From: Escherichia phage vB_EcoS-95 | Reading direction: 5' to 3' (one strand) | Sequence record: NC_048132.1 | Length of the DNA: 50,910 bases | In this document: positions 1 through 50,910 of the stretch, one piece after another | Numbering within the stretch: the stretch's first letter is position 1 | Layout of the letters: every line of letters begins with the position of its first letter | Position numbers and translations under genes: made by a program | Notes under the pieces: generated by a model | Told to the model about the DNA's origin: nothing | Database searches by the model: none | The model's input: only the letters and a program-made list of their open reading frames with translations

Positions 1-302
1 TCTTTGCTTTGATAGTAACGCAGTGTTTCCGCTACGTCTTGCGCCAGCCCGTCAACCGTTAACGAGTCATGCAGCAAGATCAGGTAATTTGTCTTCTGGA
101 CTACCGCGCCGCCAGTGGTAATTGCGCGAATGCTTGTATCGCTAATCACTTCTGTGATCACGGCAGCCTGCAAAGGTTGAGTGAGAAAGAAAATAGTTGC
201 ACCTGGGCGAATCAATGTTAATTGCTCGCGCCATTTTGTGTCGTAACCAGTTACATAACCTTGAGCGTCCATAGACGCTTGGCCTTGTCTGTAAATCGCC
301 AT
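1..302 (-). CDS. 5' fragment of an ORF running off the window start; probable N-terminus of the tail-fibre gene if the genome is circular
   Basis: ATG at 302-300 preceded by AGGAGG; 100 codons open to position 3 ([28 protein letters not shown]...RYYQSK); not in ORF track because no stop in window. Confidence 0.4.
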
Positions 303-320
303 TTGTAAAATCCTCCTAAA

Positions 321-339
321 TAGCACTTTTTGCTAATGA
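321..339 (+). promoter_or_regulatory. Variant copy of the 19-bp box (TAGCACTTTTTGCTAATGAC); its reverse complement abuts the RBS of the minus ORF at 302
   Basis: Sequence match to the multi-copy box; TGCTAT on the minus strand lies just upstream of AGGAGG. Confidence 0.4.
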
Positions 340-365
340 CAATGCAGATAATAGCATTTTCAGGT

Positions 366-393
366 GCAAAAAAAAACCCCGCATAAGCGGGGC
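366..393 (-). terminator. Rho-independent terminator downstream of the primase gene
   Basis: Hairpin CCCCGC-ATAA-GCGGGG (377-392) followed on the minus strand by a T9 run. Confidence 0.6.
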
Positions 394-408
394 AATACTA
401 GCGGAGTT

Positions 409-1338
409 TTATAGCAGTGATTCAGGCTTGTAGATTTTTCTTTCTACGCCCTGTTTAAAATTATCGTTAACAGGCATCATTATGTCAAGACCTCTTTCCT
501 CTGCTGCGATTATCACATCACGATCATCTTTCCGGCAGACTACGCGCATTCTTCTTTCTCCTTTATATCTATGCGCAACCATTTCAAGATTTGAAGGAGT
601 AAAGCAGGCCCACACCTCTTGACCAGTTGACAAATGAACATGCTGGGAATCAACCCAATCAAGGCACAAATAGATCGTCTTATCTGTGCTACCTGTTTTA
701 ACAACAGACCCGCGCGTGTAGTCGCGAGCTAAAAACCAATCCTTTCCATCCTCATCAATGAAAAGCACGTTACACATTTCATCATCCAGCCCGTCATCAT
801 GCACCAGGTGACAAGGTAGCGCGTGAATGTATCGACCATCCTTGACGCCGCAATCATAATGACAACCTTCCGGCGGATATATCCCCTCATAAACGCTTAA
901 AGGTGTGCGATCGAATTTTAATGTTTTTGCCATCACTTTTTCGCAGCATTCATGACTTGCCTGTTTCCCGAACGAGTAACCAGAAGAACGCGAAGCGCGT
1001 TTGTTTGCTCTGATCCTGTAATCCTGCGGCACTTTTCCGAGGAAGCGGCCCAAAATGTTGATGGCCTCGCTGTAAGGTTCGCCAGTTAATTTCATTAACC
1101 AACCGATCCCCGTGTCGTTACCGCACACGTTGCAGATCGCGCCGCCGTCTCCCTCTTCATTTAGCTTATCAGTCCATCTAAAACGATCCTTACCGCCGCA
1201 GTGTGGGCAAGGCTGATGCTTTTTGTTGAAAACATCGCTATGCAGTCCGCAAATGCTTTGTAGTGCTTCACGCCATAACCCCTTCATATATGGCAAAACA
1301 TCTTCTTTCTGATAGGTCATAAAGTTTTCAGTATTCAT
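409..1338 (-). CDS. DNA primase (zinc-ribbon type)
   Basis: CPHCGGKDRFRW...CNVCG zinc-ribbon typical of phage/plasmid primases; acidic DxD-rich C-terminal half; start moved to MNTENF (RBS GAGGT) from track start 1365. Confidence 0.5.
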   Translation of the reverse strand: MNTENFMTYQKEDVLPYMKGLWREALQSICGLHSDVFNKKHQPCPHCGGKDRFRWTDKLNEEGDGGAICNVCGNDTGIGWLMKLTGEPYSEAINILGRFLGKVPQDYRIRANKRASRSSGYSFGKQASHECCEKVMAKTLKFDRTPLSVYEGIYPPEGCHYDCGVKDGRYIHALPCHLVHDDGLDDEMCNVLFIDEDGKDWFLARDYTRGSVVKTGSTDKTIYLCLDWVDSQHVHLSTGQEVWACFTPSNLEMVAHRYKGERRMRVVCRKDDRDVIIAAEERGLDIMMPVNDNFKQGVERKIYKPESLL

Positions 1339-1392
1339 AGCAACCTCAATAAAAAAGCCCAGCAAATATTATCATTTCGCTGGGCCTTATCA

Positions 1393-1869
1393 TTAGCTAT
1401 TCGTGCTGTTATCACCTTTGTAGAATCTTCCGCCTGGTTCGTAGTCTGAATTTTTGACTACGCGCAACATTTCGTATTTGTCGCAACGGGTAGTAAGAGG
1501 CTTGCCGTTAGAATCAAACCGCAGATCTGGACGACAAAACGAGGCGCGGTATCCTTTGCATCCATTATATTTGTAGTCGTTATGCACCTTTTGTGCTCCA
1601 GCGGCTGAAATCATACCACGCTTTCGCCATTGGTTAACTACTTGCTGAGATACGCGTAGACGTCGAGCCATAGCAGGGACACCGCCGTAATACTCGATCA
1701 GAATGTCAAGGCGAGATTTCAGGCTTGCTTTTACCTCATCTCGCAGGATAAGAAATCCGGTTCGGTGTTTTCGTGGCTTTTTGTCTTTACCTCGTCGCGT
1801 TCCGTTGTTACCGTTAATAGTGCGCTTGTCGATCTCACCCGTAGACACTGCAATTCGTGCATCTTTCAT
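1393..1869 (-). CDS. HTH DNA-binding protein (Cro/YdaS-like motif), candidate regulator
   Basis: GGVPAMARRLRVSQQVVNQWRKRGMIS resembles Cro/CI-type helix-turn-helix; basic N-terminus; divergent from the helicase gene. Confidence 0.4.
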   Translation of the reverse strand: MKDARIAVSTGEIDKRTINGNNGTRRGKDKKPRKHRTGFLILRDEVKASLKSRLDILIEYYGGVPAMARRLRVSQQVVNQWRKRGMISAAGAQKVHNDYKYNGCKGYRASFCRPDLRFDSNGKPLTTRCDKYEMLRVVKNSDYEPGGRFYKGDNSTNS

Positions 1870-1881
1870 CTAGTCACCTCA

Positions 1882-1924
1882 TAGCATTTTTTGTTAAAAC
1901 AGTTTATTGTAATGAGTCTATTAT
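1882..1924 (+). promoter_or_regulatory. Box promoter (TAGCATTTTTTGTTAAAAC + -10-like TATTAT at 1919-1924) upstream of helicase
   Basis: Box and -10-like hexamer at the family-typical spacing; the reverse complement of the box abuts the RBS of the divergent HTH gene. Confidence 0.5.
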
Positions 1925-1956
1925 ATACTCCAAATGGCATTTTTTAAAGGTTTAAG

Positions 1957-3954
1957 ATGATTCCAAATATCGAAAAACAAATATCAGCGTTAGGCGAGGC
2001 AGTAATAAAAAGCATCCAAGAGCGATTCACGGTTGGCAATATAGTGCCTTATCCTTATCAGTGCGTTGCGTATGCCGAGATCGCAAAGCGCATGAAAAAC
2101 TATGAGCATCCTTTCTTTGTTAAGGCTTCTGTGTCGGCTGGCAAAACATTGATGTTTGCGATGGTTGCTGCGCAATGCCGCAAAATGGGATTGAAAATGA
2201 TGGTCCTTGCTCGCCAAGCTGAAATTGTTGATCAGGATTCGGAAGAGATCAGCAATCTTGGCGTGCCAAACTCAATCTATTGCGCCGGACTGAAAACAAA
2301 AAGCGCATACTTTCCGATCGTAGTCGGTTCTGAGGGCACTGTAGTAAACGGATTGTTTAAGTCGTTAGGTGATTATGTTCCGCACGTTATCGGTATTGAT
2401 GAATGTCACCAGGTGGATTGGGAGGATCTCGCCGACGCGATAGAAAATAATGAATCTTACCAGCAGATGACCACTAAGAAGGATTTGCCTGTACTGATTG
2501 GAGAAGAACAGCAATTTGATTCCAATGGCGATCCAGTGTTCGGAACAGGGCGCACACAGTACACCGTAATAATCATGGAAATGATGCGCAGGTGTCGCGA
2601 GGCATACGGGCACGAATTGCGAATATTCGGTATGACTGGATCTGAATTTCGCGGCGTGGTTCCAATACTGGTTGAAGATAAGAACAAAAAGGGATTCTGG
2701 CGTGAGCAGGTGACTAACATAGACACAAACTACTTAATCAAATTCGGTTCTGTAGTACCAACAAATTTCGGCGACGTAGGCGACCTGGGGTATGACCTTT
2801 CAGAGTTCGAAGCCAGTAGCGAGGATGGCGTTTCAGACTTTGACGCTAAAACATTGCGCAAGATGGAAGAAAAGATCCATCAAGACGCAACAATGACACA
2901 GAAAATCATGGCTAAAGTCCATGAGATATGCAAAGACAGGAACGGAGTTTTAGTTACATGCGCAGGAGAAAGACACTGCAAGGAGGCCGCCGCCGCACTG
3001 CCGCCAGGCGTTGAATACAGGATCATAACTGGCAAAACTGGAGATAATCAGCGTAAAGAGTGGCTGAGGGAGGCATACGAGGGGAAAGTAAAATACATCT
3101 TCCAGGTACAGGCGCTTACCACTGGCGTTAACGTTCCGTTTTGGGATACTTCGGTAATACTGAGAAAGATAGGATCTCTAACATTGCTCATCCAGCTTTT
3201 GGGGCGCGGTATGCGACTGCTTAAGCAATGGCACATTGAGCAGGGATTCAAGAAAAAAGATCATCTTGTATTGGATTTTGCAGGTACTATGGATGAGTTA
3301 GGTGATTTGTATTTCGATCCAATCCTTGAGCAAGCGCAATTCCAAAAGAGATTTACAAACGGGAAAGAGCCTAAGACTTGTCCGATATGTGGAACGCTAA
3401 ACAGCTTTTACGCTCGCCGATGTATGCACGTAGACGATAGCGGGAAGAGATGCGAGCATTTTTGGACTTACAGAATTTGCGAGGACCAGGTAGATCCGAG
3501 AACGAAAAAGATAATCAAGCGCGGTTGCGGAACAAAAAACGACGTAGTTGCGAGAGTATGCCGTTGTTGCGATATTTCTCTTGTCGATCCTAACGAGAAG
3601 TTAAGCGGCAAGCACTACACCAAAAACGATTGGTGCAACGTTAAATCTTTCCGCGTTGATATGACGAAAAACCAAAAAGGAATTGTTTTTTGCTATGAGC
3701 TTGAGGCCAACGGCGACACGTTCAAGGCATACGAAAGATTTTTCCCTGAGTCAGAAAGCAACATTTGCCGGACGATATGGAGAAAAATAGCATTGCAGCA
3801 CATACCGGATCGTAAGATTGCTGGTATGGTGGCGAGCTATAGAAATGCGCGTAAAATAATGTCATACGCTCATCACATCATGCCGCCTGTACGCGTAACG
3901 CATCGCAAAAACGGCAAAGGTGAGGATAACATTGCAAAACGGGAGTTTGTTTAA
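1957..3954 (+). CDS. SF2 DExH-box helicase with C-terminal Cys-rich zinc-ribbon region
   Basis: Walker A SAGKTLMFAM, DECH motif (GIDECHQV), Cys clusters CPICG...C..C near the C-terminus; 665 aa. Confidence 0.7.
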   Translation: MIPNIEKQISALGEAVIKSIQERFTVGNIVPYPYQCVAYAEIAKRMKNYEHPFFVKASVSAGKTLMFAMVAAQCRKMGLKMMVLARQAEIVDQDSEEISNLGVPNSIYCAGLKTKSAYFPIVVGSEGTVVNGLFKSLGDYVPHVIGIDECHQVDWEDLADAIENNESYQQMTTKKDLPVLIGEEQQFDSNGDPVFGTGRTQYTVIIMEMMRRCREAYGHELRIFGMTGSEFRGVVPILVEDKNKKGFWREQVTNIDTNYLIKFGSVVPTNFGDVGDLGYDLSEFEASSEDGVSDFDAKTLRKMEEKIHQDATMTQKIMAKVHEICKDRNGVLVTCAGERHCKEAAAALPPGVEYRIITGKTGDNQRKEWLREAYEGKVKYIFQVQALTTGVNVPFWDTSVILRKIGSLTLLIQLLGRGMRLLKQWHIEQGFKKKDHLVLDFAGTMDELGDLYFDPILEQAQFQKRFTNGKEPKTCPICGTLNSFYARRCMHVDDSGKRCEHFWTYRICEDQVDPRTKKIIKRGCGTKNDVVARVCRCCDISLVDPNEKLSGKHYTKNDWCNVKSFRVDMTKNQKGIVFCYELEANGDTFKAYERFFPESESNICRTIWRKIALQHIPDRKIAGMVASYRNARKIMSYAHHIMPPVRVTHRKNGKGEDNIAKREFV

Positions 3955-4373
3955 TGGCTATAACTGATAAAGGAGATTATCTTGAGTTTTACGAAAGAGA
4001 TCCAACCGACACGAGAAAGGAAGTTAATCACCAGATAGATAGCTTTCAGTGGTTGACTTATGCTCATCCTTATTTGCTAGCGTGGCATACGGTAAACGAG
4101 AATGAGAAGTCGAAAGTAACGGCGATGATTGATCAGCAGTCCGGCTTGGTTAAGGGGGTAAGCGATTTCATCATCCTGATTGGTTCAAACGGAAAATACC
4201 CCTTTGCAGCGATTGAGATCAAACGAGTTAATAAATCAGGCAAGGGGAAAGCATCACCAGTCAGCGATGAACAAAAGGCTTTTTTGCGTCGCGTTCGCAG
4301 TTTAGGAGGATTCGCTGCGGTCGCCTACGGATTTAATCAGTTTAAGTTAGCTATTGAATACATGCTTAAATAG
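3954..4373 (+). CDS. VRR-NUC domain nuclease
   Basis: GVSDFIILIG...AIEIKRVNKSGKG...QKAFL pattern typical of VRR-NUC (PD-(D/E)XK) nucleases; start overlaps helicase stop. Confidence 0.55.
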   Translation: MAITDKGDYLEFYERDPTDTRKEVNHQIDSFQWLTYAHPYLLAWHTVNENEKSKVTAMIDQQSGLVKGVSDFIILIGSNGKYPFAAIEIKRVNKSGKGKASPVSDEQKAFLRRVRSLGGFAAVAYGFNQFKLAIEYMLK

Positions 4374-4413
4374 CACTTTTTGTTAAAACTGGCGCGATGG
4401 ATTGCGCCATAAT
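4371..4413 (+). promoter_or_regulatory. Box promoter (box 4371-4389 overlapping stop TAG; hairpin GGCGCGATGGATTGCGCC; -10-like CATAAT 4408-4413)
   Basis: Exact 19-mer TAGCACTTTTTGTTAAAAC; fixed 18-bp gap to -10-like hexamer. Confidence 0.6.
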
Positions 4414-4452
4414 TCAATAACACGAGATGGCTTTTAATAGCGGAGAAATGAA

Positions 4453-5178
4453 ATGGCTAAAGATATTTTAGATAAAGACACTCATGACGCATTCGTTAGC
4501 TTTGAGCAGTTGGAGAGAGAAACATTTATAGGTAATGCTCTTGCAACTGGAGGCCATTACCAGGCAGTAAAGCCAAATCAATATTATAAGGTAAGCGGCA
4601 ACCGATACGCTGGAAGCACCACGCCGGACGTTGTGCGCGATATGTGGAGCACTCCTCAAGAGATCGTGGAGTGGATGGAATCAGAATTTGGTGAATACGA
4701 TCTCGACGCAGCAGCAAGCCAGGAAAACGCAGTTTGCGAGAAGTTCTATAGCAAGGAAACAAACTGCTTAAAGCGTTGGTGGGGTAGCAACAAGCACGTA
4801 TGGCTTAACCCGCCGTACAGCAACCCAACTCCATTTATCAAGAAAGCAATTGAGCAAATGGAGCACAACAACCAAATTGATGTTTTGTTGCCAGCCGACA
4901 ACTCTACAGCATGGTTTTATGAAGCGCAGAAAAACGCGGCTGAAATCATCTGGATCACTGGCGAGGTTTACGAAGATGGTGGAGTAGAATACTCCCGCAC
5001 CGGAAGAATCGCCTTTGTGTCTGGATTGACTGGCGAGCCTGTGCAGGGCAACAACAAAGGAAGCGTGATTTTTGTCATGCGCAAACTTAAAGAAGGCGAG
5101 GAGCAGAAAACGCGATACGTTAAGATCAGCGATATTTGCCCTTCTGTAACAGAACGTCGCGCACGCAAACGGAGCTAA
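4453..5178 (+). CDS. dam: DNA N6-adenine methyltransferase (phage Dam family)
   Basis: NPPY catalytic motif (HVWLNPPYSNPTPF) characteristic of phage Dam-type methyltransferases; 241 aa. Confidence 0.7.
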   Translation: MAKDILDKDTHDAFVSFEQLERETFIGNALATGGHYQAVKPNQYYKVSGNRYAGSTTPDVVRDMWSTPQEIVEWMESEFGEYDLDAAASQENAVCEKFYSKETNCLKRWWGSNKHVWLNPPYSNPTPFIKKAIEQMEHNNQIDVLLPADNSTAWFYEAQKNAAEIIWITGEVYEDGGVEYSRTGRIAFVSGLTGEPVQGNNKGSVIFVMRKLKEGEEQKTRYVKISDICPSVTERRARKRS

Positions 5179-5182
5179 CACG

Positions 5183-5440
5183 ATGAAAAAAGAGAGAAGC
5201 GTTTATTTAAATGAAACTGGCGAATGGTTGTTATTTCGCGCTATGGTGTGCGATGCACTTGATAAAAACCCTAACGTGAAAAAGATGATTGATTGCGATC
5301 CGTGGGAATTTTCAAGCGCATTAGATATGAGCTTTGAGGAGACAAGAAAACTACCGCTTGAAAAATGGCACGAACAAATAAGAAATGACATGCAAGAGTT
5401 TGTCGATTCGTGGAATTTTCAGAACGGAATGATCCACTAA
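5183..5440 (+). CDS. Hypothetical protein
   Basis: 85-aa ORF with RBS; stop TAA directly followed by the box. Confidence 0.4.
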   Translation: MKKERSVYLNETGEWLLFRAMVCDALDKNPNVKKMIDCDPWEFSSALDMSFEETRKLPLEKWHEQIRNDMQEFVDSWNFQNGMIH

Positions 5441-5483
5441 TAGCATTTTTTGTTAAAACGCCCGGCATTTTGTCGGGCATAAT
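5441..5483 (+). promoter_or_regulatory. Box promoter (TAGCATTTTTTGTTAAAAC, hairpin GCCCGGCATTTTGTCGGGC, CATAAT 5478-5483, leader CATAGAAACGAA)
   Basis: Box + hairpin + -10-like hexamer at family spacing. Confidence 0.6.
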
Positions 5484-5509
5484 TATTTCATAGAAACGAA
5501 CGTGAGGAA

Positions 5510-5695
5510 ATGAAAATGGTAGTATATAGCAAGAAAGCATTTGACCAGGCGCAACAAACCGCACGCGAGGCGGTAAAAGGTGGAACGAAAAACAATATGC
5601 AGCTTGATTGGGGCGCTGCAATGATTCTACTTCGCGTTGCATATGGTCACTACCCATTAGAATTTGCGGAGGCATATTATAAGCATGAAGGTTGA
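5510..5695 (+). CDS. Hypothetical protein
   Basis: 61-aa ORF, RBS GAGGAAATG-proximal. Confidence 0.35.
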   Translation: MKMVVYSKKAFDQAQQTAREAVKGGTKNNMQLDWGAAMILLRVAYGHYPLEFAEAYYKHEG

Positions 5696-5927
5696 ACAAG
5701 GAAGAGATGCGGTATGGAATCACGCTAAAGAATGCGGAATAGCCGACGATATAAAGAAGATAGCGCAATACTTTGATATTGCAGATGTGAGCATAATTAG
5801 CGGTGATAAGATGACTTTCCTCAAGGAAAGGCCGCGAAAAATGGTAAGAGTTCCAGCAGTTCCAACAAAAATTGATTTCAAAGAGGCAATGGCTAAAATC
5901 CGAGAGCCTCGCAAATATTATAAATGA
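5685..5927 (+). CDS. Hypothetical protein
   Basis: ORF track 5664-5927 trimmed to internal ATG (MKVEQGRD). Confidence 0.3.
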   Translation: MKVEQGRDAVWNHAKECGIADDIKKIAQYFDIADVSIISGDKMTFLKERPRKMVRVPAVPTKIDFKEAMAKIREPRKYYK

Positions 5928-5931
5928 GGAT

Positions 5932-5992
5932 AGTTATCATGTGGCGCTTGTTTGTTCTACCGTTACCAGTTATCATCGCTGTTACAGTTATG
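5932..5992 (+). repeat. Direct repeats AGTTATCAT (x2) plus AGTTATG upstream of the HTH-phosphoesterase gene; candidate operator
   Basis: AGTTATCAT at about 5932 and 5968, AGTTATG at about 5986, in non-coding leader. Confidence 0.3.
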
Positions 5993-6021
5993 TACCATAT
6001 AGTAATGAGATAGGTAGCAGA

Positions 6022-7137
6022 ATGAAAAATGTAAAAATTACAGATGAGCAATTCAAGATCGAACGGGCGGCAGGTAAGACATATAAACAGATCGCTCAAG
6101 AGTACGGAATGAATGTGAGAAGCGTCGAACGTCGCGCGGCGCGCCTTGCAAAACAAGGACAGCTATCAACCATCGGAGCGCCTGGTTTTGGTGTTCATGG
6201 TGAGTCAGTAATGACTGACAAAGAAGGCAACATAATCCTCAAGTGGACCAAAACCAGCAAGGATAAAGAGCAACTAGAAGCATTAATGCGCGCAGCAATG
6301 GAGGCGTTTAGCGAGGAAGTGCCGCGATTAGATTCAGTTCCATTGCAGGAGCGTGACTATAATGAAACGCTTTCATTGTATCCGATCTTTGACATGCACT
6401 TAGGCGCTATGGCCCATAAGCACGAATGCGGCGAAAATTGGGATACTGCGACGGCGGAGCGCGTTATGAATAACTTTATTGACTATGCTTTGATGTGCGC
6501 ACCGGACAGCGAAAAGGCTGTTATCCTGATTGGTGGCGACATGCTTCATAGCGATGGCCTTGAGGCTGTGACACCTGCAAGCGGTCACGTACTTGATCAA
6601 GATAGCCGATATGCAAAATTGGTTTACGTTGCAATCCGTGCAATGCGTCGCGCAATTAACAAAATGCTGTTAAAGCATAAGCATGTTGAGGTCCAGATCG
6701 TAGAGGGCAATCACGACCAATCAGGAATGATTTGGCTACGCGCAGCAATGGCGGCAGCATATGAGAACGAGCCGCGCGTTTACGTTGATGTTTCTCCTCG
6801 CGTTGTTCACCACACGCAATACGGAAAAACTTTCCTTGCGTACCATCACGGGCACACAGTGCGCAAACCTGAGACTTTGCTAATGATGTGCGCGTCAGAT
6901 TGGCGGGAGGACTTCGGAAACTCAAAAACGATGTATGCGCACGTAGGGCACTGGCATCACCAGACCGTGACGGAAACGTCGCTTGGCATCGTTGAGGTGC
7001 ATAGCACCCTGGCGGCAAAAGACGCATACGCCGCGCGCGGTGGATGGAGATCTCGACGCCGTGCAGCGGTTATCATTTACGACAAAGAGCATGGAGAAGT
7101 TGGGCGATTTGTTCACTATCCAGAAATGATGAATTGA
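6022..7137 (+). CDS. HTH domain fused to calcineurin-like metallophosphoesterase
   Basis: N-terminal HTH (KTYKQIAQEYGMNVRSVERRAARLAKQG); DMH, GGDMLHSD, GNHD, HHGH, GHWHH metallophosphatase signature motifs; start at internal ATG (track start 5872 is TTG). Confidence 0.5.
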   Translation: MKNVKITDEQFKIERAAGKTYKQIAQEYGMNVRSVERRAARLAKQGQLSTIGAPGFGVHGESVMTDKEGNIILKWTKTSKDKEQLEALMRAAMEAFSEEVPRLDSVPLQERDYNETLSLYPIFDMHLGAMAHKHECGENWDTATAERVMNNFIDYALMCAPDSEKAVILIGGDMLHSDGLEAVTPASGHVLDQDSRYAKLVYVAIRAMRRAINKMLLKHKHVEVQIVEGNHDQSGMIWLRAAMAAAYENEPRVYVDVSPRVVHHTQYGKTFLAYHHGHTVRKPETLLMMCASDWREDFGNSKTMYAHVGHWHHQTVTETSLGIVEVHSTLAAKDAYAARGGWRSRRRAAVIIYDKEHGEVGRFVHYPEMMN

Positions 7138-7185
7138 TGAATTTTTATTTAAATCAATGACAAATTAAATCAAAAACTTGCAAAG

Positions 7186-7216
7186 GGGCGGCGTTTGTCG
7201 CCTCTTTTTTTGTTTG
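7186..7216 (+). terminator. Weak rho-independent terminator after the phosphoesterase gene
   Basis: Short GC stem (GGCG..CGCC) followed by TCTTTTTTTGTTTGATTTTTT. Confidence 0.35.
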
Positions 7217-7244
7217 ATTTTTTACCATGTAAGTTTATCATTCG

Positions 7245-7258
7245 GTCAATATATTGAC
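7245..7258. promoter_or_regulatory. Perfect 14-bp palindrome GTCAATATATTGAC upstream of the lysis cassette; candidate operator
   Basis: Self-complementary sequence 24 bp upstream of holin ATG. Confidence 0.4.
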
Positions 7259-7281
7259 TTTAATTAATATGGAGAATAAGA

Positions 7282-7497
7282 ATGAAAGATTTTATTAACG
7301 CAGCTACCGCCGGATCTGGCGGTTCATCTATCGCAAGCGCCGCGACAGGGCAGTTAACCATTGCTATTGCCAGCTTTGTTTTAATGGCTGCATTCGGTGC
7401 ATGGGGCGCTTACCTTCGCTGGCGTGATAGTAAAAAATTCCACGAGGCGATCGAAAATGGTGATATTCAAAAAGCTATTGAAATCAGGGGCAAGTAA
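7282..7497 (+). CDS. Holin (single TMD, 71 aa)
   Basis: Small protein with one hydrophobic helix and charged C-terminus, immediately upstream of endolysin. Confidence 0.55.
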
Positions 7498-7988
7498 TGA
7501 GCATAAAGAACAAGGTAGCGGCTGCGGCATTTGGCGTTGCGGTTGCCTTGACTTCTCCACTTCTTGAAGAGATCGAAGGGGTAAGATACAAGCCATACAA
7601 AGATATTGCGGGAATATGGACGGTTTGCGCAGGAATCACCGGACCAGATGTTATCCTGGGGAAAACGTACACTAAAAAAGAGTGTGATGCTTTGTTGGCT
7701 AAACATATCCAGGTTGCTAAAAAAGAAGTTGACAAGCAGGTTAAGGTTGACATTCCTGATAGTATGCGTGCAGCAATGTACTCATTCACTTATAATGCAG
7801 GTGTGGGAGCTTTCAGAAATTCAACAATGCTGAAACTCATCAACCAGGGGAAATTAAAAGATGCTTGCGATCAGCTTTATCGTTGGACGTATTACCATAA
7901 CCCCAAAACAGGAAGGCGCGAGAAGTCTAAAGGCTTACTTAACAGGCGCAAGGTCGAATACAAATATTGCACAATGGATCTGAAATGA
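7497..7988 (+). CDS. Endolysin (phage lysozyme, GH24-like)
   Basis: [23 protein letters not shown] catalytic-region motif of phage lysozymes; 163 aa. Confidence 0.7.
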
Positions 7989-8380
7989 TGAAGAAATTTT
8001 TACTTACACCAATCGCAATGGCGGTGATCTTGTCTGGATGTTCAAGCGTTACGCCACTGACCGGATTAATCGGCAGTAAGCCGGAAATAACAGCACAGGC
8101 TGGCGCTGAGAACGTGAAGCAGACAGTTGGCATTACAGCAAAGCAGGACGAAAGCACAAAACAGAAAACCACAATAAAGGAATCTGCGGTTGACAAGGTG
8201 GACACGTCCAGCAAGAAGGATTTCACAACATCAACCATTCAGGCCAATACCATCAAGGCAGAAAAAATTCAGGTCGTGCAGGGTAATAACGGCAGATGGT
8301 ACGATCCAATAATCATATGCGTGGTTGTGTTCATTGTGCTGATTTTTCTTTACTGGAGGGAAAAGAAAAAGGAGGCTTAA
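7985..8380 (+). CDS. Unimolecular spanin (u-spanin, T1 gp11-like)
   Basis: N-terminal lipoprotein signal with lipobox LSGC plus C-terminal TMD ([16 protein letters not shown]); start ATGATG overlaps endolysin stop. Confidence 0.6.
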
Positions 8381-8400
8381 TGCCTCCTTTATTTTTATGC
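8361..8400. terminator. Bidirectional rho-independent terminator between the lysis cassette and the convergent minus-strand block
   Basis: Hairpin AGGAGGC-TTAAT-GCCTCCT flanked by A/T runs on both sides. Confidence 0.55.
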
Positions 8401-8619
8401 GTCGGGCCACATATGAGTTTCGTTTGTTGGCTTGTTCGATTCGTCGTACTGCCTTACTTCAATGCTGCAAGTGTCGCCGTACAGTTCTGCAATCTTGCGC
8501 TCATTTTCAACCGCCGATTGCTCACTCCATCCAAAATCCCTGTCGTAAATTGTCGGGATTTCAGCAGAAGATCCGTTGTCATGATTATATACGCGAACTA
8601 CTAAAAACTTTCTGGACAT
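8395..8619 (-). CDS. Hypothetical protein
   Basis: 74-aa ORF; preceded by box promoter and conserved leader. Confidence 0.4.
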   Translation of the reverse strand: MSRKFLVVRVYNHDNGSSAEIPTIYDRDFGWSEQSAVENERKIAELYGDTCSIEVRQYDESNKPTNETHMWPDA

Positions 8620-8655
8620 AATTTTACCTTTTGGTTGTTTCGTTTCGATGAAACA

Positions 8656-8698
8656 AATATACCCGACACTAGGCCGGGCGTTTTAACAAAAAATGCTA
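8656..8698 (-). promoter_or_regulatory. Box promoter (minus strand; -10-like TATATT; leader CATCGAAACGAA)
   Basis: Reverse complement of box at 8680-8698, hairpin GCCCGGCCTAGTGTCGGG, hexamer at family spacing. Confidence 0.55.
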
Positions 8699-8816
8699 TT
8701 CCATACGCTTTACCGTAACCAGTAATACACCATCACCATTGCATAAAACATGTTCAGTGGTGCTAAAAGCGCGCATATCTGAATAAAGTAGCGTAAGTAA
8801 AGCATGAATAAAATCC

Positions 8817-9212
8817 TCATGTGATATTGAATTTACGGCGCAGTGCTTCAAGATCTTGTCTATTAGCTTTTGCCTGGAACAATTCATCATCGCCCATCTC
8901 CCCTATTCTAGCCATATCCCTGATCCAGTCGTTGCGCATACCATCCAGGCTATACAATTCGAATCCGAAAGGCCGCTTTGACGATCCTTTGGACCAGTAT
9001 TTTCCGCAGACCCCATCTATATAGCCAGCCGTCATCATTCTTGCGCAAAATTCCTTAGATGCAAGGCTGGCGAACATTCGCGGCGTAAGTCCGGCGGCCC
9101 GTGCGAGCCGCTCGCATTCTCTATGCTGATAGATAAATTTGGCTATGTGCTGCCTGTTAAACCAGTCGTATGACTCACACCATTTATACAGATCAAGCAA
9201 AAACATAATCAT
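8817..9212 (-). CDS. Hypothetical protein
   Basis: 131-aa ORF overlapping helicase stop (coupled). Confidence 0.4.
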   Translation of the reverse strand: MIMFLLDLYKWCESYDWFNRQHIAKFIYQHRECERLARAAGLTPRMFASLASKEFCARMMTAGYIDGVCGKYWSKGSSKRPFGFELYSLDGMRNDWIRDMARIGEMGDDELFQAKANRQDLEALRRKFNIT

Positions 9213-10789
9213 CCCAGCAGTATTGGATTGACAAAAATAACACCATTAATAACACAAACATAATTTCTTTCTTCCAGCATTGGCAGCAAGTGCCCTTCTA
9301 TCCTCTTCATTACGCCAGCTTGACCAACGAAAGGTTTTACCTTTCTCGCTGATTCGTACAGGGCGCGAATATTCAGAATCCCTTTATTAGCCTTGCCGTG
9401 TCTAGTGATCAATTCAATCAATTTGCCCATTTCAGCATCATCACCAGCATAACCAGAAGCATTGGCGGCGCTAATGTATGTTTTGCTCAATTCCTGAAAC
9501 ATGATCAGCGCCTCTTGCATTGTTTCCACGTCGATCTCTTTCGACTTCTGCGGGTATCCGGCAGGATTAAACCAGTTGCGGATAACATGCAGGACGGAAG
9601 CAAGCCTGATCACCTGTTTATCCATTTTACCCAGCGCACCGCGTAACATTGTATGAGAATACTTTCCGCCGTCTGCAAGATGCGGTTCCATATCCTGGCG
9701 AGCAATGTTTAGCACTCGCATAGCTGAACGGCTTATTTTCAGCGATATATTTGATTCGCTCATGATGTTATGCACCAATTGATAATATTGGGCCTTCAAT
9801 TCAGAATCAACCGCCTCATAGGTAGAATCACCATTTTCATCAATGAATGAGCGACGGCCTAAGAATGATTCCTCGCGGACCAACAAAAAGCGCTCACTCA
9901 CACCGATACCGCGCGATCCAGCGTCCATGATTCCGCTTATCGTTTCATCCTGGGCTATAACGCTCATACATCCAAGCGCGCGAAAACTCATGTTATTGTC
10001 AGCATTAGCACGGGCAATTGATACGTGACCATTATCCCACGCCTTAAGCACTAGCTCACTGTTAGTCTTCCTTTCGCTATTTGCATAGGTCAAGCCTAAC
10101 AGGCTGTTAATACTTGTTGCTTCGTCAGATATTACGGCAAAGTTACCTTGCTTGTTGTTGATTTTCGCCAAGCCTTCTGGAGTGGTATCTGAAACAGGGA
10201 AAGTTATATCACACATCTTTTCCAGCTTCTCCTCCAGATCCTCTTTTTCCTGGTATAGAGATTCCATATCAGCGCCTGATCTTTCGCTTTTCATCTCCTT
10301 TGCAAGACCTGCCAACTTTGCCTGTATTTTCTTTCTTTCCTTGCGGCGTTGCTCGTTGATCTTCTCAACTTCCGCAATCATCGGAGCAATAGCCATACTG
10401 TTGATCGCAGATTTACCAGTTGACGGCGGCTGGCTTGTAACGACGTAAAGCGCAGTCGGCTGATCGGTTCCGTGATAGTCAACTGTAAAGCGTCCAAGCA
10501 TAGCGGCAGAAATGCAGCCGATAAAGTGCATGTAAGCCGATGATTCAGGGAATTGAACTGATCGCGCAATGCTGCGTGATAGCTTGCCGACAACATCAAT
10601 ATCATTACCAAGAGAAATTACGGGGTAGCGATCGTGACCGCTATTTACATCCTTCACGTCGCCCCAAAAGCTGGACGACTGGCGATAGCCGTTAGCCTGA
10701 ATTGATACGCGAACTGGCGAAAGGTTCTGGCTTTCAGCCATAGCGATTATTTGCTGTGGAGTTAATTTGTTCGTTTCTAATGAAAACAT
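9209..10789 (-). CDS. SF3-type helicase / replication ATPase (P4-alpha or D5-like)
   Basis: Walker A SQPPSTGKS (SF3 GPPxTGKS pattern), Walker B-like FAVISDE; 526 aa. Confidence 0.5.
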   Translation of the reverse strand: MFSLETNKLTPQQIIAMAESQNLSPVRVSIQANGYRQSSSFWGDVKDVNSGHDRYPVISLGNDIDVVGKLSRSIARSVQFPESSAYMHFIGCISAAMLGRFTVDYHGTDQPTALYVVTSQPPSTGKSAINSMAIAPMIAEVEKINEQRRKERKKIQAKLAGLAKEMKSERSGADMESLYQEKEDLEEKLEKMCDITFPVSDTTPEGLAKINNKQGNFAVISDEATSINSLLGLTYANSERKTNSELVLKAWDNGHVSIARANADNNMSFRALGCMSVIAQDETISGIMDAGSRGIGVSERFLLVREESFLGRRSFIDENGDSTYEAVDSELKAQYYQLVHNIMSESNISLKISRSAMRVLNIARQDMEPHLADGGKYSHTMLRGALGKMDKQVIRLASVLHVIRNWFNPAGYPQKSKEIDVETMQEALIMFQELSKTYISAANASGYAGDDAEMGKLIELITRHGKANKGILNIRALYESARKVKPFVGQAGVMKRIEGHLLPMLEERNYVCVINGVIFVNPILLG

Positions 10790-10817
10790 TCGTTAGCTTC
10801 TCCTTTGTGGGCCGTAA

Positions 10818-10860
10818 ATTTTAACGGCCCAATACTACCCCGTTTTGTCAAAAAGTGCTA
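10818..10860 (-). promoter_or_regulatory. Box promoter variant (TAGCACTTTTTGACAAAAC) upstream of SF3 helicase
   Basis: Box overlaps stop TAG of the upstream gene; hairpin GGGCCGTTAAAATTTACGGCCC; -10-like TAAAAT. Confidence 0.5.
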
Positions 10861-11079
10861 TTTGATCCGCTCTATTGCAACCAGAAGTCGATCAGGCTGG
10901 CGGTCGCTGTAGCATTCTCCTGTAATCCCATCCTTAAACGCAAAGTAAAGCGCCTTATGATATGAAAAACCAATCAGCCAACCTACCGCCGTTTTTTTGA
11001 TGGGCCTGACTATATCGCCAGGCTTGAAAGTCTTTGTGGTAGAATGCGTTACTTTGTAACGGTTTTCACTGTTTATCAC
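10858..11079 (-). CDS. Hypothetical protein
   Basis: 73-aa ORF. Confidence 0.35.
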   Translation of the reverse strand: MINSENRYKVTHSTTKTFKPGDIVRPIKKTAVGWLIGFSYHKALYFAFKDGITGECYSDRQPDRLLVAIERIK

Positions 11080-11462
11080 AGATATTTGCCCTCAAACAGA
11101 TAACAGCCGCCAGCAGAGAATCCGACCTCTTCACGGTACAGGTTCCAGCGGTCGCCGCACTCATCAAAAACATAACCAGCAACGCTTCCAAGCGGTCGCC
11201 CTTTCTCGATCTGGTATCGCTTTCCCTGCTTAAAGTGCTTTTTGCACGGCATGTTATGATCTACAAACGTGCAAAGAACGGTTTTTGTGTTAATGGCGCG
11301 GTAATCATCTCGGTTTGCTGGAAGCCAGCGGCTACCCTTAACAAGCGTCTTAACCTGGAACTCTTCCACCTCGATCACATCATCACTTCCTGCAATCTTC
11401 TGATAAACCGTTTTAAAACGGCCTTTCATCAATACGTTGGTTTCATTACAGATAACATTCAT
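11076..11462 (-). CDS. Hypothetical protein
   Basis: 128-aa ORF with RBS AAGGAG. Confidence 0.4.
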   Translation of the reverse strand: MNVICNETNVLMKGRFKTVYQKIAGSDDVIEVEEFQVKTLVKGSRWLPANRDDYRAINTKTVLCTFVDHNMPCKKHFKQGKRYQIEKGRPLGSVAGYVFDECGDRWNLYREEVGFSAGGCYLFEGKYL

Positions 11463-11491
11463 GATCAGATCTCCTTTGTTTGTTCGATGTG

Positions 11492-11534
11492 ATTATGCCA
11501 GGTTTTTACACCTGGCTTTTAACAAAAAGTGCTA
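11492..11534 (-). promoter_or_regulatory. Box promoter (minus; hairpin GCCAGGTGTAAAAACCTGGC; CATAAT; leader CACATCGAACAAAC)
   Basis: Box overlaps stop TAG of the methyltransferase-like gene. Confidence 0.55.
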
Positions 11535-12242
11535 TTTTGAGTTTGACTCAAAGACGGCGCGAGCAAATCCGCGCGGAGTGAGTGAGCGGATCATCTTTGT
11601 GCGCGATGACTTACCGCCAGTTTTGGCCCAGCCTGGATTATCTTTGTCTTCCTCTTTCGGCAGGATTAAAGCGCGCGGAGGAATAACAAAGCCGTTGCCA
11701 GTCCAGAGGCACGTTTTCTTAAAATAGCGATCCCGCGCCGGAATAATATCAGGGAAGTCGGGATGTTTATCATCTTCCGGCAGATAGCCAGCGTAATCGC
11801 ACGGATGGAACGTATAATCAGGCTTTCGCCATAACGTTGACAACTTGCCAACCGGATTTTCGATCATGTAAGGAACACCGAAATAATCAGCTATATCAGC
11901 CGCGATTCTGCAAGTGTCGGCGGCCTCATCCTGGAACGATGGATTCTCAAGGCGTTTTTTGGCCCAATGGCGAGATCCGCTATTTGCAAGGTCGGTGCAC
12001 GGCGGAAATGCCATAATAAAGTCAGGAATGCCCCATTCCTCCCAGCGCGCGCGGTGGTAAAATCTTTCATCAATCCAGACGTTAACGTATTCGATATTCT
12101 CATGCTGTATGCGCACTGACTGGTAATCACCGTGATCGCCACCGTCAGCATTAAAGCAAATGCACTTATAGCCATTATCAGCCCAATCTTTAACGGCTTT
12201 ACCAGATCCATCAAATAGTGAGAATATTAAACCTTTATACAT
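11532..12242 (-). CDS. Compact DNA C5-cytosine methyltransferase-like protein (atypical PCT catalytic motif)
   Basis: Motif I LFDGSG, motif IV FPPCTDLANSGS (PCT instead of PCQ), motif VI ENPVG, C-terminal RSLTPRGFARAVF (motif X-like); about 236 aa with no obvious target-recognition domain. Confidence 0.45.
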   Translation of the reverse strand: MYKGLIFSLFDGSGKAVKDWADNGYKCICFNADGGDHGDYQSVRIQHENIEYVNVWIDERFYHRARWEEWGIPDFIMAFPPCTDLANSGSRHWAKKRLENPSFQDEAADTCRIAADIADYFGVPYMIENPVGKLSTLWRKPDYTFHPCDYAGYLPEDDKHPDFPDIIPARDRYFKKTCLWTGNGFVIPPRALILPKEEDKDNPGWAKTGGKSSRTKMIRSLTPRGFARAVFESNSK

Positions 12243-12252
12243 CGTCATTACC

Positions 12253-12477
12253 TCAAAACGGAAAACAGCGCGCACAACCAGGATCGAAATCGCATCCACA
12301 ATCATTAACAATCATAGTGGGATCTGCAAATATTGCGCTTGATTCAAGATACATATCCATATCACCTAAAGCCTCATCAAGAGTCTTAATTTTATATGCC
12401 ACTTCAAGCGCCGCCTCTTTATTTAGTCCGGCATCTTCTGCCATTTGAAGGCGCTCAAAAAAACCGTCTTGACTCAT
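12253..12477 (-). CDS. Hypothetical Cys-rich protein
   Basis: 74-aa ORF, C-terminal CGCDFDPGCARC. Confidence 0.35.
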   Translation of the reverse strand: MSQDGFFERLQMAEDAGLNKEAALEVAYKIKTLDEALGDMDMYLESSAIFADPTMIVNDCGCDFDPGCARCFPF

Positions 12478-12590
12478 CGCATAATCCCCTTAATAACAGC
12501 CAAGATAATAGCCAGACCAGCAGCAGTAACCAAAAATCCAACCGCGCCAATAATCGAATAAAAAAAGAAATCAATAGCTTTATCTATCAT
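12474..12590 (-). CDS. Small hydrophobic membrane protein (38 aa), not in ORF track
   Basis: ATG preceded by GAGGTG; MIDKAIDFFFYSIIGAVGFLVTAAGLAIILAVIKGIMR; stop TGA overlaps the next ATG (ATGA). Confidence 0.35.
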   Translation of the reverse strand: MIDKAIDFFFYSIIGAVGFLVTAAGLAIILAVIKGIMR

Positions 12591-12632
12591 TTTTCACCTC
12601 GTTTAAAAGGCGGCAAAACGCCGCCAGATTAA

Positions 12633-12860
12633 TTAAAGAGCGCGCCAACTTTGAATATAGAAAGCGTTTTCTTCCAGTAATTCTTTTACCTGATCTTTAT
12701 TGTATTTGCGCACCTTGCCGCCTGGATGGATACCAATAAGATAGCCGCCTTTGCCCTCGGTGATAGTGATTTGGCTAATTCCGCAGGACTTATCAAGTTT
12801 TACAGCCACGCGGTGATGAGCGTCAATAGTTGCCATAATGTTTAAAACTTTTGCTTTCAT
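12633..12860 (-). CDS. Hypothetical protein
   Basis: 75-aa ORF followed by hairpin GGCGGCGTTTTGCCGCC. Confidence 0.4.
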   Translation of the reverse strand: MKAKVLNIMATIDAHHRVAVKLDKSCGISQITITEGKGGYLIGIHPGGKVRKYNKDQVKELLEENAFYIQSWRAL

Positions 12861-12968
12861 TTAAATATCCTCAATTGAAATATGAATGACGTGGCGCTCT
12901 TTTTCCGTCGCCGCCGTAATGGTCATTTGCAACCGCCACCATCCAGGCGTTTTTGAAAATAAATAGCC

Positions 12969-13181
12969 TCATTTCTTATTTTTCAGCTTAAATTTATGAC
13001 CTGGAACACCAGCGCCAATATAGCCATCGTTGTATTCCATCAAATAAAGGTGAAGACCATTATCTGAAATTACATGAGGATCTTCTTTGAGATTTCCCAT
13101 TAGTGGATATTCTTTTCCGCGCGTAAATCTCCAAGTTGAGTTATAAGTTTCTACGCATTTAAGTTTTAATTGCTTTGCCAT
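12969..13181 (-). CDS. Hypothetical protein
   Basis: 70-aa ORF. Confidence 0.35.
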   Translation of the reverse strand: MAKQLKLKCVETYNSTWRFTRGKEYPLMGNLKEDPHVISDNGLHLYLMEYNDGYIGAGVPGHKFKLKNKK

Positions 13182-13462
13182 TATGCGATCCCAGTTACGT
13201 TAAAACTTACAGCCTTTGTTGCGCTAAATACATAAGCATCAACAGCGCCGCCAAATACACGAATTTTACCCTGGCCGTACTGCGCATTCATATTTCGCCA
13301 AACCGTTCTATTAGAGCAGAATGCGCTACCAGTCTTAATGAGCGTATCCATCTCTTTTCTTAGATCGCGATAGTCCATCCAGAATCTAAATGCACGCTGT
13401 TTAATTCGCGCCGCCTTGATTTTTTCTCTTGCGCTATTGAAATCATTCTTTTCGTATGCCAT
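13181..13462 (-). CDS. Hypothetical protein
   Basis: 93-aa ORF, start overlaps upstream stop. Confidence 0.35.
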   Translation of the reverse strand: MAYEKNDFNSAREKIKAARIKQRAFRFWMDYRDLRKEMDTLIKTGSAFCSNRTVWRNMNAQYGQGKIRVFGGAVDAYVFSATKAVSFNVTGIA

Positions 13463-13659
13463 TAAATGATCTCCATGTATGTTTCAAAGCCATTTAACTT
13501 GAACAGGCCGTTTTCACATTTGCGCACGTTCCAAGTTAGACCTGAGTGGTACGCCTCCATATCATCAAGGTCAATGGTGATTTCAGCGCCTTTCTTAAAC
13601 AAACCTTTTTCGTGAGACTTGTCGCGCTTAACAACTTTAACATCAACCTGATTTTCCAT
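13462..13659 (-). CDS. Hypothetical protein
   Basis: Trimmed to MENQVDVKV (RBS GAGGAT) from track 13462-13710. Confidence 0.4.
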   Translation of the reverse strand: MENQVDVKVVKRDKSHEKGLFKKGAEITIDLDDMEAYHSGLTWNVRKCENGLFKLNGFETYMEII

Positions 13660-13690
13660 CTTTAAATCCTCGCTTGTTGTCGATGGGTGT

Positions 13691-13733
13691 AATATACCAT
13701 TCAGGCGCACATCGTTTTTAACAAAAAGTGCTA
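13691..13733 (-). promoter_or_regulatory. Box promoter (minus; -10-like TATATT; leader CATCGACAACAA)
   Basis: Box overlaps stop TAG of upstream gene; fixed spacing to hexamer. Confidence 0.55.
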
Positions 13734-14021
13734 TTCAACAACTTTTCCAGTTAAAGAGATAAGTTGCCTTGTAATCTTGTGGCGGCGATACTTACGCGCA
13801 ACAACAGGAAGGCTTTCACCGCTTTGATGACCAAAACAGATCGGCAATTCACCTTCAAGGGAGCGGAAGCCACCAAATTCAAGATCCCGCACTGGCTTAG
13901 CGCGCCAGGCTTCAATAAATCCGCGCTCGTCACGAGTGATATAGCGGTATATGTTCGGGAGGGGCAATTGTATCCCCTCAAAATCCACGGTATCGGTATA
14001 GCTATAAAACTTAGAACTCAT
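13731..14021 (-). CDS. Hypothetical protein
   Basis: Trimmed to MSSKFYSY (RBS GGAG) from track 13731-14072. Confidence 0.4.
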   Translation of the reverse strand: MSSKFYSYTDTVDFEGIQLPLPNIYRYITRDERGFIEAWRAKPVRDLEFGGFRSLEGELPICFGHQSGESLPVVARKYRRHKITRQLISLTGKVVE

Positions 14022-14163
14022 AGTCAACAACTCCAAACTCATTGACGATTTGCGCCTTATAGAAGCCACCATTTTTCGCCAGGTTGTAACAAGCGGCTAC
14101 GGTTTCAAATTCGCGCGATTCCGGCTGGCTGTTTTCGTGTTCCCAGGTAATCAGAGTAACCAT
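14011..14163 (-). CDS. Small hypothetical protein (50 aa), not in ORF track
   Basis: ATG preceded by GCGAGGA; MVTLITWEHENSQPESREFETVAACYNLAKNGGFYKAQIVNEFGVVDYEF; overlaps next start. Confidence 0.35.
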   Translation of the reverse strand: MVTLITWEHENSQPESREFETVAACYNLAKNGGFYKAQIVNEFGVVDYEF

Positions 14164-14196
14164 TTTCAAATCCTCGCATTCGTTGTCGATGCGTGT

Positions 14197-14239
14197 AATG
14201 TACAGGAATGCGAGGATTGAGTTTTAACAAAAAGTGCCA
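14197..14239 (-). promoter_or_regulatory. Box promoter (minus; variant TGGCAC; -10-like TACATT; leader CATCGACAACGAA inside a 12-bp inverted repeat that includes the RBS)
   Basis: ATCCTCGCATTC ... GAATGCGAGGAT inverted repeat spans hexamer, leader and RBS. Confidence 0.55.
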
Positions 14240-14240
14240 T

Positions 14241-14504
14241 TTAGTCCAGGAATTCGATTTCACGCTCTCCAGTTAACGGATCCACAAGCCAGAATCCGAG
14301 CGGTTCGCCGTGAACACCTTCATAGAATCCAAGCGCCGCCAGATCTTCACCTTTAACAAATACCAGGTTTCCGCTACGGCTTACGTGAGACACGTTAACG
14401 ATAACCGGAAATGTGCGATCCTTAAATGCAGGCCGCAGGGCGTAACATCCGTTGTTTAGCAAACGTGCTTTGCGCTTAACTGGAATAGGTGCATTAATTT
14501 TCAT
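14241..14504 (-). CDS. Hypothetical protein
   Basis: 87-aa ORF. Confidence 0.4.
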   Translation of the reverse strand: MKINAPIPVKRKARLLNNGCYALRPAFKDRTFPVIVNVSHVSRSGNLVFVKGEDLAALGFYEGVHGEPLGFWLVDPLTGEREIEFLD

Positions 14505-14516
14505 GGTTATTACTCC

Positions 14517-14729
14517 TTATCGTAAAGATTTAAAGACGTATAGTTTACTGCGGTAACTATATATCCGCATTGTTATTTCTCGCAGTGCAATATATTCCTT
14601 CCTGTTTTCCGGCAGACTGGCGAGCAATAGCAGGCAGTATTTATAAGCGCGGTCAAGATTCCTTTCCGTGCCCCTGCAATATCCCTTGTTGCGCCTGGAG
14701 CGGTACAGCCATAACAATTTCTTGAACAT
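14517..14729 (-). CDS. Hypothetical protein
   Basis: Trimmed to internal ATG (MFKKLLW) that follows upstream stop. Confidence 0.3.
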   Translation of the reverse strand: MFKKLLWLYRSRRNKGYCRGTERNLDRAYKYCLLLLASLPENRKEYIALREITMRIYSYRSKLYVFKSLR

Positions 14730-14730
14730 T

Positions 14731-14940
14731 TCAGATACGCCCATACAGATCACAGACTTCGTTGATAAAATTGCTTTTCGCCCCTTTGTTGTCACGCTCA
14801 AGAATTGCGCGGCATTCAAACTTATGATTATGCACGATGACTACAACCATGTTTTCAGGCATTGAGCGGTTATAGCGTTGCGCATCACTGATTGAAACAT
14901 CCATACCCATCTCATGTGCTTTCTTGATCACATCCAACAT
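14731..14940 (-). CDS. Hypothetical protein, paralog of 14928-15194
   Basis: MLDVIKK start with RBS AGGAG; shares GxxSNFINEVC motif with upstream neighbour. Confidence 0.4.
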   Translation of the reverse strand: MLDVIKKAHEMGMDVSISDAQRYNRSMPENMVVVIVHNHKFECRAILERDNKGAKSNFINEVCDLYGRI

Positions 14941-15194
14941 TTTTTCTTCTCCTGCAATAAGCAAACATCATTGATAAAATCAGCACGGCCCTTAATGTTG
15001 CTGATGTGGAACGTCTTTTCAGCGTACAGGCCATCACCTTCAATCACGATCATTACGCGAGTCGGTTTATTCACGGGCGCACACGAAAAGAGTGGGCGCA
15101 CCGGAAGAAATTTAGTCATCACATCCAGGTTGGCCCTGGCGGCCCTGCAAAACGCCTCCGCCAGATCCAAATCATTTTCGGTAATCACCGCCAT
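14928..15194 (-). CDS. Hypothetical protein, paralog of 14731-14940
   Basis: RBS GAGGAG; GRADFINDVC motif shared with downstream neighbour. Confidence 0.4.
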   Translation of the reverse strand: MAVITENDLDLAEAFCRAARANLDVMTKFLPVRPLFSCAPVNKPTRVMIVIEGDGLYAEKTFHISNIKGRADFINDVCLLQEKKKCWM

Positions 15195-15466
15195 TACTTC
15201 TTGATCTCCTCACTGATAAATTTCAGCACCTGACGCAAGAAAACCTCGTTGTTGATAGTCGCTGGCAATTCTTCTTTCACTTCTTGCGGCAGATAGATAT
15301 TGCCGTGCCAGGTCAAGCAATCGTAGTTGATACGATAAGAGCAAAGCCACTCGCAATCGTTATCTGCTTCCCAAATGCAGAGTTGCAGAACATCGCCAAA
15401 ATCTTCAACAGTCAGATCCAGACCGTGACGCTTGGCGAAATTGAAAGTGGTTTTGCTGATGTTCAT
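15194..15466 (-). CDS. Hypothetical protein (first gene of the leftward block)
   Basis: 90-aa ORF with RBS AGGAG. Confidence 0.45.
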   Translation of the reverse strand: MNISKTTFNFAKRHGLDLTVEDFGDVLQLCIWEADNDCEWLCSYRINYDCLTWHGNIYLPQEVKEELPATINNEVFLRQVLKFISEEIKK

Positions 15467-15500
15467 TGCTATCTCCTGAGCGGTTCGTTTCGATGTGTGT

Positions 15501-15543
15501 AATGTACCCGATCAGACGGCCTGAGTTTTAACAAAAAGTGCTA
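15501..15543 (-). promoter_or_regulatory. Box promoter (minus; -10-like TACATT; leader CATCGAAACGAA)
   Basis: Exact reverse-complement box at 15525-15543. Confidence 0.55.
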
Positions 15544-15544
15544 T

Positions 15545-16099
15545 TTGACGGTTAGCGCCAGGATTGCGATCGAAATAATCAAAAGTAATCATTCGTAATC
15601 AAATCACGTCAAAATGATGATTGCCTTTGCAAATTTGATGAGAAAAGCAATCACGTTTAATCATTGGTTGCAGGGGAGATAGTGAAACCCTCCCCTCTCG
15701 CCTCACTTTTCCGCCTGGCTGTCAGTGGTTGTTGTCTTTTGTTCACCCCTGTTACCGATTTCAGGCGGCGTGTTTCCGCGCGGTTTTCCGGTGTAGCGAA
15801 AACGGAAAAAACAAAGAAAATCCTCTATAATACATTGAAAATAAAGATTATTTATTTATATATATCTATAATGTTTTCTTTTTGTTCTCACTGTTACAGT
15901 GCTTTTTGTTGGTTATGGTGTGGTTGTGTGTGGGCATATATGGATAGTTGCGCGCGCGGCGGATTGCATATGTATATATACTTTTTCCGGCGGATTGCGT
16001 TAACAGCGTGAACAGAAAAATAACAGCCGCGAAATCAATAACTTGCGCATGATTTTGTAGTTTTTCGATATTGGTAACGTTTTGAATACAACAAAAACA
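15545..16099. promoter_or_regulatory. AT-rich non-coding strand-switch region with AATCA-type short repeats, inverted repeats and a duplicated GGCGGATTGC element; candidate origin and control region
   Basis: No convincing ORF; TAATCA repeats 15570-15660; GGCGGATTGC twice about 32 bp apart flanking ATATGTATATATAC; T/G-rich tract TTATTTATTTAT...GTTGGTTATGGTGTGG. Confidence 0.4.
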
Positions 16100-16127
16100 T
16101 TGACACGCACCAAATAGCTTTTATAAT
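16100..16127 (+). promoter_or_regulatory. Near-consensus sigma70 promoter (TTGACA-16 bp-TATAAT) for rightward early transcription
   Basis: TTGACA at 16100-16105 and TATAAT at 16122-16127. Confidence 0.6.
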
Positions 16128-16158
16128 GCGCAAACAGTCAACAACTGGAGGAAAGGAA

Positions 16159-16623
16159 ATGGAACAGAAAACCACTAAGGACTATTGCGATTGGCTTCGC
16201 GAGCTTGGTCGCCGCCTGGCTAGTGGCGATATTGAAGAGTATAAAATGTCACTAATTGACCTGGCCGGAATGTTAAGCGGTGATGACTGCTACAAGATCA
16301 CGCGCAGTTCATCCTACAGCCGGACCATTATCAACCGCGTTCCAGAAGTAAGGGCCGCAGGTCGGGTAAGCATCAAGGTAGAGGAAACGGAAGATGATAA
16401 ATTTTACGTTTTCCGCATGGTCCGCGAATCGAAAAGGAAAATCATCACACCCGAAGAATTGCCAGCCATCAAGGCAAGGGCGATCAAAAAGTTTGCCGAT
16501 CGCTTACTGGCAGCAATCCCGAACATCGTGGACATGGAAGGGGATAAACTGGCTGGAGCTTGTGAGGGCGTAAGCCGCTACCAGGATATGATCCGCGAAA
16601 TCATCAAAGAGGAGGAGCAATAA
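16159..16623 (+). CDS. Hypothetical early protein (first gene downstream of the consensus promoter)
   Basis: Start at MEQKTTKDY with RBS GGAGG; 154 aa. Confidence 0.5.
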   Translation: MEQKTTKDYCDWLRELGRRLASGDIEEYKMSLIDLAGMLSGDDCYKITRSSSYSRTIINRVPEVRAAGRVSIKVEETEDDKFYVFRMVRESKRKIITPEELPAIKARAIKKFADRLLAAIPNIVDMEGDKLAGACEGVSRYQDMIREIIKEEEQ

Positions 16624-16883
16624 TGAAAAAGGCATTAATCGGCGTTTTGGCGGCAATGACACTCCTGACCGGATGCGAAAAGGCATCAGAATCAACGGTT
16701 GTCGTAGGCGTTGAGTCAGATTTCAAAGTCGGCCGCCTGTTCACTGTTGACGGATGCACAGCATACAGATTCTATGATAACGGTCGCGCGATCTATTACA
16801 CCAGTTGCAAAGGCGCAACGGATAGCACATACAACAGCGGAAAGAACGTAATGCACCAGCAAGTCACAACAGATATTAAATAG
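16623..16883 (+). CDS. Putative lipoprotein
   Basis: Signal peptide with lipobox LLTGC; 86 aa. Confidence 0.5.
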   Translation: MKKALIGVLAAMTLLTGCEKASESTVVVGVESDFKVGRLFTVDGCTAYRFYDNGRAIYYTSCKGATDSTYNSGKNVMHQQVTTDIK

Positions 16884-16923
16884 CACTTTTTGTTAAAACG
16901 CCAGGCGCAAAGCCTGGCATAAT
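16881..16923 (+). promoter_or_regulatory. Box promoter (hairpin GCCAGGCGCAAAGCCTGGC; CATAAT; leader CATCGAAACGAG)
   Basis: Exact box overlapping stop TAG. Confidence 0.6.
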
Positions 16924-16955
16924 AGCCTCATCGAAACGAGATTGAGTAAACAAAA

Positions 16956-17141
16956 ATGGCACGTCGCATCACCAAAGACCTTAAAGTCCTGAACAAAGAA
17001 AACGTAGTTAAAATCCTGGTTATCTGGGGCTACAACGAAGAAACAGCAAAGCAGAAGGTAGAGGCGGGTTATGACCTGGCTGTAAAAGCAATGCCAAACG
17101 ACGACGCCAAAGGCATTGCAAACTATGTAGCTTTCTTTTAA
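16956..17141 (+). CDS. Hypothetical protein
   Basis: 61-aa ORF. Confidence 0.4.
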   Translation: MARRITKDLKVLNKENVVKILVIWGYNEETAKQKVEAGYDLAVKAMPNDDAKGIANYVAFF

Positions 17142-17156
17142 TTAGCAGGTGAATAA

Positions 17157-17342
17157 ATGAAAACGAAATTAGTCCATAAATCAGAAATCAAGATCGGCGA
17201 TACTGTGATTCACAACGGAGAGCTTAGAACGGTTGGCAAAGAGTCAATAAGCCACGATGAATTTATGGGGATCTTGTTGTTCGGCGACTCTTATCGTCTT
17301 GGTTACAAGATGGTTGAGCTTGTGGAAGAAGTGAAATTCTAA
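17157..17342 (+). CDS. Hypothetical protein
   Basis: 61-aa ORF. Confidence 0.4.
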   Translation: MKTKLVHKSEIKIGDTVIHNGELRTVGKESISHDEFMGILLFGDSYRLGYKMVELVEEVKF

Positions 17343-17343
17343 A

Positions 17344-17386
17344 TAGCACTTTTTGTTAAAACTCAAAAACGATAACCAGGCATAAT
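17344..17386 (+). promoter_or_regulatory. Box promoter (CATAAT at 17381-17386)
   Basis: Exact box one base after stop TAA. Confidence 0.6.
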
Positions 17387-17441
17387 AAATCACATAGGGC
17401 GGCACGGCGTCGCCCAGTTAAACCAATCAGGAGAAAGCACC

Positions 17442-18335
17442 ATGTTAAAACTTGCTGACATTAAATTCCCGATCACCTTCGAATCTCGCGGCATTGGTCA
17501 TTACATTTTTACCGATGAAAAAACATGCCATAAGGTTGATATGAATAGCGACAAACTAAGCCCATCAACAATGGAGATTGAACACTTTATTGATGCACAC
17601 AATACGCACTACAACGCCCTTAAAGACTATGGCTATGCAATGCCAGGCTACACATGTTTGCACTACAAGCCATATAAGGGCCAGGTGTTACCAGTTCGCT
17701 CACCGGAACGCGCAGAGATTCCGATGGTCAATATGAAAACCTGCGACTACAAAAAGCTGTGGTGCTTAAGTGTGGATAATATCAAGTATCCGATCACGTT
17801 CCACACGACTGGTAAGTCAACGATTCGCTACACATCGCGCGACAATGGCGTTTATAGCGATGGTACGAAATCAGAGTTGAAAGTTGATTTCTTTGTCAAC
17901 GGTCACAACAAATTCAATCCGCACAACGAAGAGGATAAAGTGTACTACGTGGAAGACATTACAAAACACTTGTTTGGAGAAACTCCATTCGGCGGCGGAA
18001 AGACGTCAATTCAAAAAATCATTGGCGAGGAGATCCACAAAGCGGTCGCCGAAATGAAAGCGCCTGGAGGCTGGCGTATTGATAAGAGCGCCTTTGCAAA
18101 TCAAGAAATCGTAACGCAGGGCGCGATTGAAGATATGCCAGTTGCAGCCACGCTAAAAGGAGTCAGGCTTGATGACGGCACCTGGTATGAATTAACGGCT
18201 ACACCAAAGACGATCGAAATTCATGATGATGTTGTTATTCTCCTACTCCACTACGGCGGCACTAAAAACCGGACTGTTGCGGGTGAGATCAGCATCAAGC
18301 GCGGAACGATGGTTAAGTGGAAGGTGAAGATTTGA
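17442..18335 (+). CDS. Hypothetical protein with internal tandem duplication
   Basis: DIKFPITFESRGIGHYIFTDEK repeated as NIKYPITFHTTGKSTIRYTSRD; 297 aa. Confidence 0.5.
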   Translation: MLKLADIKFPITFESRGIGHYIFTDEKTCHKVDMNSDKLSPSTMEIEHFIDAHNTHYNALKDYGYAMPGYTCLHYKPYKGQVLPVRSPERAEIPMVNMKTCDYKKLWCLSVDNIKYPITFHTTGKSTIRYTSRDNGVYSDGTKSELKVDFFVNGHNKFNPHNEEDKVYYVEDITKHLFGETPFGGGKTSIQKIIGEEIHKAVAEMKAPGGWRIDKSAFANQEIVTQGAIEDMPVAATLKGVRLDDGTWYELTATPKTIEIHDDVVILLLHYGGTKNRTVAGEISIKRGTMVKWKVKI

Positions 18336-18561
18336 GTTTGCTCACTGCGGCGCACGTCGCCGCATGGATCGGATTGTTTGCCTACCTGTTTAGCTTTTAT
18401 TGAGGTGAGAGATGACTACCTGGATTTTGCTGATTCTTATGATTGATGGCGGCGTTGACCATATCGAAATGAATAGCCAGCAATCTTGCATTGAGGCACG
18501 AGAGCAGATCAAGAACAACAACAGGTTTTATGTGTACACTCACACGCTATGTATTAAGAAA

Positions 18562-18603
18562 TAGCACTTTTTGTTAAAACTCAAATTTGGGGCCAGGTAT
18601 AAT
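18562..18603 (+). promoter_or_regulatory. Box promoter (hairpin GGGGCCAGG..GGCCC with TATAAT)
   Basis: Exact box overlapping stop of a small upstream ORF. Confidence 0.55.
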
Positions 18604-18633
18604 GGCCCTGCTTTCAACGAAGGAGATAAAACG

Positions 18634-18852
18634 ATGTACATTAAAAAGAAGATGAAATGCATTTCCGTTAACTATGCTTGCTCTGGCATGTTCAAGCCTG
18701 GCGAAATCTATACGGCGCAAAAACTGAAATCATCAACCGGATCTTTTTACGTGAGCAATAGTAAGGGGCATCGCATGTTCCTGAACGGCGGCGAAGGCAC
18801 TAAGGTTATGGCACACGCTATGGTAATGGCTGAATTTGAGGAGGTGAAATAA
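18634..18852 (+). CDS. Hypothetical protein, paralog of 18852-19097
   Basis: Start at MYIKKK (RBS AAGGAG); shared C-terminal motif FLNGGEGT...AEFEEV. Confidence 0.45.
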   Translation: MYIKKKMKCISVNYACSGMFKPGEIYTAQKLKSSTGSFYVSNSKGHRMFLNGGEGTKVMAHAMVMAEFEEVK

Positions 18853-19097
18853 TGATCATTGAAAACAACTTTCTTTGCGTTAAGAGCAATCGACCATTCT
18901 TCACGCCTGGCAAGGTGTACCAGGGCAAGAAGGACACAAGAGATGGTCACTCTTATCATGTTCACTGCAACAACGGATACAAGTTTTACCTTAACGGCGA
19001 GAATGGAACTGAGATCGTTGCGTTTGAAAACGTAGTTGCCGAGTTTGAGCAGGTTACAGACGCGGAATTTGAGGAAGTGAAAGATGAAAACAAATAA
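18852..19097 (+). CDS. Hypothetical protein, paralog of 18634-18852
   Basis: YLNGENGTEIVAFENVVAEFEQV; start overlaps upstream stop (ATGA). Confidence 0.45.
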   Translation: MIIENNFLCVKSNRPFFTPGKVYQGKKDTRDGHSYHVHCNNGYKFYLNGENGTEIVAFENVVAEFEQVTDAEFEEVKDENK

Positions 19098-19305
19098 GCG
19101 CGTCAAGTACAGGTTTACTGATAACCACGGCGACGCGATTGATGTATACAAGTTCGGCGATCGCGTGTTTATTGATGGCACGTTTGAAGGTGGGCGTAGG
19201 CCGGATTTTAGGTCGATACTTACCGTTGACCAAGTGCGCAAGCTGGCAGATAAGTTAAATGATCTGGCAGATGAAATAGAATACAAGCAAATACATTTTA
19301 ATTGA
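19084..19305 (+). CDS. Hypothetical protein
   Basis: 73-aa ORF. Confidence 0.35.
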   Translation: MKTNKRVKYRFTDNHGDAIDVYKFGDRVFIDGTFEGGRRPDFRSILTVDQVRKLADKLNDLADEIEYKQIHFN

Positions 19306-19316
19306 TAGGTTTGATA

Positions 19317-20027
19317 ATGAAAAAATACACTTTCGAACTGTGGGGCAAGAAGTACGAATTAATCACCAGCAAGCCGATTGTTATCGTTGACCTGGACGGC
19401 ACACTATCGGACGGATCGCATCGTTTGCACTTGCTGCCAACTGAAAACTTGCACCTTACGGAATCTTGGCGCGAGTTTAACAGGTCCGCCGCCGGAGATT
19501 CACCTATTAAAAGCACGATCGCGGTTATTAACGGTTTGTGGGTGTCTGGATTTGCCATCGTCATCTTGACCGGACGCAGCGACGAGGTTCGCTATGAAAC
19601 CTGCAAATGGTTGAATGAGAACGGCGTGAAGTTTGACGAAATCATCATGCGCCGCCAGGAGGACAACCGAAAGGATACGGTTATTAAAGAAGAAGCCTTG
19701 CGCGCTATTGGCCTGGACAACATTGTTTGCGCCTTTGACGATTCGCCGAACGTGGTTAAGCACTTCCGCAGCTTGGGGATCACAACCTATCAGGTCACGG
19801 AATACGACAAGCCACACGCTCACATACAATCTCACGGCGTGGAATCAATCAAGATAACGAAGCGCGCCCGATTCGTTGGCAGCAAAGATAGCCTTGTCAA
19901 TGCCAGCTTTACCAGAGGAATAGCATATGACGTTGTTTCTTATCATGACAAGAGTTTTATAGTTCATGATGATTCTGGATGCGCATGGTCATTCAATCAT
20001 AGTGACGGCGATTTTGTTAATGCGTAA
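19317..20027 (+). CDS. HAD-superfamily phosphatase (nucleotidase or polynucleotide 3'-phosphatase-like)
   Basis: HAD motif I VIVDLDGTLSDG; later FDDSP motif; start at MKKYTFELW. Confidence 0.5.
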   Translation: MKKYTFELWGKKYELITSKPIVIVDLDGTLSDGSHRLHLLPTENLHLTESWREFNRSAAGDSPIKSTIAVINGLWVSGFAIVILTGRSDEVRYETCKWLNENGVKFDEIIMRRQEDNRKDTVIKEEALRAIGLDNIVCAFDDSPNVVKHFRSLGITTYQVTEYDKPHAHIQSHGVESIKITKRARFVGSKDSLVNASFTRGIAYDVVSYHDKSFIVHDDSGCAWSFNHSDGDFVNA

Positions 20028-20070
20028 TAGCACTTTTTGTTAAAACATCTCAACGGGCTTGCGGTATAGT
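20028..20070 (+). promoter_or_regulatory. Box promoter (hairpin GGGCTTGCGGTATAGTAAGCCC; -10-like TATAGT; leader CATCAACAACAAACGAGGA)
   Basis: Exact box directly after stop TAA. Confidence 0.6.
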
Positions 20071-20101
20071 AAGCCCATCAACAACAAACGAGGATTAAAT
20101 C

Positions 20102-20365
20102 ATGGCTAACAAGATCGAATTTTTTAAAGCGGTAGACATTATTGATGGCGCGCCTAGCTTCTTTGCGATCCATTCTATTGACGGCAAGGATATTGGGTAC
20201 AACGTTATCCGTCGAGATGGAATATCAAAACTTAGTGACCTGGTAGGCCATATTGTGTCAATCGGGAAATGCGCATGGCCCGATTCGCCACGAGAGCCGC
20301 GCCGCCGCGACATGATTAATCCTGAATTGCTTTACACGCTGGTAGTAGAGGGAGAAAATAAATGA
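20102..20365 (+). CDS. Hypothetical protein
   Basis: 87-aa ORF. Confidence 0.4.
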   Translation: MANKIEFFKAVDIIDGAPSFFAIHSIDGKDIGYNVIRRDGISKLSDLVGHIVSIGKCAWPDSPREPRRRDMINPELLYTLVVEGENK

Positions 20366-20547
20366 TTTGGTTACTTGCTTTTTTGGTTGTTTTTCTTTAC
20401 ATTTCAGGCTTGTTTACGTTCCGCGCGTTGGTGAAATATTCTGACGCGACAGACAAAGACGATAAAATCGTTCTCGCTTTCTGGTTTGTTTGGGTGTGGT
20501 TAGCAATTTACGAGATCATCAGAGACAAACAGAAATTTGAGTGGTGA
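20362..20547 (+). CDS. Small membrane protein (two predicted TMDs)
   Basis: MIWLLAFLVVFLYISGLFTF ... LAFWFVWVWLAIY hydrophobic segments. Confidence 0.4.
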   Translation: MIWLLAFLVVFLYISGLFTFRALVKYSDATDKDDKIVLAFWFVWVWLAIYEIIRDKQKFEW

Positions 20548-20604
20548 TTCTTGCTATGGCGCATTCATGCAGTGCGCCATGTTGAGAAAACCTAAAGGGG
20601 GGAA

Positions 20605-20748
20605 ATGATGCGTAACTTTGAAAAAATCATTACCAAAAAGAAGCGTCGCGGGTACGATGAGCATGTGGAGTTTGTGAACAAGCAGCGCAAGAAGCGCCAT
20701 AGACGCGAAATGCTGCATAATATCAACTCACGCTATGGAGGAAACTAA
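20605..20748 (+). CDS. Small basic protein (47 aa), not in ORF track
   Basis: ATG preceded by GGGGGGAA; Lys/Arg-rich (KKKRRGY...KQRKKRHRRE). Confidence 0.3.
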   Translation: MMRNFEKIITKKKRRGYDEHVEFVNKQRKKRHRREMLHNINSRYGGN

Positions 20749-20940
20749 ATGCAATTGCCACCATTTAACGAAAAAAGCGAAGAGATTGCCAAAACTGCAT
20801 GTCACCTTCGAGAGCTTGCCGACATGATAGAGCGCGGTCAGGTTATGATTGTCAATATGACGATTAAAAGCGAGAATAGAAATTTCAAGGTTTTAAGCGA
20901 GACAACAGAAATTACTGTGTTGAAAGCAATGGGAGAATAA
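20749..20940 (+). CDS. Hypothetical protein
   Basis: 63-aa ORF with RBS GGAGG. Confidence 0.4.
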   Translation: MQLPPFNEKSEEIAKTACHLRELADMIERGQVMIVNMTIKSENRNFKVLSETTEITVLKAMGE

Positions 20941-20942
20941 TC

Positions 20943-21533
20943 ATGAAACGAGACATTATTATCCTTAATGGGCCGCCTGGCTGTGGAAAGGACACTATTG
21001 CAGCTTACCTAACGGGCCATCGTTACCCAGCGGTTAAGGCGTCATTCAAACAGCCGATGTTCGATATTGCGTTTTCCATGCTGGGCGTGTACCGATACGA
21101 TGAATTTATGGACCTGTACAACGACCGAGAACAAAAAGAAAAGCCTCAAGTTATTTTGGGCGGCAAGTCACCTCGACAATTCATGATCTGGATTAGCGAG
21201 GATGTAATGAAGCCAGTTTTTGGAGATCACTATTTCGGGCGTCGAATGGTTGAAGAGATTCACGAGATGTACCGAGATTTGGCGGTTGTGATCAGTGATG
21301 GCGGATTCCCCGAAGAAATCAAGCCGCTGGTTAAGGCAGGGCATGAAGTGCATATTTGCAGATTGCATCGCGACGGCTTCACGTTTGCTGGCGATTCGAG
21401 AGACTACATTGACCTGAGCGGTTATCACTATCGAATCCATCACTATGATTTCCACTTGCAGGACGGCAAGCCAGATCTGGCTGTAAACGAGATCGTCAAT
21501 ACGGTCAAATGGAAGCACACACAGATTAAATAG
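20943..21533 (+). CDS. P-loop kinase, deoxynucleoside monophosphate kinase-like
   Basis: N-terminal Walker A ILNGPPGCGKDT resembling phage dNMP kinases; 196 aa. Confidence 0.45.
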   Translation: MKRDIIILNGPPGCGKDTIAAYLTGHRYPAVKASFKQPMFDIAFSMLGVYRYDEFMDLYNDREQKEKPQVILGGKSPRQFMIWISEDVMKPVFGDHYFGRRMVEEIHEMYRDLAVVISDGGFPEEIKPLVKAGHEVHICRLHRDGFTFAGDSRDYIDLSGYHYRIHHYDFHLQDGKPDLAVNEIVNTVKWKHTQIK

Positions 21534-21573
21534 CACGAATTGCTAAACGCGGGGTTATCGGCCCCGCTATAAT
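21531..21573 (+). promoter_or_regulatory. Box promoter variant (TAGCACGAATTGCTAAAC; hairpin CGGGGTTATCGGCCCCG; TATAAT)
   Basis: Box overlaps stop TAG; leader CACATCAACAATCAAGAGG. Confidence 0.5.
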
Positions 21574-21603
21574 GCTCACATCAACAATCAAGAGGAAATC
21601 ACA

Positions 21604-21984
21604 ATGGTTAACATTCGAAAAATTCGCGTCGGCACTAAATTCTTAGTTACTTACGCAATTCCAGATAGCGGAATGAAGAAGGGCCAGATTGTTAAGGTTG
21701 ATAGCAAAAGATTCGGAATCCCTGGTATCAATGGCTATCTAATCAATAGAGATCTTGGATTCGACGGCTTCGCTATCCGTGCGCTTGAGGGTATTGTTGC
21801 CACTCTTAAACGAATCACTAATCATCGCGGCTGCCCAATCAAGACGATTAAAGCGCCAATAAATTACGGCAAACTGGATAATCGTCGAATCCGCCGCCTG
21901 GCGCGTAACGCGTTAAAATTCCGTGGCGTAGGCGATGATTTCTACTATGGATACAAGAGGATTGCGCGCAATGCTGGGAAATAA
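21604..21984 (+). CDS. Hypothetical protein
   Basis: 126-aa basic ORF. Confidence 0.4.
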   Translation: MVNIRKIRVGTKFLVTYAIPDSGMKKGQIVKVDSKRFGIPGINGYLINRDLGFDGFAIRALEGIVATLKRITNHRGCPIKTIKAPINYGKLDNRRIRRLARNALKFRGVGDDFYYGYKRIARNAGK

Positions 21985-22083
21985 CAATAACGCAACGAAT
22001 CCTAAGCCACCTTTTGATTTTCATTACGCAATGATTGCGGTATTATCAATGCTACTTTTTCTTTATAGCATGAGGGCGCTACT

Positions 22084-22332
22084 ATGGTTTTTAACGCATT
22101 GAAACGACTGTTTAAGCCGGAATACCGGATCGTATTTTGCCGCGACTGTTCTACTTATCATGTGCAGCGACGCAGCTTAGGCGGAAATTGGCACTATGTT
22201 ACAGACGACTTTTTCGGCATCATTGCCACTGAGTTTAAGTATTACAGTGATGCTTATATGTACGTGAAGAAGCGCCACCGCTTACGCAAGTGTCGTTTTT
22301 CCGTGCCGATTCACGTTAATGATTGTTACTGA
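22084..22332 (+). CDS. Hypothetical protein
   Basis: 82-aa ORF. Confidence 0.35.
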   Translation: MVFNALKRLFKPEYRIVFCRDCSTYHVQRRSLGGNWHYVTDDFFGIIATEFKYYSDAYMYVKKRHRLRKCRFSVPIHVNDCY

Positions 22333-22339
22333 GGTGAAA

Positions 22340-22522
22340 ATGAAAACTGGTATTATTATTCTTTTCCTGATCCTTTTCGGTAGCCATTTAACCATTAACT
22401 ATGAGGGCATTATGGCCTTTTGGGGCAACTTGATGATTTTTGCCGCTGGTTCAATTACTGGCTACTCTGACGGGAAAAAGGACGGCGTTCGCAAGATGCT
22501 GATGGGACTTAAACAAAAATAA
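22340..22522 (+). CDS. Small membrane protein
   Basis: MKTGIIILFLILFGSHL hydrophobic N-terminus; trimmed from track 22319. Confidence 0.35.
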   Translation: MKTGIIILFLILFGSHLTINYEGIMAFWGNLMIFAAGSITGYSDGKKDGVRKMLMGLKQK

Positions 22523-22533
22523 GGGGATCTGAA

Positions 22534-22824
22534 ATGGCAAACAAAACTTACCGCAAACTACTGGTTAACGCTTTTGAAAACATCGCGCAGTCTAACAAGT
22601 GGAACGACTCTAAACACTCGCCAGTCACAATGAAGCGCGTCGGATTCAAAAATGCTCGTTCATGGGCGCGAGCTTTCGCAGCTTGCTATATGCCGGATGG
22701 TGGACTAGGAGCGATGAACGATTTTTTGATCAACATGATAGAGGAAGCTGCGCGAGAGGATCGACCGCTGACACAGCGAGATTTTGACGACTTCGCGCGC
22801 GATGAGCTTTACTATCTGAGCTAA
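22534..22824 (+). CDS. Hypothetical protein
   Basis: 96-aa ORF; stop followed by box. Confidence 0.4.
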   Translation: MANKTYRKLLVNAFENIAQSNKWNDSKHSPVTMKRVGFKNARSWARAFAACYMPDGGLGAMNDFLINMIEEAAREDRPLTQRDFDDFARDELYYLS

Positions 22825-22867
22825 TAGCACTTTTTGTTAAAACTTCCGCAAGGGCATTTGATAAAGT
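22825..22867 (+). promoter_or_regulatory. Box promoter (hairpin GGGCATTTGATAAAGTGCCC)
   Basis: Exact box immediately after stop TAA. Confidence 0.55.
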
Positions 22868-22899
22868 GCCCTTATTGAAGCGAAACAGAGGAAAGCGCA

Positions 22900-23112
22900 A
22901 TGAAAATCAAAATCACCAAAATCGACACCATCAACGGCGACGGATCAATCACTCTTGAGCAATGCGGTTTGGTTGTTGGTGATGTGCTGGAAGTTGATGG
23001 ACATTTCAGCGACGGATCTTATTGTGTTATTGCGCCGCGTAACAGCGAGTTTATCAAGGCTGGCGACAATATTAGTGTTAACCATGACGAATGCGAGGTA
23101 GTAGAAGAATGA
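22900..23112 (+). CDS. Hypothetical acidic protein
   Basis: 70-aa ORF, RBS GAGGAAAG. Confidence 0.4.
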   Translation: MKIKITKIDTINGDGSITLEQCGLVVGDVLEVDGHFSDGSYCVIAPRNSEFIKAGDNISVNHDECEVVEE

Positions 23113-23372
23113 TCACGATTAACCTGTCAGAGCAGCAAGCGCGCATTATGTTGTCGGCCTTCGGTTGGCGAGACAATGACGGTTTACAGGCCACAGTTAA
23201 AATTTATGAGCCAGTGGCGCGTGAAGTTTTCAGCCAGCTAGAACACGCATTTGATCCTGCTGGGACTGAGCAAGCGGAAACTGCCGCATGGTTCGGAGAG
23301 AACGGATACAGAGATCAGCAAGTCGAAAACTGGAAGCGCATAAACGAGACTATGGAGGAATCAGGTTTATGA
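23109..23372 (+). CDS. Hypothetical protein
   Basis: Trimmed to MITINLSEQ. Confidence 0.35.
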   Translation: MITINLSEQQARIMLSAFGWRDNDGLQATVKIYEPVAREVFSQLEHAFDPAGTEQAETAAWFGENGYRDQQVENWKRINETMEESGL

Positions 23373-23683
23373 TTTACATTCACTACTACCAAATAGGAAC
23401 TAACGAGAACAAAAAAGAGCATCGTTTCATCCACGATGATCTGGACAAGGCAAAGGCCCAGCAACAGGTTTTAGGCGGCGTCATTCAGGCTTTTGAGCCT
23501 GTAGAAGATATTGAGTACCGCGAGCATTTAAAAGATGTTGTTATTGATGAGATCTCTTGCTTGATTGATGATATGACAAATCACGGCCCTGGTTCCCCGT
23601 GGGAAGACGCAGGATCTGTAACGTGGGACAAGGCCAAAATTAAGACGCTAAACAACTTTCGAGAGATTCTCGACGGTTTTTAA
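23369..23683 (+). CDS. Hypothetical protein
   Basis: Start MIYIHYYQ with RBS GGAGG, ATGA overlap with upstream stop. Confidence 0.4.
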   Translation: MIYIHYYQIGTNENKKEHRFIHDDLDKAKAQQQVLGGVIQAFEPVEDIEYREHLKDVVIDEISCLIDDMTNHGPGSPWEDAGSVTWDKAKIKTLNNFREILDGF

Positions 23684-23753
23684 TTAAAAACGCATAGCCG
23701 TTAGAGCGCCTCAATCGCATTCTAACGAGCTATTTTTCTGGTAAGGTGATTTA

Positions 23754-23882
23754 ATGGATGAGTACAAACAACCTTCGCAGTGGTGCAAAGAGAAGCAAGA
23801 AGAGGCACTGGAGCGCGGAGATGTGGAAGAAGCTATGAACTATTTCAAACTTGCGGAAGAATGGAAGGGGAGAGGATACTGA
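23754..23882 (+). CDS. Small hypothetical protein (42 aa), not in ORF track
   Basis: MDEYKQPSQWCKEKQEEALERGDVEEAMNYFKLAEEWKGRGY; stop overlaps next ATG. Confidence 0.3.
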   Translation: MDEYKQPSQWCKEKQEEALERGDVEEAMNYFKLAEEWKGRGY

Positions 23883-24112
23883 TGTTCGGCATGAATGAGG
23901 CGCAATTCAACGCAGCTAAACGCCAGGCTAAAAAGTGCGGCGAGGCGATGAAAGCGGATGTGGAAAAGCGCGGGAAGTATGTTGATGAAGTAATGAAGGG
24001 CATCATTGCAGAACACTACCAGCCAATCGCGCCAATGTTGACGATCACTCAATTCATTTGGCTATGTGGTTACTTGCGTGGACGTTGGGGGAACGCTTTC
24101 GACAGGGAATGA
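23882..24112 (+). CDS. Hypothetical protein
   Basis: Trimmed to MFGMNEAQF with RBS GGAGAGGA. Confidence 0.4.
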   Translation: MFGMNEAQFNAAKRQAKKCGEAMKADVEKRGKYVDEVMKGIIAEHYQPIAPMLTITQFIWLCGYLRGRWGNAFDRE

Positions 24113-24274
24113 TTGACAACTCTTTCCTGATTGGTTAGCATGGAGTCGTTTACATAAGAGCGGCTTAGTCCGAACGCGTGACGCGATAGTCACACAACAA
24201 CGGCGATATGCAGGAGGTTTTTGCAATGCAAAATAATCCGTAAGACGTATCGCCTTTTTTAATGGAGATTCAAA

Positions 24275-24508
24275 ATGATCAAATACAAATTAACCGTTTC
24301 TTTCCGTGATACCGTTATTCATCCTTTCTACAATAGCTTTGTTAACAGCTTTACAGTAGAAGTTACAGAGGATCAGCTAGACGGTGACGAAACTTGCATT
24401 TCTATTGGAAATGTTGCTTACCCGATTCACAACATTACCAGCATTAAGCGTGAGGTTGTCGCTGATGAATTACAAAGTGAAGATGACGATCCGGCGAATG
24501 GGGCGTAA
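24275..24508 (+). CDS. Hypothetical acidic protein
   Basis: 77-aa ORF with RBS GGAG. Confidence 0.4.
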   Translation: MIKYKLTVSFRDTVIHPFYNSFVNSFTVEVTEDQLDGDETCISIGNVAYPIHNITSIKREVVADELQSEDDDPANGA

Positions 24509-24646
24509 TTGCCAATCATGCAAACAGGAATATGAATGCGTAGTTGATGCTCTTGATGAACTGGAAGCAGTAGCAAAAGCAAAAGAGCAATCGGGCGCTA
24601 ATCCTGAAACACATCAATTTTCAATTAACCTTGTGAGGGCTTTACA

Positions 24647-24871
24647 ATGATCGCATCATCTTTCTGCATTGGTTTTATCATGGCTATCATTATCTTTTCC
24701 GTTGTCATGCGCTTTGCTTATAAGTTCGTTATTAATAAAGGTTGGTACGCTTCTGCAATCTGGAGCGAAAAACAAAAGAAATGGCTTGTACGTGGTCAAT
24801 ACCTGATGATCGGTAGCAAGATCCTAAATTCCATTCGAGCCAAAGATGGGAAAGTAAAATATACAGCTTAA
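24647..24871 (+). CDS. Small membrane protein
   Basis: IASSFCIGFIMAIIIFSVVM TMD; 74 aa. Confidence 0.4.
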   Translation: MIASSFCIGFIMAIIIFSVVMRFAYKFVINKGWYASAIWSEKQKKWLVRGQYLMIGSKILNSIRAKDGKVKYTA

Positions 24872-24877
24872 AAATCA

Positions 24878-24899
24878 CCCGCCGCACGGCGGGTTTTTT
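24878..24899 (+). terminator. Rho-independent terminator at the end of the early region
   Basis: Hairpin CCCGCCG-CA-CGGCGGG followed by TTTTTT. Confidence 0.6.
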
Positions 24900-24912
24900 A
24901 TTGCCCGTTGTC

Positions 24913-24921
24913 TGGTATAAT
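24913..24921 (+). promoter_or_regulatory. Extended -10 promoter candidate (TGGTATAAT) for the packaging/structural operon
   Basis: TGnTATAAT match 29 bp upstream of TerS ATG; no clear -35. Confidence 0.4.
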
Positions 24922-24949
24922 CAGGCATCTAACAAAAGGAGGATTAACA

Positions 24950-25477
24950 ATGGCTAAAAATGTTGAGCCTGCTGTAAAGGCATTAAATTTCAAAGAGTTA
25001 TACAATAAAACTTATGGCGATATTGTTACGCTGAACAACCGCCACAAGTACACGCCGGAACAGGTTTTTGATATGGCGATCCGCTATTTCACGTGGGCAG
25101 AAGAGAATCACATCCAGGCGGCTGAAACTGCTTCCTTTCAGGGTGACGTGTACGAGAGCAGAGTTTACAAGCCTCGCGTTTTCACGGTAAACGGATTCAG
25201 CTTGTATCTCGGCGTGACTGAGGCTGCCGTAAGCAAATGGCGTAAAGAGCCTGGATTCTGCGATGTGATGGAGTTTGTTGATAAAGTAATTTACGAGCAA
25301 AAATTCCAGCTTGCGGCAAATAACATGATTAACGCTGGATTTATCGGTAAAGAGATCGGAGTAGAGAAGCCAGCAACAGTGAGCGTTGAAGCGAGCGCGG
25401 CAGCTAATGCAAGCATTGACGCAGTAACTGCCGATGAGGTGAAAGAGGCTGTGATTGATATTCTGGAGCAACTTTAA
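24950..25477 (+). CDS. Terminase small subunit
   Basis: Position upstream of TerL; HTH-like FTVNGFSLYLGVTEAAVSKW; start at MAKNVEP with RBS AAGGAGG. Confidence 0.6.
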   Translation: MAKNVEPAVKALNFKELYNKTYGDIVTLNNRHKYTPEQVFDMAIRYFTWAEENHIQAAETASFQGDVYESRVYKPRVFTVNGFSLYLGVTEAAVSKWRKEPGFCDVMEFVDKVIYEQKFQLAANNMINAGFIGKEIGVEKPATVSVEASAAANASIDAVTADEVKEAVIDILEQL

Positions 25478-27045
25478 TGATCATATGGGAAGATTTGACG
25501 GCGGCGCAAAAGCGAGCCATTAAAGAAATCAGTGAGCATTCATTCGAAAAGATGATCAGAATCTGGTTCCAATTATTGCAGGGGCAAAAATTCCAGAGCA
25601 ACTGGCATTTTAGCTTATTGTGCAGTGAGGTAGAGAAGATCATCAATGGAGAGTCGCAGAATGTTATTTTCAACATTACGCCAGGTAGCGGTAAGACTGA
25701 GATTTTCTCAATCCACATGTCACCCTACGCGTCATTGAAAAGCCGGAAGGTGAGAAATCTTAACCTTTCGTTTAGTGATGGACTTGTCCAGCAAAACAGC
25801 AACCGGATAAAGGAGATTATTGGTTCTCCTGAGTGGCAAGAGCTATGGCCTGGAAAACTGGCAAAGGCGAGCGCTAAAGATCTGATAGTCACCGAAGGCG
25901 GCAAGGTTAAATTGCAGGTTAACTCACGTTCTATTGGCGGCCAGGTAACAGGTTTGCGTGGCGGCTATATGGATGATGGTTTTACTGGTATGCTGGTTCT
26001 TGACGATCCAGACAAGCCGGATGATATGCTTTCTAAGGTCAAGCGTGAGGCTATCCACATGCGGCTAAAAAACACAGTGCGATCGCGTCGAATGAAAGAC
26101 ACCACGCCGATTGTTATGGTGCAACAGCGACTACACGTTAATGATTCCACCTGGTTTATGCTTAATGGCGGGATGGGTGGTATTGAGTTTAAAGTTGTGA
26201 GCATTCCGGCGCTGGTTACGAAAGAATACCGCGAAACACTTCCTGATTGGTTGAAGCCTGAATTTGATCGTGATGTTCTGTCAAGTAAGCCAGTGATGAT
26301 AGATGGCGTTGCTCATTATTCATTTTGGCCTGCGAAGGAAAGCGCGGAGGAGTTGCTTGCATTGCGCAATGCAGATCCTTACACGTTCGCCAGCCAATAC
26401 CAACAGCAACCAATCGCGCTTGGCGGCAACGTGTTTAAAACAGAGTGGTTCCAGTATTACGGCAGCGGCGAAAAATGCGCACTACCAAAACCGGATCGCT
26501 TTGAATACACATTTATTACTGGAGATACCGCGCAGAAGGCCGGAGAGCTTAACGACTATTCAGTTTTTTGTTATTGGGGGATGTATAAGAATCGCGTTTA
26601 CTTCATTGATGGCATTCGCGGAAAGTGGGAAGCGCCGGATCTTGAATTAAATTTTATTGCCTTCGTTAACCAGTGCTGGAAGCGCAATAAGGAGTGTGGC
26701 AGCTTGCGACGTATCCACATTGAGGATAAGGCCAGCGGAACTGGTTTGATTCAGGGGGCCAAAAAGAAGATCCCGATTGATATAAATCCCGTTCAGCGAA
26801 GCAACGACAAGGTAACGCGAGCAATGGACGCCGCGCCAGTGATGAGGGCCGGACGTGTGGCACTGCCAGAAAATCACCCCATGCTGCCTGAGATACTGGC
26901 AGAGGTTGCAGCATTCACTTTTGATGATTCTCATCCCCATGATGATATTGTCGATAATATAGTTGATGCTGTTAACGTAGAAATGAATTTGGCAGATGAT
27001 CCGGTAGCAAGGATGAAAAAGCTGGCAGGTCTACGCAATAAATAG
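25477..27045 (+). CDS. Terminase large subunit
   Basis: Walker A-like ITPGSGKTE, Walker B MLVLDDPD; 522 aa between TerS and portal. Confidence 0.75.
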   Translation: MIIWEDLTAAQKRAIKEISEHSFEKMIRIWFQLLQGQKFQSNWHFSLLCSEVEKIINGESQNVIFNITPGSGKTEIFSIHMSPYASLKSRKVRNLNLSFSDGLVQQNSNRIKEIIGSPEWQELWPGKLAKASAKDLIVTEGGKVKLQVNSRSIGGQVTGLRGGYMDDGFTGMLVLDDPDKPDDMLSKVKREAIHMRLKNTVRSRRMKDTTPIVMVQQRLHVNDSTWFMLNGGMGGIEFKVVSIPALVTKEYRETLPDWLKPEFDRDVLSSKPVMIDGVAHYSFWPAKESAEELLALRNADPYTFASQYQQQPIALGGNVFKTEWFQYYGSGEKCALPKPDRFEYTFITGDTAQKAGELNDYSVFCYWGMYKNRVYFIDGIRGKWEAPDLELNFIAFVNQCWKRNKECGSLRRIHIEDKASGTGLIQGAKKKIPIDINPVQRSNDKVTRAMDAAPVMRAGRVALPENHPMLPEILAEVAAFTFDDSHPHDDIVDNIVDAVNVEMNLADDPVARMKKLAGLRNK

Positions 27046-27060
27046 CACTAATTGCTAAAA
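27043..27060 (+). promoter_or_regulatory. Box variant (TAGCACTAATTGCTAAAA) overlapping TerL stop
   Basis: Sequence match to box; followed by TATATAAT and a terminator hairpin rather than the usual spacer hairpin. Confidence 0.4.
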
Positions 27061-27074
27061 AGTTATATAATCAA

Positions 27075-27100
27075 GGCTGGATTTTTCCAGCCTTTTTTAT
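27075..27100 (+). terminator. Rho-independent terminator-like hairpin between TerL and portal
   Basis: GGCTGG-ATTTTT-CCAGCC followed by TTTTTTATT. Confidence 0.5.
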
Positions 27101-27115
27101 TATGGAGATTTGACG

Positions 27116-28408
27116 ATGAGTGAAAAAACAAGGCTAGTTAAGGCCGATGGATACAACGAGATTTTCAAGGGCAGCAATGGCAATGGGCGTGTGGAGTTGC
27201 CTTTCTTTATGCAAGGGTTCGAATACACCACGCACGCTGATTTTTACATTCGCGACGGCCTAGCAAAACGAATCATCGACGTTGTTCCAGAAGAAATGGT
27301 GACGCCTGGATTTAATATTGACGGCGTGGAAGATGAGGAAAGTTTTAGATCTTTGTGGGATGAGAAGCGACTAAACGATAAAATCATTGATGCGCTTTGC
27401 TGGTCGCGTCTTTTTGGTGGCGCGGCAATTGTGGCAATCGTTCAGGATGGCAGGGCGTTAAAGTCACCTGTAGCGCCTGGTGCAATCCTTGAAGATGTTC
27501 GCGTTTACGATCGCTTTCAGGTTCGCGTAGAAAAGCGCGAAACTAATCCACGCAAGGTGCGATATGGTGAGCCATTAATTTACACCATTTCACCTGGTGC
27601 GGACTTGCCAGAATATCAGGTTCACTATTCGCGAGTCTGTATTATCGACGGTGAGCGGCTACCAAATCAGCGACGTCAGTCAAATGATGGTTGGGGTGAG
27701 TCAATCCTGAATAAGCGATTGGTTGAGGCTATTTGTGATTATAACTACTGCGAAAACTTAGCAACTCAATTGTTGCGACGTAAGCAACAGGCAGTATGGA
27801 AAGCTAAAGGACTTGCCGATCTTTGTGATGATGATGATGGTGTTAACGCCGCGCGTTTGCGCCTTGCTCAAGTTGATGATGAGGGTGGCGTAGGCCGCGC
27901 GATCGGCATTGATGCGGAAGATGAGGAATATGATGTTTTAAATTCTGATATTTCCGGCGTAGATTCATTCCTGGAAAAGAAGATGGATCGCATTGTATCT
28001 CTTTCCGGCATCCATGAAATCATCCTCAAAAACAAGAACGTTGGCGGTGTTAGCGCGAGCCAAAACACGGCGCTTGAAACCTTCTACAAGCTGATCGATC
28101 GAAAGCGAAAGGAAGAATACAAACCAATCCTTGAATTTCTGATCCCGTTCCTGATTCAAGAGGAAGAATGGAGTATTCACTTTGCGCCGTTAAGCGTTCC
28201 CAGCGAAAAGGACCAGGCCGAGATCTTGAACAAGAATATTGATTCTTTGAGCAAGGCTATTGACGGTCAATTCATGGATACAGAGGAGGCGCGCGACACA
28301 TTGCGAGCCATTGCGCCTAACGTTAAACTAAAGGACGGCAATAACATTAAATTACCTGAGCAGGACGTAGAGCCGGAGCCAGGAACAACCGAGGGTAGCA
28401 ATCAATGA
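27116..28408 (+). CDS. Portal protein
   Basis: About 430 aa directly after terminase; ATG start with RBS GGAG (track start 27110 is TTG). Confidence 0.6.
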   Translation: MSEKTRLVKADGYNEIFKGSNGNGRVELPFFMQGFEYTTHADFYIRDGLAKRIIDVVPEEMVTPGFNIDGVEDEESFRSLWDEKRLNDKIIDALCWSRLFGGAAIVAIVQDGRALKSPVAPGAILEDVRVYDRFQVRVEKRETNPRKVRYGEPLIYTISPGADLPEYQVHYSRVCIIDGERLPNQRRQSNDGWGESILNKRLVEAICDYNYCENLATQLLRRKQQAVWKAKGLADLCDDDDGVNAARLRLAQVDDEGGVGRAIGIDAEDEEYDVLNSDISGVDSFLEKKMDRIVSLSGIHEIILKNKNVGGVSASQNTALETFYKLIDRKRKEEYKPILEFLIPFLIQEEEWSIHFAPLSVPSEKDQAEILNKNIDSLSKAIDGQFMDTEEARDTLRAIAPNVKLKDGNNIKLPEQDVEPEPGTTEGSNQ

Positions 28409-29160
28409 TAGTGAAAGGCGTCGTTAAACAATGGCGCTTTCCTGAAGCAAGCGAGCGGCAATTGCGCCGCTCAATTCAGGAGGCGATAAGGGATCTTGTT
28501 GTGCTGATGCGCAGCAAAACAAAGGAAATGAAATTTGACGCGGACACCGAAGAAATCAACGCCGCAGAGGATGAGATTAGTAGCTTCGCGTTAAAGCTAA
28601 TAGCTGGCATCGCCGCATCACTTCCGGTTATCGGCCTTGCTGTTTATAAATTCAACGCAAAGCAATTTATTAACGTAGCGAAATCAACGGGAGGCAAGTC
28701 AAATTCCGCCGTTATCATCCTTATGGCTATTGGGGCCAATGCGAATGAGAGTTGGTATAGGACGCTATACGGTCAATGGCATGACATGACGATCGCATCT
28801 CTTCAAAAACTATTTGGAAACATTGTGTCTGACTGGTCAACCAATATCAGATCGGCAAACTTTCGCGGAATGAGAGATAGTCAGGTTAATGAATTGGCTG
28901 GTAAGAGGTTCGCAGTTTATAGCTCTTGGGGTAAGACCAGGGCGGAAAACATCATAGGCGCTTGGAATAGTAGACTCATGCGGCAGCGTCTGTATGATGC
29001 AAAAGTAACTCATTATTTTTGGCATGGTATGCTTGATGACAGAGAACGATTGCAGCATGTACAATGGGAGGGTAAGCGCATTGCGCTAGATTCTGAACAT
29101 GATTTTCCTGGTGAGCCTTTCGGTTGTCGTTGTTGGGCCATACCAGATTGGAACAGTTAA
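28405..29160 (+). CDS. Head morphogenesis / minor head protein
   Basis: Position after portal, overlapping start; 251 aa. Confidence 0.4.
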   Translation: MIVKGVVKQWRFPEASERQLRRSIQEAIRDLVVLMRSKTKEMKFDADTEEINAAEDEISSFALKLIAGIAASLPVIGLAVYKFNAKQFINVAKSTGGKSNSAVIILMAIGANANESWYRTLYGQWHDMTIASLQKLFGNIVSDWSTNIRSANFRGMRDSQVNELAGKRFAVYSSWGKTRAENIIGAWNSRLMRQRLYDAKVTHYFWHGMLDDRERLQHVQWEGKRIALDSEHDFPGEPFGCRCWAIPDWNS

Positions 29161-29170
29161 GAGGTGTTAA

Positions 29171-30286
29171 ATGAAGGCAAAACAAAGATTTGATAGCGCC
29201 AAAGTAAAGGCGCACTTTGATGATAACGGGTTTTTAGTTGATCGCCCTATCGTGGCGCGAATTGGTTTACAAGTCTATCAGACTCCTTTCGGTGAGCGCA
29301 GAGAATTTCGTCCTGCGTCCGAAGTATTCAAGGCCGACTCACTCGCCACCTTCGCAGGGAAGCCAGTCACGGTTGGTCACGTTACGGTAACTCCAGAAAA
29401 CGCCGAAAAGGTTGTGGTTGGTTCTTGTGCTGGTGCTGGTGTGCCGAACGGGATCGGCGTAGAGGTTCCGTTAAGCATTTACTCAAAACGAGCAATCGAA
29501 AGCGCGAAGAAGCGAGACACGGCGGAGATTTCAGTTGGTTATACATCGGTTGATATTGATAAACCAGGCTGGGGCAATAATAAAACTGGTGAGTACGTTT
29601 TCGATGAGGATGTTAGCGAAGACTGGAAACCTGATTCTCCTGATTGGGTTAAGTTTGATGCAATCCAGACTGAAATCAAGGTAAACCACATCGCGTTAGT
29701 TTTCCGAGGTCGAGCTGGCATTGCAAAATTAAACCTTGATAGCCAGCAAGATTTTCCGTATAGTGACGATGTTATTAACAACAAAGAGGATCAAATCATG
29801 ACTGTAAAAATTAAACTGGATGGCGCTGTAGAGTTTGACGTGCCAAAAGCAGTTGCGGATCACATTGAATCACTGAAAGCTGATGCCAAAGCACAGAAAG
29901 AAAAGGCGGACGGCCTGGAAGCTGAGCGAGATGCACTGCAAACCAAAGTAGATGGCATTCAGGATCAGATTGATGCCGCAGTCAAGAAAGCCAAAGAAGA
30001 TGCCGCGCAACATGCTCAATTAGTAGCAGACGCTAAAGAGTTAGGCATCAAGTGCGACGGCCTGGATGCGAAAGCAATCAAGGTTGCATACATCAAAGAA
30101 GTTATGGGCAATGACGTTTCCGATAAAACTGATGCCTATATCGAAACAGCTTTCGACATCGCCAAAAACTCTGATAAAATGGCGGCACAGCGTAAGAGCA
30201 TTAAAGGTGACTCTTTCGCTAATGAAAAACAGGATGACGCAGGTTCTAAGCTGAATCCTAACGCTCGTTTTGAGAAACTGAAATAA
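29171..30286 (+). CDS. Putative scaffolding / prohead core protein
   Basis: Position between portal and capsid genes; coiled-coil-like charged region (KADGLEAERDALQTKVDGIQDQIDAAVKKAKEDAAQHA). Confidence 0.35.
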   Translation: MKAKQRFDSAKVKAHFDDNGFLVDRPIVARIGLQVYQTPFGERREFRPASEVFKADSLATFAGKPVTVGHVTVTPENAEKVVVGSCAGAGVPNGIGVEVPLSIYSKRAIESAKKRDTAEISVGYTSVDIDKPGWGNNKTGEYVFDEDVSEDWKPDSPDWVKFDAIQTEIKVNHIALVFRGRAGIAKLNLDSQQDFPYSDDVINNKEDQIMTVKIKLDGAVEFDVPKAVADHIESLKADAKAQKEKADGLEAERDALQTKVDGIQDQIDAAVKKAKEDAAQHAQLVADAKELGIKCDGLDAKAIKVAYIKEVMGNDVSDKTDAYIETAFDIAKNSDKMAAQRKSIKGDSFANEKQDDAGSKLNPNARFEKLK

Positions 30287-30298
30287 GGAGTAATTAAA

Positions 30299-30778
30299 AT
30301 GGCTAAAATTGGAGCAAGTTATTTTGACACTATGGCGATCGCACTACCTGGCATGGTTGCCGACACTTCTAAATACAACATTGACGGCGCTTGCGTCGTT
30401 AGTGAAGGTGGGGAAATTCTTGTTGGTACTGCCGTGCAGGTTGTCGCAGTGCAAGCGGTTGAAGGTCATAAACTTATTAAGCGCATGGAAGCAGAAAAAT
30501 ATCCTTACGGTGTGGCAATTCGCTCTCACTGGCAAACTGTTAACTCTCAAGGACAGATGGTTTATGAAGAAGGAAGCGCAATCAACGTAATGACATCTGG
30601 AAGAGTTTGGATTCGTTCAAAGTCCAGCGCAGCACCAGTCTTCGGCACTGCCGTTAAACTTGATGTTGATGGTCATGAAAAATCAGACGGCGCAATCACT
30701 ACTAACTGGACATACGCTGGCGGATTTGTCAAATATAAAGATATTAATCTTGTAGAAGTTCAGTTGCAGCAACTGTAA
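30299..30778 (+). CDS. Capsid decoration-like protein (paralog A)
   Basis: Shares N-terminal domain with 30839-31852 (YNIDGACV...GRVW...AGGFVK...EVQ). Confidence 0.4.
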   Translation: MAKIGASYFDTMAIALPGMVADTSKYNIDGACVVSEGGEILVGTAVQVVAVQAVEGHKLIKRMEAEKYPYGVAIRSHWQTVNSQGQMVYEEGSAINVMTSGRVWIRSKSSAAPVFGTAVKLDVDGHEKSDGAITTNWTYAGGFVKYKDINLVEVQLQQL

Positions 30779-30794
30779 TTAGAGTTTAATATTG

Positions 30795-30824
30795 GGACCA
30801 TCCAAAAGGATGGTCCTTTTTTTT
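30795..30824 (+). terminator. Rho-independent terminator
   Basis: GGACCATCC-AAAA-GGATGGTCC followed by T8. Confidence 0.6.
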
Positions 30825-30838
30825 ATGGAGAAATTATT

Positions 30839-31852
30839 ATGGCTTATGAAAATTTAATGATGCACTATGCATGTCCTGGCAATCTCTCTGATACTTCAAC
30901 ATATAACATTGATGGCGCTTGTGTTGCTCAAGGTGATATTAAGTTTGGATCAGCGGTTCGGGTTGTCGGAATAGTGGATGGAATGAGGGTTGTGACGGCG
31001 CTTTCTGATGGTGAAACTCCTTACGGCATCGCTTTTCGTTCCCAATATGAGCACCTGAGCGGTAAAATTCTCGACGGAGAGGTGTGTAACGTCGTTTCTC
31101 ACGGTCGGGTGTGGGCGCTTACTTCTCTTAGTGAAGCCCCGAAATCATTCTCAAAACTAAGAATCGGTGTTGGAGGAGTAGTAACTGGCGTAGATGATTA
31201 TGTTGGTTGGACCTTTGCTGGTGGCTTTGTTAAGCACGAAGACGGTCACATTATTGAGGTTCAGGTGAAGCAAAATGCTCTAATCGTTCCACCCCCTCCG
31301 CCTCCTGTGGTGCTGGTAGAGTCTGCAACAATTAACACTGACAAGGAGAGTCCGCAGCCAAACAATGCTCCTGTAAAATGCAGTATCACAGTAGAGCCTG
31401 GCAACGCCACCGATAAAACTGGTGTTTGGTCTGTTGATGCTGTAAACATTGCGACTATTGATGCCGATACAGGTATTCTAACTCCTGTTGGTAGTGATGC
31501 ATTCGGTAGTGTAAACGTAAATTGGACTGCTAACGATGGAAGCAAGACTAAGGCCACGATTGTTTATCAATTCGAAAAAGCTGTTGTTAGCGTCGCTAGT
31601 GCAACCGTAAGCCTTGAGAAAAATTCTGCAATTGTTGGTGAAGCCGTTCAGGCGAGCGTTGTCGTTGCTCCAGAAGGTGCTACAAATAAATCCGGTTCTT
31701 GGTCTTTGTCAAGTGGTGATTTTGCATCTGTAGATCCTGGTACTGGACTAGTAACTACTATCGCCGCTGGCGAGGTTGATGTTATCTGGACCGCTGCTGA
31801 TGGTTCTGGCGTTAAAGGTCAGCAAAGACTAACCATCACCGATCCTGAATAA
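30839..31852 (+). CDS. Capsid decoration-like protein (paralog B) with Pro linker and two Ig-like (Big_2-type) domains
   Basis: N-terminal paralogy to 30299-30778; PPPPPPVV linker; two repeats of Ig-like pattern (ATID..TG.LT..G.......V.WTA.DGS). Confidence 0.45.
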   Translation: MAYENLMMHYACPGNLSDTSTYNIDGACVAQGDIKFGSAVRVVGIVDGMRVVTALSDGETPYGIAFRSQYEHLSGKILDGEVCNVVSHGRVWALTSLSEAPKSFSKLRIGVGGVVTGVDDYVGWTFAGGFVKHEDGHIIEVQVKQNALIVPPPPPPVVLVESATINTDKESPQPNNAPVKCSITVEPGNATDKTGVWSVDAVNIATIDADTGILTPVGSDAFGSVNVNWTANDGSKTKATIVYQFEKAVVSVASATVSLEKNSAIVGEAVQASVVVAPEGATNKSGSWSLSSGDFASVDPGTGLVTTIAAGEVDVIWTAADGSGVKGQQRLTITDPE

Positions 31853-31869
31853 CATAAAAACGCTTTGAC

Positions 31870-31892
31870 GCTTTAACAAAAAGTGCTATCAT
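31870..31892 (+). promoter_or_regulatory. Reverse-orientation box giving an extended -10 (TGCTATCAT) with upstream TTGACG, ahead of the major capsid gene
   Basis: TTGACG-16 bp-TATCAT with TG at -15/-14; sequence is the reverse complement of the early box. Confidence 0.45.
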
Positions 31893-31933
31893 CTAGGCCG
31901 TTACATTTAACGGCCTTTTATGGAGGAAACAAA

Positions 31934-32905
31934 ATGGCTAAAAAATATGATGAATTAGATGCTACTATTGTAGCAAATCATTTGCAGATTCAGGGTGTTA
32001 AGTCCGACGCTTCTGATATGGGTATTTGGACCGCTCAAGAGCTACACAAGATCCGCTCTAACGCATACGAGAAAGAGTATCCGGCAGGTTCCGCGCTTCG
32101 CGTATTCCCTGTAACAAACGAGCTTTCTGATACTGACAAGACTTTCGAATATCAGACTTTTGATAAGGTTGGCTACGCGAAAATTATCGCCGACTACACC
32201 GATGATCTGCCGACTGTGGACGCGTTGATGACTTCTGAGTTTGGCAAAGTGTTCCGCCTGGGTAACGCTTATCTGATCTCCATTGATGAGATTAAAGCAG
32301 GTCAGCGAACTGGCAAGAGCCTGTCAACTCGCAAGGCTAACGCTGCGCAAAATGCACATGATCAGTTGATTAACTTCCTGGTGTTCAAGGGTTCCAAGCC
32401 TCACAAGATCGTTTCCGTTTTCGATCATCCTAACCTTACGAAAATTGTTTCTAAAGGCTGGATGAGCAAGGATGGAAACACCAAGTTCCCTGATGTGGCA
32501 AGCGATGAACTGGAGGCTGCAATCGAGACTATCGAGGAAGTAACTAAAGGTCAGCACCGCGCGACTAACATCCTGATCCCGCCGTCCATGCGCAAAGTCC
32601 TGACGGTTCGAATGGAAAATACCACTGAAAGTTATCTGGAATACTTCCAGAAGCAAAACGGCGGTATCACTATCGACTCTATCGCAGAGCTTGAGGATAT
32701 TGACGGCAAAGGTACGAAAGGTTGCTTGGTTTACGAAAAAGATCCAATGAACATGAGCATTGAGATTCCAGAAGCGTTTAACATGCTTCCGGCGCAGCCA
32801 AAAGACCTTCACTTCAAGGTTCCTTGCACTTCCAAGTGTACTGGCCTTACGATTTACCGTCCGTTTACGATGGTGCTTATTACTGGCTTGAAAAAGGCTG
32901 TGTAA
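31934..32905 (+). CDS. Major capsid protein
   Basis: 323-aa ORF in capsid position with strong RBS GGAGGAAACAAAATG; followed by a strong terminator. Confidence 0.6.
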   Translation: MAKKYDELDATIVANHLQIQGVKSDASDMGIWTAQELHKIRSNAYEKEYPAGSALRVFPVTNELSDTDKTFEYQTFDKVGYAKIIADYTDDLPTVDALMTSEFGKVFRLGNAYLISIDEIKAGQRTGKSLSTRKANAAQNAHDQLINFLVFKGSKPHKIVSVFDHPNLTKIVSKGWMSKDGNTKFPDVASDELEAAIETIEEVTKGQHRATNILIPPSMRKVLTVRMENTTESYLEYFQKQNGGITIDSIAELEDIDGKGTKGCLVYEKDPMNMSIEIPEAFNMLPAQPKDLHFKVPCTSKCTGLTIYRPFTMVLITGLKKAV

Positions 32906-32916
32906 TTAGATAACAT

Positions 32917-32947
32917 GGGGAGCCTTAATGGTTCCCCTTTTTTTATT
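32917..32947 (+). terminator. Rho-independent terminator after the major capsid gene
   Basis: GGGGA..TCCCC hairpin followed by T-run. Confidence 0.55.
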
Positions 32948-32962
32948 TATGGAGCACACAAA

Positions 32963-33229
32963 ATGAGCAAAAATTTAAAACTTAAAGTAACTGGCGTTTG
33001 CATGATTGTTATGGACGGCAAGCGTTATCATCCTGGTGATGAAATTGAAATTGAATCCGATCGCATTAATGACTCCGCAATTGAATACCTGATCGCTCGC
33101 GGAGATGTGGAAGTTAAAGACAATTCCGAAATTAACGAGCAAATCAAGGAGAAAGCTGAGAAGAAGCGCAAAAAAGATCCTACCGAGGGTAAGAGCCGCA
33201 AAGAACTAGAGGATGGCGGCGAATATTAA
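32963..33229 (+). CDS. Hypothetical structural protein
   Basis: 88-aa ORF, start at MSKNLKLK. Confidence 0.35.
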
Positions 33230-33275
33230 TAATTGGGGCGCTTATGCGCCCCTTGTCACATCTGGAGAAAACAAA

Positions 33276-33695
33276 ATGGTAGATGAATTTTACACAGAAG
33301 CTGAAATCGTTCAGCAAATCGTAAAGTTAGCGCCGCCAATGCAACAAGTTGATCCCGATTTAATTGTGGCATGGATTGAGCTTGCTAAAGAGTTTGTTTG
33401 CAAAAAGCGGTTTAAAAACTCATACCCGAAAGCGGTTGCGCTTTACACTCTTCACCTTATGACCTTAGACGGGGCAATGAAACAGGAAGGTGAAAGCGTA
33501 GAAAGCTATTCCCGCCGCGTTGCCTCGTTCACTCTGACTGGTGAGTTTAGTCAGACGTTTGATCGAATTTCTTCCGATACAAGCGGAAAGCAGATCCGAC
33601 AAACGCCGTGGGGCAAAATGTACGAAGTGTTAAACCGTAAGCACGGTGGCGGCTTTGGCCTTGTGACTGGATTGCGCCGGAGATGCTGCCGATGA
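33276..33695 (+). CDS. Putative head-tail connector protein
   Basis: Position after capsid genes; start at MVDEFYTE (RBS GGAG). Confidence 0.35.
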
Positions 33696-34063
33696 ACTAC
33701 AATGAGATTGCAAGAATGGCTACGGCTGGGATTAACTTTTTCAGCGACGCTAACGGTATGTTTAAGTGCATCACGCAGCAGGGCGGAGTTGAGATTATCG
33801 GCGGAGAGGAAGTTACCAAGCCGGAGATTTCAGTGATGATAAAGGGGCTTGTTAGATCCCCGAGAGCTAGAGAGGTTGACGGTGAAACAATCAGAGTGAC
33901 CGACAAGCTGGGGATATTCACCAATGAAACTGAGATCAAAAATGGTTATCAGATTGAAATTGATGGCGAACGTTATGTTGTCGTTGAGGCAAGACCAGTC
34001 AGGCAGACTAACATCACGGCAGCTTATCGTCCGGTATTAAGGAGGATTGCTGTGCATGGCTGA
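33683..34063 (+). CDS. Putative head closure / adaptor protein
   Basis: Position; 126 aa; overlapping start. Confidence 0.3.
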
Positions 34064-34499
34064 TAATTATAAGGTTAGGGAATTTCACGGTGATATAAGC
34101 AGGTGGATTGATTCAGTAAGCAGCGGCCTTGTTGATTGCGTTGAAATGTTCGCGACAAACGTCCACGAGGATCTTGTAAAGCGCTCGCCAGTTGATACGG
34201 GCCGATATAAAGCTAACTGGCAGATAACAGCAAACAAGCCGCCGCTATATGCGCTCAACCAATACGATCTCGATGGTAGTAAAACCATTGCAGAAGGCAA
34301 GCGAGCAATATATGCAATCATGCGTGGCGGTGGCGCTGTGCGATCAATCTATTTTTCAAACATGCTCATTTACGCCAACGCGCTTGAATACGGTCATTCA
34401 AAACAAGCGCCGTCCGGCGTACTTGGAATCGTGGCGGTAAAGCTGCGATCTTATATGGCTAAGGCAATAAAGGATTCGAGGGCAAAAAATGCACTATGA
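34047..34499 (+). CDS. Neck / tail completion protein (HK97 gp10-like)
   Basis: VDTGRYKANWQI motif typical of HK97 gp10 family; 150 aa. Confidence 0.45.
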   Translation: MLCMADNYKVREFHGDISRWIDSVSSGLVDCVEMFATNVHEDLVKRSPVDTGRYKANWQITANKPPLYALNQYDLDGSKTIAEGKRAIYAIMRGGGAVRSIYFSNMLIYANALEYGHSKQAPSGVLGIVAVKLRSYMAKAIKDSRAKNAL

Positions 34500-34890
34500 T
34501 TTAATGTTGGCGGCAAGAAAGGCGCTGGCGGCTGAATATGAATCACGATTTAAGATAGCCTATGAAAACGTTGATTTTGTGCCGCCTGGAGATGGTTCTA
34601 TGTGGTTAAAATTTAACTACATGGAAGCGGACACGGATCGCATATCTCTTGATAGAAAATGTGTTTCTTACATCGGTTTGGTTCAGGTTGGAATTGTCAT
34701 TCCTCCTGGCGGTGGCACTGATAAAGCGCGTTTGCTGGCTAAAGAGATTGCGAGATTTTTCTATGATGGTAGAATGTTTGAAACTGGCTATATTAGCGAG
34801 GGAGCAAACGTCCACGCATTACTAAAAAGTGAAACAGGTTGGTTCTTGCCGATCCGTTTCAGTGTTAGGCTTGATACAAAGGAGGAATAA
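34489..34890 (+). CDS. Putative tail terminator protein
   Basis: Position immediately upstream of major tail gene; 133 aa. Confidence 0.3.
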   Translation: MHYDLMLAARKALAAEYESRFKIAYENVDFVPPGDGSMWLKFNYMEADTDRISLDRKCVSYIGLVQVGIVIPPGGGTDKARLLAKEIARFFYDGRMFETGYISEGANVHALLKSETGWFLPIRFSVRLDTKEE

Positions 34891-34892
34891 TC

Positions 34893-35555
34893 ATGCACTT
34901 GCCTAATGGTTCTCAAATTTTCATCGGCGTTAATATGGGTGATCCAATTCAAGCTACTGATATTTCAAACGCTAAAGATCCGGTTTTTACTGTTAGTAAT
35001 TCACAGCAGGTCAAAAAAGGTGCTTATGTTCTGATTGAAACGTCTTCCTGGGGTAAACTGGTTAGTCGTGTGTTGCGGGTAAAAGAAGTATCTGATAACG
35101 CAAGCGTAACTCTTGAAGGTGTAGACACAACCGATCAAAACGTATTTCCGGCTGGTTCTAATGCAGCAACTTTCCGAGAGGTGAAATCTTGGGTAGAGGT
35201 TCCTTGCGTACAGGATCTTGCGCAGGACGGCGGCGAGCAACAGTATTACACTTATCAGTGTTTGGCTGATGACCAGGAGCAGCAGTTACCGACTTACAAG
35301 AGCGCAGTTTCTCTTACCTACACTTTCGCGCATGAATATGATAACCCGATTTATCCGATCTTGCGCAAGGCTGAGGAATCCGGCGACGTAACCGCTTTGC
35401 GTATGTACGTTCCGAAAGCTAAAGAGATGCGTTGCTGGGCTGGCGTATTGTCTTTTAATGACATTCCGCAAACCACTATGAACGAAATGGAAACTGTTTC
35501 CCTTTCCGTATCTCTGAAAGGTCGATTTACGTTCTTACCTTCCGACGTTAAGTAA
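34893..35555 (+). CDS. Major tail protein
   Basis: 220-aa ORF upstream of the G/GT chaperone and tape measure (lambda V position); RBS AGGAGG. Confidence 0.5.
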   Translation: MHLPNGSQIFIGVNMGDPIQATDISNAKDPVFTVSNSQQVKKGAYVLIETSSWGKLVSRVLRVKEVSDNASVTLEGVDTTDQNVFPAGSNAATFREVKSWVEVPCVQDLAQDGGEQQYYTYQCLADDQEQQLPTYKSAVSLTYTFAHEYDNPIYPILRKAEESGDVTALRMYVPKAKEMRCWAGVLSFNDIPQTTMNEMETVSLSVSLKGRFTFLPSDVK

Positions 35556-35560
35556 AACAA

Positions 35561-35581
35561 GGGGCGTTGCGCCCCTTTTTT
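35561..35581 (+). terminator. Rho-independent terminator after the major tail gene
   Basis: GGGGC-GTTGC-GCCCC followed by TTTTTT. Confidence 0.6.
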
Positions 35582-35620
35582 CATTCCTGTAAAATCAATC
35601 TATCAAATAAATCAATTCCA

Positions 35621-35639
35621 CTTTTAACAAAAAGTGCTA
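35621..35639 (+). promoter_or_regulatory. Reverse-orientation box giving TGCTATAAG extended -10-like element directly abutting the RBS of the tail chaperone gene
   Basis: Reverse complement of the box; AAGGAG RBS starts 1 nt after the box. Confidence 0.45.
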
Positions 35640-35654
35640 TAAGGAGATCTTGAG

Positions 35655-35972
35655 ATGGCAAAGATGAAACTAACGTTAGGCCCACTGCCTGATTTTAAGC
35701 TGCCTGTTTCTTTCGTGCTTCCAAATGGTGATGAGCAAGTTATTGTTTTTACCGTGCGCCACAAGAAGGCAAGCGAGATTCACGAACGATACACGGCAGA
35801 AAAGCCGATGAGTGACGTAGAAATGATCACCTTCCTTGCTTCCGGTTGGGATCTGGAAGATGAATTTAACGAGGAAAACGTTGCTAAATTGCTGGATTAT
35901 TACCCTTCTGCGTCATTATCGCTGACTGGTCATTATATGAAAGCACTTGCGGGGCAGCGGGTAAAAAACTAA
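35655..35972 (+). CDS. Tail assembly chaperone (lambda gpG analogue)
   Basis: 105-aa ORF between major tail and tape measure; ends in slippery heptamer. Confidence 0.65.
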   Translation: MAKMKLTLGPLPDFKLPVSFVLPNGDEQVIVFTVRHKKASEIHERYTAEKPMSDVEMITFLASGWDLEDEFNEENVAKLLDYYPSASLSLTGHYMKALAGQRVKN

Positions 35973-36289
35973 AGCGGGCGGTTTACCTGTTTTACCTCAA
36001 GCCGCCAACTGACGCACAATTAGAGGCCGTCGGCCTATCCCGTTCAGACTACGAAGGGGAGGAGCCGCCGGAGGTAATTTTTGATGAATCAATGTTTCAA
36101 TCTTGGGATCTGTTTTGCGCCATGCAGACGCAATGGAGATCGACTAGCGGCAGCGTGTATGGGTTCGACTATAACGTTTTGCCCATGCTTTTTGACATTT
36201 ACAAGATTGATGATCGTGAGATGGCGCTAAATGATTTGCGCATCATGGAACAAAAGGCGCTAGAAATGATTCATTCAAACAAAACATAA
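35655..36289 (+). CDS. Tail assembly chaperone frameshift fusion (lambda gpGT analogue)
   Basis: -1 frame after 35969 reads KKLKRAVYLFYLKPPTDAQLEAVGLSRSDYEGEEPPEVIFDESMFQSWDLFCAMQTQWRS... without stops to 36289. Confidence 0.55.
35963..35969 (+). other. Programmed -1 ribosomal frameshift slippery heptamer A_AAA_AAC
   Basis: Canonical XXXYYYZ heptamer 1 codon before the G stop; -1 frame is open from here through ORF 36092-36289. Confidence 0.65.
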
Positions 36290-36310
36290 GCGCCGCGAGG
36301 CGCTTTTTTA
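36290..36310 (+). terminator. Rho-independent terminator-like hairpin before the tape measure gene
   Basis: GCGCC-GCGA-GGCGC followed by TTTTTT. Confidence 0.5.
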
Positions 36311-36328
36311 ATATCTGGAGGTTTTAAA

Positions 36329-39010
36329 ATGGCTGAAAAATACGCTGGCCTAACGCTAGGCGTTGACGTGTCGCAGGTCAACAATGCTGTTAAATCATTG
36401 CAGCAATTCAAGAAGGCAAACGACGACGCAAAAAAAAGCGTTAATGAATTTGTTGATTCTGAGGTTGTGGCCCGACAGCAAGCAAAACAGCTTGCCGAAG
36501 AACTGGCGCGCCAGAAAGCAGAATTTAAGAAAATCCAGGAGTCAATTGATCCCACCGCATCAAAGATGGATAAGCTGAGAAAGGCAGCGACACAGCTTGA
36601 TGCGCTATGGAAAAAGGGCGTTGTTCCTGATCAGACTTTTTTTGAGCTTGGGGCAATTCTTGAGATGCAGCAAAACAAGCTGATCGCAACAAAAAAAGCG
36701 ATGACAGAGGAAGGCCGCGCGGCGCTTGAGGAATCAAAGAACAAGGCGCGAGCAGCGGAAGAGGCTAAAAAATTCGTCCAGGCTTTGCGTGAGCAGGAAG
36801 AAGCAGCAGGAAAAAGCAAGTCTGAATTGCTGGAAATGAAAGCGGCACAGCTTGGAGTTAGCCAGGAGGCAGCACCTTACATCGCAAGACTGAAAGAGCA
36901 GGAAAAGCAGATCCAAAAACTTGGGATTTCTACAGGCCAATACAAACAAGCAATGCAGCAATTGCCAATGCAGATCACAGACGTGGTGACTTCACTTGCT
37001 TCTGGTATGCCCGTTTGGTTGGTCGCAGTCCAGCAGGGTGGACAGATCAAGGATTCTTTTGGTGGTGCATCCAATGCTTTAAAAGCGTTGCTATCTTTCC
37101 TGAATCCGGTAAACGTGGCGTTTGGTTTGCTTTCCGGCACGCTGGCAATTGCTGCATATAATGCCCACAAAGCACAGACAGAGCTTGAGGCAATTAAAAA
37201 AACCGTTCAGGAAACAACTGGCTTGAGTGGTGAGTTTGCCGAAAAGATTGCTATAGGAATCCAGGAGCTTTCCGACAAGACAGGCGAAAGCGCCGAAGAT
37301 CTGGCAAAGGCTTACATAACAACGAAAGACGGCGCGAGCGAGGCGATTAAAAAACTGGTTGACGTTGGAATGACTTATGATGACGCAAAAAAGAAAGTCA
37401 ACGAGTACAAGGGCGCGTCTAGCTTTGTCAGCTTGAATAACGAAATTGCAAACCACAAAAACAAAGTCCTTGAGTTGGGCGAGTCGTGGTATGAAGTTTT
37501 GAAAGCTAAGCGTGATTACGCTTCCCCGTCCGGCGGCCTGTTAGGTAAAGAGCTTGGCTATGTTAATCCTATGCTTAAGTTTGCACTTAACACTTATGAA
37601 GACATTGGAAAGGTCGTAAAAGATGCGAATAAGGACATGGCGGAGCGAGCGGAGCGAATCGACAAAGAAAACCTGTCATTAAACAGAGTGAGAGCGGCGC
37701 AAGAGGCTTTAAACAAAGCCATTGAGGATCAGAAGGGCGTGGCGCGTTCGGCTGATGAAGAACTGAAAAAGCGCGCGGCTGAAAACGTGGAGTTCAGACG
37801 CAAAGAGCTTGAGGAGATCAAGAAGCAGGAGCAGAAAAAGAAAGAGGCTAAAGGGGGAATAGTTCGCGGCCCTACTGAGCAGCTTGATAAAGAGTTGTAC
37901 GTTTTAAAAGCGCAACTGGAAACTCTTAAAGAGCATCGCACTGTTAACGATGTTATTTCTCGCCAGCGTAAATCTTTATGGAGCATCGAAAAGCAGATCG
38001 AGATCCTGGAGAATGCGCAGAGCAAGCGTAAATTGACCGGAGCGGAACAGGCGCTACTAAACGAGCAAAAAGCCGTTCTTGAAAGGGCAAGACAAAAAGC
38101 GGAGCTAGGGGATCAGATTGTTTTGCAGGAGCGCAAAAACAAGCTGGAGCAAGATAGTCTTAAGTTTATCCGTGAAACGGAGGCGGCTATTGATGCGATT
38201 GGCCTTAAGCAACTTGGATACACTGAAAAGCAGATCGAGCGTGAGCTAGAGTTACGCAAGCTGCGCACCGACTACGAGGCGCAAGGCGGAAGCGTTAGCG
38301 ACGAAGTTTTTCAGCAAATGGAGACGAAACTTAAGCTGTATTACCAGGCACAAGACGAGGCGCAAGGCAACTGGTTAGCCGGAGCAAAGAACGCATGGGA
38401 GCTATTCGCGGAAGATGCAAACAATGCCTATGGCAATGTTCAGCAGATTGCAAGCGAGGCGTTAAACGGCCTTACAAACCAATTAGCGAATTTTATCGCT
38501 ACTGGCAAGGCAAACTTTAAAGACTTCTCGACTGCTATCATCAAAATGATTATTCAGATGATCACGAAAATGGTTGTCTTTAATGCGTTATCTGGCCTGA
38601 TGGGTGGTCAAACCTGGACGATGGGGAGCTTGCTTAAGAATATTGGCGGATTTGCTGGCGGTGGATACACTGGCGACGGCGGGAAGTATGAGCCAGCCGG
38701 AATTGTTCATAAGGGTGAATTTGTCATGACGAAGGAGGCAACGCAGCGTATCGGAGTAGGCAACTTGTACCGCATGATGCGAGGCTATGCTAACGGCGGC
38801 GTTGTTGGTGGTTCCGGCTATACTGGCGGTGGCACTGTCACTGGTGGAGCACCTCAATTTAACATCGGTGGGATTGATGTTAGCATCAATAACGGCAATG
38901 ATCCGAAGGGTATCGAAACTGGTGTTAAGATGATCTTTACTGATATGATTAGACGTTCCTGTATGCAGGGCGGGGAGGTTTACGAATTTGTTATGAGCAA
39001 GCGAGGTTGA
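36329..39010 (+). CDS. Tail tape measure protein
   Basis: 893 aa, coiled-coil-rich, Gly-rich C-terminal region; position after G/GT. Confidence 0.8.
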   Translation: MAEKYAGLTLGVDVSQVNNAVKSLQQFKKANDDAKKSVNEFVDSEVVARQQAKQLAEELARQKAEFKKIQESIDPTASKMDKLRKAATQLDALWKKGVVPDQTFFELGAILEMQQNKLIATKKAMTEEGRAALEESKNKARAAEEAKKFVQALREQEEAAGKSKSELLEMKAAQLGVSQEAAPYIARLKEQEKQIQKLGISTGQYKQAMQQLPMQITDVVTSLASGMPVWLVAVQQGGQIKDSFGGASNALKALLSFLNPVNVAFGLLSGTLAIAAYNAHKAQTELEAIKKTVQETTGLSGEFAEKIAIGIQELSDKTGESAEDLAKAYITTKDGASEAIKKLVDVGMTYDDAKKKVNEYKGASSFVSLNNEIANHKNKVLELGESWYEVLKAKRDYASPSGGLLGKELGYVNPMLKFALNTYEDIGKVVKDANKDMAERAERIDKENLSLNRVRAAQEALNKAIEDQKGVARSADEELKKRAAENVEFRRKELEEIKKQEQKKKEAKGGIVRGPTEQLDKELYVLKAQLETLKEHRTVNDVISRQRKSLWSIEKQIEILENAQSKRKLTGAEQALLNEQKAVLERARQKAELGDQIVLQERKNKLEQDSLKFIRETEAAIDAIGLKQLGYTEKQIERELELRKLRTDYEAQGGSVSDEVFQQMETKLKLYYQAQDEAQGNWLAGAKNAWELFAEDANNAYGNVQQIASEALNGLTNQLANFIATGKANFKDFSTAIIKMIIQMITKMVVFNALSGLMGGQTWTMGSLLKNIGGFAGGGYTGDGGKYEPAGIVHKGEFVMTKEATQRIGVGNLYRMMRGYANGGVVGGSGYTGGGTVTGGAPQFNIGGIDVSINNGNDPKGIETGVKMIFTDMIRRSCMQGGEVYEFVMSKRG

Positions 39011-39363
39011 TAATGAAGCTGGATCAGTTTAAGTGGTGTACGCAGGTTCAGAACGGCGGCGGGGCAATGACGTCATCGAATAACGATCGAGAGATTGCAT
39101 TCGGTAACGGATACACACAGGTAGCATCTGGAGGTTTTAACACAATCCGGCGAGAGTTTAGCATTGTTTACGCTGGGCTTGATTACAGAGATGTTGTCAA
39201 GTTCCTGAATGAGCACAGGCTAAAGCCTTTCTTGTGGATCATGCCTGATGGAAGCCCTGGATTGTTCAGGGTGAAAAGCGGCAGCGTCGGCCTTACTCCA
39301 CTGTCGCCAACCGTTCAGGAAGTAAAAGCCACTTTTACGGAGCAATTTACATCAATGCAATAA
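39007..39363 (+). CDS. Minor tail protein (lambda gpM analogue)
   Basis: 118 aa immediately after tape measure with ATGA overlap. Confidence 0.55.
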   Translation: MIMKLDQFKWCTQVQNGGGAMTSSNNDREIAFGNGYTQVASGGFNTIRREFSIVYAGLDYRDVVKFLNEHRLKPFLWIMPDGSPGLFRVKSGSVGLTPLSPTVQEVKATFTEQFTSMQ

Positions 39364-39368
39364 TTTAA

Positions 39369-39392
39369 AGCCGCCTTTGTGCGGCTTTTTTC
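39369..39392 (+). terminator. Rho-independent terminator followed by TGTTACAAT extended -10-like element
   Basis: AGCCGC-CTTTGT-GCGGCT followed by TTTTTT; TGTTACAAT about 5 bp downstream. Confidence 0.5.
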
Positions 39393-39425
39393 TTGATGTT
39401 ACAATGAGCAAAAAGGAGGTAGAAA

Positions 39426-40187
39426 ATGGCTAATAAAGAATCAGGTAGAGTTGAATTTGAGAACTGCCTACAAAGTTTATACCCAGGCGAAATTATAACG
39501 CTCGTAGAGATTGATGGGACGAAGTTCGGAGCAAATATTTACCGATTTCACAATGAGAACATCTCTTATACTGCCGAAGAATTAATGCAAGCGCAGCAAA
39601 CCGGAATCTTGCCGCCGAAAGATATTATTTTTCAGGGTGAGGTTTACGGAGCGCGGCCTTTCGGTGTGAGCGGGATTAACTTCACAAGTAACGGCAGGGC
39701 AGATAAGCCTCAACTTATAGTGTCAAACCTTGACAGCAGGGTTAGCGCCATGATCAGAAATTACAATGGCATGATGCAAGCAAAGGTGACTTTCTGGATT
39801 ACGGCAAAGGAATTTATAGGAGAAGGCGGAGCAATCAAAGATGGCGCTTACAGAAAATTGGTTTATTACATTGAGCGCCCAAGCCAGTATAATAGAGAGG
39901 TGGCGAAATTTGATCTGACGTCGCCTTACGATATGGATGGATTGATGATCCCGCCGCGCATCACTCAAAGCGTTTGCTATTGGGCGCAAAGGGGGTGGTA
40001 CAGGAGCGGAAAGGGTTGCTCTTATAACGGATCGGCAATGTTCGATAAAGACAATAAGCCAGTAACAGAACCATCACAAGACTATTGCGCAGGAACTGTA
40101 ACGGCTTGCAAATTGAGATTCGGTCAGCAAAACGAGTTGGATTTCGGCGGTTGCGCGGTGGCGTCACTGCTACGGAGGAATCAATAA
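39426..40187 (+). CDS. Minor tail protein (lambda gpL analogue)
   Basis: 253 aa; C-terminal Cys cluster (CYWAQRGWYRSGKGCSYNG...C..C) as in gpL; gene order M-L-K-I-J. Confidence 0.6.
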   Translation: MANKESGRVEFENCLQSLYPGEIITLVEIDGTKFGANIYRFHNENISYTAEELMQAQQTGILPPKDIIFQGEVYGARPFGVSGINFTSNGRADKPQLIVSNLDSRVSAMIRNYNGMMQAKVTFWITAKEFIGEGGAIKDGAYRKLVYYIERPSQYNREVAKFDLTSPYDMDGLMIPPRITQSVCYWAQRGWYRSGKGCSYNGSAMFDKDNKPVTEPSQDYCAGTVTACKLRFGQQNELDFGGCAVASLLRRNQ

Positions 40188-40918
40188 TGATTAGTGCAAA
40201 AATTAAACTTGAAATAATGCAGCACGTTAAAGAGGAATACCCTAAAGAGGCTTGCGGTGTCATAACTCAAAAGTCACGGGTACAGAAATATCACCGCATA
40301 ACCAACGTGCATGACGATCCAGAAAATCATTTTGAAATGGACGCCGTAGAATACGCTGAATCGCTCGACAAAGGCGAATTAATCGCGGTGGTGCATTCCC
40401 ATTGCGGGGATGGTGCTAGTACGATACCGAGCGCGCACGACTCATGTATGTGCGATGAAATGGGTGTATCGTGGATTATAGTTTCATGGCCCGAAGGTGA
40501 TATGAGAATTGTCGAGCCGCAGGAGAGGCCGCTTATCGGTCGCCCGTGGTCGCTGGGGTCGTTCGATTGCTGGGGTCTTATCATGGCGTGGCATAAACAG
40601 CACGGAGTAGTATTGAATGACTTCCGAAAGCCTTACGAGTGGTGGAAGTCAGAATATGGTGAAAATCTTTACCAGGATAATTATTTGAAAGAGGGATTTG
40701 TTGAAACTAACGAGCCTCCAAAACCTGGTGATATGGTGATTATGCAGCTATCATCGCCAGTCTGGAATCATGCTGGGATTTATTTGGGTAACAATCAGCT
40801 ATTACATCATGCGTTTGGAAAGCTATCTCGCATTGACTTGTATTCTGGATGGTATCAGGAGCACACTGTAAAAATTTGCCGACATAAGGATCTGAAATAT
40901 GACATTGAAAGTAATTAA
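40187..40918 (+). CDS. Tail assembly protein (lambda gpK analogue; JAMM/MPN + NlpC/P60)
   Basis: JAMM-like HSHCGDGASTIPSAHD and NlpC/P60-like CWGLIM...H motifs; start at ATG overlapping gpL stop. Confidence 0.65.
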   Translation: MISAKIKLEIMQHVKEEYPKEACGVITQKSRVQKYHRITNVHDDPENHFEMDAVEYAESLDKGELIAVVHSHCGDGASTIPSAHDSCMCDEMGVSWIIVSWPEGDMRIVEPQERPLIGRPWSLGSFDCWGLIMAWHKQHGVVLNDFRKPYEWWKSEYGENLYQDNYLKEGFVETNEPPKPGDMVIMQLSSPVWNHAGIYLGNNQLLHHAFGKLSRIDLYSGWYQEHTVKICRHKDLKYDIESN

Positions 40919-41495
40919 GCTATCTGGTTCCCTGGGGCGTAGATTTGGCGTCTTTCACAAAATGGCGGTTGACTCATACCCCGAAGCAATACGCGCGTTA
41001 TCTTCCCAAGTTGAAGGGTTCAAGGACTACATGCAAAGCGAAGTAGGATCGCGAATGAAGTATGCTGTATTCGTTGATGGAAAAAACGTTGGTCAGCATG
41101 ATGAAAAATCATGGAAGTGCGCGCGAGAGGTTCGAATAGTTCCTGTTCCAACTGGTTCTAAGTCCGGCGGCCTGTTCAATGTTGTTTTTGGTGCTGTAAT
41201 TATGGCTACTGCTTTCATTACTGGCGGTGCAAGCCTGGCGGCTATGGGCGCTTTTGCATCTTCCGCATTTATGATGGGTGGTGCTATCGCGCTTGGCGGT
41301 GTCATGCAAATGATCTCGCCGCAGCAGGGTGGAATGAAACTGCAAAGCCAATCAGCAGAAAACAAGCCTTCTTACGCTTTCGGCGGCGCAGTAAATACCA
41401 CGGCGGCAGGTTATCCGGTTCCTTTGCCATATGGATATAGGACAGTAGGCGGCGCGATCTGGTCGGCTGGCAGCTACGCAGAAGATAAAGCATAA
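40899..41495 (+). CDS. Tail assembly protein (lambda gpI analogue)
   Basis: 198 aa between K and J analogues; Gly/Ala-rich hydrophobic C-terminal half. Confidence 0.5.
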   Translation: MTLKVIKLSGSLGRRFGVFHKMAVDSYPEAIRALSSQVEGFKDYMQSEVGSRMKYAVFVDGKNVGQHDEKSWKCAREVRIVPVPTGSKSGGLFNVVFGAVIMATAFITGGASLAAMGAFASSAFMMGGAIALGGVMQMISPQQGGMKLQSQSAENKPSYAFGGAVNTTAAGYPVPLPYGYRTVGGAIWSAGSYAEDKA

Positions 41496-41502
41496 AAAAA
41501 TA

Positions 41503-41525
41503 CCCGCCTTGCGCGGGTTTTTTTG
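41503..41525 (+). terminator. Rho-independent terminator before the J-like gene
   Basis: CCCGC-CTTGC-GCGGG followed by T8; TATAAT at about 41532. Confidence 0.55.
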
Positions 41526-41573
41526 TGCCTTTATAATGTGCAAACCAAGAAACAGCACAAAAGGTTAAAAGTC

Positions 41574-44500
41574 ATGGCTAAATATATGATAAGTGGCAGT
41601 AAAGGGGGCGGTCAAAAGCCCTACGTGCCAAAAGAGATGGAAGATAACCTGATCTCGATAAATAAGATTAAAGTTTTGCTTGCTGTATCTGATGGCGAGT
41701 GCGATCCAAATTTCACGTTGCGCGATCTTTATCTTGATGATGTTCCGGTTATTGCCAGCGATGGCACTGTTAACTACGAGGGAGTTACGGCTGAATATCG
41801 ACCAGGTACGCAGACGCAAGATTACATCCAGGGGTTTACTGACACATCAAGCGAGGTGACAGTTTCGCGAGATATTACAGCAGACAATCCTTATGTTATA
41901 TCTGTGACAAACAAAAATCTTTCTGCAATCAGAATCAAGATTCTGATGCCAGTTGGCATGAAGCAGGAGGATAACGGCGATCTTGTTGGCGTAAGGGTTC
42001 AATATGCCGTAGATATGGCTGTTGATGGCGGTTCTTATAACGAGGTTATGAGAGATGTAATTGACGGCAAGACGAGATCAGGATATGACCGCAGCAGAAG
42101 GATTGATCTTCCTAAGTTTGATGAGCGCGTTTTAATCAGGGTCAAGCGACTTACTCCAGACAGCACATCTTCAAAGGTGACTGATAAAATCAAACTGCAA
42201 AGTTACGCTGAGGTTGTGGATGCAAAATTCCGTTATCCTCTGACTGGCCTTGTATTCGTAGAATTTGACAGCGAATTGTTTCCTACGCAAATCCCTAACA
42301 TTTCTATAAAAAAGAAATGGAAGATTATTAATGTGCCAAGCAACTATGATCCAATATCTAGAGAATATCACGGGTCATGGGATGGGACTTTTAAAAAAGC
42401 GTGGTCAAATAATCCTGCTTGGGTTCTTTATGATCTGGTAACGAATCAGCGTTACGGGCTTGACCAGCGAGAGCTAGGAATACAGATCGACAAGTGGAGC
42501 TTATACGAGGCAGGCGTTTACTGCGATCAGAAAGTTCCAGACGGTAAGGGCGGTACAGAGCCTCGATACCTATGCGATGTGGTGATTCAGAATCAAGTTG
42601 AGGCTTATCAGCTAATACGTGACATTTGCTCAATCTTTCGCGGAATGAGCTTTTGGAATGGTGAGAGCTTATCAATCGTGATTGATAAGCCGCGCGATCC
42701 ATCATACGTGTTTACTAATGAAAACGTCATAAACGGTGATTTTCAGTACACAACCGCAAGCGAAAAAAGCATGTACACGCAGTGTAACGTGACGTTTGAC
42801 GACGAACAAAACATGTATCAGCAGGACGTAGAGGGGGTTTTTGACACTGAGGCGGCATTGCGATTTGGATACAATCCAACAAGCATTACAGCGATCGGGT
42901 GTACACGCAGGAGCGAAGCGAATCGTCGCGGTCGGTGGGTTTTGAAAACAAACCTTAGAAGCACTACTGTAAACTTTGCTACCGGACTAGAGGGGATGAT
43001 TCCATCAATAGGTGATGTGATTGCTATCGCTGATAATTTTCAGAGCAGCAACCTAACGTTAAACCTATCGGGCCGAGTGATGGAAGTTTCAGGATTGCAG
43101 GTTTTCGTTCCGTTTAAGGTTGATGCTCGTCCTGGTGATTTTATTATCATCAACAAGCCGGACGGCAAGCCAGTTAAGCGCACGATCTCAAAGGTTAGCG
43201 CAGACGGAAAAACCATTGAGTTAAATATTGGATTTGGTTTTGATGTTAAGCCTGACACTGTTTTTGCGATTGACCGTACTGACCTTGCGTTGCAGCAATA
43301 CGTTGTGACAACTATCAGCAAGGGTGATGACGAAAACGAGTTTACCTATTCAATCACGGCTGTGGAGTACGATCCGAACAAATACGACGAGATTGATTAT
43401 GGCGTAAACATTGATGACAGGCCTACTTCAATTGTTCAGCCTGACGTGATGGCAGTGCCGGAGAATGTTCAGATCTCATCTTATTCTCGCGTCGTGCAGG
43501 GTGTTAGCGTTGAAACTATGGTTGTTTCATGGGATAAGGTTCCTTACGCATCGCTTTATGAAATGCAGTGGCGAAAAGGTGATGGCAACTGGCTGAATAC
43601 GCCGCAGACAGCTAACAAAGAGATAGAGGTAGAAGGGATTTACTCAGGGAACTATCAAGTAAGGGTTAGATCTGTTTCTGCAAGTGGGAACACCTCCCCG
43701 TGGTCAAAGATTGCAACCGCCACCCTGACAGGTAAAGTTGGCGAGCCAGGAGCGCCGATTAATCTTACAGCTTCTGATAATGAAGTTTTTGGCATTCGTG
43801 TTAAATGGGGTATGCCGGAAGGATCAGGCGATACGGCTTACATTGAGCTTCACCAATCGCCAGACGGAACGGTTGAAAACTCAAGCCTGCTTACGCTGAT
43901 TCCATATCCTCAATATGAGTATTGGCATAGCACGTTACCAGCGGGTCAAGTTGTATGGTATAGAATCCGTAGCGTTGACAGGATCGGTAATGTTTCCGGC
44001 TGGACTGACTTTGTTCGCGGCATGGCGTCAGATGATGTTGAATCTGTTTTAGGCGACATTCTGGACAAGATTTTTGATACCGAAGCGGGTCAAGAAATCA
44101 AAGAGAACGCCATAGACAGTGCCAACAAAATCAAAGACCAGGCGCAATCAATCATCCAGAACGCATTGGCAAACGATGCTGATGTGAAATGGACGAGAGT
44201 ACAAAACGGAAAGCGCAAGGCTGAATATGGTCACGCTCTTGAGCTTATCGCCAACGAAACGGAGGCGCGAGTAACTCAAATCGAAGAGTTAAAGGCTTCA
44301 ATTGATGACGATATAGTTTCAAGTATCAAAACCGTTCAGGAAGCGATTGCCAACGAATCAGAGACGCGAGCTACTCAAGTTCAGCAGCTTGATTCTAAAT
44401 TTACGAAGGAAATAGACGGCGTAAAACGAGATACGGCTGCAAGCATTGGCGAGGTAAGGCAAACCATTACCAATGAATCAGAAGCGCGTGCGCAAGCTGT

Positions 44501-45152
44501 TCAGCAGCTTGACGCTAAGTTTACGAAAGAGATAAACGACCTTGACGAAGTGATCAAAACCGAAGTCGAGGCTAACATCTCAGAAGTTAAACAGGCGATC
44601 GCTAATGAGACAGAGGCAAGGGTTCAGGCCGACCAGTCTTTAACAGCTAAATTCGGAGACGTTGAGTCAGCACTAGCCGAAAAACTTGATTCGTGGGCTA
44701 ACGTTGATTCTGTTGGCGCTAAGTACGCTATGAAATTGGGCCTTACTTACAAGGGGCAGAAGTACAGCGCAGGAATGATCATGCAGTTGTCGCAATCTTC
44801 TCAAGGCCTGATCTCGCAAATCTTGTTCGATGCTAACAGGTTCGCGATCATGACTAGCTCTACTGGCGGTACGTTTACATTGCCGTTTGTGGTAGAAAAT
44901 AACCAGGTGTTTATCAACAGTTTGTTGGTGAAAAACGGGTCCATTACTAACGCAATGATTGGTAACGTGATTCAGTCAAATAACTTTGTTCAGAATCAGC
45001 AAGGATGGAGGCTTGATAAAAATGGTAACTTTGAGAACTACGGAACTAGAGCGGGAGAAGGAGCTACAAAATTCACTAACGAAGGATTGAAGGTGAAAGA
45101 TGCAAATGGACGATTGAGAGTTGAGATAGGGAGAATAACCGGAAGTTGGTAA
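41574..45152 (+). CDS. Tail tip / host specificity protein (lambda gpJ analogue)
   Basis: About 1190 aa after M-L-K-I; fibronectin-III-like central region; coiled-coil repeats near the C-terminus. Confidence 0.7.
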   Translation: MAKYMISGSKGGGQKPYVPKEMEDNLISINKIKVLLAVSDGECDPNFTLRDLYLDDVPVIASDGTVNYEGVTAEYRPGTQTQDYIQGFTDTSSEVTVSRDITADNPYVISVTNKNLSAIRIKILMPVGMKQEDNGDLVGVRVQYAVDMAVDGGSYNEVMRDVIDGKTRSGYDRSRRIDLPKFDERVLIRVKRLTPDSTSSKVTDKIKLQSYAEVVDAKFRYPLTGLVFVEFDSELFPTQIPNISIKKKWKIINVPSNYDPISREYHGSWDGTFKKAWSNNPAWVLYDLVTNQRYGLDQRELGIQIDKWSLYEAGVYCDQKVPDGKGGTEPRYLCDVVIQNQVEAYQLIRDICSIFRGMSFWNGESLSIVIDKPRDPSYVFTNENVINGDFQYTTASEKSMYTQCNVTFDDEQNMYQQDVEGVFDTEAALRFGYNPTSITAIGCTRRSEANRRGRWVLKTNLRSTTVNFATGLEGMIPSIGDVIAIADNFQSSNLTLNLSGRVMEVSGLQVFVPFKVDARPGDFIIINKPDGKPVKRTISKVSADGKTIELNIGFGFDVKPDTVFAIDRTDLALQQYVVTTISKGDDENEFTYSITAVEYDPNKYDEIDYGVNIDDRPTSIVQPDVMAVPENVQISSYSRVVQGVSVETMVVSWDKVPYASLYEMQWRKGDGNWLNTPQTANKEIEVEGIYSGNYQVRVRSVSASGNTSPWSKIATATLTGKVGEPGAPINLTASDNEVFGIRVKWGMPEGSGDTAYIELHQSPDGTVENSSLLTLIPYPQYEYWHSTLPAGQVVWYRIRSVDRIGNVSGWTDFVRGMASDDVESVLGDILDKIFDTEAGQEIKENAIDSANKIKDQAQSIIQNALANDADVKWTRVQNGKRKAEYGHALELIANETEARVTQIEELKASIDDDIVSSIKTVQEAIANESETRATQVQQLDSKFTKEIDGVKRDTAASIGEVRQTITNESEARAQAVQQLDAKFTKEINDLDEVIKTEVEANISEVKQAIANETEARVQADQSLTAKFGDVESALAEKLDSWANVDSVGAKYAMKLGLTYKGQKYSAGMIMQLSQSSQGLISQILFDANRFAIMTSSTGGTFTLPFVVENNQVFINSLLVKNGSITNAMIGNVIQSNNFVQNQQGWRLDKNGNFENYGTRAGEGATKFTNEGLKVKDANGRLRVEIGRITGSW

Positions 45153-45181
45153 AAAAAGGGGGCATAGCCCCCTTTAATTTT
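45151..45181. terminator. Bidirectional rho-independent terminator between convergent J and the minus-strand operon
   Basis: GGGGG-CATAG-CCCCC flanked by A7 upstream and TTTAATTTT downstream. Confidence 0.65.
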
Positions 45182-45794
45182 AATCATAGTGCGATGAATT
45201 TATAACCAAAACAGATGAAGCCGTGTAAATACCAACAGGACCAGAAGTTTGCGCAACCTGCCTAGATAAAGAATATACCCCGTTGCCATACGCGGCAGCT
45301 TGAGACTCAAATATCATGAATCCACCTAAAGACGGATTACGCACAGAGTTTAAAGCTGTTAGTGACGGCATGATGGCGCAAGGGTATCCCAAGTTAACGT
45401 CAAAAGTGATCCCGCTTACAGATACAAGTTTTGCATCTAAAGGCTTCATCTTTCCATGATAAACCATCTCACCATTAGCATTATAAAAAGCTATTCCGTG
45501 ACTACCAGGAGGAGTAACCATATTGCTAAAAGCATAAACAAATACCTCACCTTGATTGTCGGACTTTTCTATCTTTATTGCGTGCTTCCCACCATTATTA
45601 AATTGAGTAAATGCTATGTATGATTTTGATGTTAACCTTACAAAAAAGAAGCACGGTCTATTTATTGGTATAGAAGTATTAAAAACGGTTCCTGTTTTTG
45701 CTGATATTTTACCTTTATCTATAAGGTTAACAGGAGTGAAATCTGGACTTAACCACAATGATCCGTCTGGTTTTTTTATGCTCATCCCGTACAT
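45180..45794 (-). CDS. Hypothetical protein (possible receptor-binding or exclusion-related)
   Basis: 204 aa; start overlaps upstream stop; last gene of the Cor-like operon. Confidence 0.35.
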   Translation of the reverse strand: MYGMSIKKPDGSLWLSPDFTPVNLIDKGKISAKTGTVFNTSIPINRPCFFFVRLTSKSYIAFTQFNNGGKHAIKIEKSDNQGEVFVYAFSNMVTPPGSHGIAFYNANGEMVYHGKMKPLDAKLVSVSGITFDVNLGYPCAIMPSLTALNSVRNPSLGGFMIFESQAAAYGNGVYSLSRQVAQTSGPVGIYTASSVLVINSSHYD

Positions 45795-45796
45795 TA

Positions 45797-46075
45797 TTAC
45801 CCCCAAAAAGTATATATATATCTTGAGTCAGATCCAGAAAGTCCGCTCCATGTAACGGTATCACCACTTACACCTAAACTTGGAGCGCCAGGATCTCCTC
45901 CGCGCCACGAATTCATTCCAACATATATTGCTTTCAACGACTTACCTGGCGGCCTGTTTGAGTAGGTCTTACTGCCAGATGATTGAGTAAATTTATCCAA
46001 GAAAAAAACTGGAGTTAAAAGGCCAGTAACATTTCTACCTTGCTCATCATATATTGCATACCCATATTCAGCCAT
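45797..46075 (-). CDS. Hypothetical protein
   Basis: 92 aa; RBS GAGGTG; Gly/Ser-rich C-terminus. Confidence 0.35.
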   Translation of the reverse strand: MAEYGYAIYDEQGRNVTGLLTPVFFLDKFTQSSGSKTYSNRPPGKSLKAIYVGMNSWRGGDPGAPSLGVSGDTVTWSGLSGSDSRYIYTFWG

Positions 46076-46343
46076 TTTTGCACCTCAAATCAATGAATTT
46101 TCTTTCATCTTGCCAACGGTTGATAAATTTAACTTCTTTATTGTCAACGCTCAACCTGTATTGCTTTTGGCTGAATCTGTTTTCGCGGACCGCATTAATT
46201 TTAACTTCATGGAATCCGTTAACAGGGAATGTTTTAACGTTAAATTTTGCCGTGCAATCGATCTCCTTGAAGTTGCCAGTAGGCGAAGAAGAACATCCGG
46301 TCAGAGCGGCTACGGTGGCGATAACTGCGATTAATTTTTTCAT
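46068..46343 (-). CDS. Cor-like superinfection-exclusion lipoprotein candidate
   Basis: Signal peptide with lipobox LTGC (MKKLIAVIATVAALTGCSS); small size; location next to tail genes as for cor in T1/phi80-type phages. Confidence 0.4.
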   Translation of the reverse strand: MKKLIAVIATVAALTGCSSSPTGNFKEIDCTAKFNVKTFPVNGFHEVKINAVRENRFSQKQYRLSVDNKEVKFINRWQDERKFIDLRCKNG

Positions 46344-46374
46344 CTTCAATACCCCTTAGTTGTTGTTGGCTGTA

Positions 46375-46415
46375 ACTATACACGATCCGGCAAGCCGAGT
46401 TTAGCAAAAAGTGCT
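46375..46415 (-). promoter_or_regulatory. Box promoter variant (TAGCACTTTTTGCTAAAC) for the Cor-like operon
   Basis: Reverse complement of box at 46398-46415; -10-like TATAGT downstream. Confidence 0.5.
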
Positions 46416-46419
46416 ACTT

Positions 46420-46786
46420 GTTATTTTTTGTTTTTCGGTGTTATCGGATTTAAGGCGGCGTAAATTTAGCGCAAATTTTAGCCAACATAAGAACAATAAA
46501 TAATCAATAAAATAGGTATATACATATAAAATCAATAGTTTATTTATTTATGTATGTGTATTTGTTTTTTCTTGTTATCTGTGTTTCTTGTGGTTTTGGT
46601 TGTTTGTGGTGATTTTTCTTTCTGAGTATCTGTATGTGCCATCATTCATGTGTATGTATATAATCCGGCGTACCTTAGAGAACAAGGGAACAAGAAAAAT
46701 AACACATATTAATCATTAACTTACGCGTCAAATTTGTTTTATTGCCATCTGAGAACGTTTAGAAAACAGAAAAAACAAAACAACTA
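46420..46786. promoter_or_regulatory. Second AT-rich, T/G-skewed non-coding region, paralogous to 15840-15930
   Basis: TTATTTATTTATGTATGTGTATTTGTTTTTTCTTGTTATCTGTGTTTCTTGTGGTTTTGGTTGTTTGTGGTG resembles the tract in the 15.8-kb region; AATCA repeats; no ORF. Confidence 0.4.
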
Positions 46787-46814
46787 TTGACTAAATCAAC
46801 CAAATGGCTACAAT
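46787..46814 (+). promoter_or_regulatory. Sigma70-like promoter (TTGACT-16 bp-TACAAT) for the recombination operon
   Basis: Hexamers at 46787-46792 and 46809-46814, about 30 bp upstream of exonuclease ATG. Confidence 0.55.
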
Positions 46815-46844
46815 GCACACACAAAGCAACCAGGAGCATTAAAG

Positions 46845-47900
46845 ATGAGTGATTTTAACGCCTACACTAGCGAAGAAATGAGCAATGAGCTTTATCATGA
46901 TCCTAACGCGTGGACGGCTGAATACGTCAGCGGTTCCAGCCTGGCGGAGATTTACAGCACTTGCCCGGCGTACTGGAAGTACAAACCTCGCCAGGAAACT
47001 AAGGCACTTGTTTTCGGTACGCAGTCGCATACCAATTTTGAAAGCAATGAGTTATTCGAAAAAACATATCGCCGCGCACCGTCGCAGGATGATTTTAAAG
47101 ATCTGATCACAAGTCAAACGGCGTTGGCCTCAAAGCTGAAATCTTTTGGCCTGAAAGGTACAACGGGTAAGCAATACCCCGAATTGCTGGAAATGCTGTA
47201 CAAGTGCGGTGAGGATCTCAATGTATGGTGGCTTATCGAAATGATGGCAGAATGCCAGGCAGCAGCGGACGGCGTGCAGCTAATCGACGCGAAAGATTAT
47301 GATGCCTGTGTAGCGATGCGGCGCGTACTTGAGGCAATACCTGAGCATAATGCTTGCATGAATAGCCCAACCGCGCAGCGTGAAATGTCAATATTCGGGA
47401 TCATCAATGGCGTAAAAGTTAAAGTGCGCCTTGATCACGTTGACGTAAACAAGGATGTAAAGGCCACAATCATTAACGGTTACGACGAAAAAGGCCGACC
47501 GATTTATGAAGAAGTCATCTATCCAGAAGCTGTGATTATCACTGACTATAAAACAACGGTTAGCGCAAATCCGGTTGACTTCCAGCGCCTGGCTTACAAT
47601 CACGGCTATTATCTCAAAATGGCTTTGCAGCATGATTTATTTAAAAAGGCGTATCCAGACGAGGAAAGGCCAGTAATTGTGAGATTGCTTGCTCAAGAGA
47701 AGAAAGAGCCTTACTTGCCGCTCGCATTCCGCATGAACATTGAGCAATTGAAGATCGGTCGCATCCAGTACATGAGCGTGATCAACAAGTTCAACGTTTG
47801 CCAACAGTTAGATGAATGGCCTTCGTATGCAAACGGGCAACCAGAAATTGATCTTGATACTCCTGATTGGGTGCGCGCTCAATTCAGGCAGTATCTATGA
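46845..47900 (+). CDS. Recombination exonuclease (PD-(D/E)XK, RecE/lambda-Exo-like)
   Basis: IITDYKTT and YxxxQ nuclease motifs; located upstream of ERF. Confidence 0.5.
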   Translation: MSDFNAYTSEEMSNELYHDPNAWTAEYVSGSSLAEIYSTCPAYWKYKPRQETKALVFGTQSHTNFESNELFEKTYRRAPSQDDFKDLITSQTALASKLKSFGLKGTTGKQYPELLEMLYKCGEDLNVWWLIEMMAECQAAADGVQLIDAKDYDACVAMRRVLEAIPEHNACMNSPTAQREMSIFGIINGVKVKVRLDHVDVNKDVKATIINGYDEKGRPIYEEVIYPEAVIITDYKTTVSANPVDFQRLAYNHGYYLKMALQHDLFKKAYPDEERPVIVRLLAQEKKEPYLPLAFRMNIEQLKIGRIQYMSVINKFNVCQQLDEWPSYANGQPEIDLDTPDWVRAQFRQYL

Positions 47901-47973
47901 CAAACTAAACAAATAGCTAAACTTTTATAATGGTTGGTGATATAATTCGCCAACCAGATAACATGAGAATTAG

Positions 47974-48630
<657 letters not shown>

Positions 48631-48635
48631 TAAAC

Positions 48636-48656
48636 GGGGCGCTTGCGCCCCTTTTG
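48636..48656 (+). terminator. Rho-independent terminator-like hairpin after erf
   Basis: GGGGCGC-TT-GCGCCCC followed by TTTTGT. Confidence 0.5.
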
Positions 48657-48673
48657 TCATAGGAGAAAACAAA

Positions 48674-49126
48674 ATGCACGTTATTACAGGTGAGATCAGA
48701 AAAGAGCCAAAAGTAAAGCAAATGCCTAACGGCAGCACGCTATATGTTGTTGAGCTTTCCGAGCGATACAAAGACCGAGATGGAAATTGGCAGTATACAA
48801 ACTATGTGTTTTTCTTTAACGCGAAAACAGACGGCCTGAATGGTTGGTATGCTGAGGCTTTCCAGGTAGGCAAGGTTATTTCTGTTTCCTGCGATACCTT
48901 GCGAGTTGAAACGCGAGAATACAACGGAAAGATTTACAGCACCGTGCAGCCTGGCGGATTTGCAAACCTGCTATTTAGCCAGCGCGGAGAAAGCCAGCAA
49001 CAATATCAGCAGCGAACGCAAGGAGGCTGTGGGCAACCACAACAGCAACAGCAACAAAATACTCAACAGCAGCCACAGCAAAGCAATCAGCCGCCGATTG
49101 ACTTTGACGATGATATACCATTCTAA
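48674..49126 (+). CDS. ssb: Single-stranded DNA-binding protein
   Basis: OB-fold-sized N-terminus, Gln/Pro-rich linker and acidic tail DFDDDIPF. Confidence 0.75.
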   Translation: MHVITGEIRKEPKVKQMPNGSTLYVVELSERYKDRDGNWQYTNYVFFFNAKTDGLNGWYAEAFQVGKVISVSCDTLRVETREYNGKIYSTVQPGGFANLLFSQRGESQQQYQQRTQGGCGQPQQQQQQNTQQQPQQSNQPPIDFDDDIPF

Positions 49127-49163
49127 TGACAAAAAGCCCCGCATATGCGGGGCATTTTTATTT
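49127..49163. terminator. Bidirectional rho-independent terminator between ssb and the convergent tail-fibre gene
   Basis: GCCCCGCA-TA-TGCGGGGC flanked by A5 and TTTTTATTT. Confidence 0.65.
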
Positions 49164-50910
49164 GAGATCAACAAGTTTTGCAACCATCGACTTTAATTCG
49201 TCAACCTCTCGCTCAAGATTATCTATTCTTTCCTTGTTTTCAACGTCACGCGCCCTAAGAGCCTTGATTGCAGCAAGGCCATCAAGAAGCATAGGTGTTT
49301 GATCAAGATGCCAGAATCCTCCAACGTCCTTTGTGTATTCCTTGTCGATCGCCCTTATTTGCTGGGAAATAACGCCGCGACGAGTTGCACCAGCATTTTT
49401 CTTTGTTGTATGCTCCTCTTTAAACTTAAATAGTTTAAACTCCATTCTGTTGATGTTATCAAGCGCACACTCGACATTCATATCACCCATCACGTCCTTT
49501 AATCGCTCGTCAGACACGGCGCTTGTTGTCAGTTGCACCCATCCACTCCATGATGAGTCGTTTGTCTGTATTCTTGAGAATATCCTGTTTGACGTATCAT
49601 AAAACCTTTGCTGATACCACTTATTTCTAGTACCAACATTGTTTGCCCTTCCGGCTGATAATCCTTGCGAGCACTGAGTGAAAAGAGAGCCGTATACATT
49701 CCCGCTTTGAGGCGTTCCTGTTCCAGTGCCACCCCAATTTCGCCACCCTTGATGCGCTTCATTCATGTTTGCTGCCGTGTAACCAGGGACCGATGTTCCA
49801 CCTATAGCAAGCCCACCCTCATATGAAACATATCTTCTCTCCGTTGTATTTGGTCTTTCAATAACAATCGTCCTTCGATCTGTGTTATCACTTTCTTTTG
49901 CGAAAAATATGTTTAACTCATTCCCTCTGTTGTTTTCTGCATAAATACGTCTACCTATATATGTTTCGTCAACAGATGTAGAATTAAGAACTACAGAAGG
50001 CCATCCCGTTCTAATTGACAATCCTGAAAATGTAGGTGAGTGTTGTGCATTAAGGCCGATATTGTTTCGTATTCCGTTTGCGTCTTTAGCTCCTGTTCCA
50101 CCCTTATTTACTGGCAAGGCTATATCAGAATTAGAGGCTGAATCCCACATCCCCCAATCGCCATTATTTTTTACGAAAATTCGCTTTGTTCCATCAGCAC
50201 TTGAAACGACAGTCTCACCGGATGCATCAGACCCCTGCACCAATCTATCTACGCTTAAGTTTTTTCTTGCTTCACCTTTATCTGCAAGATCGTTAAGGTT
50301 GTTGTTTTTGTTAAGCATATTTTCCGGATTTATGCTATCTGCATATTCTTTCGCCTTATCTTCAGAAGCCTTAGCGGCATTTTTTGATGTCAGGGCGTCA
50401 GAAGCAGATCTGGCAGCTTCGCTCTTGCTTGCATTGGCTGCATTCTCTGAATTTTTGGCATTTGTCTCCGACGTCTTTGCTGCATTCTGAGAAGCGAGCG
50501 CAGCTTCCTGAGATGCTTTAGCGGCATCCTTGCTTGCATTTGCTGCGTCTTCTGAATTTTTTGCTTTAGTTTCTGAATTCTTTGCGGCGTTCTGAGATGT
50601 TAGCGCAGCAGACGCTGAATTTGCCGCCTCTATCATGCTTGAGTTAGCCGCCGTTTCAGATGCTTTAGCATTAGTCTCTGACTCTTTTGCTGCAATCTTG
50701 CTCGCGTTTGCTGCGTTTTCTGACTGTTTAGCATTAGTCTCTGACGCTTTCGCTTCGTTCTTTGAATTAAGCGCATCGGACGCAGATCTTGCTGCGGCAT
50801 CCTTACTTTGACTCGCAGACTCTGCGTTTTCTTCCACCTGTTTAGCTAAATCCTGATAATGCCTCCAATCAAACGTCTTAAGGAATTCGAGCGCCTCCCC
50901 AATCTCTGAT
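49158..50910 (-). CDS. Tail fibre protein with C-terminal intramolecular chaperone domain (5'-truncated at window end)
   Basis: Ser/Ala/Asn/Lys repeats (ASETNAKNSENAANASK) like T5 pb1-type fibres; C-terminal ERLKDV...peptidase S74-like chaperone; reading frame stays open to 50910. Confidence 0.65.
   Translation of the reverse strand, partial: SEIGEALEFLKTFDWRHYQDLAKQVEENAESASQSKDAAARSASDALNSKNEAKASETNAKQSENAANASKIAAKESETNAKASETAANSSMIEAANSASAALTSQNAAKNSETKAKNSEDAANASKDAAKASQEAALASQNAAKTSETNAKNSENAANASKSEAARSASDALTSKNAAKASEDKAKEYADSINPENMLNKNNNLNDLADKGEARKNLSVDRLVQGSDASGETVVSSADGTKRIFVKNNGDWGMWDSASNSDIALPVNKGGTGAKDANGIRNNIGLNAQHSPTFSGLSIRTGWPSVVLNSTSVDETYIGRRIYAENNRGNELNIFFAKESDNTDRRTIVIERPNTTERRYVSYEGGLAIGGTSVPGYTAANMNEAHQGWRNWGGTGTGTPQSGNVYGSLFTQCSQGLSAGRANNVGTRNKWYQQRFYDTSNRIFSRIQTNDSSWSGWVQLTTSAVSDERLKDVMGDMNVECALDNINRMEFKLFKFKEEHTTKKNAGATRRGVISQQIRAIDKEYTKDVGGFWHLDQTPMLLDGLAAIKALRARDVENKERIDNLEREVDELKSMVAKLVDLK

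What the first reader, a model, noticed from the sequence alone, without database searches (positions are those of the whole stretch)
15545..16099. AT-rich strand-switch region with iteron-like repeats: candidate replication origin and control hub
About 550 bp without a credible ORF separate the leftward and rightward gene blocks. The region contains TAATCA-type short repeats (15570-15660), inverted repeats (TTTTCCG...CGGAAAA) and GGCGGATTGC duplicated about 32 bp apart around ATATGTATATATAC. It also carries a strongly T/G-skewed tract and several TATAAT elements, and ends with a consensus sigma70 promoter. The track ORF 15664-16011 is low-complexity and probably not coding.
Basis: partly seen in the sequence, partly recalled or inferred. 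Interest (0 to 1): 0.6.

Follow-up and report, generated by a model that had tools for sequence, protein, structure and literature searches.

The report
T1-like phage pac/early-promoter control region
This is the large non-coding gap of a T1-like coliphage: it holds the likely DNA-packaging start region, and a 430-bp module with a second copy elsewhere in the genome, which is the best current candidate for the family's unknown replication origin, though that is unproven.

Summary
The window is a Warwickvirus (Drexlerviridae, T1-like), 99% identical here to phage SECphi27. ORF 15664-16011 is not conserved and not coding.

The gap has three parts:
- A leftward promoter of the family's 21-nt "DR" type (15501-15544).
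- A 183-bp segment (15545-15727) carrying the AATCA/TGATT repeats. Position 1 of the T1 and TLS GenBank records falls here; for TLS that position is the pac site set by restriction mapping. This segment is therefore more likely the packaging start region than origin iterons.
- A ~430-bp module (15728-16158) with a paralogue at 46417-46844, upstream of recE (71% identity). This duplication is found across the family.

Each module has the most AT-rich core and the most T/G-skewed tract in the window. Each carries 3-4 copies, in both orientations, of a 24-nt "tri-AACA" motif found nowhere else in the window. The same exclusivity holds in TLS and T1. Each also has an IHF-like box and a strong rightward promoter.

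Origin function is plausible (about 0.4). It resembles P4 ori/crr, and the phage primase is homologous to the primase domain of P4 alpha. It is unproven; pure early-promoter control is the main rival.

The parts
15501..15544 (-). Leftward DR-type promoter for the leftward gene block. The DR (ATAGCACTTTTTGTTAAA) is at 15527-15544 and the -10-like TACATT at 15501-15506. The conserved leader CATCGAAACGA and the ATG at 15466 follow.
   Evidence: Matches the TLS 21-nt direct repeat (PMC11447400). The window has 20 copies against 0.58 expected. Each copy has a -10-like hexamer at a fixed distance and lies in the direction of transcription.
15545..15727 (.). Segment specific to module A, with no counterpart in module B. 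It holds AATCA/TGATT and GATTGC repeats (15562-15663), ATGATGATTG (15613-15622), GTTGCA (15667) and the purine-rich dyad GGGGAG..CTCCCC (15673-15695). Candidate packaging-initiation (pac) neighbourhood.
   Evidence: The A/B alignment leaves this stretch unmatched. AATCA is enriched 7.5-fold. Position 1 of the T1 and TLS records lies within similar TGATT/GATG arrays, 162-195 nt from the first leftward ATG and 538-588 nt from the first rightward ATG. That maps to window ~15570-15670. For TLS, position 1 is the restriction-mapped pac site.
15730..15753 (-). Tri-AACA motif copy T1 (AACAGGGGTGAACAAAAGACAACA on the minus strand). It contains TGTTCACC, which equals the P4 type-1 ori octamer.
   Evidence: The pattern AACA-N3-6-AACA-N4-8-AACA occurs 6 times in the window, all within the two modules.
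15754..15797 (.). GC-rich spacer with the GGCGGCGT box (15764-15771) and the short TTTTCCG dyad.
   Evidence: The box recurs as (C/G)GGCGTAAAT at two places per module across genera. The dyad is not conserved.
15798..15822 (+). A-rich motif copy A1 (GAAAACGGAAAAAACAAAGAAAAT). It forms an inverted pair with copy T2 across the AT core.
   Evidence: Inverted repeat I7, 15805-15820 against 15874-15889, 81% complementary. Conserved as AACAAAAAGAACAAA in other genera.
15824..15871 (.). AT-rich core (10% GC) containing TCTATAATACAT and TTATTTATTTATATATAT. It is the most conserved block across genera and a candidate unwinding element and/or -10-only promoter.
   Evidence: Together with its paralogue it gives the lowest-GC 100-bp windows of the window. 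This core and the left-hand promoter/leader block (15467-15551) are the only parts of the gap that BLAST detects in distant genera. TATA-ATA-AT is nearly invariant.
15872..15945 (+). T/G-skewed tract (80% G+T). It starts with tri-AACA copy T2 (15872-15895, minus strand) and the 13-bp palindrome CACTGTTACAGTG (15889-15901).
   Evidence: The composition is conserved across genera but the sequence is not.
15957..15998 (.). Second TATA-rich core, ATATGTATATATAC (15968-15981), flanked by two exact copies of CGGCGGATTGC.
   Evidence: Direct repeat D12. Homologous to TGTATGTATATAATCCGGCGTA in module B. The CCGGCGTAAAT box is conserved in 12 B modules.
16002..16025 (+). Tri-AACA motif copy A2 (AACAGCGTGAACAGAAAAATAACA). 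It contains GTGAACAG.
16033..16045 (+). IHF-like box AATCAATAACTTG, an exact match to WATCAANNNNTTR.
   Evidence: There are 6 matches in the window, and this is one of them. The box AAAATCAnnnACTTR is conserved at this position in nearly all A and B modules.
16049..16099 (.). Inverted pair T3 (16049-16066) and A3 (16078-16099). A3 abuts the -35 hexamer in the position of an UP element.
   Evidence: Inverted repeat I9. A relaxed tri-AACA copy sits at the homologous place in B, 46754-46777. GAAAACAGAAAAAACA is conserved.
16100..16158 (+). Rightward early promoter TTGACA-16-TATAAT (16100-16127), leader, and SD GGAGG (16147-16151). The ATG is at 16159 and opens a DUF7174 gene.
   Evidence: The only 12/12 sigma-70 match in 50.9 kb. 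The gene has a Pfam DUF7174 match.
46344..46844 (.). Paralogous gap, module B. It holds a leftward DR promoter (46400-46417) for a Cor-like gene. Tri-AACA copies lie at 46419-46442 (-), 46563-46585 (-), 46681-46704 (+) and 46754-46777 (+). It also has an AT core (~46488-46560), a T/G tract (~46560-46640) and the promoter TTGACT-16-TACAAT (46787-46814), ahead of the recE/exoVIII ATG at 46845.
   Evidence: Global alignment with A gives 71% identity and a score of 243, against 88 +/- 12 for shuffles. It is conserved over >=80% of its length in 137 phage records.

Best explanation
The gap 15467-16158 is the composite cis-acting control region that T1-like phages carry at their conventional genome end. 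It has three parts.

(1) A leftward DR-type promoter at 15501-15544. This is read directly from the sequence and the pattern of the DR family.

(2) A 183-bp segment unique to this locus (15545-15727), packed with AATCA/TGATT repeats. It is most likely the neighbourhood of the pac site, where terminase starts headful packaging rightward. This is inferred from position: the T1 and TLS records begin in the equivalent segment, and for TLS that start is the mapped pac site.

(3) A ~430-bp module (15728-16158) that exists in a second, anciently diverged copy in front of recE (46417-46844).

Each module is a platform of protein-binding sites. It carries 3-4 copies, in both orientations, of a motif built from AACA units spaced about one helical turn apart (core GTGAACA / GTAACAG). 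These bracket an extremely AT-rich core and a strand-skewed T/G tract. An IHF-like bend site follows, then a strong sigma-70 promoter whose -35 hexamer abuts the last motif copy.

My preferred mechanism is inferred, not shown. A phage-encoded sequence-specific DNA-binding protein occupies the motifs at both modules. The Cro-like HTH protein encoded next to the primase is the candidate. Binding sets the activity of the two early promoters and, with IHF and transcription, opens the AT core so that the P4-alpha-like primase and host replisome can start DNA synthesis. In that reading the modules are a pair of origin-like sites analogous to P4 ori and crr.

The promoter and pac parts are well supported. 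I put origin function of the module at about 0.4.
For: Identity and context:
- The region is 99% identical to Warwickvirus SECphi27. 41 phage records cover at least 80% of the queried stretch, in megablast of 15400-16200 and in blastn of 15467-16150.

Promoters:
- 12/12 consensus at 16100-16127, unique in the window.
- The DR element occurs 20 times against 0.58 expected, each with a -10-like hexamer at fixed distance.

pac:
- The T1 record begins 162 nt from its first leftward ATG and annotates 1-2800 as a repeat region.
- The TLS record begins at the pac site set by restriction mapping, inside a GATT-repeat array.
- SU57 authors state that pac of T1-likes lies in this UTR.
- The segment is absent from module B.

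Module duplication:
- A and B align at 71% identity over ~430 bp, about 13 SD above shuffles.
- In distant genera the window's A core matches their tail-fibre/exoVIII gap.
- B is conserved over >=80% of its length in 137 records.

Motif exclusivity:
- Window: 6 of 6 strict tri-AACA hits lie in the modules.
- TLS: 3 of 3, against 0.39 expected genome-wide.
- T1: all 6 TGTAACA in the genome lie in its two modules.
- Motif variants change together across the copies within a genome.

Composition and host-factor site:
- The two AT cores and the two T/G tracts are the extreme outliers of the window.
- The IHF-like box is conserved.

P4 analogy:
- The P4 record annotates GGTGAACA as the ori type-1 repeat in two separate cis regions, ori and crr.
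- The window primase is homologous to the P4 alpha primase domain, E 4e-15.

The TLS paper reports that the origin is unknown and that no iterons were found.
Against: - No experiment or read-level data places an origin, a transcription start or a packaging cut in this phage.
- No initiator was found. The window has no homologue of the P4 alpha helicase or C-terminal ori-binding domains.
- The 'helicase' is RadD-like SF2, not a replicative helicase.
- P4 ori/crr do not align with the modules beyond chance.
- Exact GTGAACA is only weakly enriched in this window: 2 of 8 copies lie in module A and none in B.
- There are no DnaA boxes.
- In T1 two motif copies overlap the -10/+1 region of the early promoter, which is a classic operator arrangement.
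- Both modules sit in front of the strongest sigma-70-type promoters, so pure transcriptional control explains most features.
- The mapping of T1/TLS position 1 onto the window rests on distances and weak local alignments, z 2.1 and 4.6. The TLS pac site was fixed partly by resemblance to P22 pac. How T1 position 1 was set could not be checked.
- GC skew only follows gene orientation.
Confidence: 0.55

Rival explanations
1. Transcription only. The two modules are extended regulatory regions of the phage's two immediate-early sigma-70 promoters. The tri-AACA copies are operators or UP-like, curved-DNA elements. A phage regulator, together with IHF, uses them to boost and later shut off early transcription. 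Replication starts elsewhere or by recombination.
For: - Both modules end in the strongest sigma-70-type promoters.
- Copy A3 abuts the -35 hexamer like an UP element. In module B, copy T1 abuts the leftward DR promoter.
- In T1 two TGTAACA copies in inverted orientation straddle the -10/+1 region of the early promoter.
- A Cro/YdaS-like HTH protein is encoded in the window.
- No initiator protein and no DnaA boxes were found.
Against: - About 400 bp of conserved upstream DNA is long for a sigma-70 promoter in a compact genome, where another divergent promoter gap is only 87 bp.
- The best-conserved block is the AT core about 270-310 bp upstream of the promoter, not the promoter-proximal part.
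- The strongly strand-skewed tract has no obvious role in promoter control.
Confidence: 0.35
2. The whole span 15545-16099 is one replication origin, and the TAATCA repeats and GGCGGATTGC copies are its iterons.
For: The repeats are real and locally enriched. An AT-rich core lies nearby.
Against: - The TAATCA array lies in the only segment not shared with the paralogous module, and coincides with position 1 of the T1 and TLS records.
- The GGCGGATTGC duplication is missing in the same-genus phage atuna.
- There are no DnaA boxes.
- The motif that is shared by both modules and exclusive to them is a different one.
Confidence: 0.08
3. The AT-rich ATATA-repeat core, not the AATCA array, is the pac site.
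For: - The MSK paper (PMC8421802) reports that Wietzorrek et al. 2006 pointed to five ATATA repeats in T1 while looking for pac.
- ATATA is enriched: 16 in the modules against 1.2 expected.
- The core lies only 200-290 bp from T1/TLS position 1, which may be within the error of restriction mapping.
Against: - The core is duplicated at module B in every genome examined. T1 and TLS each show one submolar pac fragment.
- Rtp and MSK are reported to lack the ATATA repeats.
Confidence: 0.1
4. The gap encodes a product: either the 115-aa ORF 15664-16011 or a structured non-coding RNA.
For: An open frame exists in this phage and in SECphi27. TATAAT hexamers and a small hairpin followed by a T run (15889-15910) could frame a short transcript.
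Against: - The frame is broken in atuna, vojen, W011D and T1.
- No Pfam or PHROG match.
- No Rfam match.
- RNAalifold on 12 B modules gives -6 kcal/mol and only pairs motif copies with each other.
- Fold z-scores run from -0.05 to -1.6.
Confidence: 0.02

Closest known systems
Non-coding genome-end region of coliphages T1 (NC_005833) and TLS (NC_009540), including their pac neighbourhood
   Same: - Same family and the same position, between the leftward and rightward small-gene blocks.
- Similar length: about 700 bp in T1 and about 780 bp in TLS.
- Same order of elements: DR element, TGATT/GATG repeat array, AT-rich TATA core, motif copies, then a rightward TTGAC promoter.
   Different: - The nucleotide sequence is barely alignable outside the AT core.
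- The motif variant differs: TGTAACA in T1, GTGAACA in TLS, and mixed GTGAACA/GTAACAG/TAACAG here.
- Neither published record annotates the module, its duplication or the motif.
Satellite phage P4 bipartite origin (ori + crr) bound by the alpha primase-helicase
   Same: - Two separate cis regions.
- Each has several copies, in both orientations, of an octamer (GGTGAACA) next to AT-rich and A-rich runs.
- The window contains that octamer (15740-15747) and GTGAACAG (16006-16013).
- Its primase is homologous to the alpha primase domain.
   Different: - No homologue of the alpha helicase or C-terminal ori-binding domain is present.
- The regions do not align beyond chance.
- The motif here is a longer, looser tri-AACA unit.
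- The modules are separated by about 20 kb one way and 30 kb the other way round a circular map, not 4.5 kb.
- Origin activity is untested.
Iteron-type origins with IHF site and autoregulated promoter (pSC101 ori, P1 oriR/incA, lambda ori)
   Same: Repeated binding motif, an AT-rich unwinding candidate, an IHF-like site, and a promoter that abuts or overlaps a motif copy. This comparison rests on general knowledge of these replicons.
   Different: - No Rep or O-type initiator gene is adjacent.
- No DnaA boxes.
- Motif copies are dispersed and inverted rather than tandem.
- There are two full copies of the whole module.
Transcription-activated phage origins (T7 primary origin; T4 oriF/oriG)
   Same: A promoter-like element next to an AT-rich stretch in a lytic phage that lacks a classical initiator. 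Multiple origins per genome are also known. This comparison rests on general knowledge.
   Different: The -10-like element in the core has no -35 and is not strictly conserved. The downstream transcript would be U/G-rich, which does not favour stable R-loops. That last point is my inference.
Clustered strong early promoters of T-odd/T7 phages with UP elements
   Same: A consensus sigma-70 promoter preceded by an A-rich UP-like sequence at the entry end of the early genes.
   Different: Only one canonical promoter per module passes a consensus scan in A. The conserved upstream region extends to about -400.

Membership tests
Iteron-type / P4-like replication origin | Several copies of a specific repeat that could bind an initiator | tested here: met
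   The tri-AACA motif occurs 3-4 times per module and only in the modules. This is replicated in TLS and in T1 with TGTAACA. The binding protein is unknown.
Iteron-type / P4-like replication origin | Adjacent AT-rich DNA unwinding element | tested here: met
   15824-15871 is 10% GC. The cores of A and B give the lowest-GC 100-bp windows of the 50.9-kb window.
Iteron-type / P4-like replication origin | Cognate initiator or origin-binding protein encoded by the element | tested here: not met
   Only the primase domain of P4 alpha has a homologue. No match was found to its helicase or C-terminal DNA-binding parts. A Cro-like HTH protein next to the primase is only a candidate.
Iteron-type / P4-like replication origin | Host-factor sites (DnaA boxes, IHF) | tested here: inconclusive
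   No DnaA boxes, even with a relaxed pattern. One exact IHF consensus lies at 16033, and the box is conserved across modules.
Iteron-type / P4-like replication origin | Origin activity (initiation mapped here, or autonomous or phage-dependent replication) | not testable with these tools
   No replication data were found for any Drexlerviridae. GC skew only follows gene strand.
pac site of a headful-packaging T1-like phage | Lies where virion DNA ends or the submolar pac fragment map in characterised relatives | tested here: met
   Position 1 of the T1 and TLS records maps to window ~15570-15670, by distance from both flanking start codons and by weak local alignment. For TLS this position is the restriction-mapped pac site. 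The precision of the original mapping is limited.
pac site of a headful-packaging T1-like phage | Unique in the genome | tested here: met
   15545-15727 has no counterpart in module B or elsewhere in the window.
pac site of a headful-packaging T1-like phage | Terminase cuts here in this phage | not testable with these tools
   No reads or virion-end data are available. One relative's record (XY3) starts at window-equivalent 15682, but the basis for that start is unknown.
Sigma-70 promoter | -35 and -10 hexamers with 16-18 nt spacing, upstream of a gene and conserved in relatives | tested here: met
   TTGACA-16-TATAAT, 12/12, lies 32 nt upstream of the ATG at 16159. TTGAC and a -10 hexamer are retained in the other Tempevirinae A and B modules; in T1's A module the -10 is poor.
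T1-like 21-nt direct repeat (TLS DR) | Consensus aaATAGCACnnnTTGnTAAAA, oriented with transcription, about 76 nt upstream of a start codon | tested here: met
   15527-15544 on the minus strand is an exact match and lies 78 nt upstream of the ATG at 15466.
Structured non-coding RNA | Rfam match, or a conserved, covarying, unusually stable fold | tested here: not met
Protein-coding gene (ORF 15664-16011) | Reading frame conserved in relatives, or a match to a known family | tested here: not met

The most novel reading that the evidence does not exclude
T1-family phages replicate from a pair of paralogous, roughly 430-bp origin modules, one beside pac and one in front of recE. The pair works like P4 ori plus crr. 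A stand-alone DNA-binding protein (not an alpha-type fusion) recognises the module-exclusive GTGAACA/TGTAACA-type repeats. It melts the AT core and recruits the alpha-like primase and the host replisome. The same binding events switch the two immediate-early promoters. This would identify the replication origin of T1, one of the classic T phages, which recent genome papers on the family still report as not found.
Probability: 0.3. Interest if true: 0.7.

Novelty: new variant of a known kind. Interest (0 to 1): 0.5.

Why it matters
T1 is one of the original T phages, and its relatives are widespread laboratory and industrial contaminants as well as therapy candidates. Their replication origin, pac sequence and early transcription control have still not been defined. 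A 2024 re-annotation of TLS states that no iterons or origin could be found.

This analysis shows that the large genome-end gap is one of two ancient paralogous modules marked by a motif found nowhere else in three genomes. That gives two short, concrete DNA targets and one motif to test. It also separates the likely packaging signal from the likely replication or transcription platform.

If the modules are origins, they would be a bipartite system related in logic to P4 ori/crr, but with the recognition function separated from the primase. If they are only operators, they define the early regulatory switch of the family. Either result would help phage engineering, for example in designing packageable or replicating cargo for T1-like vectors.

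Tried and rejected
- Rfam at gathering and permissive thresholds, and tRNA/tmRNA scans: nothing.
- RNAalifold on 12 module-B sequences, and DNA folds of six sub-segments: no significant structure. The T-form/A-form inverted repeats are therefore not explained as hairpins.
- ORF 15664-16011 and the Hanrivervirus-annotated leftward CDS in the equivalent gap. The first is not conserved. The second reads through the DR promoter, shows weak codon-position bias (16:10:23) and is broken in vojen. Both were rejected as genes.
- DnaA boxes, Chi and GATC clustering: none in the region.
- GC-skew profile: it switches only where gene orientation switches, so it is uninformative.
- A third divergent gap, between the regulator/primase and helicase genes (1870-1956), considered as an alternative origin: it is only 87 bp and holds a DR promoter.
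- P4 homology: ori/crr against the modules is no better than shuffles. Alpha's helicase and C-terminal domains have no homologue in the window.
- Search for copies of the region on E. coli chromosomes or plasmids (satellites or hijackers): none.
- Literature: no transcriptome, origin mapping or precise pac sequence for Drexlerviridae in the searchable library. Wietzorrek 2006 could not be opened, and Roberts 2004 (subscription journal) was not read.
- K-mer enrichment in the modules mostly returned AT-rich words and was less informative than the composite motif.
Full report
**What the window is.** The window is a T1-like siphovirus of the genus Warwickvirus (Drexlerviridae, Tempevirinae). The stretch 15400-16200 is 99.0% identical to Escherichia phage SECphi27. 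41 phage records cover at least 80% of the queried stretch, in megablast of 15400-16200 and in blastn of 15467-16150. The finding sits in the gap between a leftward block of small genes (first ATG at 15466) and a rightward block (ATG at 16159, a DUF7174 protein). The gap spans 15467-16158, or 692 bp.

**Checking the observation.**
- AATCA occurs 7 times in 15545-15727, against 5.1/kb window-wide. Three copies sit at 10-nt spacing.
- CGGCGGATTGC occurs twice, 31 nt apart, around ATATGTATATATAC.
- 15872-15945 is 80% G+T. Only the paralogous tract at 46.5 kb is more skewed.
- TTGACA-16-TATAAT at 16100-16127 is the only 12/12 sigma-70 match in the window.
- The TTTTCCG/CGGAAAA dyad has 7-nt arms, is not conserved and does not fold unusually.
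- 'AT-rich' is true mainly of a 48-bp core, 15824-15871, at 10% GC. The stated span as a whole is 39.5% GC against 44.8%.
- ORF 15664-16011 is open only here and in SECphi27. It is interrupted in atuna, vojen, W011D and T1 and matches no Pfam or PHROG family.

**Left edge: a promoter of the family's repeated type.** The minus strand at 15527-15544 reads ATAGCACTTTTTGTTAAA. This is the 21-nt direct repeat that the TLS re-annotation describes as of unknown function (PMC11447400). The window has 20 copies against 0.58 expected, always pointing in the direction of transcription. When the copies are lined up, each is followed at a fixed distance by a (C/T)ATAAT-like hexamer, a conserved leader (CATCGAAACGA), a Shine-Dalgarno sequence and a start codon. 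I therefore read 15501-15544 as the leftward promoter of the gap.

**The region has a paralogue.** A self-comparison found a second copy at 46.4-46.8 kb. This is also a divergent gap, between a Cor-like lipoprotein gene (leftward) and the exonuclease VIII/recE gene (rightward). Global alignment puts A 15728-16158 against B 46417-46844 at 71% identity. The score is 243, against 88 +/- 12 for composition-preserving shuffles. The shared order of elements is:
- a T-rich motif copy;
- a GGCGGCGT box;
- an A-rich motif copy;
- TCTATAATACAT and TTATTTATTTAT (the AT core);
- a second T-rich motif copy;
- the T/G tract;
- a second TATA-rich core;
- a CCGGCG box;
- an A-rich motif copy;
- AATCAnTAACTTR;
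- an inverted motif pair;
- TTGAC(-35)...TAnAAT(-10) and GGAG.

In B the leftward DR promoter abuts the module directly. In A, 183 bp (15545-15727) are inserted between them.

The duplication is family-wide. In Tlsvirus, Henuseptimavirus and a Klebsiella phage, the window's A core finds their tail-fibre/exoVIII gap. Module B is covered over at least 80% of its length in 137 records, at 66-75% identity between genera, which is high for non-coding DNA. T1 and TLS have both modules.

**The A-specific insert and packaging.** The T1 record starts inside the equivalent gap. Position 1 lies 162 nt from the first leftward ATG and 538 nt from the first rightward ATG, and 1-2800 is annotated as a repeat region. 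I take that repeat region to be the terminal redundancy. TLS position 1 is the pac site that its authors placed by restriction mapping of the submolar pac fragment, then fixed by resemblance to P22 pac. It lies 195 and 588 nt from the flanking start codons. Both positions fall inside arrays of TGATT/GATG repeats:
- T1: ..AATGATGAGATGTGATT|GTTGCATGG..
- TLS..GATGATGATTGATGTGTG|AGATTTTGTGATTGAAATTGATTTGATTTGATTAG...

The window has AATGATGATTG, TTTGATGAG, six AATCA and GTTGCA in 15577-15672.

By distance from the flanking genes, these positions map to window ~15570-15670. Local alignments are weak, at z 2.1 for T1 and 4.6 for TLS. The SU57 paper also says that pac of T1-likes lies in this UTR.

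pac should be unique, and one submolar fragment is reported for T1 and TLS. This is an inference from position, not a mapped cut in this phage. An older suggestion, known to me only second-hand, pointed to ATATA repeats in T1, which is the AT core. The duplication of that core argues against it.

**The shared module: a motif found only there.** The T-rich and A-rich boxes are the two orientations of one motif. It consists of three AACA units about one helical turn apart. Examples are AACAGCGTGAACAGAAAAATAACA at 16002-16025 and, on the minus strand, 15730-15753 and 15872-15895.
- In the window, the pattern AACA-N3-6-AACA-N4-8-AACA occurs six times on both strands of 50.9 kb: three in A and three in B. 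A relaxed fourth copy abuts each -35 hexamer.
- In TLS the same pattern has three hits against 0.39 expected, all in its two modules. Four of its eight GTGAACA are there too.
- In T1 the unit is TGTAACA. All six copies in the 48.8-kb genome lie in its two modules, and two of them straddle the -10/+1 region of the early promoter.

Across 12 B modules the copies keep their places, and their variants (GAACA, AAACA, TAACA) change together within a genome.

Folding gives no support for a hairpin or an RNA. RNAalifold returns -6 kcal/mol, and DNA-fold z-scores run from -0.05 to -1.6. Rfam finds nothing. The simplest reading is a set of sites for one sequence-specific DNA-binding protein.

The module also has an exact IHF consensus at 16033-16045, conserved as AAAATCAnnnACTTR. 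The two AT cores are the most AT-rich 100-bp windows in the window, and the two T/G tracts are the most keto-skewed 75-bp windows.

**What the module does.** Two readings fit.

The origin reading:
- repeats in both orientations bracket an unwinding-prone core;
- there is an IHF-like site and a promoter abutting a repeat;
- two cis regions exist per genome, as in P4, whose record annotates GGTGAACA as the ori type-1 repeat in both ori and crr;
- the window contains that octamer (15740-15747) and GTGAACAG (16006-16013);
- its primase is homologous to the P4 alpha primase domain (E 4e-15);
- module B heads the recombination/replication gene cluster;
- 2% of a compact genome is spent on these modules, while another divergent promoter gap needs only 87 bp.

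Against the origin reading, and for transcription control only:
- no initiator was found, since the alpha helicase and C-terminal domains have no homologue;
- the 'helicase' is RadD-like;
- P4 ori/crr do not align with the modules beyond chance;
- exact GTGAACA is only weakly enriched in this window;
- there are no DnaA boxes;
- the modules precede the strongest sigma-70-type promoters;
- the T1 arrangement looks like an operator.

The two roles are not exclusive, because iteron replicons routinely combine them. I rate origin function at about 0.4 and pure transcriptional control at about 0.35. The candidate binder, a Cro/YdaS-like HTH protein encoded next to the primase, is a guess.

**Comparison with what is known.** The region itself is known in the sense that T1, TLS and about a hundred relatives carry it and that pac was mapped to it. 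In the papers I could read, nobody describes the duplication or the module-exclusive motif. The TLS paper states that no iterons were found anywhere and that the origin is unknown. I could not open Wietzorrek 2006 and did not read Roberts 2004 (subscription journal), so prior description there cannot be excluded. I file it as a new variant of a known kind: a phage control/origin-type region with unusual bipartite, paralogous architecture. It works like P4 ori/crr or an iteron origin in layout. Membership fails on the initiator criterion and is untested for activity.

**Verdict.** Interest is 0.5. The region is ordinary as a locus, but it offers a concrete, testable candidate for the unknown origin and early switch of the T1 family.

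Noticed in passing
window, 20 sites (e.g. 4370+, 11535-, 16880+, 21530+, 22824+); list: The family's 21-nt DR behaves like an unusual promoter class. ATAGCAC-TTTTTG-TTAAAA is followed by a 19-22-nt spacer, which is usually a GC-rich perfect dyad of variable sequence (for example GCCAGGtgtaaaaaCCTGGC or CGGGGttatcggCCCCG). A (C/T)ATAAT hexamer follows at fixed distance, then a conserved leader CATCGAAACGA. The DR often overlaps the stop codon of the previous gene. The dyad keeps its symmetry while its sequence changes, which suggests a structural role.
   Followed up: partly
window 35540-35640 (minus strand) and 320-400 (plus strand): Two DR copies are followed within about 40-70 nt by a terminator-like GC hairpin with a T run, rather than by a gene. 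The one at 35640 lies antisense within the rightward late-gene block. They may be very short transcripts or attenuators.
   Followed up: no
GenBank records MG0656xx labelled 'Campylobacter phage': Between 15 and 18 records labelled as Campylobacter jejuni phages match this coliphage region and module B at 72-89% identity, with T1-like genome sizes. They are probably contaminant or mislabelled Drexlerviridae.
   Followed up: no
window 412-1365 (-), 1396-1869 (-), 1957-3951 (+), 3954-4370 (+): The replication module is atypical. The primase equals only the N-terminal domain of P4 alpha. It sits next to a Cro/YdaS-like HTH protein, and divergent from a RadD-like SF2 helicase plus a VRR-NUC nuclease. 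No replicative helicase or initiator was recognised.
   Followed up: partly
whole window; modules 15728-16159 and 46344-46844: GATC is over-represented in the window (298 sites, 5.85/kb, against about 3.9/kb expected). It is absent from the shared part of module A and occurs once in B. This is not significant on its own, given the AT-rich composition.
   Followed up: partly
L011/L012/L015 (Hanrivervirus herni, slyngel, grams), locus 1049-1375; also records such as tunus and vB_Eco-B1.2 with five 'hypothetical proteins' under the 801-nt match: Several GenBank records annotate CDSs inside this non-coding gap. The Hanrivervirus one reads through the DR promoter, shows weak codon-position bias and is broken in vojen. 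These annotations are probably spurious.
   Followed up: partly
window 1870-1956: The third divergent gap of the genome, between the regulator/primase and helicase genes, is only 87 bp. It holds one DR promoter and no copy of the module.
   Followed up: yes

Follow-up and report, generated by a model that had tools for sequence, protein, structure and literature searches.

The late region of Escherichia phage vB_EcoS-95 raises the question of how a long run of co-directional packaging, head and tail genes is transcribed when terminator-like hairpins stand at so many of its gene boundaries. The window, the whole 50,910-nt stretch analysed here (NC_048132.1), comes from a T1-like coliphage (Drexlerviridae, Tempevirinae, Warwickvirus) with 97% identity to phages swan01 and Kalemo. 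Across the late region (24600-45300), of which 4.7% is intergenic, its proteins share 35-78% identity with those of T1 and the gene order is the same. According to the record notes, gp27, gp26 and the major capsid protein (MCP) correspond by homology to gp49 (capsid-related), gp48 and gp47, which are abundant capsid proteins in T1. A sequence-only reading had proposed eight terminators here, each followed by an extended -10 element, and modular late transcription with re-initiation or attenuation.

For T1 itself, a "transcripton" model of the late region was reportedly put forward by Roberts, Martin and Kropinski in 2004. As quoted by German et al. (2024, PMC11447400), it describes terminator-flanked modules containing RpoD-type promoters, and in the part quoted T1 is like the window in its proposed logic.

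Terminators of the late region

All eight proposed terminators were found within 1-2 nt of the positions given for them, on the + strand and in intergenic DNA. They have GC-rich stems of 6-10 bp (MFE -11.8 to -18.1 kcal/mol) followed by about 6-8 T. With a strong terminator defined by a dG of -9 or below and at least 5 T in 8, nine are present on the + strand of 24600-45300, against 0.82 +/- 0.95 expected (maximum 4 in 100 dinucleotide shuffles), and all nine fall within the 4.7% of this DNA that is intergenic. A stem-loop (5-11 bp stem, 3-8 nt loop) is formed at the eight sites and at 31895, 33235 and 45155, with z values of -2.6 to -5.5 relative to shuffles. A U-tract (at least 5 T in 8) follows at 24877, 27073, 30794, 32917, 35559, 36288, 39367, 41502 and 45155; it is marginal at 31895 (TTTA) and absent at 33235 (TTGTCACA). 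The terminator at 45155-45175 and the hairpins at 31895-31916 (short U-tract) and 33235-33252 (no U-tract) did not figure in the sequence-only reading.

Conservation was assessed in 92 related loci, the percentages referring to distinct junction sequences. Ahead of TerS, the terminator at 24877-24899 (+; ACCCGCCGCACGGCGGGT then T5; MFE -14.4, z -3.1) has an annotated orthologue in T1, and a hairpin with a T-run was seen by eye in 58 distinct relatives. The terminator between TerL and portal (27073-27100, +; MFE -16.8, z -5.5), which had been singled out for attention, occurs in 68% of distinct junctions and is already annotated in T1 and, as T30, in TLS; the TLS and window sequences (ggctggaatattccggcc and GGCTGGATTTTTCCAGCC) are nearly identical, and T46 and T49 of TLS are also close to their counterparts. 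The terminator after gp27 (30794-30825, +; MFE -18.1) is found in 75% of distinct junctions, in the form of 31 distinct hairpins. The hairpin AGGCCGTTA/TAACGGCCT with its short U-tract (31895-31919, +; MFE -14.3, z -5.2) corresponds to T35 of TLS and begins 2 nt past the -10 of the MCP promoter described below, its stems varying among lineages. Behind the MCP gene lies a terminator (32917-32944, +) present in 88% of distinct junctions. This MCP/gp24 junction likewise has 31 distinct hairpins, with stem sequences that are unrelated and that cannot be aligned by sequence across relatives (RNAalifold on a sequence alignment). At the gp24/gp23 junction, the strong hairpin without a U-tract (33235-33252, +; MFE -16.8) is orthologous to a terminator of T1 (annotated at 16445-16470) and TLS; T1 belongs to a different subfamily, and the U-tract has been lost in the window.

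Further terminators follow, on the + strand, the major tail protein (MTP) gene (35559-35581; 96% of distinct junctions), the tail chaperone genes (36288-36309; 83%, overlapping the stop codon), the tape-measure (TMP) and tail M genes (39367-39391; 72%), the tail L, K and I genes (41502-41524; 86%) and, where the late region ends, the tail J gene (45155-45175; MFE -15.6; annotated in T1). The hairpin at 35559-35581 is symmetric and scores as terminator-like on the - strand too. In a formal pair count at the tfmB/TMP junction, 90% of cells were paired versus 28-67% in slid controls, the covariation being weak.

Terminators occur in 52-96% of distinct sequences after TerL, gp27, gp26, MCP, gp24, MTP, tfmB, tail M, tail I and tail J, and in 0-2% at the control junctions (TerS, portal, head morphogenesis, protease, gp23, gp22, gp20, tfmA, TMP and tail L). 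From 5 to 31 different hairpin sequences were counted per terminator junction; their stems are unrelated, some pairs are compensatory (for example GCCCCTAA/TTAGGGGC versus GCCCCTGA/TCAGGGGC), and hairpins without a U-tract are rare there. Position is conserved and sequence turns over. These comparative data support functional terminators at the ten junctions, and the hairpins are probably genuine, family-conserved Rho-independent terminators, at which transcription would end. The terminators of T1 (NC_005833) stand, as in the window, before TerS, between TerL and portal, and after gp49, the major head protein, gp46, the major tail protein, gp39, gp37, gp34 and gp33, and terminators T28-T50 of TLS are orthologous to those of the window (PMC11447400, Table S1). 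In its terminators the window agrees with the T1-type transcripton layout, since its late region, that of a Drexlerviridae phage, carries them where T1 has its annotated ones. Conserved promoter candidates are present in seven of the terminator-bounded units, and none was recognised in the other three.

Putative promoter elements at the boundaries

The pairing of every terminator with a following extended -10 element held for half of the eight. Comparative data support conserved, putative -10 elements in fixed register after four terminators (at 24913, 35588, 39397 and 41532); at 27075, 30795, 32917 and 36290 the U-tract passes directly into the ribosome-binding site, which belongs to gp26 at 30795 and to the tape-measure gene at 36290. 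Three of the five elements cited in the sequence-only reading, TGGTATAAT at 24913, TGTTACAAT at 39397 and TATAAT at 41532, are present as described, 9-22 nt past the terminator stem, and the other two had been misread. The motif TGnTAnnnT is not enriched in the window genome: the region has 33 copies on the + strand, and intergenic DNA accounts for 3 where 1.6 would be expected. Three of five TATAAT copies are intergenic; it is conservation in relatives that argues for the -10 elements. A TG at -15/-14 together with hexamer A2/T6 is found at 24913, 31884, 34767 and 39397, and is missing at 35635 (TATAAG), 41532 (no TG) and 35588 (TG at -14/-13). Several of the proposed promoters have no convincing -35, and a TG only at the non-canonical -14/-13.

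The putative TerS promoter has a canonical extended -10, TGGTATAAT (24913-24921, +), and among 58 distinct sequences from upstream of TerS, essentially all show by eye an element of TGnTAnAAT/TAnACT type about 20 nt past the hairpin; at the junction between the small ORF and TerS, the -10 stands at +20 to +22 in 10 of 14. The candidate portal promoter has its TATAAT (27066-27071, +) just before the TerL/portal hairpin. A hexamer matching at least 5 of 6 positions ends 1 nt ahead of the stem in 32/41 distinct relatives, and the predicted start site lies inside the 5' arm of the hairpin. Neither this promoter nor the one before the major tail protein gene (34748-34775) figured in the sequence-only reading.

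The putative MCP promoter (31865-31892, +) consists of TTGACG, a 16-nt spacer and TGcTATCAT, and was seen in most lineages inspected. Its extended -10 is the TGCTATCAT element at 31884, which is indeed present but does not follow a terminator as had been supposed: the nearest one upstream (30794) is about 1 kb away, and the hairpin comes after the element. The candidate MTP promoter (TTGCGA, 16-nt spacer, TGgTAGAAT; 34748-34775, +) lies inside the gp20 coding sequence, about 120 nt before the major tail protein ATG, a location that partly confounds its conservation. Of 80 distinct relatives, 53-63 have a promoter-like site here, and TGGTAnAAT is kept although the overlapping codon varies (Lys/Arg/Thr/Ile).

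At MTP/tfmA, the element TGCTATAAG, given as a -10 at 35636, starts at 35635, has the hexamer TATAAG without the final T and, 14 nt ahead of the ATG, passes into the Shine-Dalgarno sequence. It was rejected as a -10 and is instead the upstream end of an inverted repeat that forms part of a probable antisense promoter. The real -10-like element of this junction is the conserved TGTAAAAT (35588-35595, +), whose hexamer begins 12 nt past the stem; -10 hexamers stand at +9 or +11 in 37/72 distinct relatives at a 5-of-6 threshold. Before tail L, the canonical extended -10 TGTTACAAT (39397-39405, +) has hexamers at +10 to +12 in 28/47 distinct relatives, and before tail J the TATAAT (41532-41537, +), which is not extended, has them at +10 to +13 in 57/58. 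A TTGCGC in the loop of the 41502-41524 terminator lies 17 nt upstream of this TATAAT. A candidate promoter in tfmB upstream of TMP was discarded, having been destroyed by synonymous changes in the window and its closest relatives. For the gp26, gp24-gp20 and TMP-tail M units, no promoter candidate was recognisable when conservation among relatives was checked.

The 19-nt direct repeat and the late promoters

Both TGCTATCAT and TGCTATAAG are ends of inverted copies of a family 19-nt direct repeat (DR), which recurs in intergenic DNA and whose consensus aaATAGCACnnnTTGnTAAAA has 22 matches in the window with at most 3 mismatches, versus 2.7 expected. The consensus is that of the 21-nt direct repeats DR1-DR18 of TLS, for which the functions of stoperator, enhancer or UP element have been named as options (PMC11447400). 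Beyond the TLS description, a gap of exactly 19 nt separates most copies in the window from a -10-like hexamer downstream. Outside the late region the copies mostly run along the direction of transcription, and those at 31871 and 35622 are inverted relative to the genes.

Copies also touch the late region. A forward DR without mismatches, ATAGCACTAATTGCTAAAA (27042-27060, +), comes after the TerL stop codon and ahead of the terminator, and 19/65 distinct relatives have a DR upstream of portal. The spacer and -10 of the MCP promoter are an inverted copy (31871-31889), the counterpart of the inverted DR7 before the capsid gene of TLS, and an inverted DR is found here in 53/79 distinct sequences. 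The inverted DR at 35622-35640 is followed after 19 nt by TAGATT (35597-35602 on the + strand), a candidate antisense DR-type promoter (35597-35640, -), and each of the 36 inverted copies found at the MTP/tfmA junction is followed on the - strand, after exactly 19 nt, by a -10-like hexamer. Finally, a degenerate forward copy with 3 mismatches, ACAGCACAAAAGGTTAAAA (41552-41570, +), includes the ribosome-binding site and stops 3 nt short of the tail J ATG. It is the equivalent of DR8, before the tail-tip gene of TLS, and in 39/73 distinct sequences the end of a forward DR is 4 nt away from the ATG.

A tentative pair of linked proposals may be drawn from these overlaps. A phage regulator with opposite effects at different promoters could bind to the DR, and the helix-turn-helix protein encoded at 1393-1869 (-), a homologue of T1 gp23, is a candidate. 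Such a regulator would activate about 15 middle promoters at which the DR ends exactly 19 nt upstream of the -10, and would hold down those late promoters that a DR overlaps. At the capsid promoter the DR is inverted and spans both spacer and -10; next to the tail-chaperone promoter it would form an antisense promoter, the two standing back to back; and at the tail-tip gene it covers the 5' leader. In T1 it is the TerS promoter that would be overlapped. At the TerL/portal and capsid promoters, the -10 placed only 1-2 nt ahead of a terminator hairpin may act as a built-in insulator; transcripts from upstream would meet the full terminator, and those of the promoter itself, starting in the 5' arm, would escape it.

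Transcription of the late region

The terminators probably split the late (packaging, head and tail) region into about ten co-directional units, read by the host polymerase from promoters and by read-through. Seven units would have a sigma-70-type promoter of their own, its position fixed relative to a hairpin or a gene. These are TerS-TerL, portal to gp27, MCP, MTP, the tail chaperones, tail L, K and I, and tail J. The remaining units, gp26, gp24 to gp20, and TMP with tail M, lack a recognisable promoter and would therefore depend solely on partial read-through of the preceding terminator, which agrees with connector and tape-measure proteins being present in few copies. These terminators look canonical and strong, and read-through might be too low for gp26, the homologue of an abundant T1 protein. 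Since terminators stand directly after gp27, gp26, and the major capsid and major tail genes, they may separate the expression of high-output genes from that of the low-output ones that follow, and would give the mRNAs of the former a stable 3' hairpin. Modular late transcription agrees with all that was found and with the published T1 model, albeit that the pairing first proposed failed for half of the terminators; re-initiation would take place at some boundaries and attenuation at others. A search for mapped transcript ends in Drexlerviridae phages returned none.

The apparatus of the host has been expected to serve transcription in TLS, and T1-like phages encode neither a sigma factor nor a polymerase (PMC11447400). 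The annotations of T1, TLS and Rtp likewise name no RNA polymerase, sigma factor or antiterminator. It is unlikely that a phage factor renders the polymerase termination-resistant, so that one or a few long late RNAs are made on which the hairpins act post-transcriptionally, as 3' barriers for abundant-protein segments after processing or as modulators of downstream translation. Although the hairpins lie directly behind genes for abundant proteins, and the four terminators that abut a ribosome-binding site leave no room for a promoter and would make read-through obligatory there, the annotations of the three phages list nothing resembling N, Q or another antiterminator, the conserved fixed-register -10 elements at seven boundaries would be needless, and conserved U-tracts point to a need for termination, not for a stability hairpin.

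Rather improbable is full insulation, in which terminators would stop nearly all transcription and a promoter unseen by simple consensus rules would serve each block, also gp26, gp24-gp20 and TMP-tail M. The A/T-rich -10-like hexamers with 4/6 matches near many hairpins would fit, such as TAATAT at 30788 or TAACAT at 32911, the latter with TTGAAA 17 nt upstream, as would the internal promoters of the T1 model. At so relaxed a threshold, however, hexamers lie beside all hairpins, made by stop codons and A/T-rich spacers, and are thus uninformative, and the tfmB-internal candidate before TMP has been lost. That the hairpins are DNA-level features, whether recombination module boundaries or homing endonuclease landing sites, is very improbable: HNH endonuclease genes or extra ORFs are inserted exactly at terminator junctions (tail I/J in Kalemo, several sites in Rtp and ACG-M12), but insertions are expected in any non-coding DNA, the hairpins directly follow stop codons, a T-run succeeds the stem on the coding strand wherever a junction scores as a terminator, and turnover of stems with hairpin and U-tract kept is the signature of an RNA-level terminator.

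The preferred reading, of terminator-bounded units with promoters and read-through, can be set beside better known phages. Other virulent coliphages such as T4 and T7 have closely spaced terminator-promoter pairs and intercistronic attenuators; there, intrinsic terminators occur among co-directional genes with promoters just downstream, tuning relative expression, and late transcription uses a phage sigma factor or a phage polymerase. The window is like them in its terminator-promoter pairs and unlike them in that T1-like phages have neither of these factors. The lambda late operon has one late promoter, with Q antitermination through terminators and ratios set mainly by translation. Its long co-directional block of head and tail genes follows the same functional order as the window, whereas T1-like phages have no annotated Q-like gene and the window has several conserved, putative internal promoters, unlike an operon with a single late promoter. 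Under stricter criteria the TLS authors accepted only three sigma-70 promoters genome-wide, and could not assert transcriptons in TLS (PMC11447400).

The terminator map itself is nothing new, being already described at the same junctions for phages T1 and TLS. A family-wide table of boundaries with or without a promoter, together with the DR overlaps with late promoters, offers a guide to concrete experiments; the regulator and insulator readings go beyond the searchable literature. The table also corrects several gene starts in related records, where the annotated ORF swallows a terminator hairpin. T1-like phages are common among therapeutic and industrial-contaminant coliphages and among Klebsiella phages.

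Terminators of the late region

The segment 24000-42000 matches T1-like coliphages along its full length (560 phage records), with 97-98% identity to Escherichia phages Kalemo and vB_EcoS_swan01 (Drexlerviridae, Tempevirinae, Warwickvirus). Gene order was transferred from the swan01 annotation. The late genes, all on the + strand, run from the small and large terminase (TerS, TerL) through portal, head morphogenesis protein, protease, the capsid-related gp27 and gp26 and the major capsid protein (MCP), followed by five connector or neck proteins, the major tail protein (MTP), the tail-chaperone ORFs tfmA and tfmB, TMP, and tail M, L, K, I and J. Twenty-one records titled "Campylobacter phage" also match this Escherichia T1-like region; the capsid protein of one, A143, is 89% identical to that of the window, and these are probably mislabelled or contaminant phages.

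Eight hairpin terminators had been claimed from the sequence, at about 24878, 27075, 30795, 32917, 35561, 36290, 39369 and 41503, and all were recovered at these positions. Each consists of a GC-rich stem of 6-10 bp followed by 6-8 T, lies just 3' of a stop codon, with a folding energy 2.6-5.5 sd better than that of shuffled sequences. Under a fixed definition (dG of -9 kcal/mol or lower and at least five T in eight) the + strand of 24600-45300 holds nine terminators, the ninth at 45155, 3' of tail J. All nine are intergenic, in a segment of which intergenic DNA makes up 4.7%, and 100 dinucleotide shuffles of the segment yielded 0.82 +/- 0.95 terminators with a maximum of four. A chance origin is excluded. 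Two further hairpins had been missed: one at 31895-31916, with a short U-tract, just upstream of the MCP gene, and one at 33235-33252 between gp24 and gp23 (dG -16.8), which has no U-tract. An Rfam search of the whole window gave zero family matches. The gp23 gene probably starts at ATG 33276 (GGAG 8 nt upstream) rather than at the 33213 of related records, which would put the 33235-33252 hairpin within the ORF; similarly, gp24 probably starts at 32963 and not at Kalemo's 32915, which places the MCP terminator within gp24.

Conservation was assessed in 91 related loci (11 annotated phage records and 80 from IMG/VR), in which late genes were found by tblastn and the 100 nt 3' of each stop codon were scanned, shares being expressed over distinct sequences. 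Terminators follow MTP in a share of 0.96, MCP in 0.88, tail I in 0.86, tfmB in 0.83, gp27 in 0.75, tail M in 0.72, gp26 in 0.69, TerL in 0.68, gp24 in 0.61 and tail J in 0.52. The share is 0.09 after gp21, 0.06 after tail K, and 0.00-0.02 after TerS, portal, head morphogenesis, protease, gp23, gp22, gp20, tfmA, TMP and tail L. Each terminator-positive junction carries 5-31 distinct hairpin sequences. At the MCP junction the stems differ wholly between lineages (GGGGAGCC, GGGAACCG, AGGCACTTAC, GCCTCTC, GCCCCTAA, GCACCC, GCCCTC and GCGCC), and clean compensatory pairs occur, such as GCCCCTAA/TTAGGGGC versus GCCCCTGA/TCAGGGGC. So many unlike stems, together with the compensatory pairs, indicate that selection acts on a hairpin and U-tract at the boundary rather than on sequence, the pattern expected of working terminators. 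RNAalifold found no consensus structure at the MCP|gp24 junction (MAFFT alignment of 23 distinct sequences). The stems there have been replaced rather than mutated and are hence unalignable, which is why per-sequence folding and positional statistics were used. Pair counting at tfmB|TMP showed a retained helix with weak covariation, 30 of 500 shuffles attaining the observed value.

A perfect hairpin without a U-tract (GAGCGGCAATTGCGCCGCTC, 28453-28472) lies in the head-morphogenesis coding sequence about 45 nt past the portal stop; a hairpin occupies this position in 89% of distinct relatives, and the variants stay paired (GAGCGCGC..TCGCGCTC, GAGCGGGA..TCCCGCTC). In Kalemo (18995-19611) and Rtp (6388-6864 and 21464-21979), inserted genes for HNH endonucleases sit precisely at junctions that bear terminators. 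The Kalemo insert brings its own copy of the Drexlerviridae direct repeat (DR), along with a hairpin and a TACAAT, and is followed by the terminator and promoter of the tail I|J junction.

Candidate promoters beside the terminators and inside genes

The sequence-only reading held that each terminator is followed by an extended -10 element. The loose motif TGnTAnnnT carries no information in one genome (33 + strand copies in the region, three intergenic against 1.6 expected), so conservation was used to sort the claims. The proposal stood for half of the eight, at the TerS, MTP, tail M and tail I junctions. Upstream of TerS, TGGTATAAT lies at 24913, and an extended -10 is seen there in essentially all 58 distinct sequences. 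A -10 hexamer follows the tail I terminator (TATAAT at 41532) at offsets +10 to +13 in 57 of 58 distinct sequences, the tail M terminator (TGTTACAAT at 39397) at +10 to +12 in 28 of 47, and the MTP terminator at +9 and +11 in 37 of 72. The conserved element at the MTP junction is TGTAAAAT at 35588-35595, and not the TGCTATAAG of the sequence-only reading, which is no -10 for tfmA. At the other four terminators (27075, 30795, 32917 and 36290) the U-tract joins a GGAG and start codon directly, leaving no room for a promoter. A relaxed -10 criterion (four of six matches) beside hairpins was rejected, as TAA stop codons and A/T-rich spacers produce matches at all junctions, including those expected to be promoter-free. 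In phage DanielBernoulli, a 22-nt segment downstream of the tail M terminator that contains the tail L promoter -10 is tandemly duplicated (13921-14011; TTATTGTGTCTATAATGGTGCT, twice).

Other candidate promoters lie upstream of hairpins or inside genes. That of the MCP gene, P_MCP (31865-31892), is a near-consensus sigma-70 promoter with an extended -10 (TTGACG, 16-nt spacer, TGcTATCAT) and is seen in most sampled lineages; in 53 of 79 distinct sequences its spacer, which is unusually conserved, is made up of the DR. Thus TGCTATCAT at 31884, listed earlier as following a terminator, is truly part of a promoter, although it precedes a hairpin. Two promoters had been overlooked. P_portal has its TATAAT at 27066-27071, one base 5' of the TerL|portal hairpin; among 41 distinct relatives, 32 have a hexamer with at least five of six matches at exactly this position, despite divergence of the flanks in some. 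P_MTP (34748-34775: TTGCGA, 16-nt spacer, TGgTAGAAT) lies within gp20, about 120 nt upstream of the MTP start, with a promoter-like site at this position in 53-63 of 80 distinct relatives. The codon over the middle of its -10 specifies Lys, Arg, Thr or Ile by lineage while the DNA keeps TGGTAnAAT, which argues for constraint on DNA and not on protein. Of 73 distinct relatives, 53 have a promoter-like site in tfmB, upstream of TMP; it was rejected for the window because synonymous codons there (TAC AAG ATT for TAT AAA ATA) remove the -10. Outside the late region, a perfect consensus sigma-70 promoter (TTGACA, 16-nt spacer, TATAAT) at 16100-16127, where the leftward and rightward early blocks diverge, is probably the immediate-early promoter.

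The predicted starts of P_portal and P_MCP, 6-8 nt past the -10, fall within the 5' arm of the adjoining hairpin. Read-through RNA is computed to fold at -16.5 kcal/mol for P_portal and -13.5 for P_MCP, compared with -3 to -6 and -0.7 to -5 kcal/mol, respectively, for promoter-initiated RNA, whose leftover stem no longer directly abuts the U-tract. Given this weak residual fold, the hairpins could halt incoming transcription whilst sparing the promoter's own RNA.

The direct repeat and a candidate regulator

The window contains 20 good copies of a 19-nt repeat, ATAGCACTTTTTGTTAAAA (22 matches at three or fewer mismatches against 2.7 expected), which corresponds to the DR already reported in TLS, T1 and Rtp; the TLS paper (PMC11447400) was the sole match in a literature search with the repeat sequence. 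Copies of the form ATAGCACnnnTTGnTAAAA span 320-46417, for example at 4370, 5440, 8681 (-), 11517 (-), 13716 (-), 15526 (-), 16880, 17343, 18561, 20027, 21530 and 22824. A -10-like hexamer lies exactly 19 nt past the DR in most copies: 15 of 20 for the window, 14 of 21 for T1, 15 of 19 for TLS and 14 of 19 for Rtp. This fixed distance would place the DR at about -50 to -32, as the upstream portion of a promoter, and the combination may define a phage-specific promoter class with no -35 at the normal distance. The TTGnTA of the DR was rejected as a -35, its 22-nt spacer to the -10 being too long, and DR promoters seem to need an activator. Many copies carry a CATCGAAAC-like sequence about 6 nt past the -10. 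In 46 of 62 DR promoters from four genomes, a GC-rich hairpin without a U-tract (mean dG -10.1 versus -4.3 for shuffles) fills the 19-nt spacer or straddles the -10, holding it in the loop; examples lie at 4389-4408, 5459-5478, 11498-11517, 16899-16918, 20055-20078 and 22850-22873.

At the late promoters the DR may instead be placed as a repressor would be. It spans the spacer and -10 of P_MCP, overlaps the P_TerS -10 in the T1 lineage too, and lies over the tail J leader, where in 39 of 73 distinct relatives its end is 4 nt from the ATG. The late region has inverted copies at 31871-31889 and 35622-35640, and the TGCTATCAT and TGCTATAAG of the sequence-only reading are their ATAGCA ends as they appear on the + strand. 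At the MTP|tfmA junction each of the 36 inverted DRs found is followed on the - strand, at exactly 19 nt, by a -10-like hexamer. In the window this gives a candidate antisense promoter at 35597-35640 (-), comprising the inverted DR, 19 nt and TAGATT (+ strand 35597-35602), which would stand back-to-back with P_tfmA and be aimed into the symmetric MTP terminator.

A 158-aa protein encoded at 1393-1869 (-), flanked by a DR promoter at 1881, has sub-threshold matches to Cro/YdaS-like helix-turn-helix families in Pfam. By its position beside the helicase gene it appears to be the counterpart of the "transcriptional regulator" of T1, TLS and Rtp, and it is a candidate DR-binding factor.

Proposed late expression units

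Taken together, terminators and candidate promoters divide the late genes into units. TerS-TerL would be transcribed from P_TerS and closed by the terminator starting at 27073, portal to gp27 from P_portal and closed at 30794, MCP from P_MCP and closed at 32917, MTP from P_MTP and closed at 35559, tfmA/B from P_tfmA and closed at 36288, tail L, K and I from P_tailL and closed at 41502, and tail J from P_tailJ and closed at 45155. No promoter was assigned to gp26 (closed by the hairpin at 31895), gp24 (closed by that at 33235), TMP-tail M (closed at 39367) or gp23 to gp20, the last of which also lacks a closing terminator or hairpin. Terminators come after MTP and after gp27, gp26 and MCP, whose T1 homologues gp49, gp48 and gp47 are abundant capsid proteins; the products of the blocks without a promoter are connector and tape-measure proteins of low copy number.

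The most likely reading is that host RNA polymerase would initiate at several late promoters, that strong terminators would close the high-output units, and that some polymerases would pass these into the low-output units. This corresponds to the "re-initiation or attenuation" suggested earlier and to the transcripton model of T1, in which terminator-flanked modules have RpoD-type promoters inside. It is weakest in two respects: the terminators that polymerase would have to pass are of canonical strength, notably the one ahead of gp26, and several candidate promoters have a poor -35 region. A phage-induced antitermination state in which the hairpins act as mRNA stabilisers is the main alternative but less likely: the annotations of T1, TLS and Rtp include no antiterminator-like gene, and antitermination would leave the conserved internal promoters without explanation.

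Much of this arrangement has been described before. The T1 RefSeq record annotates a "rho-independent transcriptional termination site" at every junction orthologous to those of the window: before TerS, at TerL|portal, and after gp49, gp47 (major head), gp46, gp41 (major tail), gp39, gp37, gp34 and gp33. Table S1 of the 2024 TLS paper (PMC11447400) lists the same set, T28 to T50, some nearly identical in sequence to those of the window, and other T1-like genome papers report 18-21 terminators per genome. The terminator between TerL and portal, singled out initially as notable, is present but was already annotated in T1 and TLS. In view of these annotations, both the observation and its interpretation are re-discoveries. 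A literature search turned up neither a transcriptome nor a Term-seq or start-site study for T1-like phages, and nothing useful on precedents for overlapping terminators and promoters. The terminators hold up as genuine, look functional and show strong conservation, but are an already described hallmark of T1-like phages. The parts of interest are the putative regulatory logic of the DR and the proposed promoter-in-terminator geometry, both of which go beyond published descriptions.

Follow-up and report, generated by a model that had tools for sequence, protein, structure and literature searches.

Two adjacent plus-strand genes, referred to here as A and B, encode paralogous capsid cement proteins in the head module of Escherichia phage vB_EcoS-95 (NC_048132.1). 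The window, by which we mean the whole stretch of DNA that was analysed (50,910 nucleotides), is a near-complete genome (~51 kb) of a T1-like siphophage, and the 3.7 kb around the gene pair are 97–99% identical to DNA of the Escherichia phages NorthRox, swan01, mar001J1, Sip, Kalemo and tinuso. The close relatives are classified in Drexlerviridae, Tempevirinae, Warwickvirus, and the phage described here is itself a Warwickvirus. According to the open reading frame calls, Pfam and PHROG, the genes of the head module run in the order large terminase, portal, Mu-F-like head morphogenesis protein (MuF), protease, A, B and major capsid protein (MCP), so that the pair lies within the head module and adjoins the major capsid gene, as is expected of cement proteins. 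Both reading frames exist exactly where a preliminary description of this DNA had placed them, and each is preceded by a Shine-Dalgarno sequence, AAGGAG at 30285–30290 for A and GGAG at 30827–30830 for B. The coordinates of the genes, domains and regulatory elements are collected in Table 1.

Table 1. Features of the cement gene pair and the surrounding head module (positions in the window)
Feature	Position	Strand	Basis
Large terminase gene	25477–27045		
Prohead protease with a coiled-coil, scaffold-like C-terminus; T1 gp50 orthologue; upstream of A	29171–30286	+	DUF2213, PHROG 530
Cement protein A, 159 aa, β-tulip decoration protein; orthologue of T1 gp49 and FCWL1 'cement protein II'	30299–30778	+	
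Mosaic cassette, with no nucleotide-level match to most Warwickviruses; flanks 96–97% identical	30397–31847	+	blastn
Intrinsic terminator between A and B; 10-bp stem GGGACCATCC/GGATGGTCCT, 4-nt loop, T8 run	30794–30825	+	
Cement protein B, 337 aa (β-tulip, P6 linker, Ig1, Ig2); orthologue of T1 gp48 and FCWL1 gp29	30839–31852	+	
β-tulip capsid-binding/trimerisation domain, B residues 1–148	30839–31282	+	homology to T1 gp48 and A, Foldseek
Six proline codons, P151–P156, within the linker: IVPPPPPPVVLV	31289–31306	+	read from sequence
Ig-like domain 1 (Big_2), B residues ~161–247; counterpart of the lone Ig of T1 gp48	31319–31579	+	
Ig-like domain 2 (Big_2), B residues 248–337; extra distal domain without counterpart in T1	31580–31849	+	
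Promoter-like site (TTGACG, 16 nt, TGcTATCAT), upstream of the MCP gene	31865–31892	+	consensus scan
Hairpin and U-run after B, directly downstream of the promoter-like site	31896–31919	+	
Major capsid protein (MCP), HK97-fold; T1 gp47 orthologue; downstream of B	31934–32905	+	Pfam, PHROG

The two flanking genes were readily assigned. The product of the upstream gene matches Pfam DUF2213 (6.9e-25) and the head maturation protease family PHROG 530 (6e-110), and shares 62% identity with T1 gp50 and 98.9% with its counterpart in phage FritzSarasin. The downstream gene matches Pfam Major_capside (6.6e-54) and PHROG 264 (1e-99), with 76% identity to T1 gp47 and 98.4% to FritzSarasin; by homology to T1, its product would be the lattice to which A and B bind. 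Rfam and tRNA scans of the whole stretch gave zero matches, and thus offer no structured-RNA explanation for the intergenic hairpins beyond terminator-like elements.

A and B share an N-terminal domain. A single BLASTP comparison of the two proteins gave 38% identity and 63% positives over 147 aa (E = 6e-28), which is far past chance and agrees with the common domain of ~150 aa, decoration-like in character, that had been proposed in the preliminary description. Both proteins are members of the Pfam family Phage_cement (PF22758; cut-off 27), A with 98.5 bits (5e-28) and B with 59.4 bits, while an NCBIfam search produced no meaningful match for either. Other members of PF22758, such as gp24 of the Pseudomonas phage E217 and gp6 of the cyanophage Pam3, are trimeric β-tulip cement proteins located on threefold and quasi-threefold axes, an arrangement like that proposed below for A and B; gp53 of Vibrio phage XM1 (PF23982) and gp56 of TW1 are also trimeric β-tulip cement proteins. 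When searched against PDB sequences, A matched the cement protein of 9KMG_a/9KZJ over its full length (E = 1.6e-74), and its β-tulip fold is taken from its 75% identity to the solved T1 gp49.

In B, the shared domain is followed by a linker that reads IVPPPPPPVV and by two Big_2-type Ig-like repeats, an extension that had been recognized in the preliminary description and is borne out at each step. The protein scores 52.6 bits against Pfam Big_2 (PF02368; cut-off 22.8) in two stretches, the best of them at residues 252–324, and the Ig domain family PHROG 1280 matches residues 168–240. An AlphaFold2 model of B built with 34 homologues (pLDDT 89.3) consists of an N-terminal β domain, a low-confidence linker and two β-sandwiches, at residues ~162–246 and ~254–334, in which pLDDT is mostly 90–97. 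The pTM of this model is low (0.46), which fits a beads-on-a-string protein whose inter-domain orientation would not be fixed. By sequence, residues 1–247 align with T1 gp48 (9KZJ_H, E = 1.3e-129) and FCWL1 gp29 (9KMH, 5e-125), and the same chains, 9kzj_H and 9kmh_ak, were the top Foldseek matches of the model (target-normalised TM 0.89); superposition onto the solved T1 gp48, gp49 and FCWL1 chains gave target-normalised TM values of 0.78–0.89. Considered by part, the N-domain matched 9kzj_H, 9kmg_a and Pam3 8hdt_G in Foldseek, and matches to the Ig domains included T5 pb6, Big_2-CBM56, LigA and intimin.

These assignments bear on the reading of the shared domain as an assembly factor, such as a scaffold or protease, that is not retained in the virion. 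GenBank names for near-identical genes are mostly uninformative or wrong (hypothetical protein, HtjA, zonula occludens toxin, scaffolding protein), and only such inconsistent labels, among them 'SbcC-like scaffolding protein' and 'capsid and scaffold', speak for an assembly factor. The fold, however, is a β-tulip, protease/scaffold function maps to the gene upstream of A, and models of the mature T1 and FCWL1 virions include the orthologues of A and B. These structures refute the scaffold or protease reading, which we regard as having practically no chance of being correct, and the decoration-like character of the domain is upheld by the presence of the T1 orthologues in virions as visualized by cryo-EM.

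The orthology of the pair to T1 gp49 and gp48 follows from the pattern of best matches and from shared synteny. A is 75% identical to T1 gp49 and 37.5% identical to ST48, and B is 78% identical to T1 gp48/ST48 over residues 1–246 and 42% identical to ST49 (tblastn); the T1 gene order of protease, A, terminator, B and MCP is identical. As in T1, the cement genes are paralogues arranged in tandem, and the second carries a linker and an Ig extension, here with two Ig domains instead of one: T1 gp48 (255 aa) ends eight residues past Ig1, whereas B (337 aa) continues into a second C-terminal Ig domain. Compared by part with gp48, the N-domain of B is 86% identical, the linker 100% and Ig1 62%, and this difference between the anchor and the exposed Ig1 fits an outward-facing, faster-evolving module. 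The remaining head module is only 48–76% identical to that of T1. In phage FCWL1, the cement protein is identical in sequence to T1 gp49, and gp29 has one Ig domain where B has two. In the GenBank records of T1 (AY216660) and FCWL1, the two proteins are entered as 'capsid decoration protein' and 'IgG-domain-containing decoration protein'.

Much is known about the T1 proteins from cryo-EM. T1 gp49 and the N-domain of gp48 both adopt the β-tulip fold (PMC11945409, Viruses 2025;17:351; PDB 9KZJ), and the cement trimers sit at the icosahedral and quasi-threefold axes of a T=7 head, 80 of them as gp49 homotrimers and 60 as heterotrimers of one gp48 and two gp49 (PMC11945409). The N-terminus of gp49 enters the shell while gp48 stays outside only, and the C-terminal Ig part of gp48 appears as weak protruding density that, in the authors' suggestion, 'may assist adsorption' (PMC11945409). 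In A, the first 33 residues are 85–88% identical across all three phages compared (this phage, T1 and FritzSarasin), and the remainder 46–73%; the conserved N-terminus may be linked to the insertion of the gp49 N-terminus into the T1 shell. Part of the N-terminal conservation merely reflects the position of a recombination junction.

Placing A and B in the virion by homology to orthologues at 75–86% identity, we consider it highly likely that they form a T1-type capsid cement pair, with homotrimers of A, B present in 60 of the trimers, an Ig appendage on the surface and an amount of B limited by transcriptional read-through. A would be the bulk cement, forming β-tulip trimers outside the mature T=7 HK97-fold capsid that each clamp three capsomers, at 140 sites. 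In 80 trimers per head all three subunits would be A, and in 60 one A would be swapped for B, giving approximately 360 copies of A and 60 of B per virion. B would be anchored via its β-tulip, with the stiff hexaproline stalk and the two tandem Big_2 Ig domains projecting as a flexible surface appendage. The most likely role of this appendage would be weak, reversible adherence to carbohydrate-rich surfaces, for example the host envelope or mucus, and by analogy such a role for the Ig domains of B is plausible; the authors of the T1 study suggest likewise. The earlier proposal that the genes may give two surface proteins is supported and needs adjusting in one respect: the T1 orthologues co-assemble, with the Ig paralogue in 60 of 140 trimers.

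Dispensable-looking Ig-like domains on the head surface, with a proposed function in weak adherence, are also present in T4 Hoc and T5 pb10, which bind as monomers at hexamer centres; the authors of the T1 study refer to T5 as well. By this precedent, A and B could decorate the capsid independently, with B occupying its own sites and the two proteins forming two layers. The anchor of B, however, is a paralogue of the β-tulip of A, and no Hoc- or pb10-homologous anchor was found in A or B by Pfam or PHROG; the resemblance to these proteins is functional only. In addition, the T1 orthologue gp48 is located within a trimer with two gp49 (PMC11945409). Independent, Hoc-like decoration was rejected on the basis of the cement-paralogue anchor and the T1 heterotrimers, and we judge it very improbable.

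The distribution of B over the head deserves closer consideration, as B could instead be specific to the vertices or the portal vertex, present in few copies (for example, five around the portal), with its Ig domains acting near the neck. FCWL1 gp29 is found in the PDB only in the portal-vertex entry 9KMH, as five chains, and is absent from the icosahedral capsid entry 9KMG; both structures are attributed to Cai et al. (Structure 2025;33:663) where they are cited in PMC13033339. In T1, on the other hand, the asymmetric unit of the icosahedral entry 9KZJ holds gp48, and 60 heterotrimers were counted (PMC11945409), whereas a portal-only protein would be invisible in an icosahedrally averaged map. 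Furthermore, five copies at the portal vertex amount to one-twelfth of 60, such that the deposits need not conflict: the gp29 chains may represent the portal-vertex share of 60 copies, or FCWL1 may have a distribution other than the 60 of T1. Restriction of B to a vertex is an improbable alternative to a T1-type distribution over 60 heterotrimers.

Not all related capsids are built with such a pair. The E217 capsid carries 180 trimers of gp24, a single cement protein that forms homotrimers (PMC10329688), and no Ig-bearing paralogue or heterotrimer is reported for E217-type capsids, unlike the A/B pair. The model of siphophage Sf11 contains one decoration protein, which forms homotrimers. In Webervirus KP36 and phage OzMSK, only one cement gene lies between the protease and capsid genes, indicating that some members of the family lack the Ig paralogue.

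The second Ig domain is the only unusual part of the gene pair, and it is rare among relatives. The nucleotide alignment of B with T1 ends at 31568 and restarts at 31846, and the ~277 nt coding for Ig2 (31569–31845) stand in place of the eight-residue tail of T1. Among homologues in a collection of 5.8 billion proteins, proteins that combine a cement domain with Ig are nearly all 243–280 aa long and have one Ig domain, and two-Ig forms of 336–346 aa make up only a few clusters, comprising NorthRox and Sip (99% identical) as well as P0003, P0004, P0032 and P0033 (43–76% identity).

As to its origin, Ig2 is 39–43% identical to Ig1 (43% at E = 2e-16), and about as close to tail-tube Ig domains. 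In a mafft alignment it shares 41% identity with the C-terminal Ig domain of a T5-like pb6 and 44% with a small Dhillonvirus Ig protein, and local tblastn matches to pb6-type and Dhillonvirus proteins reach 46–49%. The C-terminal Big_2 domain of pb6, the tail tube protein of T5 (PDB 5NGJ, 7QG9), and the Ig domains in Dhillonvirus proteins labelled "major tail proteins" are the nearest relatives of Ig2 outside the two-Ig cement proteins, although those domains are borne by tail proteins and Ig2 by a capsid cement protein. A neighbour-joining tree likewise clusters Ig2 domains with tail Ig domains, apart from Ig1, but it lacks robustness, being based on ~90 residues. That Ig2 arose from Ig1 by a recent tandem duplication appears unlikely and was rejected on these grounds; derivation of Ig2 from an ancient duplication of Ig1 is possible, given the weakness of the tree.

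Two intergenic positions may bear on the expression of the pair and of the capsid gene. The genes are separated by a terminator, as had been noted in the preliminary description, with a predicted folding energy of −18.1 kcal/mol (z −3.0; 0 of 200 shuffles fold as well). T1 has an annotated terminator, consisting of a hairpin and T-run, at the same position, and FritzSarasin has a hairpin and T-run there whose stem sequence is unrelated; that a hairpin is kept in three cassettes with differing stems argues that the element is selected. A consensus scan predicted no promoter-like site within gene A, and the terminator ends 13 nt before the start codon of B, leaving no room for a promoter, so that B would be reached only via read-through. 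Dependence on read-through would plausibly keep B much scarcer than A, consistent with the 6:1 ratio of T1. That the hexaproline might also act as an EF-P-dependent brake on B synthesis is speculation. When weighing this idea we noted that the linker is missing from FritzSarasin-type homologues; it is kept in T1-type homologues.

The second position lies between B and the MCP gene, where a promoter-like site has 10 of 12 consensus matches and an extended −10 TG. This site is near-invariant in T1 and FritzSarasin, whereas coding DNA is only ~71% identical to T1, and the KP36 record has a promoter annotated at the equivalent place. Based on its conservation, we predict from the consensus scan that the MCP gene probably has its own promoter. 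The hairpin that follows is an annotated terminator in vB_Eco_Sip, and T1 has a hairpin with a different stem at this place. For both intergenic positions, terminator efficiency and promoter activity are read from consensus scans.

Comparison with other Warwickviruses revealed that the cement genes form a mosaic cassette. The blastn alignments to FritzSarasin break off at 30396, after ~33 codons of A, and restart at 31848, at the stop codon of B. A and B are only 52% and 31% identical, respectively, to their counterparts in FritzSarasin and most other Warwickviruses, while the terminase, portal, MuF, protease and MCP are 98.4–99.7% identical to those of FritzSarasin. The cassette is present in 12 phage records at at least 96.6% identity. 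Judging from these sequences, nearly the same capsid lattice is fitted, in different phages, with either of two highly divergent cement pairs. The protein identity of the cassette to T1 (75–78%) is about equal to that of the MCP (76%), and the cassette described here may have been inherited vertically, in which case the FritzSarasin-type cassette would be the incomer. No closer donor was found among the 5.8 billion proteins, in which the next-best full-length two-Ig homologues are 73–76% identical and one-Ig forms reach up to 79% over the shared part.

We have also considered whether the cement pair is an exchangeable surface cassette whose Ig reach is set at one or two domains by diversifying selection acting on the outer surface of the capsid, a broader proposal that we put forward tentatively and consider rather unlikely. 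Under such a scheme, Ig2 would come from a pool to which tail-tube Ig domains also belong, and the possible pressures would be adherence to different substrates or escape from recognition of the capsid surface. If this were true, the two-Ig form would be a functional variant as opposed to neutral drift, and the cassette could be a natural swappable display scaffold.

In conclusion, the gene pair of vB_EcoS-95 is a further instance of the structurally solved T1 gp49/gp48 system, from which it differs by an extra Ig domain and by mosaicism. For T1 and FCWL1, structural work had already established the architecture of such pairs and their location in the virion in 2025, and GenBank contains near-identical genes. 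The T1 study does not contain the second Ig domain, the mosaicism of the cassette, or the conservation of the terminator between A and B and of the promoter-like site and hairpin ahead of the capsid gene (PMC11945409). In practical terms, the Warwickvirus genes can now be annotated firmly. The presence of divergent cement pairs on nearly the same lattice is of interest for phage display and for the engineering of capsids, and the natural comparison between one-Ig and two-Ig forms could be used to test the role of Ig domains on the capsid.

The two cement genes preceding the major capsid gene, A (the T1 gp49 orthologue) and B (the Ig-bearing paralogue, orthologous to T1 gp48), form a mosaic cassette when the genome is compared with that of the sister Warwickvirus FritzSarasin. 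The flanks of the cassette are 96–97% identical to FritzSarasin at the nucleotide level, whereas the cassette itself cannot be aligned, and at the protein level A and B retain 52% and 31% identity, respectively. One junction lies ~33 codons inside A and the other at the stop codon of B.

Coordinates of the features described in vB_EcoS-95 and in comparison phages
Feature	Genome	Position	Remarks
Mosaic cassette of both cement genes	vB_EcoS-95	30397-31847	counterpart in FritzSarasin (L002) 4227-5473
Promoter-like site TTGACG-16-TGcTATCAT with adjoining hairpin	vB_EcoS-95	31865-31919	5' of major capsid gene
Strong terminator-like hairpin with T run	vB_EcoS-95	32917-32937	after capsid gene stop
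Bidirectional terminator-like hairpin AAGGGGCG...CGCCCCTT	vB_EcoS-95	35559-35577	T-rich tail on +, weaker one on -
Single cement gene	Klebsiella phage KP36 (L006)	2459-2980	between protease and capsid gene
Single cement gene	OzMSK (L007)	2510-3019	between protease and capsid gene

The promoter-like site beyond the cassette is almost unchanged among vB_EcoS-95, FritzSarasin and T1, even though coding DNA is just ~71% identical to that of T1. A hairpin and U-run directly follow it, and T1 retains a hairpin at this position with a different stem. We speculate that RNA initiated ~5–8 nt past the -10 element would have its 5' end within the 5' arm of the hairpin, such that the structure might terminate read-through from upstream while sparing promoter-initiated RNA.

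The major capsid protein (31934-32905) includes the motif ASDMGIW, with which the mature capsid protein of phage TLS has been shown experimentally to begin (PMC11447400); by analogy, the prohead protease probably cleaves off its first ~25 residues, counted from the start at 31934 (~42 if counted from a longer GTG ORF at 31883). The hairpin after the capsid gene falls within a mechanically listed ORF (32915-33229). The true DUF7444 (PHROG 2716) gene probably begins at ATG 32960, and relatives are annotated with the equivalent start, giving a product of 89 aa. Another hairpin, directly 3' of the tail tube gene (34893-35555), is in line with the numerous terminators annotated between genes in T1. 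Across the window (1-50910), no tRNA genes were found, nor any match to Rfam families at gathering thresholds.

Available structures may conflict on the position of the Ig-bearing cement protein: that of the T1-like phage FCWL1 appears as 5 chains in the portal-vertex model 9KMH only, while that of T1 is in the icosahedral asymmetric unit of 9KZJ, corresponding to 60 copies. The two cement genes are labelled inconsistently in GenBank records of relatives (hypothetical protein, HtjA, putative zonula occludens toxin, SbcC-like scaffolding protein, capsid fiber protein or preneck appendage protein), with ‘decoration protein’ used only in T1 (AY216660), FCWL1, Sip and a few other records. The Drexlerviridae-like phages KP36 and OzMSK each carry one cement gene without an Ig-bearing paralogue; thus, the A/B pair is a lineage-specific elaboration.

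What the first reader, a model, noticed from the sequence alone, without database searches (positions are those of the whole stretch)
35655..36289. Canonical -1 programmed frameshift (A_AAA_AAC) producing a G/GT-type tail chaperone
The gpG-like ORF ends AAA AAC TAA, and the heptamer at 35963-35969 is a classic XXXYYYZ slippery site. The -1 frame is open from the site through ORF 36092-36289, which sits exactly where the lambda T segment would be. This supports the lambda-like tail assembly pathway and corrects the track, which shows 36092-36289 as a separate ORF.
Basis: partly seen in the sequence, partly recalled or inferred. Interest (0 to 1): 0.5.

Follow-up and report, generated by a model that had tools for sequence, protein, structure and literature searches.

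The report
T1-like phage tail chaperone frameshift
This is the usual -1 ribosomal frameshift that lets a T1-like coliphage make a short and a long tail-assembly chaperone from one gene start; the feature is real, but it is already annotated in sister phages, so the only gain is a corrected gene annotation.

Summary
ORF 35655-35972 (105 aa, Pfam Phage_TAC_4) ends GTA AAA AAC TAA, with A_AAA_AAC at 35963-35969 in X_XXY_YYZ phase. The -1 frame is open from 35888 to the TAA at 36287-36289.

- The 123 nt between the heptamer and ATG 36092 evolve as -1-frame coding sequence.
- That stretch holds no ATG, GTG or TTG.
- The DUF1799 and PHROG 680 matches begin 19 and 33 residues upstream of that Met.
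- PHROG 17368 matches the 211-aa conceptual fusion end to end (E 4e-100).

The heptamer followed directly by a stop codon is invariant at synonymous sites in T1-like relatives, including T1 itself and Rtp. In Dhillonvirus PTXU06 the frame overlap is exactly the heptamer. Distant Pseudomonas and Ralstonia phages have G_GGA_AAC at the same place.

The locus lies between the tail tube gene and the tape measure gene in a lambda-like tail module. It is an analogue of lambda G/GT, not a sequence homologue.

It is not new. Citrobacter phage Stevie (same subfamily, same site), Klebsiella phage Skenny and Serratia phage Scapp already carry the joined CDS. Most close relatives, including RefSeq T1, do not.

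Still open: the shift efficiency, tandem versus P-site slippage, and whether the adjacent stop codon or a downstream hairpin stimulate the shift.

The parts
34893..35555 (+). Major tail (tube) protein gene, the upstream neighbour
   Evidence: Pfam Phage_tail_3, E 1.2e-63.
35559..35584 (+). Intrinsic terminator-like hairpin plus T run, between the tube gene and the chaperone gene
   Evidence: Terminator scan. The equivalent site is annotated as a terminator in T1, Sip, Skenny, Stevie and Scapp.
35641..35646 (+). Shine-Dalgarno AAGGAG, ending 8 nt before ATG 35655; it would serve both G and GT
   Evidence: Read from the sequence.
35655..35972 (+). G-type tail assembly chaperone ORF (105 aa), the product of standard decoding
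   Evidence: Pfam Phage_TAC_4, E 5.2e-31, covering the full length. PHROG 569 and 17368. Variability peaks at the frame-0 third codon position.
35963..35969 (+). Slippery heptamer A_AAA_AAC, the proposed -1 shift site
   Evidence: In phase. Invariant in 35 of 39 distinct relatives. It is the whole frame overlap in PTXU06. Replaced by G_GGA_AAC in Pseudomonas and Ralstonia phages.
35970..35972 (+). Frame-0 stop TAA directly 3' of the heptamer; a possible pause element
   Evidence: A stop codon follows the 7-mer in all 39 junction sequences. The overlapping -1-frame residue after Leu varies (K, R, I, T) but always begins with A.
35969..36289 (+). T-type extension in the -1 frame (106 codons plus stop). 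GT = join(35655..35969,35969..36289), 211 aa
   Evidence: Open frame. Pfam DUF1799 matches fusion residues 128-206 and PHROG 680 matches 114-209, both starting upstream of Met147, which is ATG 36092. PHROG 17368 matches 1-209 end to end, E 4.3e-100. The -1-frame third-position variability is the same upstream and downstream of 36092.
35976..36007 (+). Possible stimulatory hairpin: GGGCGGUUU pairs with AAGCCGCCA over a 14-nt loop, about 6-7 nt after the heptamer. The outermost pair, 35976-36007, is G-C in 17 of the 39 sequences but G/A (unpaired) in the window, where the predicted 8-bp stem is 35977-35984 with 35999-36006
   Evidence: Minimum free energy -20.5 kcal/mol, z -1.27. 83% of cells paired, against 38-59% in slid controls. 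Covariation is weak, RNAalifold predicts no pairs, and three relatives break the stem by synonymous changes. Status inconclusive.
36288..36311 (+). Intrinsic terminator-like hairpin plus T run, overlapping the end of the T frame, before the tape measure gene
   Evidence: Terminator scan. Annotated as a terminator in T1, Sip, Skenny, Stevie and Scapp.
36329..39010 (+). Tape measure protein gene, the downstream neighbour
   Evidence: Pfam TMP_2 (E 1.6e-35) and Tape_meas_lam_C (E 1.9e-22).

Best explanation
The window is a T1-like coliphage genome (Drexlerviridae, Tempevirinae). Ribosomes start at ATG 35655, and most of them terminate at TAA 35970. This gives the 105-aa G-type tail assembly chaperone.

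A minority of ribosomes slip back one nucleotide on A_AAA_AAC (35963-35969). They then read CTA AAG CGG... in the -1 frame as far as TAA 36287-36289. This gives a 211-aa GT-type fusion: all or nearly all of G, followed by a 106-residue DUF1799 extension.

By analogy with lambda G/GT, G and the G part of GT coat the tape measure protein encoded just downstream. The T part recruits the tail tube protein encoded just upstream. Neither protein ends up in the virion. The weak slippery motif fixes a low GT:G ratio.

Shown here: the anatomy, the coding status of the -1 stretch, the lack of an independent start, the conservation of the site, and family membership. Inferred: that the fusion protein is actually made, how efficient the shift is, and the chaperone function.

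The residue at the junction depends on the mechanism. Tandem slippage gives ...RVKN-LKRAV. A P-site-only slip of the lysine tRNA gives ...RVKK-LKRAV.
For: - Anatomy: the heptamer is in phase and the -1 frame is open from 35888 to 36289.
- No independent start: ATG 36092 is the only ATG, GTG or TTG in that frame. The 41 conserved residues before it cannot be started independently.
- Coding phase: the most variable codon position switches from frame-0 position 3 in G (1.37 bits) to -1-frame position 3 in 35970-36091 (1.10 bits). That matches 36092-36286 (1.06 bits).
- Profile matches: DUF1799, PHROG 680 and PHROG 17368 all cross or precede Met147. PHROG 17368 covers the fusion end to end at E 4.3e-100.
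- tblastn: the fusion matches 1124 phage records; 1080 cover at least 80% of it. All but two of the 60 listed records match in two pieces, which I read as two reading frames.
- Site conservation: the heptamer plus stop is conserved at synonymous sites in T1, Rtp, Tempevirinae, Dhillonvirus and Eiauvirus.
- PTXU06: a -1-frame TGA directly precedes the heptamer and the frame-0 TAA directly follows it, so the shift must occur on those 7 nt.
- Distant relatives have G_GGA_AAC at the same place.
- The Met at 36092 is not conserved in Webervirus or in the Pseudomonas and Ralstonia phages.
- Start signals: the nearest GGAGG lies 17 nt before ATG 36092, whereas G has AAGGAG at 8 nt.
- Context: tail terminator, tube protein, G/GT, tape measure, then M, L, K and I homologues.
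- Deposited records for Stevie, Skenny and Scapp annotate the joined product. The Skenny paper says it is analogous to lambda G/GT (PMC6763657).
- A_AAA_AAC supports more than 0.1% -1 shifting in E. coli without stimulators, and its A_AAA_AAC IS cluster is a proven case of frameshifting (PMC4066793).
- The lambda G/GT mechanism and its 30:1 ratio are reviewed in PMC5009743.
Against: - There is no protein or ribosome-profiling evidence for this phage or any close relative in what I could reach.
- A_AAA_AAC is a low-efficiency motif in E. coli.
- The downstream hairpin is not statistically distinct (z -1.27) and lacks convincing covariation, so no proven stimulator exists.
- The 7-mer itself occurs at chance frequency in the genome.
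- There is no sequence similarity to lambda G or T, so the function is assigned by position and Pfam family rather than by homology to the characterised proteins.
Confidence: 0.9

Rival explanations
1. The second ORF is translated independently from ATG 36092 as a separate 65-aa protein, as public annotations draw it, and no fusion is made.
For: ATG 36092 exists, and gene callers pick it or a nearby start in many records. A GGAGG lies upstream at 36070-36074.
Against: - The GGAGG is 17 nt from the ATG, and it encodes conserved Pro-Glu-Val.
- The 41 codons upstream are under the same -1-frame coding constraint. They are part of the DUF1799, PHROG 680 and PHROG 17368 matches.
- The Met is absent in Webervirus and in the Pseudomonas and Ralstonia relatives.
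- Annotated starts differ from record to record: T1 calls a 55-aa ORF, Rtp uses a GTG 9 nt after the G stop, and VAC10 calls two fragments.
Confidence: 0.03
2. The fusion is made mainly by transcriptional slippage. RNA polymerase adds one extra A in the A6 run (35963-35968), giving an mRNA that encodes ...RVKK-LKRAV in a single frame.
For: An inserted A yields exactly the -1-frame product (from the sequence). Some relatives have A7 (PTXU06, eiAU-183). Only a low level of GT is needed, by analogy with lambda.
Against: - From general knowledge, efficient slippage by bacterial RNA polymerase needs runs of about 8-9 or more, and A6 is short.
- Homologous sites in Pseudomonas and Ralstonia phages (G_GGA_AAC), Webervirus (A_AAA G) and Scapp and MUC-5 (A_AAG) have runs of only 3-4. 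They keep tRNA re-pairing potential but not a polymerase-slippery homopolymer.
- The strict X_XXY_YYZ phase is what is conserved, and phase is irrelevant to a polymerase.
Confidence: 0.05
3. A variant mechanism within ribosomal frameshifting. The shift is a P-site slip during a pause at the adjacent stop codon (a 'shifty stop'), or a slip of the lysine tRNA with an empty A site, rather than classical tandem slippage. The conserved stop would compensate for a weak heptamer.
For: - A stop codon follows the 7-mer directly in all 39 junction sequences.
- The overlapping -1-frame residue varies (K, R, I, T) but always keeps the A needed for T[AG]A.
- Relatives with A_AAG TAT TAA, A_AAG CAC TAA or A_AAA GTT TAA cannot slip in tandem, and they share only the slippery Lys codon next to the stop.
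- 'Shifty stop' frameshifting is an established concept (PMC5009743).
Against: [quoted passage not shown]
- The full heptamer, including position 1, is conserved at synonymous sites, as tandem slippage predicts.
- G simply has to end somewhere, and a fixed C-terminus could be a constraint on the protein.
Confidence: 0.2
4. The -1 ORF is a decaying remnant, and only G is functional.
For: Many records leave the region unannotated.
Against: The frame stays open for 103-106 codons in relatives down to 27% identity. It shows a clear coding periodicity and matches the curated family DUF1799 above its threshold.
Confidence: 0.01

Closest known systems
Tape measure chaperone frameshift of Citrobacter phage Stevie (KM236241, CPT_Stevie15/16; Tempevirinae, Tlsvirus)
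   Same: - Same virus subfamily and the same gene order.
- The fusion protein is 81% identical to the window's (L030 is the same contig).
- It has the same GTA AAA AAC TAA junction.
- The record annotates both the short CDS and a two-piece joined CDS.
   Different: Only sequence divergence. The window's closest relatives (98% nucleotide identity: EC195, Kalemo, swan01, tonn) lack the joined annotation.
Tail assembly chaperone frameshift products of Klebsiella phage Skenny (MK931444, Webervirus) and Serratia phage Scapp (NC_070875)
   Same: Homologous Phage_TAC_4 plus DUF1799 proteins (about 49% and 31% identity by tblastn to the Webervirus and Scapp groups). They sit in the same position, have the same -1 architecture, and are annotated as frameshift products. 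The Skenny paper calls the site analogous to lambda G/GT.
   Different: The shift sites differ and are not heptamers: GCA AAA GTT TAA (A_AAA) in Skenny, and GAA AAG TAT TAA (A_AAG) in Scapp.
Phage lambda G / GT (-1 frameshift at G_GGA_AAG; Levin 1993, Xu 2004, 2013, 2014, as reviewed in PMC5009743)
   Same: - Two overlapping ORFs lie between the major tail protein gene and the tape measure gene.
- The second ORF is in the -1 frame and has no start of its own.
- The slippery heptamer is near the end of the first ORF.
- The surrounding tail module is shared: tape measure C-terminal domain and M, L, K and I homologues.
   Different: - No detectable sequence similarity.
- Different Pfam families: Phage_TAC_2 and Phage_tail_T in lambda, Phage_TAC_4 and DUF1799 here.
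- Lambda's G runs on for 5 more sense codons (15 nt) between the heptamer and its stop, whereas here the stop is adjacent.
- Lambda uses the efficient ...A_AAG A-site codon, whereas this site uses the weak ...A_AAC.
The A_AAA_AAC insertion-sequence cluster, a proven -1 frameshift (Sharma et al. 2014; I identify it as IS1 insA-insB' from my own knowledge, the paper text shown does not name the element)
   Same: The same heptamer, working in E. coli at low efficiency with no established stimulator (PMC4066793).
   Different: An unrelated gene system: transposase regulation rather than virion assembly.

Membership tests
G/GT-type frameshifted tail assembly chaperone pair of long-tailed phages (Xu, Hendrix & Duda 2004 class) | Two ORFs located between the major tail (tube) protein gene and the tape measure protein gene | tested here: met
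   The tube protein gene (34893-35555, Phage_tail_3) lies upstream and the tape measure gene (36329-39010, TMP_2 plus Tape_meas_lam_C) lies downstream.
G/GT-type frameshifted tail assembly chaperone pair of long-tailed phages (Xu, Hendrix & Duda 2004 class) | [quoted passage not shown] | tested here: met
   The -1 frame is open from 35888 to 36289. The only ATG, GTG or TTG in it is at 36092, which is 41 conserved codons into the extension.
G/GT-type frameshifted tail assembly chaperone pair of long-tailed phages (Xu, Hendrix & Duda 2004 class) | A slippery sequence, in phase, lies within the overlap and is conserved among relatives | tested here: met
   A_AAA_AAC at 35963-35969 is invariant in 35 of 39 distinct junctions. 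The other four have G_GGA_AAC or A_AAA. In PTXU06 the overlap is reduced to the heptamer itself.
G/GT-type frameshifted tail assembly chaperone pair of long-tailed phages (Xu, Hendrix & Duda 2004 class) | Both the short and the frameshift-extended protein are made, at a fixed low ratio | not testable with these tools
   This needs a Western blot, mass spectrometry or a reporter assay. It is inferred only from conservation and from A_AAA_AAC being a weak but active motif in E. coli.
G/GT-type frameshifted tail assembly chaperone pair of long-tailed phages (Xu, Hendrix & Duda 2004 class) | The proteins are required for tail assembly, bind the tape measure protein (G part) and the tube protein (T part), and are absent from virions | not testable with these tools
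   Known for lambda (PMC5009743). No data for T1-like phages were found in the searchable literature.
Pfam PF08748 Phage_TAC_4 | HMM score above the gathering threshold over the full domain | tested here: met
   107.9 bits against a cut-off of 21.1. Residues 1-105 match profile positions 1-124 of 124.
Pfam PF08809 DUF1799 (the T-type extension) | HMM score above the gathering threshold | tested here: met
   47.4 bits against a cut-off of 26. Profile positions 3-80 of 80 match fusion residues 128-206, starting 19 residues before Met147.
Lambda gpG and gpT sequence families (Pfam Phage_TAC_2 PF06894; Phage_tail_T PF06223) | Detectable sequence homology to lambda G and T | tested here: not met
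   BLASTP finds no alignment for G, and E 0.94 for T. Pfam assigns different families to the lambda proteins and the window proteins. The locus is therefore a functional and positional analogue, not a member of these families.
Tail assembly chaperone fold (solved chaperone structures) | Structural similarity of the G domain to a solved chaperone | tested here: inconclusive
   The single-sequence AlphaFold2 model had mean pLDDT 43.6, too poor for a fold search. A sequence search of the PDB found nothing (best E 0.56, unrelated protein).

The most novel reading that the evidence does not exclude
The frame-0 stop codon directly 3' of the shift site is a selected frameshift stimulator, possibly acting with the hairpin 7 nt downstream. 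It would raise the output of intrinsically weak sites (A_AAA_AAC, G_GGA_AAC) to the level tail assembly needs.

The stop is conserved in all 39 junctions, from E. coli T1-like phages to Pseudomonas and Ralstonia phages, while the overlapping -1-frame amino acid varies.

If so, the Phage_TAC_4/DUF1799 family would be a natural, phylogenetically broad 'shifty-stop' -1 frameshift class, distinct in detail from lambda G/GT.
Probability: 0.25. Interest if true: 0.3.

Novelty: already known. Interest (0 to 1): 0.12.

Why it matters
The practical value is annotation. This genome should carry a joined CDS, join(35655..35969,35969..36289), alongside the short CDS 35655..35972. The 65-aa ORF 36092-36289 should be dropped.

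The same correction applies to RefSeq T1 and to most Drexlerviridae records sampled here. These records list two fragments, or only G. They often carry the misleading name 'tail length tape measure protein', which is the label given to PHROGs 569, 680 and 17368.

Biologically, the result only confirms that T1-like phages follow the lambda paradigm for tail-length chaperones. The family-wide adjacency of the stop codon to the shift site is a small open mechanistic point.

Tried and rejected
- **Structure:** a single-sequence AlphaFold2 model of G was too poor to use (mean pLDDT 43.6). I did not run a fold search, and I did not spend a large homologue search to build an alignment, because Pfam membership was already decisive.
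- **PDB sequence search:** nothing relevant for the fusion.
- **Downstream hairpin:** it folds at -20.5 kcal/mol, but z is only -1.27. A wider 151-nt fold gave z -0.47. RNAalifold on 39 sequences predicts no consensus pairs. Pair counting shows more pairing than slid controls but little covariation. Three relatives lose the stem through synonymous changes. I therefore do not claim it as a stimulator.
- **Upstream Shine-Dalgarno-like stimulator:** the GG at 35952-35953 is fixed by a Gly codon, so conservation says nothing.
- **Promoter for independent expression of the second ORF:** none found in 35400-36500.
- **Frame-0 ORF 36081-36230:** a GGAGG lies 9 nt before ATG 36084, but I rejected this ORF as spurious because the frame closes after 3 codons in phage aaroes.
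- **Other shift sites in the overlap:** the tetramers C_CCT (35903) and G_GGG (35951) are not conserved.
- **Literature:** Xu et al. 2004 is not held. The PRFect supplement does not list T1. No paper combines Drexlerviridae, frameshift and tape measure chaperone. I could not establish whether T1 itself was in the original 2004 survey.

Full report
**What the window is.** The region 34800-36600 is 95-98% identical to many Escherichia phages of the family Drexlerviridae. These include EC195, Kalemo, swan01, tonn, Sip and JLBYU16, which belong to Tempevirinae and mostly to Warwickvirus. The window is therefore a T1-like siphophage genome.

**Checking the observation.**
- ORF 35655-35972 (105 aa) reads ...CAG CGG GTA AAA AAC TAA.
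- In frame 0 the codons are GTA (35961), AAA (35964), AAC (35967) and TAA (35970). A_AAA_AAC at 35963-35969 is therefore in the X_XXY_YYZ phase needed for tandem -1 re-pairing.
- The -1 frame is open from 35888 (after a TAA) to TAA 36287-36289. The ORF listed at 36092-36289 is simply the part of this frame that follows its first ATG.
- A_AAA_AAC is the only in-phase heptamer in the 82-nt overlap.

As a bare motif it means little. AAAAAAC occurs 23 times in the window, against 22.1 +/- 4.7 expected. The case rests on context and conservation.

**What the two reading frames encode.**
- The first ORF is a full-length Pfam Phage_TAC_4 tail assembly chaperone (E 5.2e-31).
- The -1 extension is DUF1799 (E 2.3e-12).
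- In the 211-aa conceptual fusion, Met147 corresponds to ATG 36092. DUF1799 starts at residue 128 and PHROG 680 at residue 114, both upstream of that Met.
- PHROG 17368, a 213-position profile, matches residues 1-209 in one stretch at E 4.3e-100. Full-length fusion proteins of this kind are therefore already in phage protein collections.

**Is the stretch between the heptamer and ATG 36092 coding?** I aligned 49 distinct G-to-T regions: the window, 3 close GenBank relatives, 38 IMG/VR loci, and T1, Rtp, Webervirus and others. I then measured column entropy by position modulo 3.
- In the G body the most variable position is frame-0 codon position 3 (1.37 bits, against 0.64 and 0.44).
- In 35970-36091 the peak moves to -1-frame position 3 (1.10 bits, against 0.41 and 0.30).
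- That is the same pattern as in 36092-36286 (1.06 bits, against 0.48 and 0.28).

The 41 codons before ATG 36092 are thus under the same protein-coding constraint as the rest of the extension. That frame has no ATG, GTG or TTG before 36092. Only a shift from the G frame can express these codons.

Independent initiation at 36092 is also poorly supported:
- The nearest GGAGG ends 17 nt upstream, and it encodes conserved residues. G has AAGGAG ending 8 nt from its ATG.
- The Met is missing in Webervirus and in the Pseudomonas and Ralstonia relatives.
- Annotators choose different starts in different records.

**Where the shift happens.**
- Forty of 43 related loci have the identical in-phase AAAAAAC followed by TAA or TGA, with 103-105 further -1-frame codons.
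- The third positions of GTA and AAA (35963, 35966) have zero entropy, and that of AAC (35969) has 0.25 bits. The three preceding third positions have 1.19-1.65 bits. This is synonymous-site conservation of the heptamer.
- T1 itself has GCA AAA AAC TAA. Rtp and Edwardsiella phage eiAU-183 also have the heptamer plus stop.
- In Dhillonvirus PTXU06 a -1-frame TGA immediately precedes the heptamer and the frame-0 TAA immediately follows it (CGT GAA AAA AAC TAA). The overlap is therefore exactly the 7 nt.
- Pseudomonas phage YMC11/02/R656 and Ralstonia phage YO168_1 are 27-32% identical. They carry G_GGA_AAC TGA at the same place.
- Webervirus has GCA AAA GTT TAA. Serratia phage Scapp has GAA AAG TAT TAA and Klebsiella phage MUC-5 has CAA AAG CAC TAA. 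These are single-tRNA A_AAA or A_AAG sites.
- A tblastn search with the fusion finds 1124 phage records, 1080 of which cover at least 80% of it. All but two of the 60 listed records match in two pieces. I take this to reflect two reading frames; I confirmed it by translation in the loci I fetched.

Three IMG/VR contigs are exceptions (L004, L039, L043). They have A5 instead of A6, together with other indels or deletions. They look like homopolymer assembly errors.

**Genomic context.** The order is: tail terminator (Phage_tail_terminator_5), tube protein (Phage_tail_3), the G/GT locus, tape measure protein (TMP_2 plus the lambda tape measure C-terminal domain), then homologues of lambda M, L, K and I. 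This is the lambda-like tail module, and the locus sits exactly where lambda G and T sit.

**Mechanism.** The best explanation is low-level -1 programmed ribosomal frameshifting on A_AAA_AAC. It would produce G (105 aa) and GT (211 aa; join 35655..35969, 35969..36289).

In E. coli, A_AAA_AAC and G_GGA_AAC are low-efficiency heptamers. They still shift at more than 0.1% without stimulators. They are common in insertion sequences, and the A_AAA_AAC insertion-sequence cluster is a proven case (PMC4066793). A weak site suits a system that needs little GT. In lambda the G:GT ratio is about 30:1 and is critical for tail assembly (PMC5009743).

By analogy with lambda, the G parts bind the tape measure protein and the T part recruits the tube protein, and neither is in the virion. 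This function is inferred, not shown.

The junction residue is unresolved. A shift after Asn is incorporated gives VKN-LKR. A slip of the lysine tRNA before the A site is filled gives VKK-LKR, and so would transcriptional slippage. Transcriptional slippage is unlikely to be the main route. A6 is short, and distant relatives keep tRNA re-pairing sites that are not homopolymer runs.

**Possible stimulators.**
- *Hairpin.* It lies at 35977-35984 and 35999-36006, with an extra G-C pair in 17 of the 39 sequences, and starts 7 nt after the heptamer. It folds at -20.5 kcal/mol, but 16 of 200 shuffles fold as well. Across 39 sequences, 83% of cells pair, against 38-59% in slid controls. Covariation is weak, and RNAalifold finds no consensus. 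Three relatives destroy the 5' arm with synonymous Arg-Ala-Val codons. The arms encode conserved Arg-Ala-Val and Lys-Pro-Pro, so protein constraint confounds the test. Status: inconclusive.
- *Adjacent stop codon.* It is present in all 39 junctions, even though the overlapping -1-frame residue varies among K, R, I and T while always starting with A. It could be a 'shifty stop' pause element. This is the most interesting open point, and I cannot test it here.

**Comparison with known systems.** The locus works like lambda G/GT but is not a sequence relative.
- BLASTP finds nothing for G, and E 0.94 for T.
- Lambda's proteins belong to Phage_TAC_2 and Phage_tail_T.
- Lambda's stop lies 15 nt (5 sense codons) beyond its G_GGA_AAG heptamer, not adjacent to it.

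Within its own family the feature is already recognised:
- Citrobacter phage Stevie is in the same subfamily, is 81% identical, and has the same GTA AAA AAC TAA. It carries a joined 'tape measure chaperone' CDS.
- Klebsiella phage Skenny carries a 'tail assembly chaperone frameshift product', and its paper notes the analogy to lambda G and GT.
- Serratia phage Scapp likewise carries a joined product.

By contrast, RefSeq T1, Rtp, Sip, JLBYU16, Kalemo, tunzivis, aaroes, Henu4_2 and VAC10 annotate separate fragments or only G.

**Verdict.** It is a textbook feature that is already annotated in sister phages. Its value is an annotation fix. Novelty: already known. Interest: low.

Noticed in passing
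window 35559-35584 and 36288-36311: Two intrinsic terminator-like hairpins with T runs bracket the G/GT unit. One follows the tube gene. The other overlaps the stop of the T frame, just before the tape measure gene. Equivalent terminators are annotated in T1, Sip, Skenny, Stevie and Scapp. This suggests conserved transcriptional attenuation steps from tube protein to chaperones to tape measure.
   Followed up: partly
L004 1501-2121, L039 1501-2053, L043 1501-2119 (IMG/VR contigs): These three relatives have A5 instead of A6 at the shift site, which would put the T frame at +1. Each also carries other nearby indels or deletions, and L043 changes frame several times within 600 nt. They are most likely homopolymer assembly errors rather than natural variants.
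   Followed up: partly
L050 18431-18442 (Skenny), L060 near 1240-1254 (Scapp), L058 near 967-981 (MUC-5), L053 and L054 (Pseudomonas and Ralstonia phages): Shift sites differ within the Phage_TAC_4/DUF1799 family: A_AAA_AAC, G_GGA_AAC, A_AAA (GCA AAA GTT TAA) and A_AAG (GAA AAG TAT TAA; CAA AAG CAC TAA). In every case the slippery Lys or Gly codon is the last or second-to-last sense codon before the frame-0 stop.
   Followed up: partly
window 35655-36289; records Kalemo, RefSeq T1, tonn, swan01: PHROGs 569, 680 and 17368, which are the chaperone families, are labelled 'tail length tape measure protein'. Records that use such names (Kalemo, and RefSeq T1, tonn and swan01) show two or three consecutive 'tape measure' CDSs. 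This looks like a propagated misnaming of the chaperones.
   Followed up: no
window 36081-36230 (+): This frame-0 ORF of 49 aa is Cys-rich and has a GGAGG 9 nt before its internal ATG at 36084. It lies inside the T coding region and is not conserved: the frame closes after 3 codons in phage aaroes. I consider it spurious.
   Followed up: yes
window 40085-40918 (+): As listed from its TTG, the gpK-like ORF (Prok-JAB plus NlpC/P60) overlaps the gpL-like ORF by about 100 nt. The JAB domain starts at residue 38, and a Met at residue 35 (about 40187) abuts the L stop. The real start is probably there.
   Followed up: no

Follow-up and report, generated by a model that had tools for sequence, protein, structure and literature searches.

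The window, that is, the whole stretch of DNA that we analysed, comprises 50,910 nt of Escherichia phage vB_EcoS-95 (NC_048132.1), a Warwickvirus among the T1-like Drexlerviridae. A preliminary description had placed in it a minus-strand operon of three genes (46343 to 46068, 91 aa; 46075 to 45797, 92 aa; 45794 to 45180, 204 aa) convergent with a J-like gene. Indeed, the three genes lie at these positions, and the J-like gene is on the plus strand and ends at 45152. The features of the locus are as follows.

41574 to 45152, plus strand: J-like central tail fibre (tail tip) gene, likely start ATG 41574 (MAKYMISG...).
45155 to 46293, unstranded: exchangeable receptor-specificity cassette; it spans the terminator, the genes for the 204-aa and 92-aa proteins and the stretch that codes for the mature lipoprotein.
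45155 to 45175, unstranded: predicted bidirectional intrinsic terminator (AAAGGGGGC-ATA-GCCCCCTTT), at which both the J transcript and that of the leftward operon would end.
45180 to 45794, minus strand: 204-aa predicted receptor-binding protein (RBP), BtuB allele (phrog_425, "hand-like" tip protein).
45797 to 46075, minus strand: 92-aa tip protein of the "Ig-like" kind (phrog_557), a putative small beta-sandwich that would serve the RBP as partner or adaptor.
46068 to 46343, minus strand: 91-aa lipoprotein, predicted superinfection-exclusion factor (signal peptide codons 1 to 16, lipobox LTGC).
46352 to 46357, minus strand: Shine-Dalgarno sequence (AAGGGG) that precedes the lipoprotein ATG by 8 nt.
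46375 to 46380, minus strand: TATAGT, a -10-like hexamer that follows the box after 17 nt.
46398 to 46415, minus strand: the box, which belongs to the T1/TLS-type direct repeats (aaATAGCACnnnTTGnTAAAA) and lies at about -48 to -31 from the predicted transcription start.

The stop codon of the lipoprotein gene and the start of the 92-aa gene overlap by 8 nt (ATGGCTGA), 2 nt separate the stop codon of the 92-aa gene from the ATG of the 204-aa gene, and a Shine-Dalgarno-like G-run precedes each of the three. At the protein level, the number of phage records with a homologue ranges from about 80 for the lipoprotein to about 290 for the 204-aa protein, and we therefore consider the three ORFs to be real genes. 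Translationally coupled, they form one leftward transcription unit, which runs from a predicted box-type promoter to a bidirectional terminator. The terminator is a GC hairpin with A/T runs on both sides; the minus-strand RNA folds with -16.7 kcal/mol (z = -2.6) and is followed by a U-run. This hairpin could end both the J and the operon transcripts. Rfam and repeat scans of positions 45000 to 47000 and of the 430-bp upstream gap returned nothing meaningful.

The repeated box that the preliminary description had assigned to the operon is present at 46415 to 46398 (AGCACTTTTTGCTAAACT). Allowing up to 3 mismatches, we counted 13 copies where 0.09 would be expected, which is far beyond chance; a looser TLS-type pattern gave 15 copies. 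About 10 of the other boxes are followed after 17 to 18 nt by CATAAT, TATAAT or TATAGT, with an ATG 53 to 63 nt past the end of the box. The operon box aagtAGCACTTTTTGCTAAACT fits ATAGCACnnnTTGnTAAA, has the same orientation as the downstream gene and starts 72 nt before the ATG. Consensus and orientation relative to transcription are the same in the repeat of TLS and T1, which lies about 72 to 76 nt before start codons (PMC11447400). The box is also conserved upstream of the lipoprotein gene of phage FritzSarasin and the cor gene of phage PeterMerian. A 21-nt direct repeat has been published for TLS, and whether it functions as an UP-like element, an activator site or a "stoperator" is undecided (PMC11447400). 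From the sequence we infer that the box may have a promoter role with early timing, although two of its copies lie antisense within the late region.

The ORF of the J-like gene opens at TTG 41523, upstream of the likely start. Its conserved distal tip consists of the last ~80 codons (44904 to 45152) and ends in ...LKVKDANGRLRVEIGRITGSW. Over its C-terminal 299 aa, the protein shares 52% identity with gp33 of T1 and 42% with the fibre of JenP2, and the terminal motif is common to the needle/fibre protein of Stx phages.

We then considered the relatives of this locus. At this locus, vB_EcoS-95 is 99.4% identical in nucleotide sequence to phage JLBYU10, its nearest relative, for which the published receptor data say only that it is not FhuA-dependent. 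Nucleotide identity to FritzSarasin/Bas04 is ~87%, and the cassette proteins are 85 to 97% identical in amino acid sequence to their counterparts in FritzSarasin/Bas04 and JK16 (86%, 93% and 93 to 97% for the three). In these two phages all three genes recur with order and orientation unchanged; both belong to the same genus and show allelic differences only. Both depend on BtuB, as shown genetically (Maffei et al. 2021, PMC8594841; preprint 10.64898/2026.04.02.716166); in its supplementary tables, the preprint names the Bas04 RBP by an in-house CDS number only. PTXU06, a BtuB-dependent Dhillonvirus, carries a lipoprotein 53% identical to the 91-aa lipoprotein. PeterMerian is a Warwickvirus that uses FhuA. 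In a blastn comparison with it, identity is 80% up to 45154 and 84% from 46294 on, with no match between. The swapped block thus begins at 45155, just past the stop codon of the J-like central fibre gene, and reaches to the lipobox codon. As a whole, the locus is very probably explained best as the hypervariable cassette for receptor specificity that is known from the region downstream of gpJ, in its BtuB allele, and the predicted receptor of vB_EcoS-95 is most likely BtuB, the vitamin B12 transporter. This kind of cassette and the tie of the allele to BtuB have already been published, and in this respect the system is an ordinary one.

Within the cassette, the 204-aa protein is all-beta and matches phrog_425 over residues 1 to 204 (E = 5e-51), the PHROG to which T1 gp31 also belongs (E = 9e-68); a direct BLASTP comparison of the two proteins gave E = 2e-4 at ~23% identity. 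Searching Pfam with the 204-aa and 92-aa proteins, or PDB sequences with the 204-aa profile, produced no match. When the model of the 204-aa protein was submitted to Foldseek, however, the top match was a solved receptor-bound RBP, RBP_Oeko (PDB 9rpt), at a TM score of ~0.3, and the segment of RBP_Oeko that aligns with it is ordered on LptD in the solved Oekolampad complex. This link is structural only: hhalign of the 204-aa or the 92-aa family against the sequence of the Oekolampad RBP was insignificant. From the receptor correlation and the modelled fold, we infer that the 204-aa protein would be the BtuB-binding RBP. As for its place in the virion, the evidence in this family comes from the literature and from one homologue, gp54 of phi24B (204 aa), which is in the virion proteome, with additional density at the needle tip.

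The 92-aa protein matches phrog_557 (E = 6e-21), which also holds T1 gp32. Its AF2 model has a pLDDT of 69.6, and a fold search returned only generic beta-sandwich matches. Homologues of the 92-aa and 204-aa proteins are adjacent in every locus examined (T1, ES18, mEp043, KarlBarth, PeterMerian, Stx phages and JenP2). Furthermore, single-chain relatives of 309 to 325 aa have a homologue of the 92-aa family as their N-terminal ~100 aa (hhalign 96.6%, E = 6e-10). The 204-aa-type half of these fused proteins aligned at 99.6%, with cross-controls below 1%. In Vid5 and Sabo, the fused gene is the next one after J. Since the two proteins form a single polypeptide, in the same order, in other phages, we would regard them as one physical unit.

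The similarity between the 92-aa and 204-aa proteins themselves is slight. The preliminary description had them begin similarly, a claim that shrank to a short motif, YG-x-x-I...G; their N-termini gave E = 0.24 with hhalign. Against an internal motif of the 204-aa protein, the 92-aa protein gave E = 0.002 to 0.003 over 15 columns; neither value is significant. We rejected the idea of a module repeated three times, once as the 92-aa protein and once in each half of the 204-aa protein, with only this 15-residue motif aligning. Equally unsupported was the assignment of the ~320-aa fused proteins to the Oekolampad-type RBP family (16 to 21% identity, poor alignment); on their sequences, they are a separate fused branch apart from the Oekolampad-type RBPs.

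A rival assignment would make the 92-aa protein the one that touches the receptor. Matusiak et al. found that the small Ig-like proteins resemble the receptor-binding domain of lambda J and give stable trimer models on the spike, but in the same study the AF2-multimer models favoured capping of the spike by the larger, 204-aa-type protein. Residues ~50 to 70 of the 92-aa family vary between two conserved ends, but the C-terminal half of the 204-aa family is also highly variable, as expected for a specificity determinant. If the 92-aa protein contacted the receptor and the 204-aa protein were an assembly factor, a cap or a second-step trigger, the position of the 92-like module in the fusions would be awkward, for it is N-terminal, the usual attachment end. 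With the matching part of RBP_Oeko ordered on LptD as well, we regard this assignment as improbable. The 204-aa protein remains our candidate for the RBP, and the 92-aa protein is probably an adaptor between it and the fibre tip, although it may instead be a chaperone or a co-RBP.

A still less likely reading takes all three proteins as a membrane superinfection-exclusion system, with the 92-aa and 204-aa proteins as envelope partners and not virion proteins. It draws on the names in PHROG and GenBank, "outer membrane protein" for the 92-aa protein and "membrane associated protein" for the 204-aa protein, but neither of the two contains a signal peptide or TM segment (maximum KD19 values, 0.59 and 1.23), on which ground we rejected them as membrane proteins, and the predicted membrane affinity of their homologues is low. 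The KanT1 paper assumes an exclusion-related role from the association with cor; in Stx phages and JenP2, however, the pair is present without any lipoprotein. In vB_EcoS-95, the two genes are co-transcribed with the lipoprotein gene and not with J, whereas in T1, ES18, mEp043 and Stx phages the pair comes immediately after the fibre gene and has the orientation of the latter. The fit of the 204-aa fold to a solved RBP and the phi24B homologue in the virion proteome also speak against envelope partners, and we think this reading very unlikely.

The first gene of the operon encodes a small lipoprotein of the outer-membrane type with the signal peptide MKKLIAVIATVAALTG|C. Its lipobox, L-T-G-C, had already been described; it occupies residues 14 to 17, with the codon of Cys17 at 46295 to 46293; Ser is at +2, and the mature part of 75 aa has a domain bracketed by Cys30 and Cys88. 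Pfam returned only sub-threshold matches, to LPAM_1 (16.4 bits, under the cut-off of 20) and DUF6491. The preliminary description had called this protein Cor-like. Its position and lipobox agree with that, and over its full length it matches the Cor PHROG, phrog_1119 (E = 6e-8), and a Cor alignment (hhalign 98%, E = 2e-13). The similarity is mostly in the signal peptide, however. The mature part compared with Cor reached an hhalign probability of 6% (P = 0.006), yet is collinear from Cys to Cys; the mature domain alone had no PHROG match, and BLASTP against T1 Cor aligned residues 1 to 34 only. Its place in the Cor family is therefore only tentative.

Homologues of the lipoprotein were found only in siphophages with the same RBP allele, PTXU06 among them. 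The gene sits in the RBP operon, inside the swapped cassette, and co-varies with the RBP allele. Exclusion lipoproteins at a comparable position are Cor in T1, Llp in T5 and Rtp45 in Rtp, the last proven by cryo-EM; Llp blocks FhuA, Rtp45 blocks LptDE, and both mechanisms are solved. By analogy, the lipoprotein of vB_EcoS-95 is most likely a receptor-blocking exclusion factor in infected cells, and the receptor that it is predicted to exclude is BtuB, not FhuA. That it has nothing to do with exclusion and is a different kind of small lipoprotein, for instance an o-spanin-like component of the lysis machinery or a receptor-unrelated moron, is hardly credible: its mature domain has no significant family match and it has weak PHROG matches to Rz-like spanins (E = 0.04 to 0.2), but these are confined to the signal peptide (residues 1 to 20/40), for which reason we rejected the o-spanin reading, the spanin of T1-like phages sits in the lysis cassette, and both the co-variation with the RBP allele and the position and operon order fit the proven superinfection-exclusion loci.

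These elements suggest the following mechanism. The 204-aa protein, a predicted cytoplasmic, all-beta virion protein, would cap the distal end of the trimeric J-like fibre, with the 92-aa putative beta-sandwich probably serving as the N-terminal adaptor from the fibre tip to the RBP. By docking on the extracellular side of BtuB, which is a TonB-dependent transporter, the 204-aa protein would then trigger irreversible adsorption. In the infected cell, the lipoprotein would, after export and lipidation at Cys17, reach the outer membrane on its inner leaflet, where it may bind the periplasmic face of the receptor and prevent binding of the RBP, as T5 Llp does on FhuA and Rtp45 on LptDE. Such a block would exclude superinfecting phages and spare progeny from loss on debris. 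The cassette itself may be exchanged by recombination in its conserved flanks, the end of J and the segment of promoter, 5′UTR and signal peptide; this would therefore give a lipoprotein with a Cor-like signal peptide and a mature domain that is barely so.

We compared the locus with known systems. The FhuA cor cassette (gp32-gp31-cor in T1; also N15, HK022, phi80, ES18 and mEp043) shares phrog_557, phrog_425 and phrog_1119, also follows J and has cor on the strand opposite to J. In T1-type loci, however, the tip-protein genes are on the J strand and only cor is leftward, whereas all three genes are leftward in vB_EcoS-95; the receptor is FhuA instead of the predicted BtuB, and similarity between the mature lipoprotein of vB_EcoS-95 and the Cor of that cassette is not detectable. 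The LptD module of Oekolampad and Rtp is likewise a leftward operon, lipoprotein then RBP, convergent with J, and periplasmic exclusion by its lipoprotein, Rtp45, has been shown structurally. In Oekolampad, however, one chain of 321 aa forms the RBP, a 92-aa gene beside it is absent and sequence similarity is not detectable; LptD, unlike BtuB, is not TonB-dependent. T5 (pb5 and Llp, on FhuA) and BF23 (RBP and lipoprotein, on BtuB) follow the same logic: a monomeric RBP on a trimeric central fibre uses a TonB-dependent transporter, and a small lipoprotein blocks this transporter on its periplasmic side. Their RBP fold is unrelated, however, and the genes lie elsewhere, upstream of the terminase genes. 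In phi24B and other Stx phages, the gp55-gp54 pair is homologous to the two proteins at 46 to 53% identity and comes right behind the needle/fibre gene, in a podovirus that has lom next and no lipoprotein. BamA has been proposed as the receptor, and this pair is the probable BamA-binding one.

A recent study called the FhuA-, BtuB- and LptD-specific tip proteins of small siphophages unrelated families. Tentatively, and with somewhat more doubt than confidence, we put forward a joint reading in which these tip proteins and the Stx-podophage pair would form one structural superfamily. The 92-aa and 204-aa proteins would be two halves of an ancient portable "plug-in" adhesin, split or fused, docking on the conserved fibre terminus ...DxNGRLxVxIGR. 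The same reading would make the exclusion lipoproteins diverged relatives of Cor with mature domains swapped at the lipobox codon, and the promoter/signal-peptide segment the recombination linker for these swaps.

What is added here is incremental: the match of the 204-aa fold to a solved RBP, the split/fused relation of the tip proteins, the exact boundaries of the swap, and the finding that "Cor-likeness" is mostly a matter of the signal peptide. These observations serve cassette-swap design. The cassette would determine both the outer-membrane protein that serves the phage as receptor and the one that is shut off during infection, and it therefore offers a handle for predicting or re-engineering host range.

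The preliminary description had placed three leftward ORFs, convergent with the J-like tail-tip gene, behind a copy of a repeated box. All were present exactly as claimed and are tightly packed:

46415-46398, minus strand: box AGCACTTTTTGCTAAACT, one of 13 copies in the window, where chance would give 0.09
46343-46068, minus strand: lipoprotein ORF, 91 aa
46075-45797, minus strand: 92-aa ORF
45794-45180, minus strand: 204-aa ORF
45155-45175: GC hairpin with A and T runs on either side, able to end both convergent transcripts

The lipoprotein stop and the 92-aa start overlap by 8 nt (ATGGCTGA), 2 nt separate the 92-aa stop from the 204-aa start, and every one of the three starts has a G-rich ribosome-binding site. 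The plus-strand J-like gene ends at 45152. Since numerous homologues of each of the three proteins occur in other phages, we take these to be real genes. An AT-rich non-coding gap of 430 bp (46416-46844) lies between the leftward cassette and the rightward recE-like gene; T1 has a gap of ~530 bp at a similar place. The gap contains sigma-70-like sites at 46636-46664 and 46787-46814 (plus strand), and Rfam and repeat scans of it returned no Rfam match and low-complexity repeats only.

The first product had been described as a Cor-like lipoprotein with a lipobox. Indeed, it carries a lipoprotein signal of the textbook type, MKKLIAVIATVAALTG and then the lipobox C, with Ser at +2. The likeness to Cor stood only in part. 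At full length, the protein matched the Cor PHROG (E = 6e-8), and hhalign of its family against the Cor family gave 98% probability. However, the PHROG match was lost when the signal peptide was removed, and the mature lipoprotein reached 6% against Cor in hhalign (P = 0.006), in a collinear alignment that pairs the two cysteines flanking the mature domain of either protein. BLASTP with T1 Cor aligned residues 1-34 of the lipoprotein only. PeterMerian, a Warwickvirus that uses FhuA, carries a true cor at this locus. Its box, -10 element, 5′UTR and signal-peptide codons are nearly identical to those of the window, and the similarity ends at the lipobox cysteine codon (46294), which is why the Cor likeness is carried mostly by the signal peptide. 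On the other side, the two phages stay similar as far as the J stop codon (45154). This makes 45155-46293 the exchanged unit, which holds the terminator, the genes for both tip proteins and the mature part of the lipoprotein. "Cor-like" is thus established for position and architecture, but not established for the mature sequence. In phages Oekolampad and Rtp, the exclusion lipoprotein comes first and the receptor-binding protein (RBP) next, convergent with J, which is the position and operon order found here. This strong functional analogy makes the first product a putative exclusion lipoprotein. Structurally proven periplasmic blockers are Rtp45, acting on LptDE, and Llp, acting on FhuA, and the KanT1 authors pointed out Cor-like proteins in BtuB-using Tempevirinae.

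The two downstream proteins had been proposed as receptor-binding or exclusion partners. We found no Pfam family for the 204-aa protein, and it matched phrog_425 (E = 5e-51). T1 gp31 belongs to the same PHROG; direct BLASTP between the two gave 23% identity over 155 residues (E = 2e-4). Neither a signal peptide nor a hydrophobic segment was found in the 204-aa protein, so there is no basis for the name it inherited, "membrane associated protein." An AlphaFold2 model built with 17 homologues is all-beta and confident (pLDDT 88.9, pTM 0.83), with low confidence in the first ~20 residues only. Sequence methods (a PDB profile search and hhalign) missed the relation of this protein to the LptD-binding RBP of Oekolampad (PDB 9rpt). 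In the KanT1 paper, T1-type homologues had no structural hits, perhaps because 9rpt was released only on 2025-12-10. Among Stx phages, homologues share about 46% identity with the window protein; one of them, phi24B gp54 (204 aa), was detected in the virion proteome, and the phi24B needle tip shows extra density. Taken together, the phrog_425 match, the lack of a membrane signal, the all-beta model and the virion homologue make the 204-aa protein the most likely RBP.

The 92-aa protein matched phrog_557 (E = 6e-21), which also includes T1 gp32. A phrog_557 gene always adjoins a phrog_425 gene, in T1, PeterMerian, KarlBarth, ES18, mEp043, Stx podophages and JenP2. From siphophages to Stx podophages, the N-terminal half and last ~10 residues of the 92-aa family are nearly invariant, and residues ~50-70 vary. 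Its model has moderate confidence and generic beta-sandwich matches only. When 1.8 billion representatives were searched with a profile of the 204-aa family, 129 relatives emerged; about eleven of these have 309-325 aa, and their 204-like domain begins at residue ~95-115. In hhalign, the N-terminal ~100 residues of these long relatives matched the 92-aa family (96.6%, E = 6e-10) and their C-terminal part matched the 204-aa family (99.6%, E = 4e-24), against <1% for both cross-controls. These natural fusions indicate that the two proteins function as a single unit in which the 92-aa module lies on the N-terminal side. Published AF2-multimer models put both on a "knife-like" spike end, with the larger one favoured as the cap; the fibre end was not resolved in the T1 cryo-EM study. 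The two downstream proteins are best read as a bipartite tail-tip RBP rather than as exclusion partners.

Fused chains of 318-326 aa occur in Pantoea phage Vid5 (gp23, L010 2501-3481) and Pectobacterium phage Sabo (L011 2492-3448), directly 3′ of the J-like gene in both. In Sabo, a convergent 73-aa ORF 3′ of the fused gene may be an exclusion lipoprotein candidate. Phage ArgO145 (L003 5717-6618) and about 200 Stx-converting phage records have homologues of both tip proteins that are 46-53% identical. In the short-tailed Stx phages, the phrog_557/phrog_425 pair lies directly 3′ of the needle/fibre gene and is followed by lom, without a lipoprotein; a 2026 preprint proposed the pair as the BamA-binding RBP of phi24B. 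The similar starts noted for the two window proteins (MAEYGYAIYDEQG and MYGMSIKKPDGS) do share a short motif, but the similarity is not statistically significant. The motif recurs within the 204-aa protein (HGIAFYNANGEMV), and both the J protein (LKVKDANGRLRVEIGRI) and the fibre protein of Stx phages (IEVYDQNGRLAVRIGRL) finish in a hairpin-like motif that resembles it. To read this as a docking code is speculative.

The window box is the 21-nt direct repeat of TLS, aaATAGCACnnnTTGnTAAAA, which has 21 copies ~76 nt 5′ of start codons, with similar repeats in T1 and Rtp (PMC11447400). Most window copies are followed by CATAAT, TATAAT or TATAGT after 17-18 nt and by ATG after 53-63 nt; the cassette copy has TATAGT at 17 nt and ATG at 54 nt. 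This box sits at about -48 to -31, and no proper -35 hexamer was found at sigma-70 spacing, suggesting a UP-like element or activator/appropriator site rather than a standard -35. Genes 3′ of box copies are small early-region genes and, in T1, also those for helicase and Dam methylase. It is reasonable to predict box-driven expression of the cassette in the class of the replication genes. The two virion tip proteins would then share a transcript with the exclusion factor, as in Oekolampad, whereas T1 transcribes its tip proteins with J.

Many box promoters have a GC-rich inverted repeat between box and -10 or overlapping the -10 (for example TGGCGC-N8-GCGCCA and GCCAGGC-N5-GCCTGGC), at 4390-4409, 11497-11515, 16900-16918, 18590-18610, 20055-20075 and 22850-22872; the cassette box has only a short CGGC-TT-GCCG. 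Two antisense copies lie in the plus-strand structural module just 3′ of the major capsid and major tail protein genes (31870-31887 and 35621-35638, minus strand), and neither has a good -10 at the distance seen elsewhere. The corresponding positions in T1 also have minus-strand copies (L002 15067-15084 and 18831-18848). Antisense transcription could start at such copies, or they could be bound by proteins in a different role. One variant, AGCACTAATTGCTAAAAA (27044-27061, plus strand), lies in the interval from the large terminase gene to the portal gene; 3′ of it comes a terminator-like hairpin (GGCTGGATTTTTCCAGCCTTTTTT) instead of a -10 element.

Three GenBank records of 49,946 bp labelled Campylobacter phages, MG065649 (A143), MG065657 (C4) and MG065680 (A113), carry this T1-like cassette, with proteins 53-73% identical. 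These supposed Campylobacter jejuni phages look like T1-like coliphage genomes and may be contaminants or bear the wrong host label.

The locus is 99.4% identical to that of JLBYU10, about 99% to the BEK7/BEC3 group and ~87% to FritzSarasin (Bas04), tonnikala and swan01 (Drexlerviridae, Tempevirinae, genus Warwickvirus). The surrounding gene order is that of T1: J, the locus, recE-like, erf-like and ssb genes, then the lateral fibre. In small siphophages, allelic "bona fide RBP loci" directly 3′ of gpJ track receptor use and were proposed to carry RBPs with cognate exclusion proteins (Maffei et al., PMC8594841). Genome-wide screens confirm these loci, with families tied to FhuA, BtuB, LptD or YncD (2026 preprint, 10.64898/2026.04.02.716166). 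FritzSarasin, the closest characterised relative, has the identical three-gene set and arrangement and uses BtuB; its top RB-TnSeq hits are btuB, dcrB and sdaC, with tonB absent. These hits suggest that DNA entry in this group of phages depends on factors in the periplasm or inner membrane. BtuB is also used by JK16 and other Warwickviruses carrying the same allele, JLBYU10 is reported not to depend on FhuA, and the lipoprotein is 53% identical to that of the BtuB-dependent Dhillonvirus PTXU06. Because phages with a homologous cassette use BtuB, we assign the window cassette to the BtuB allele, with BtuB the receptor predicted from homology. The original interpretation is supported, with refinements on the receptor, the downstream proteins and the term "Cor-like." The locus, nearly identical to those of published genomes, is a member of a described system: a gpJ-adjacent receptor-specificity cassette with its cognate exclusion lipoprotein.
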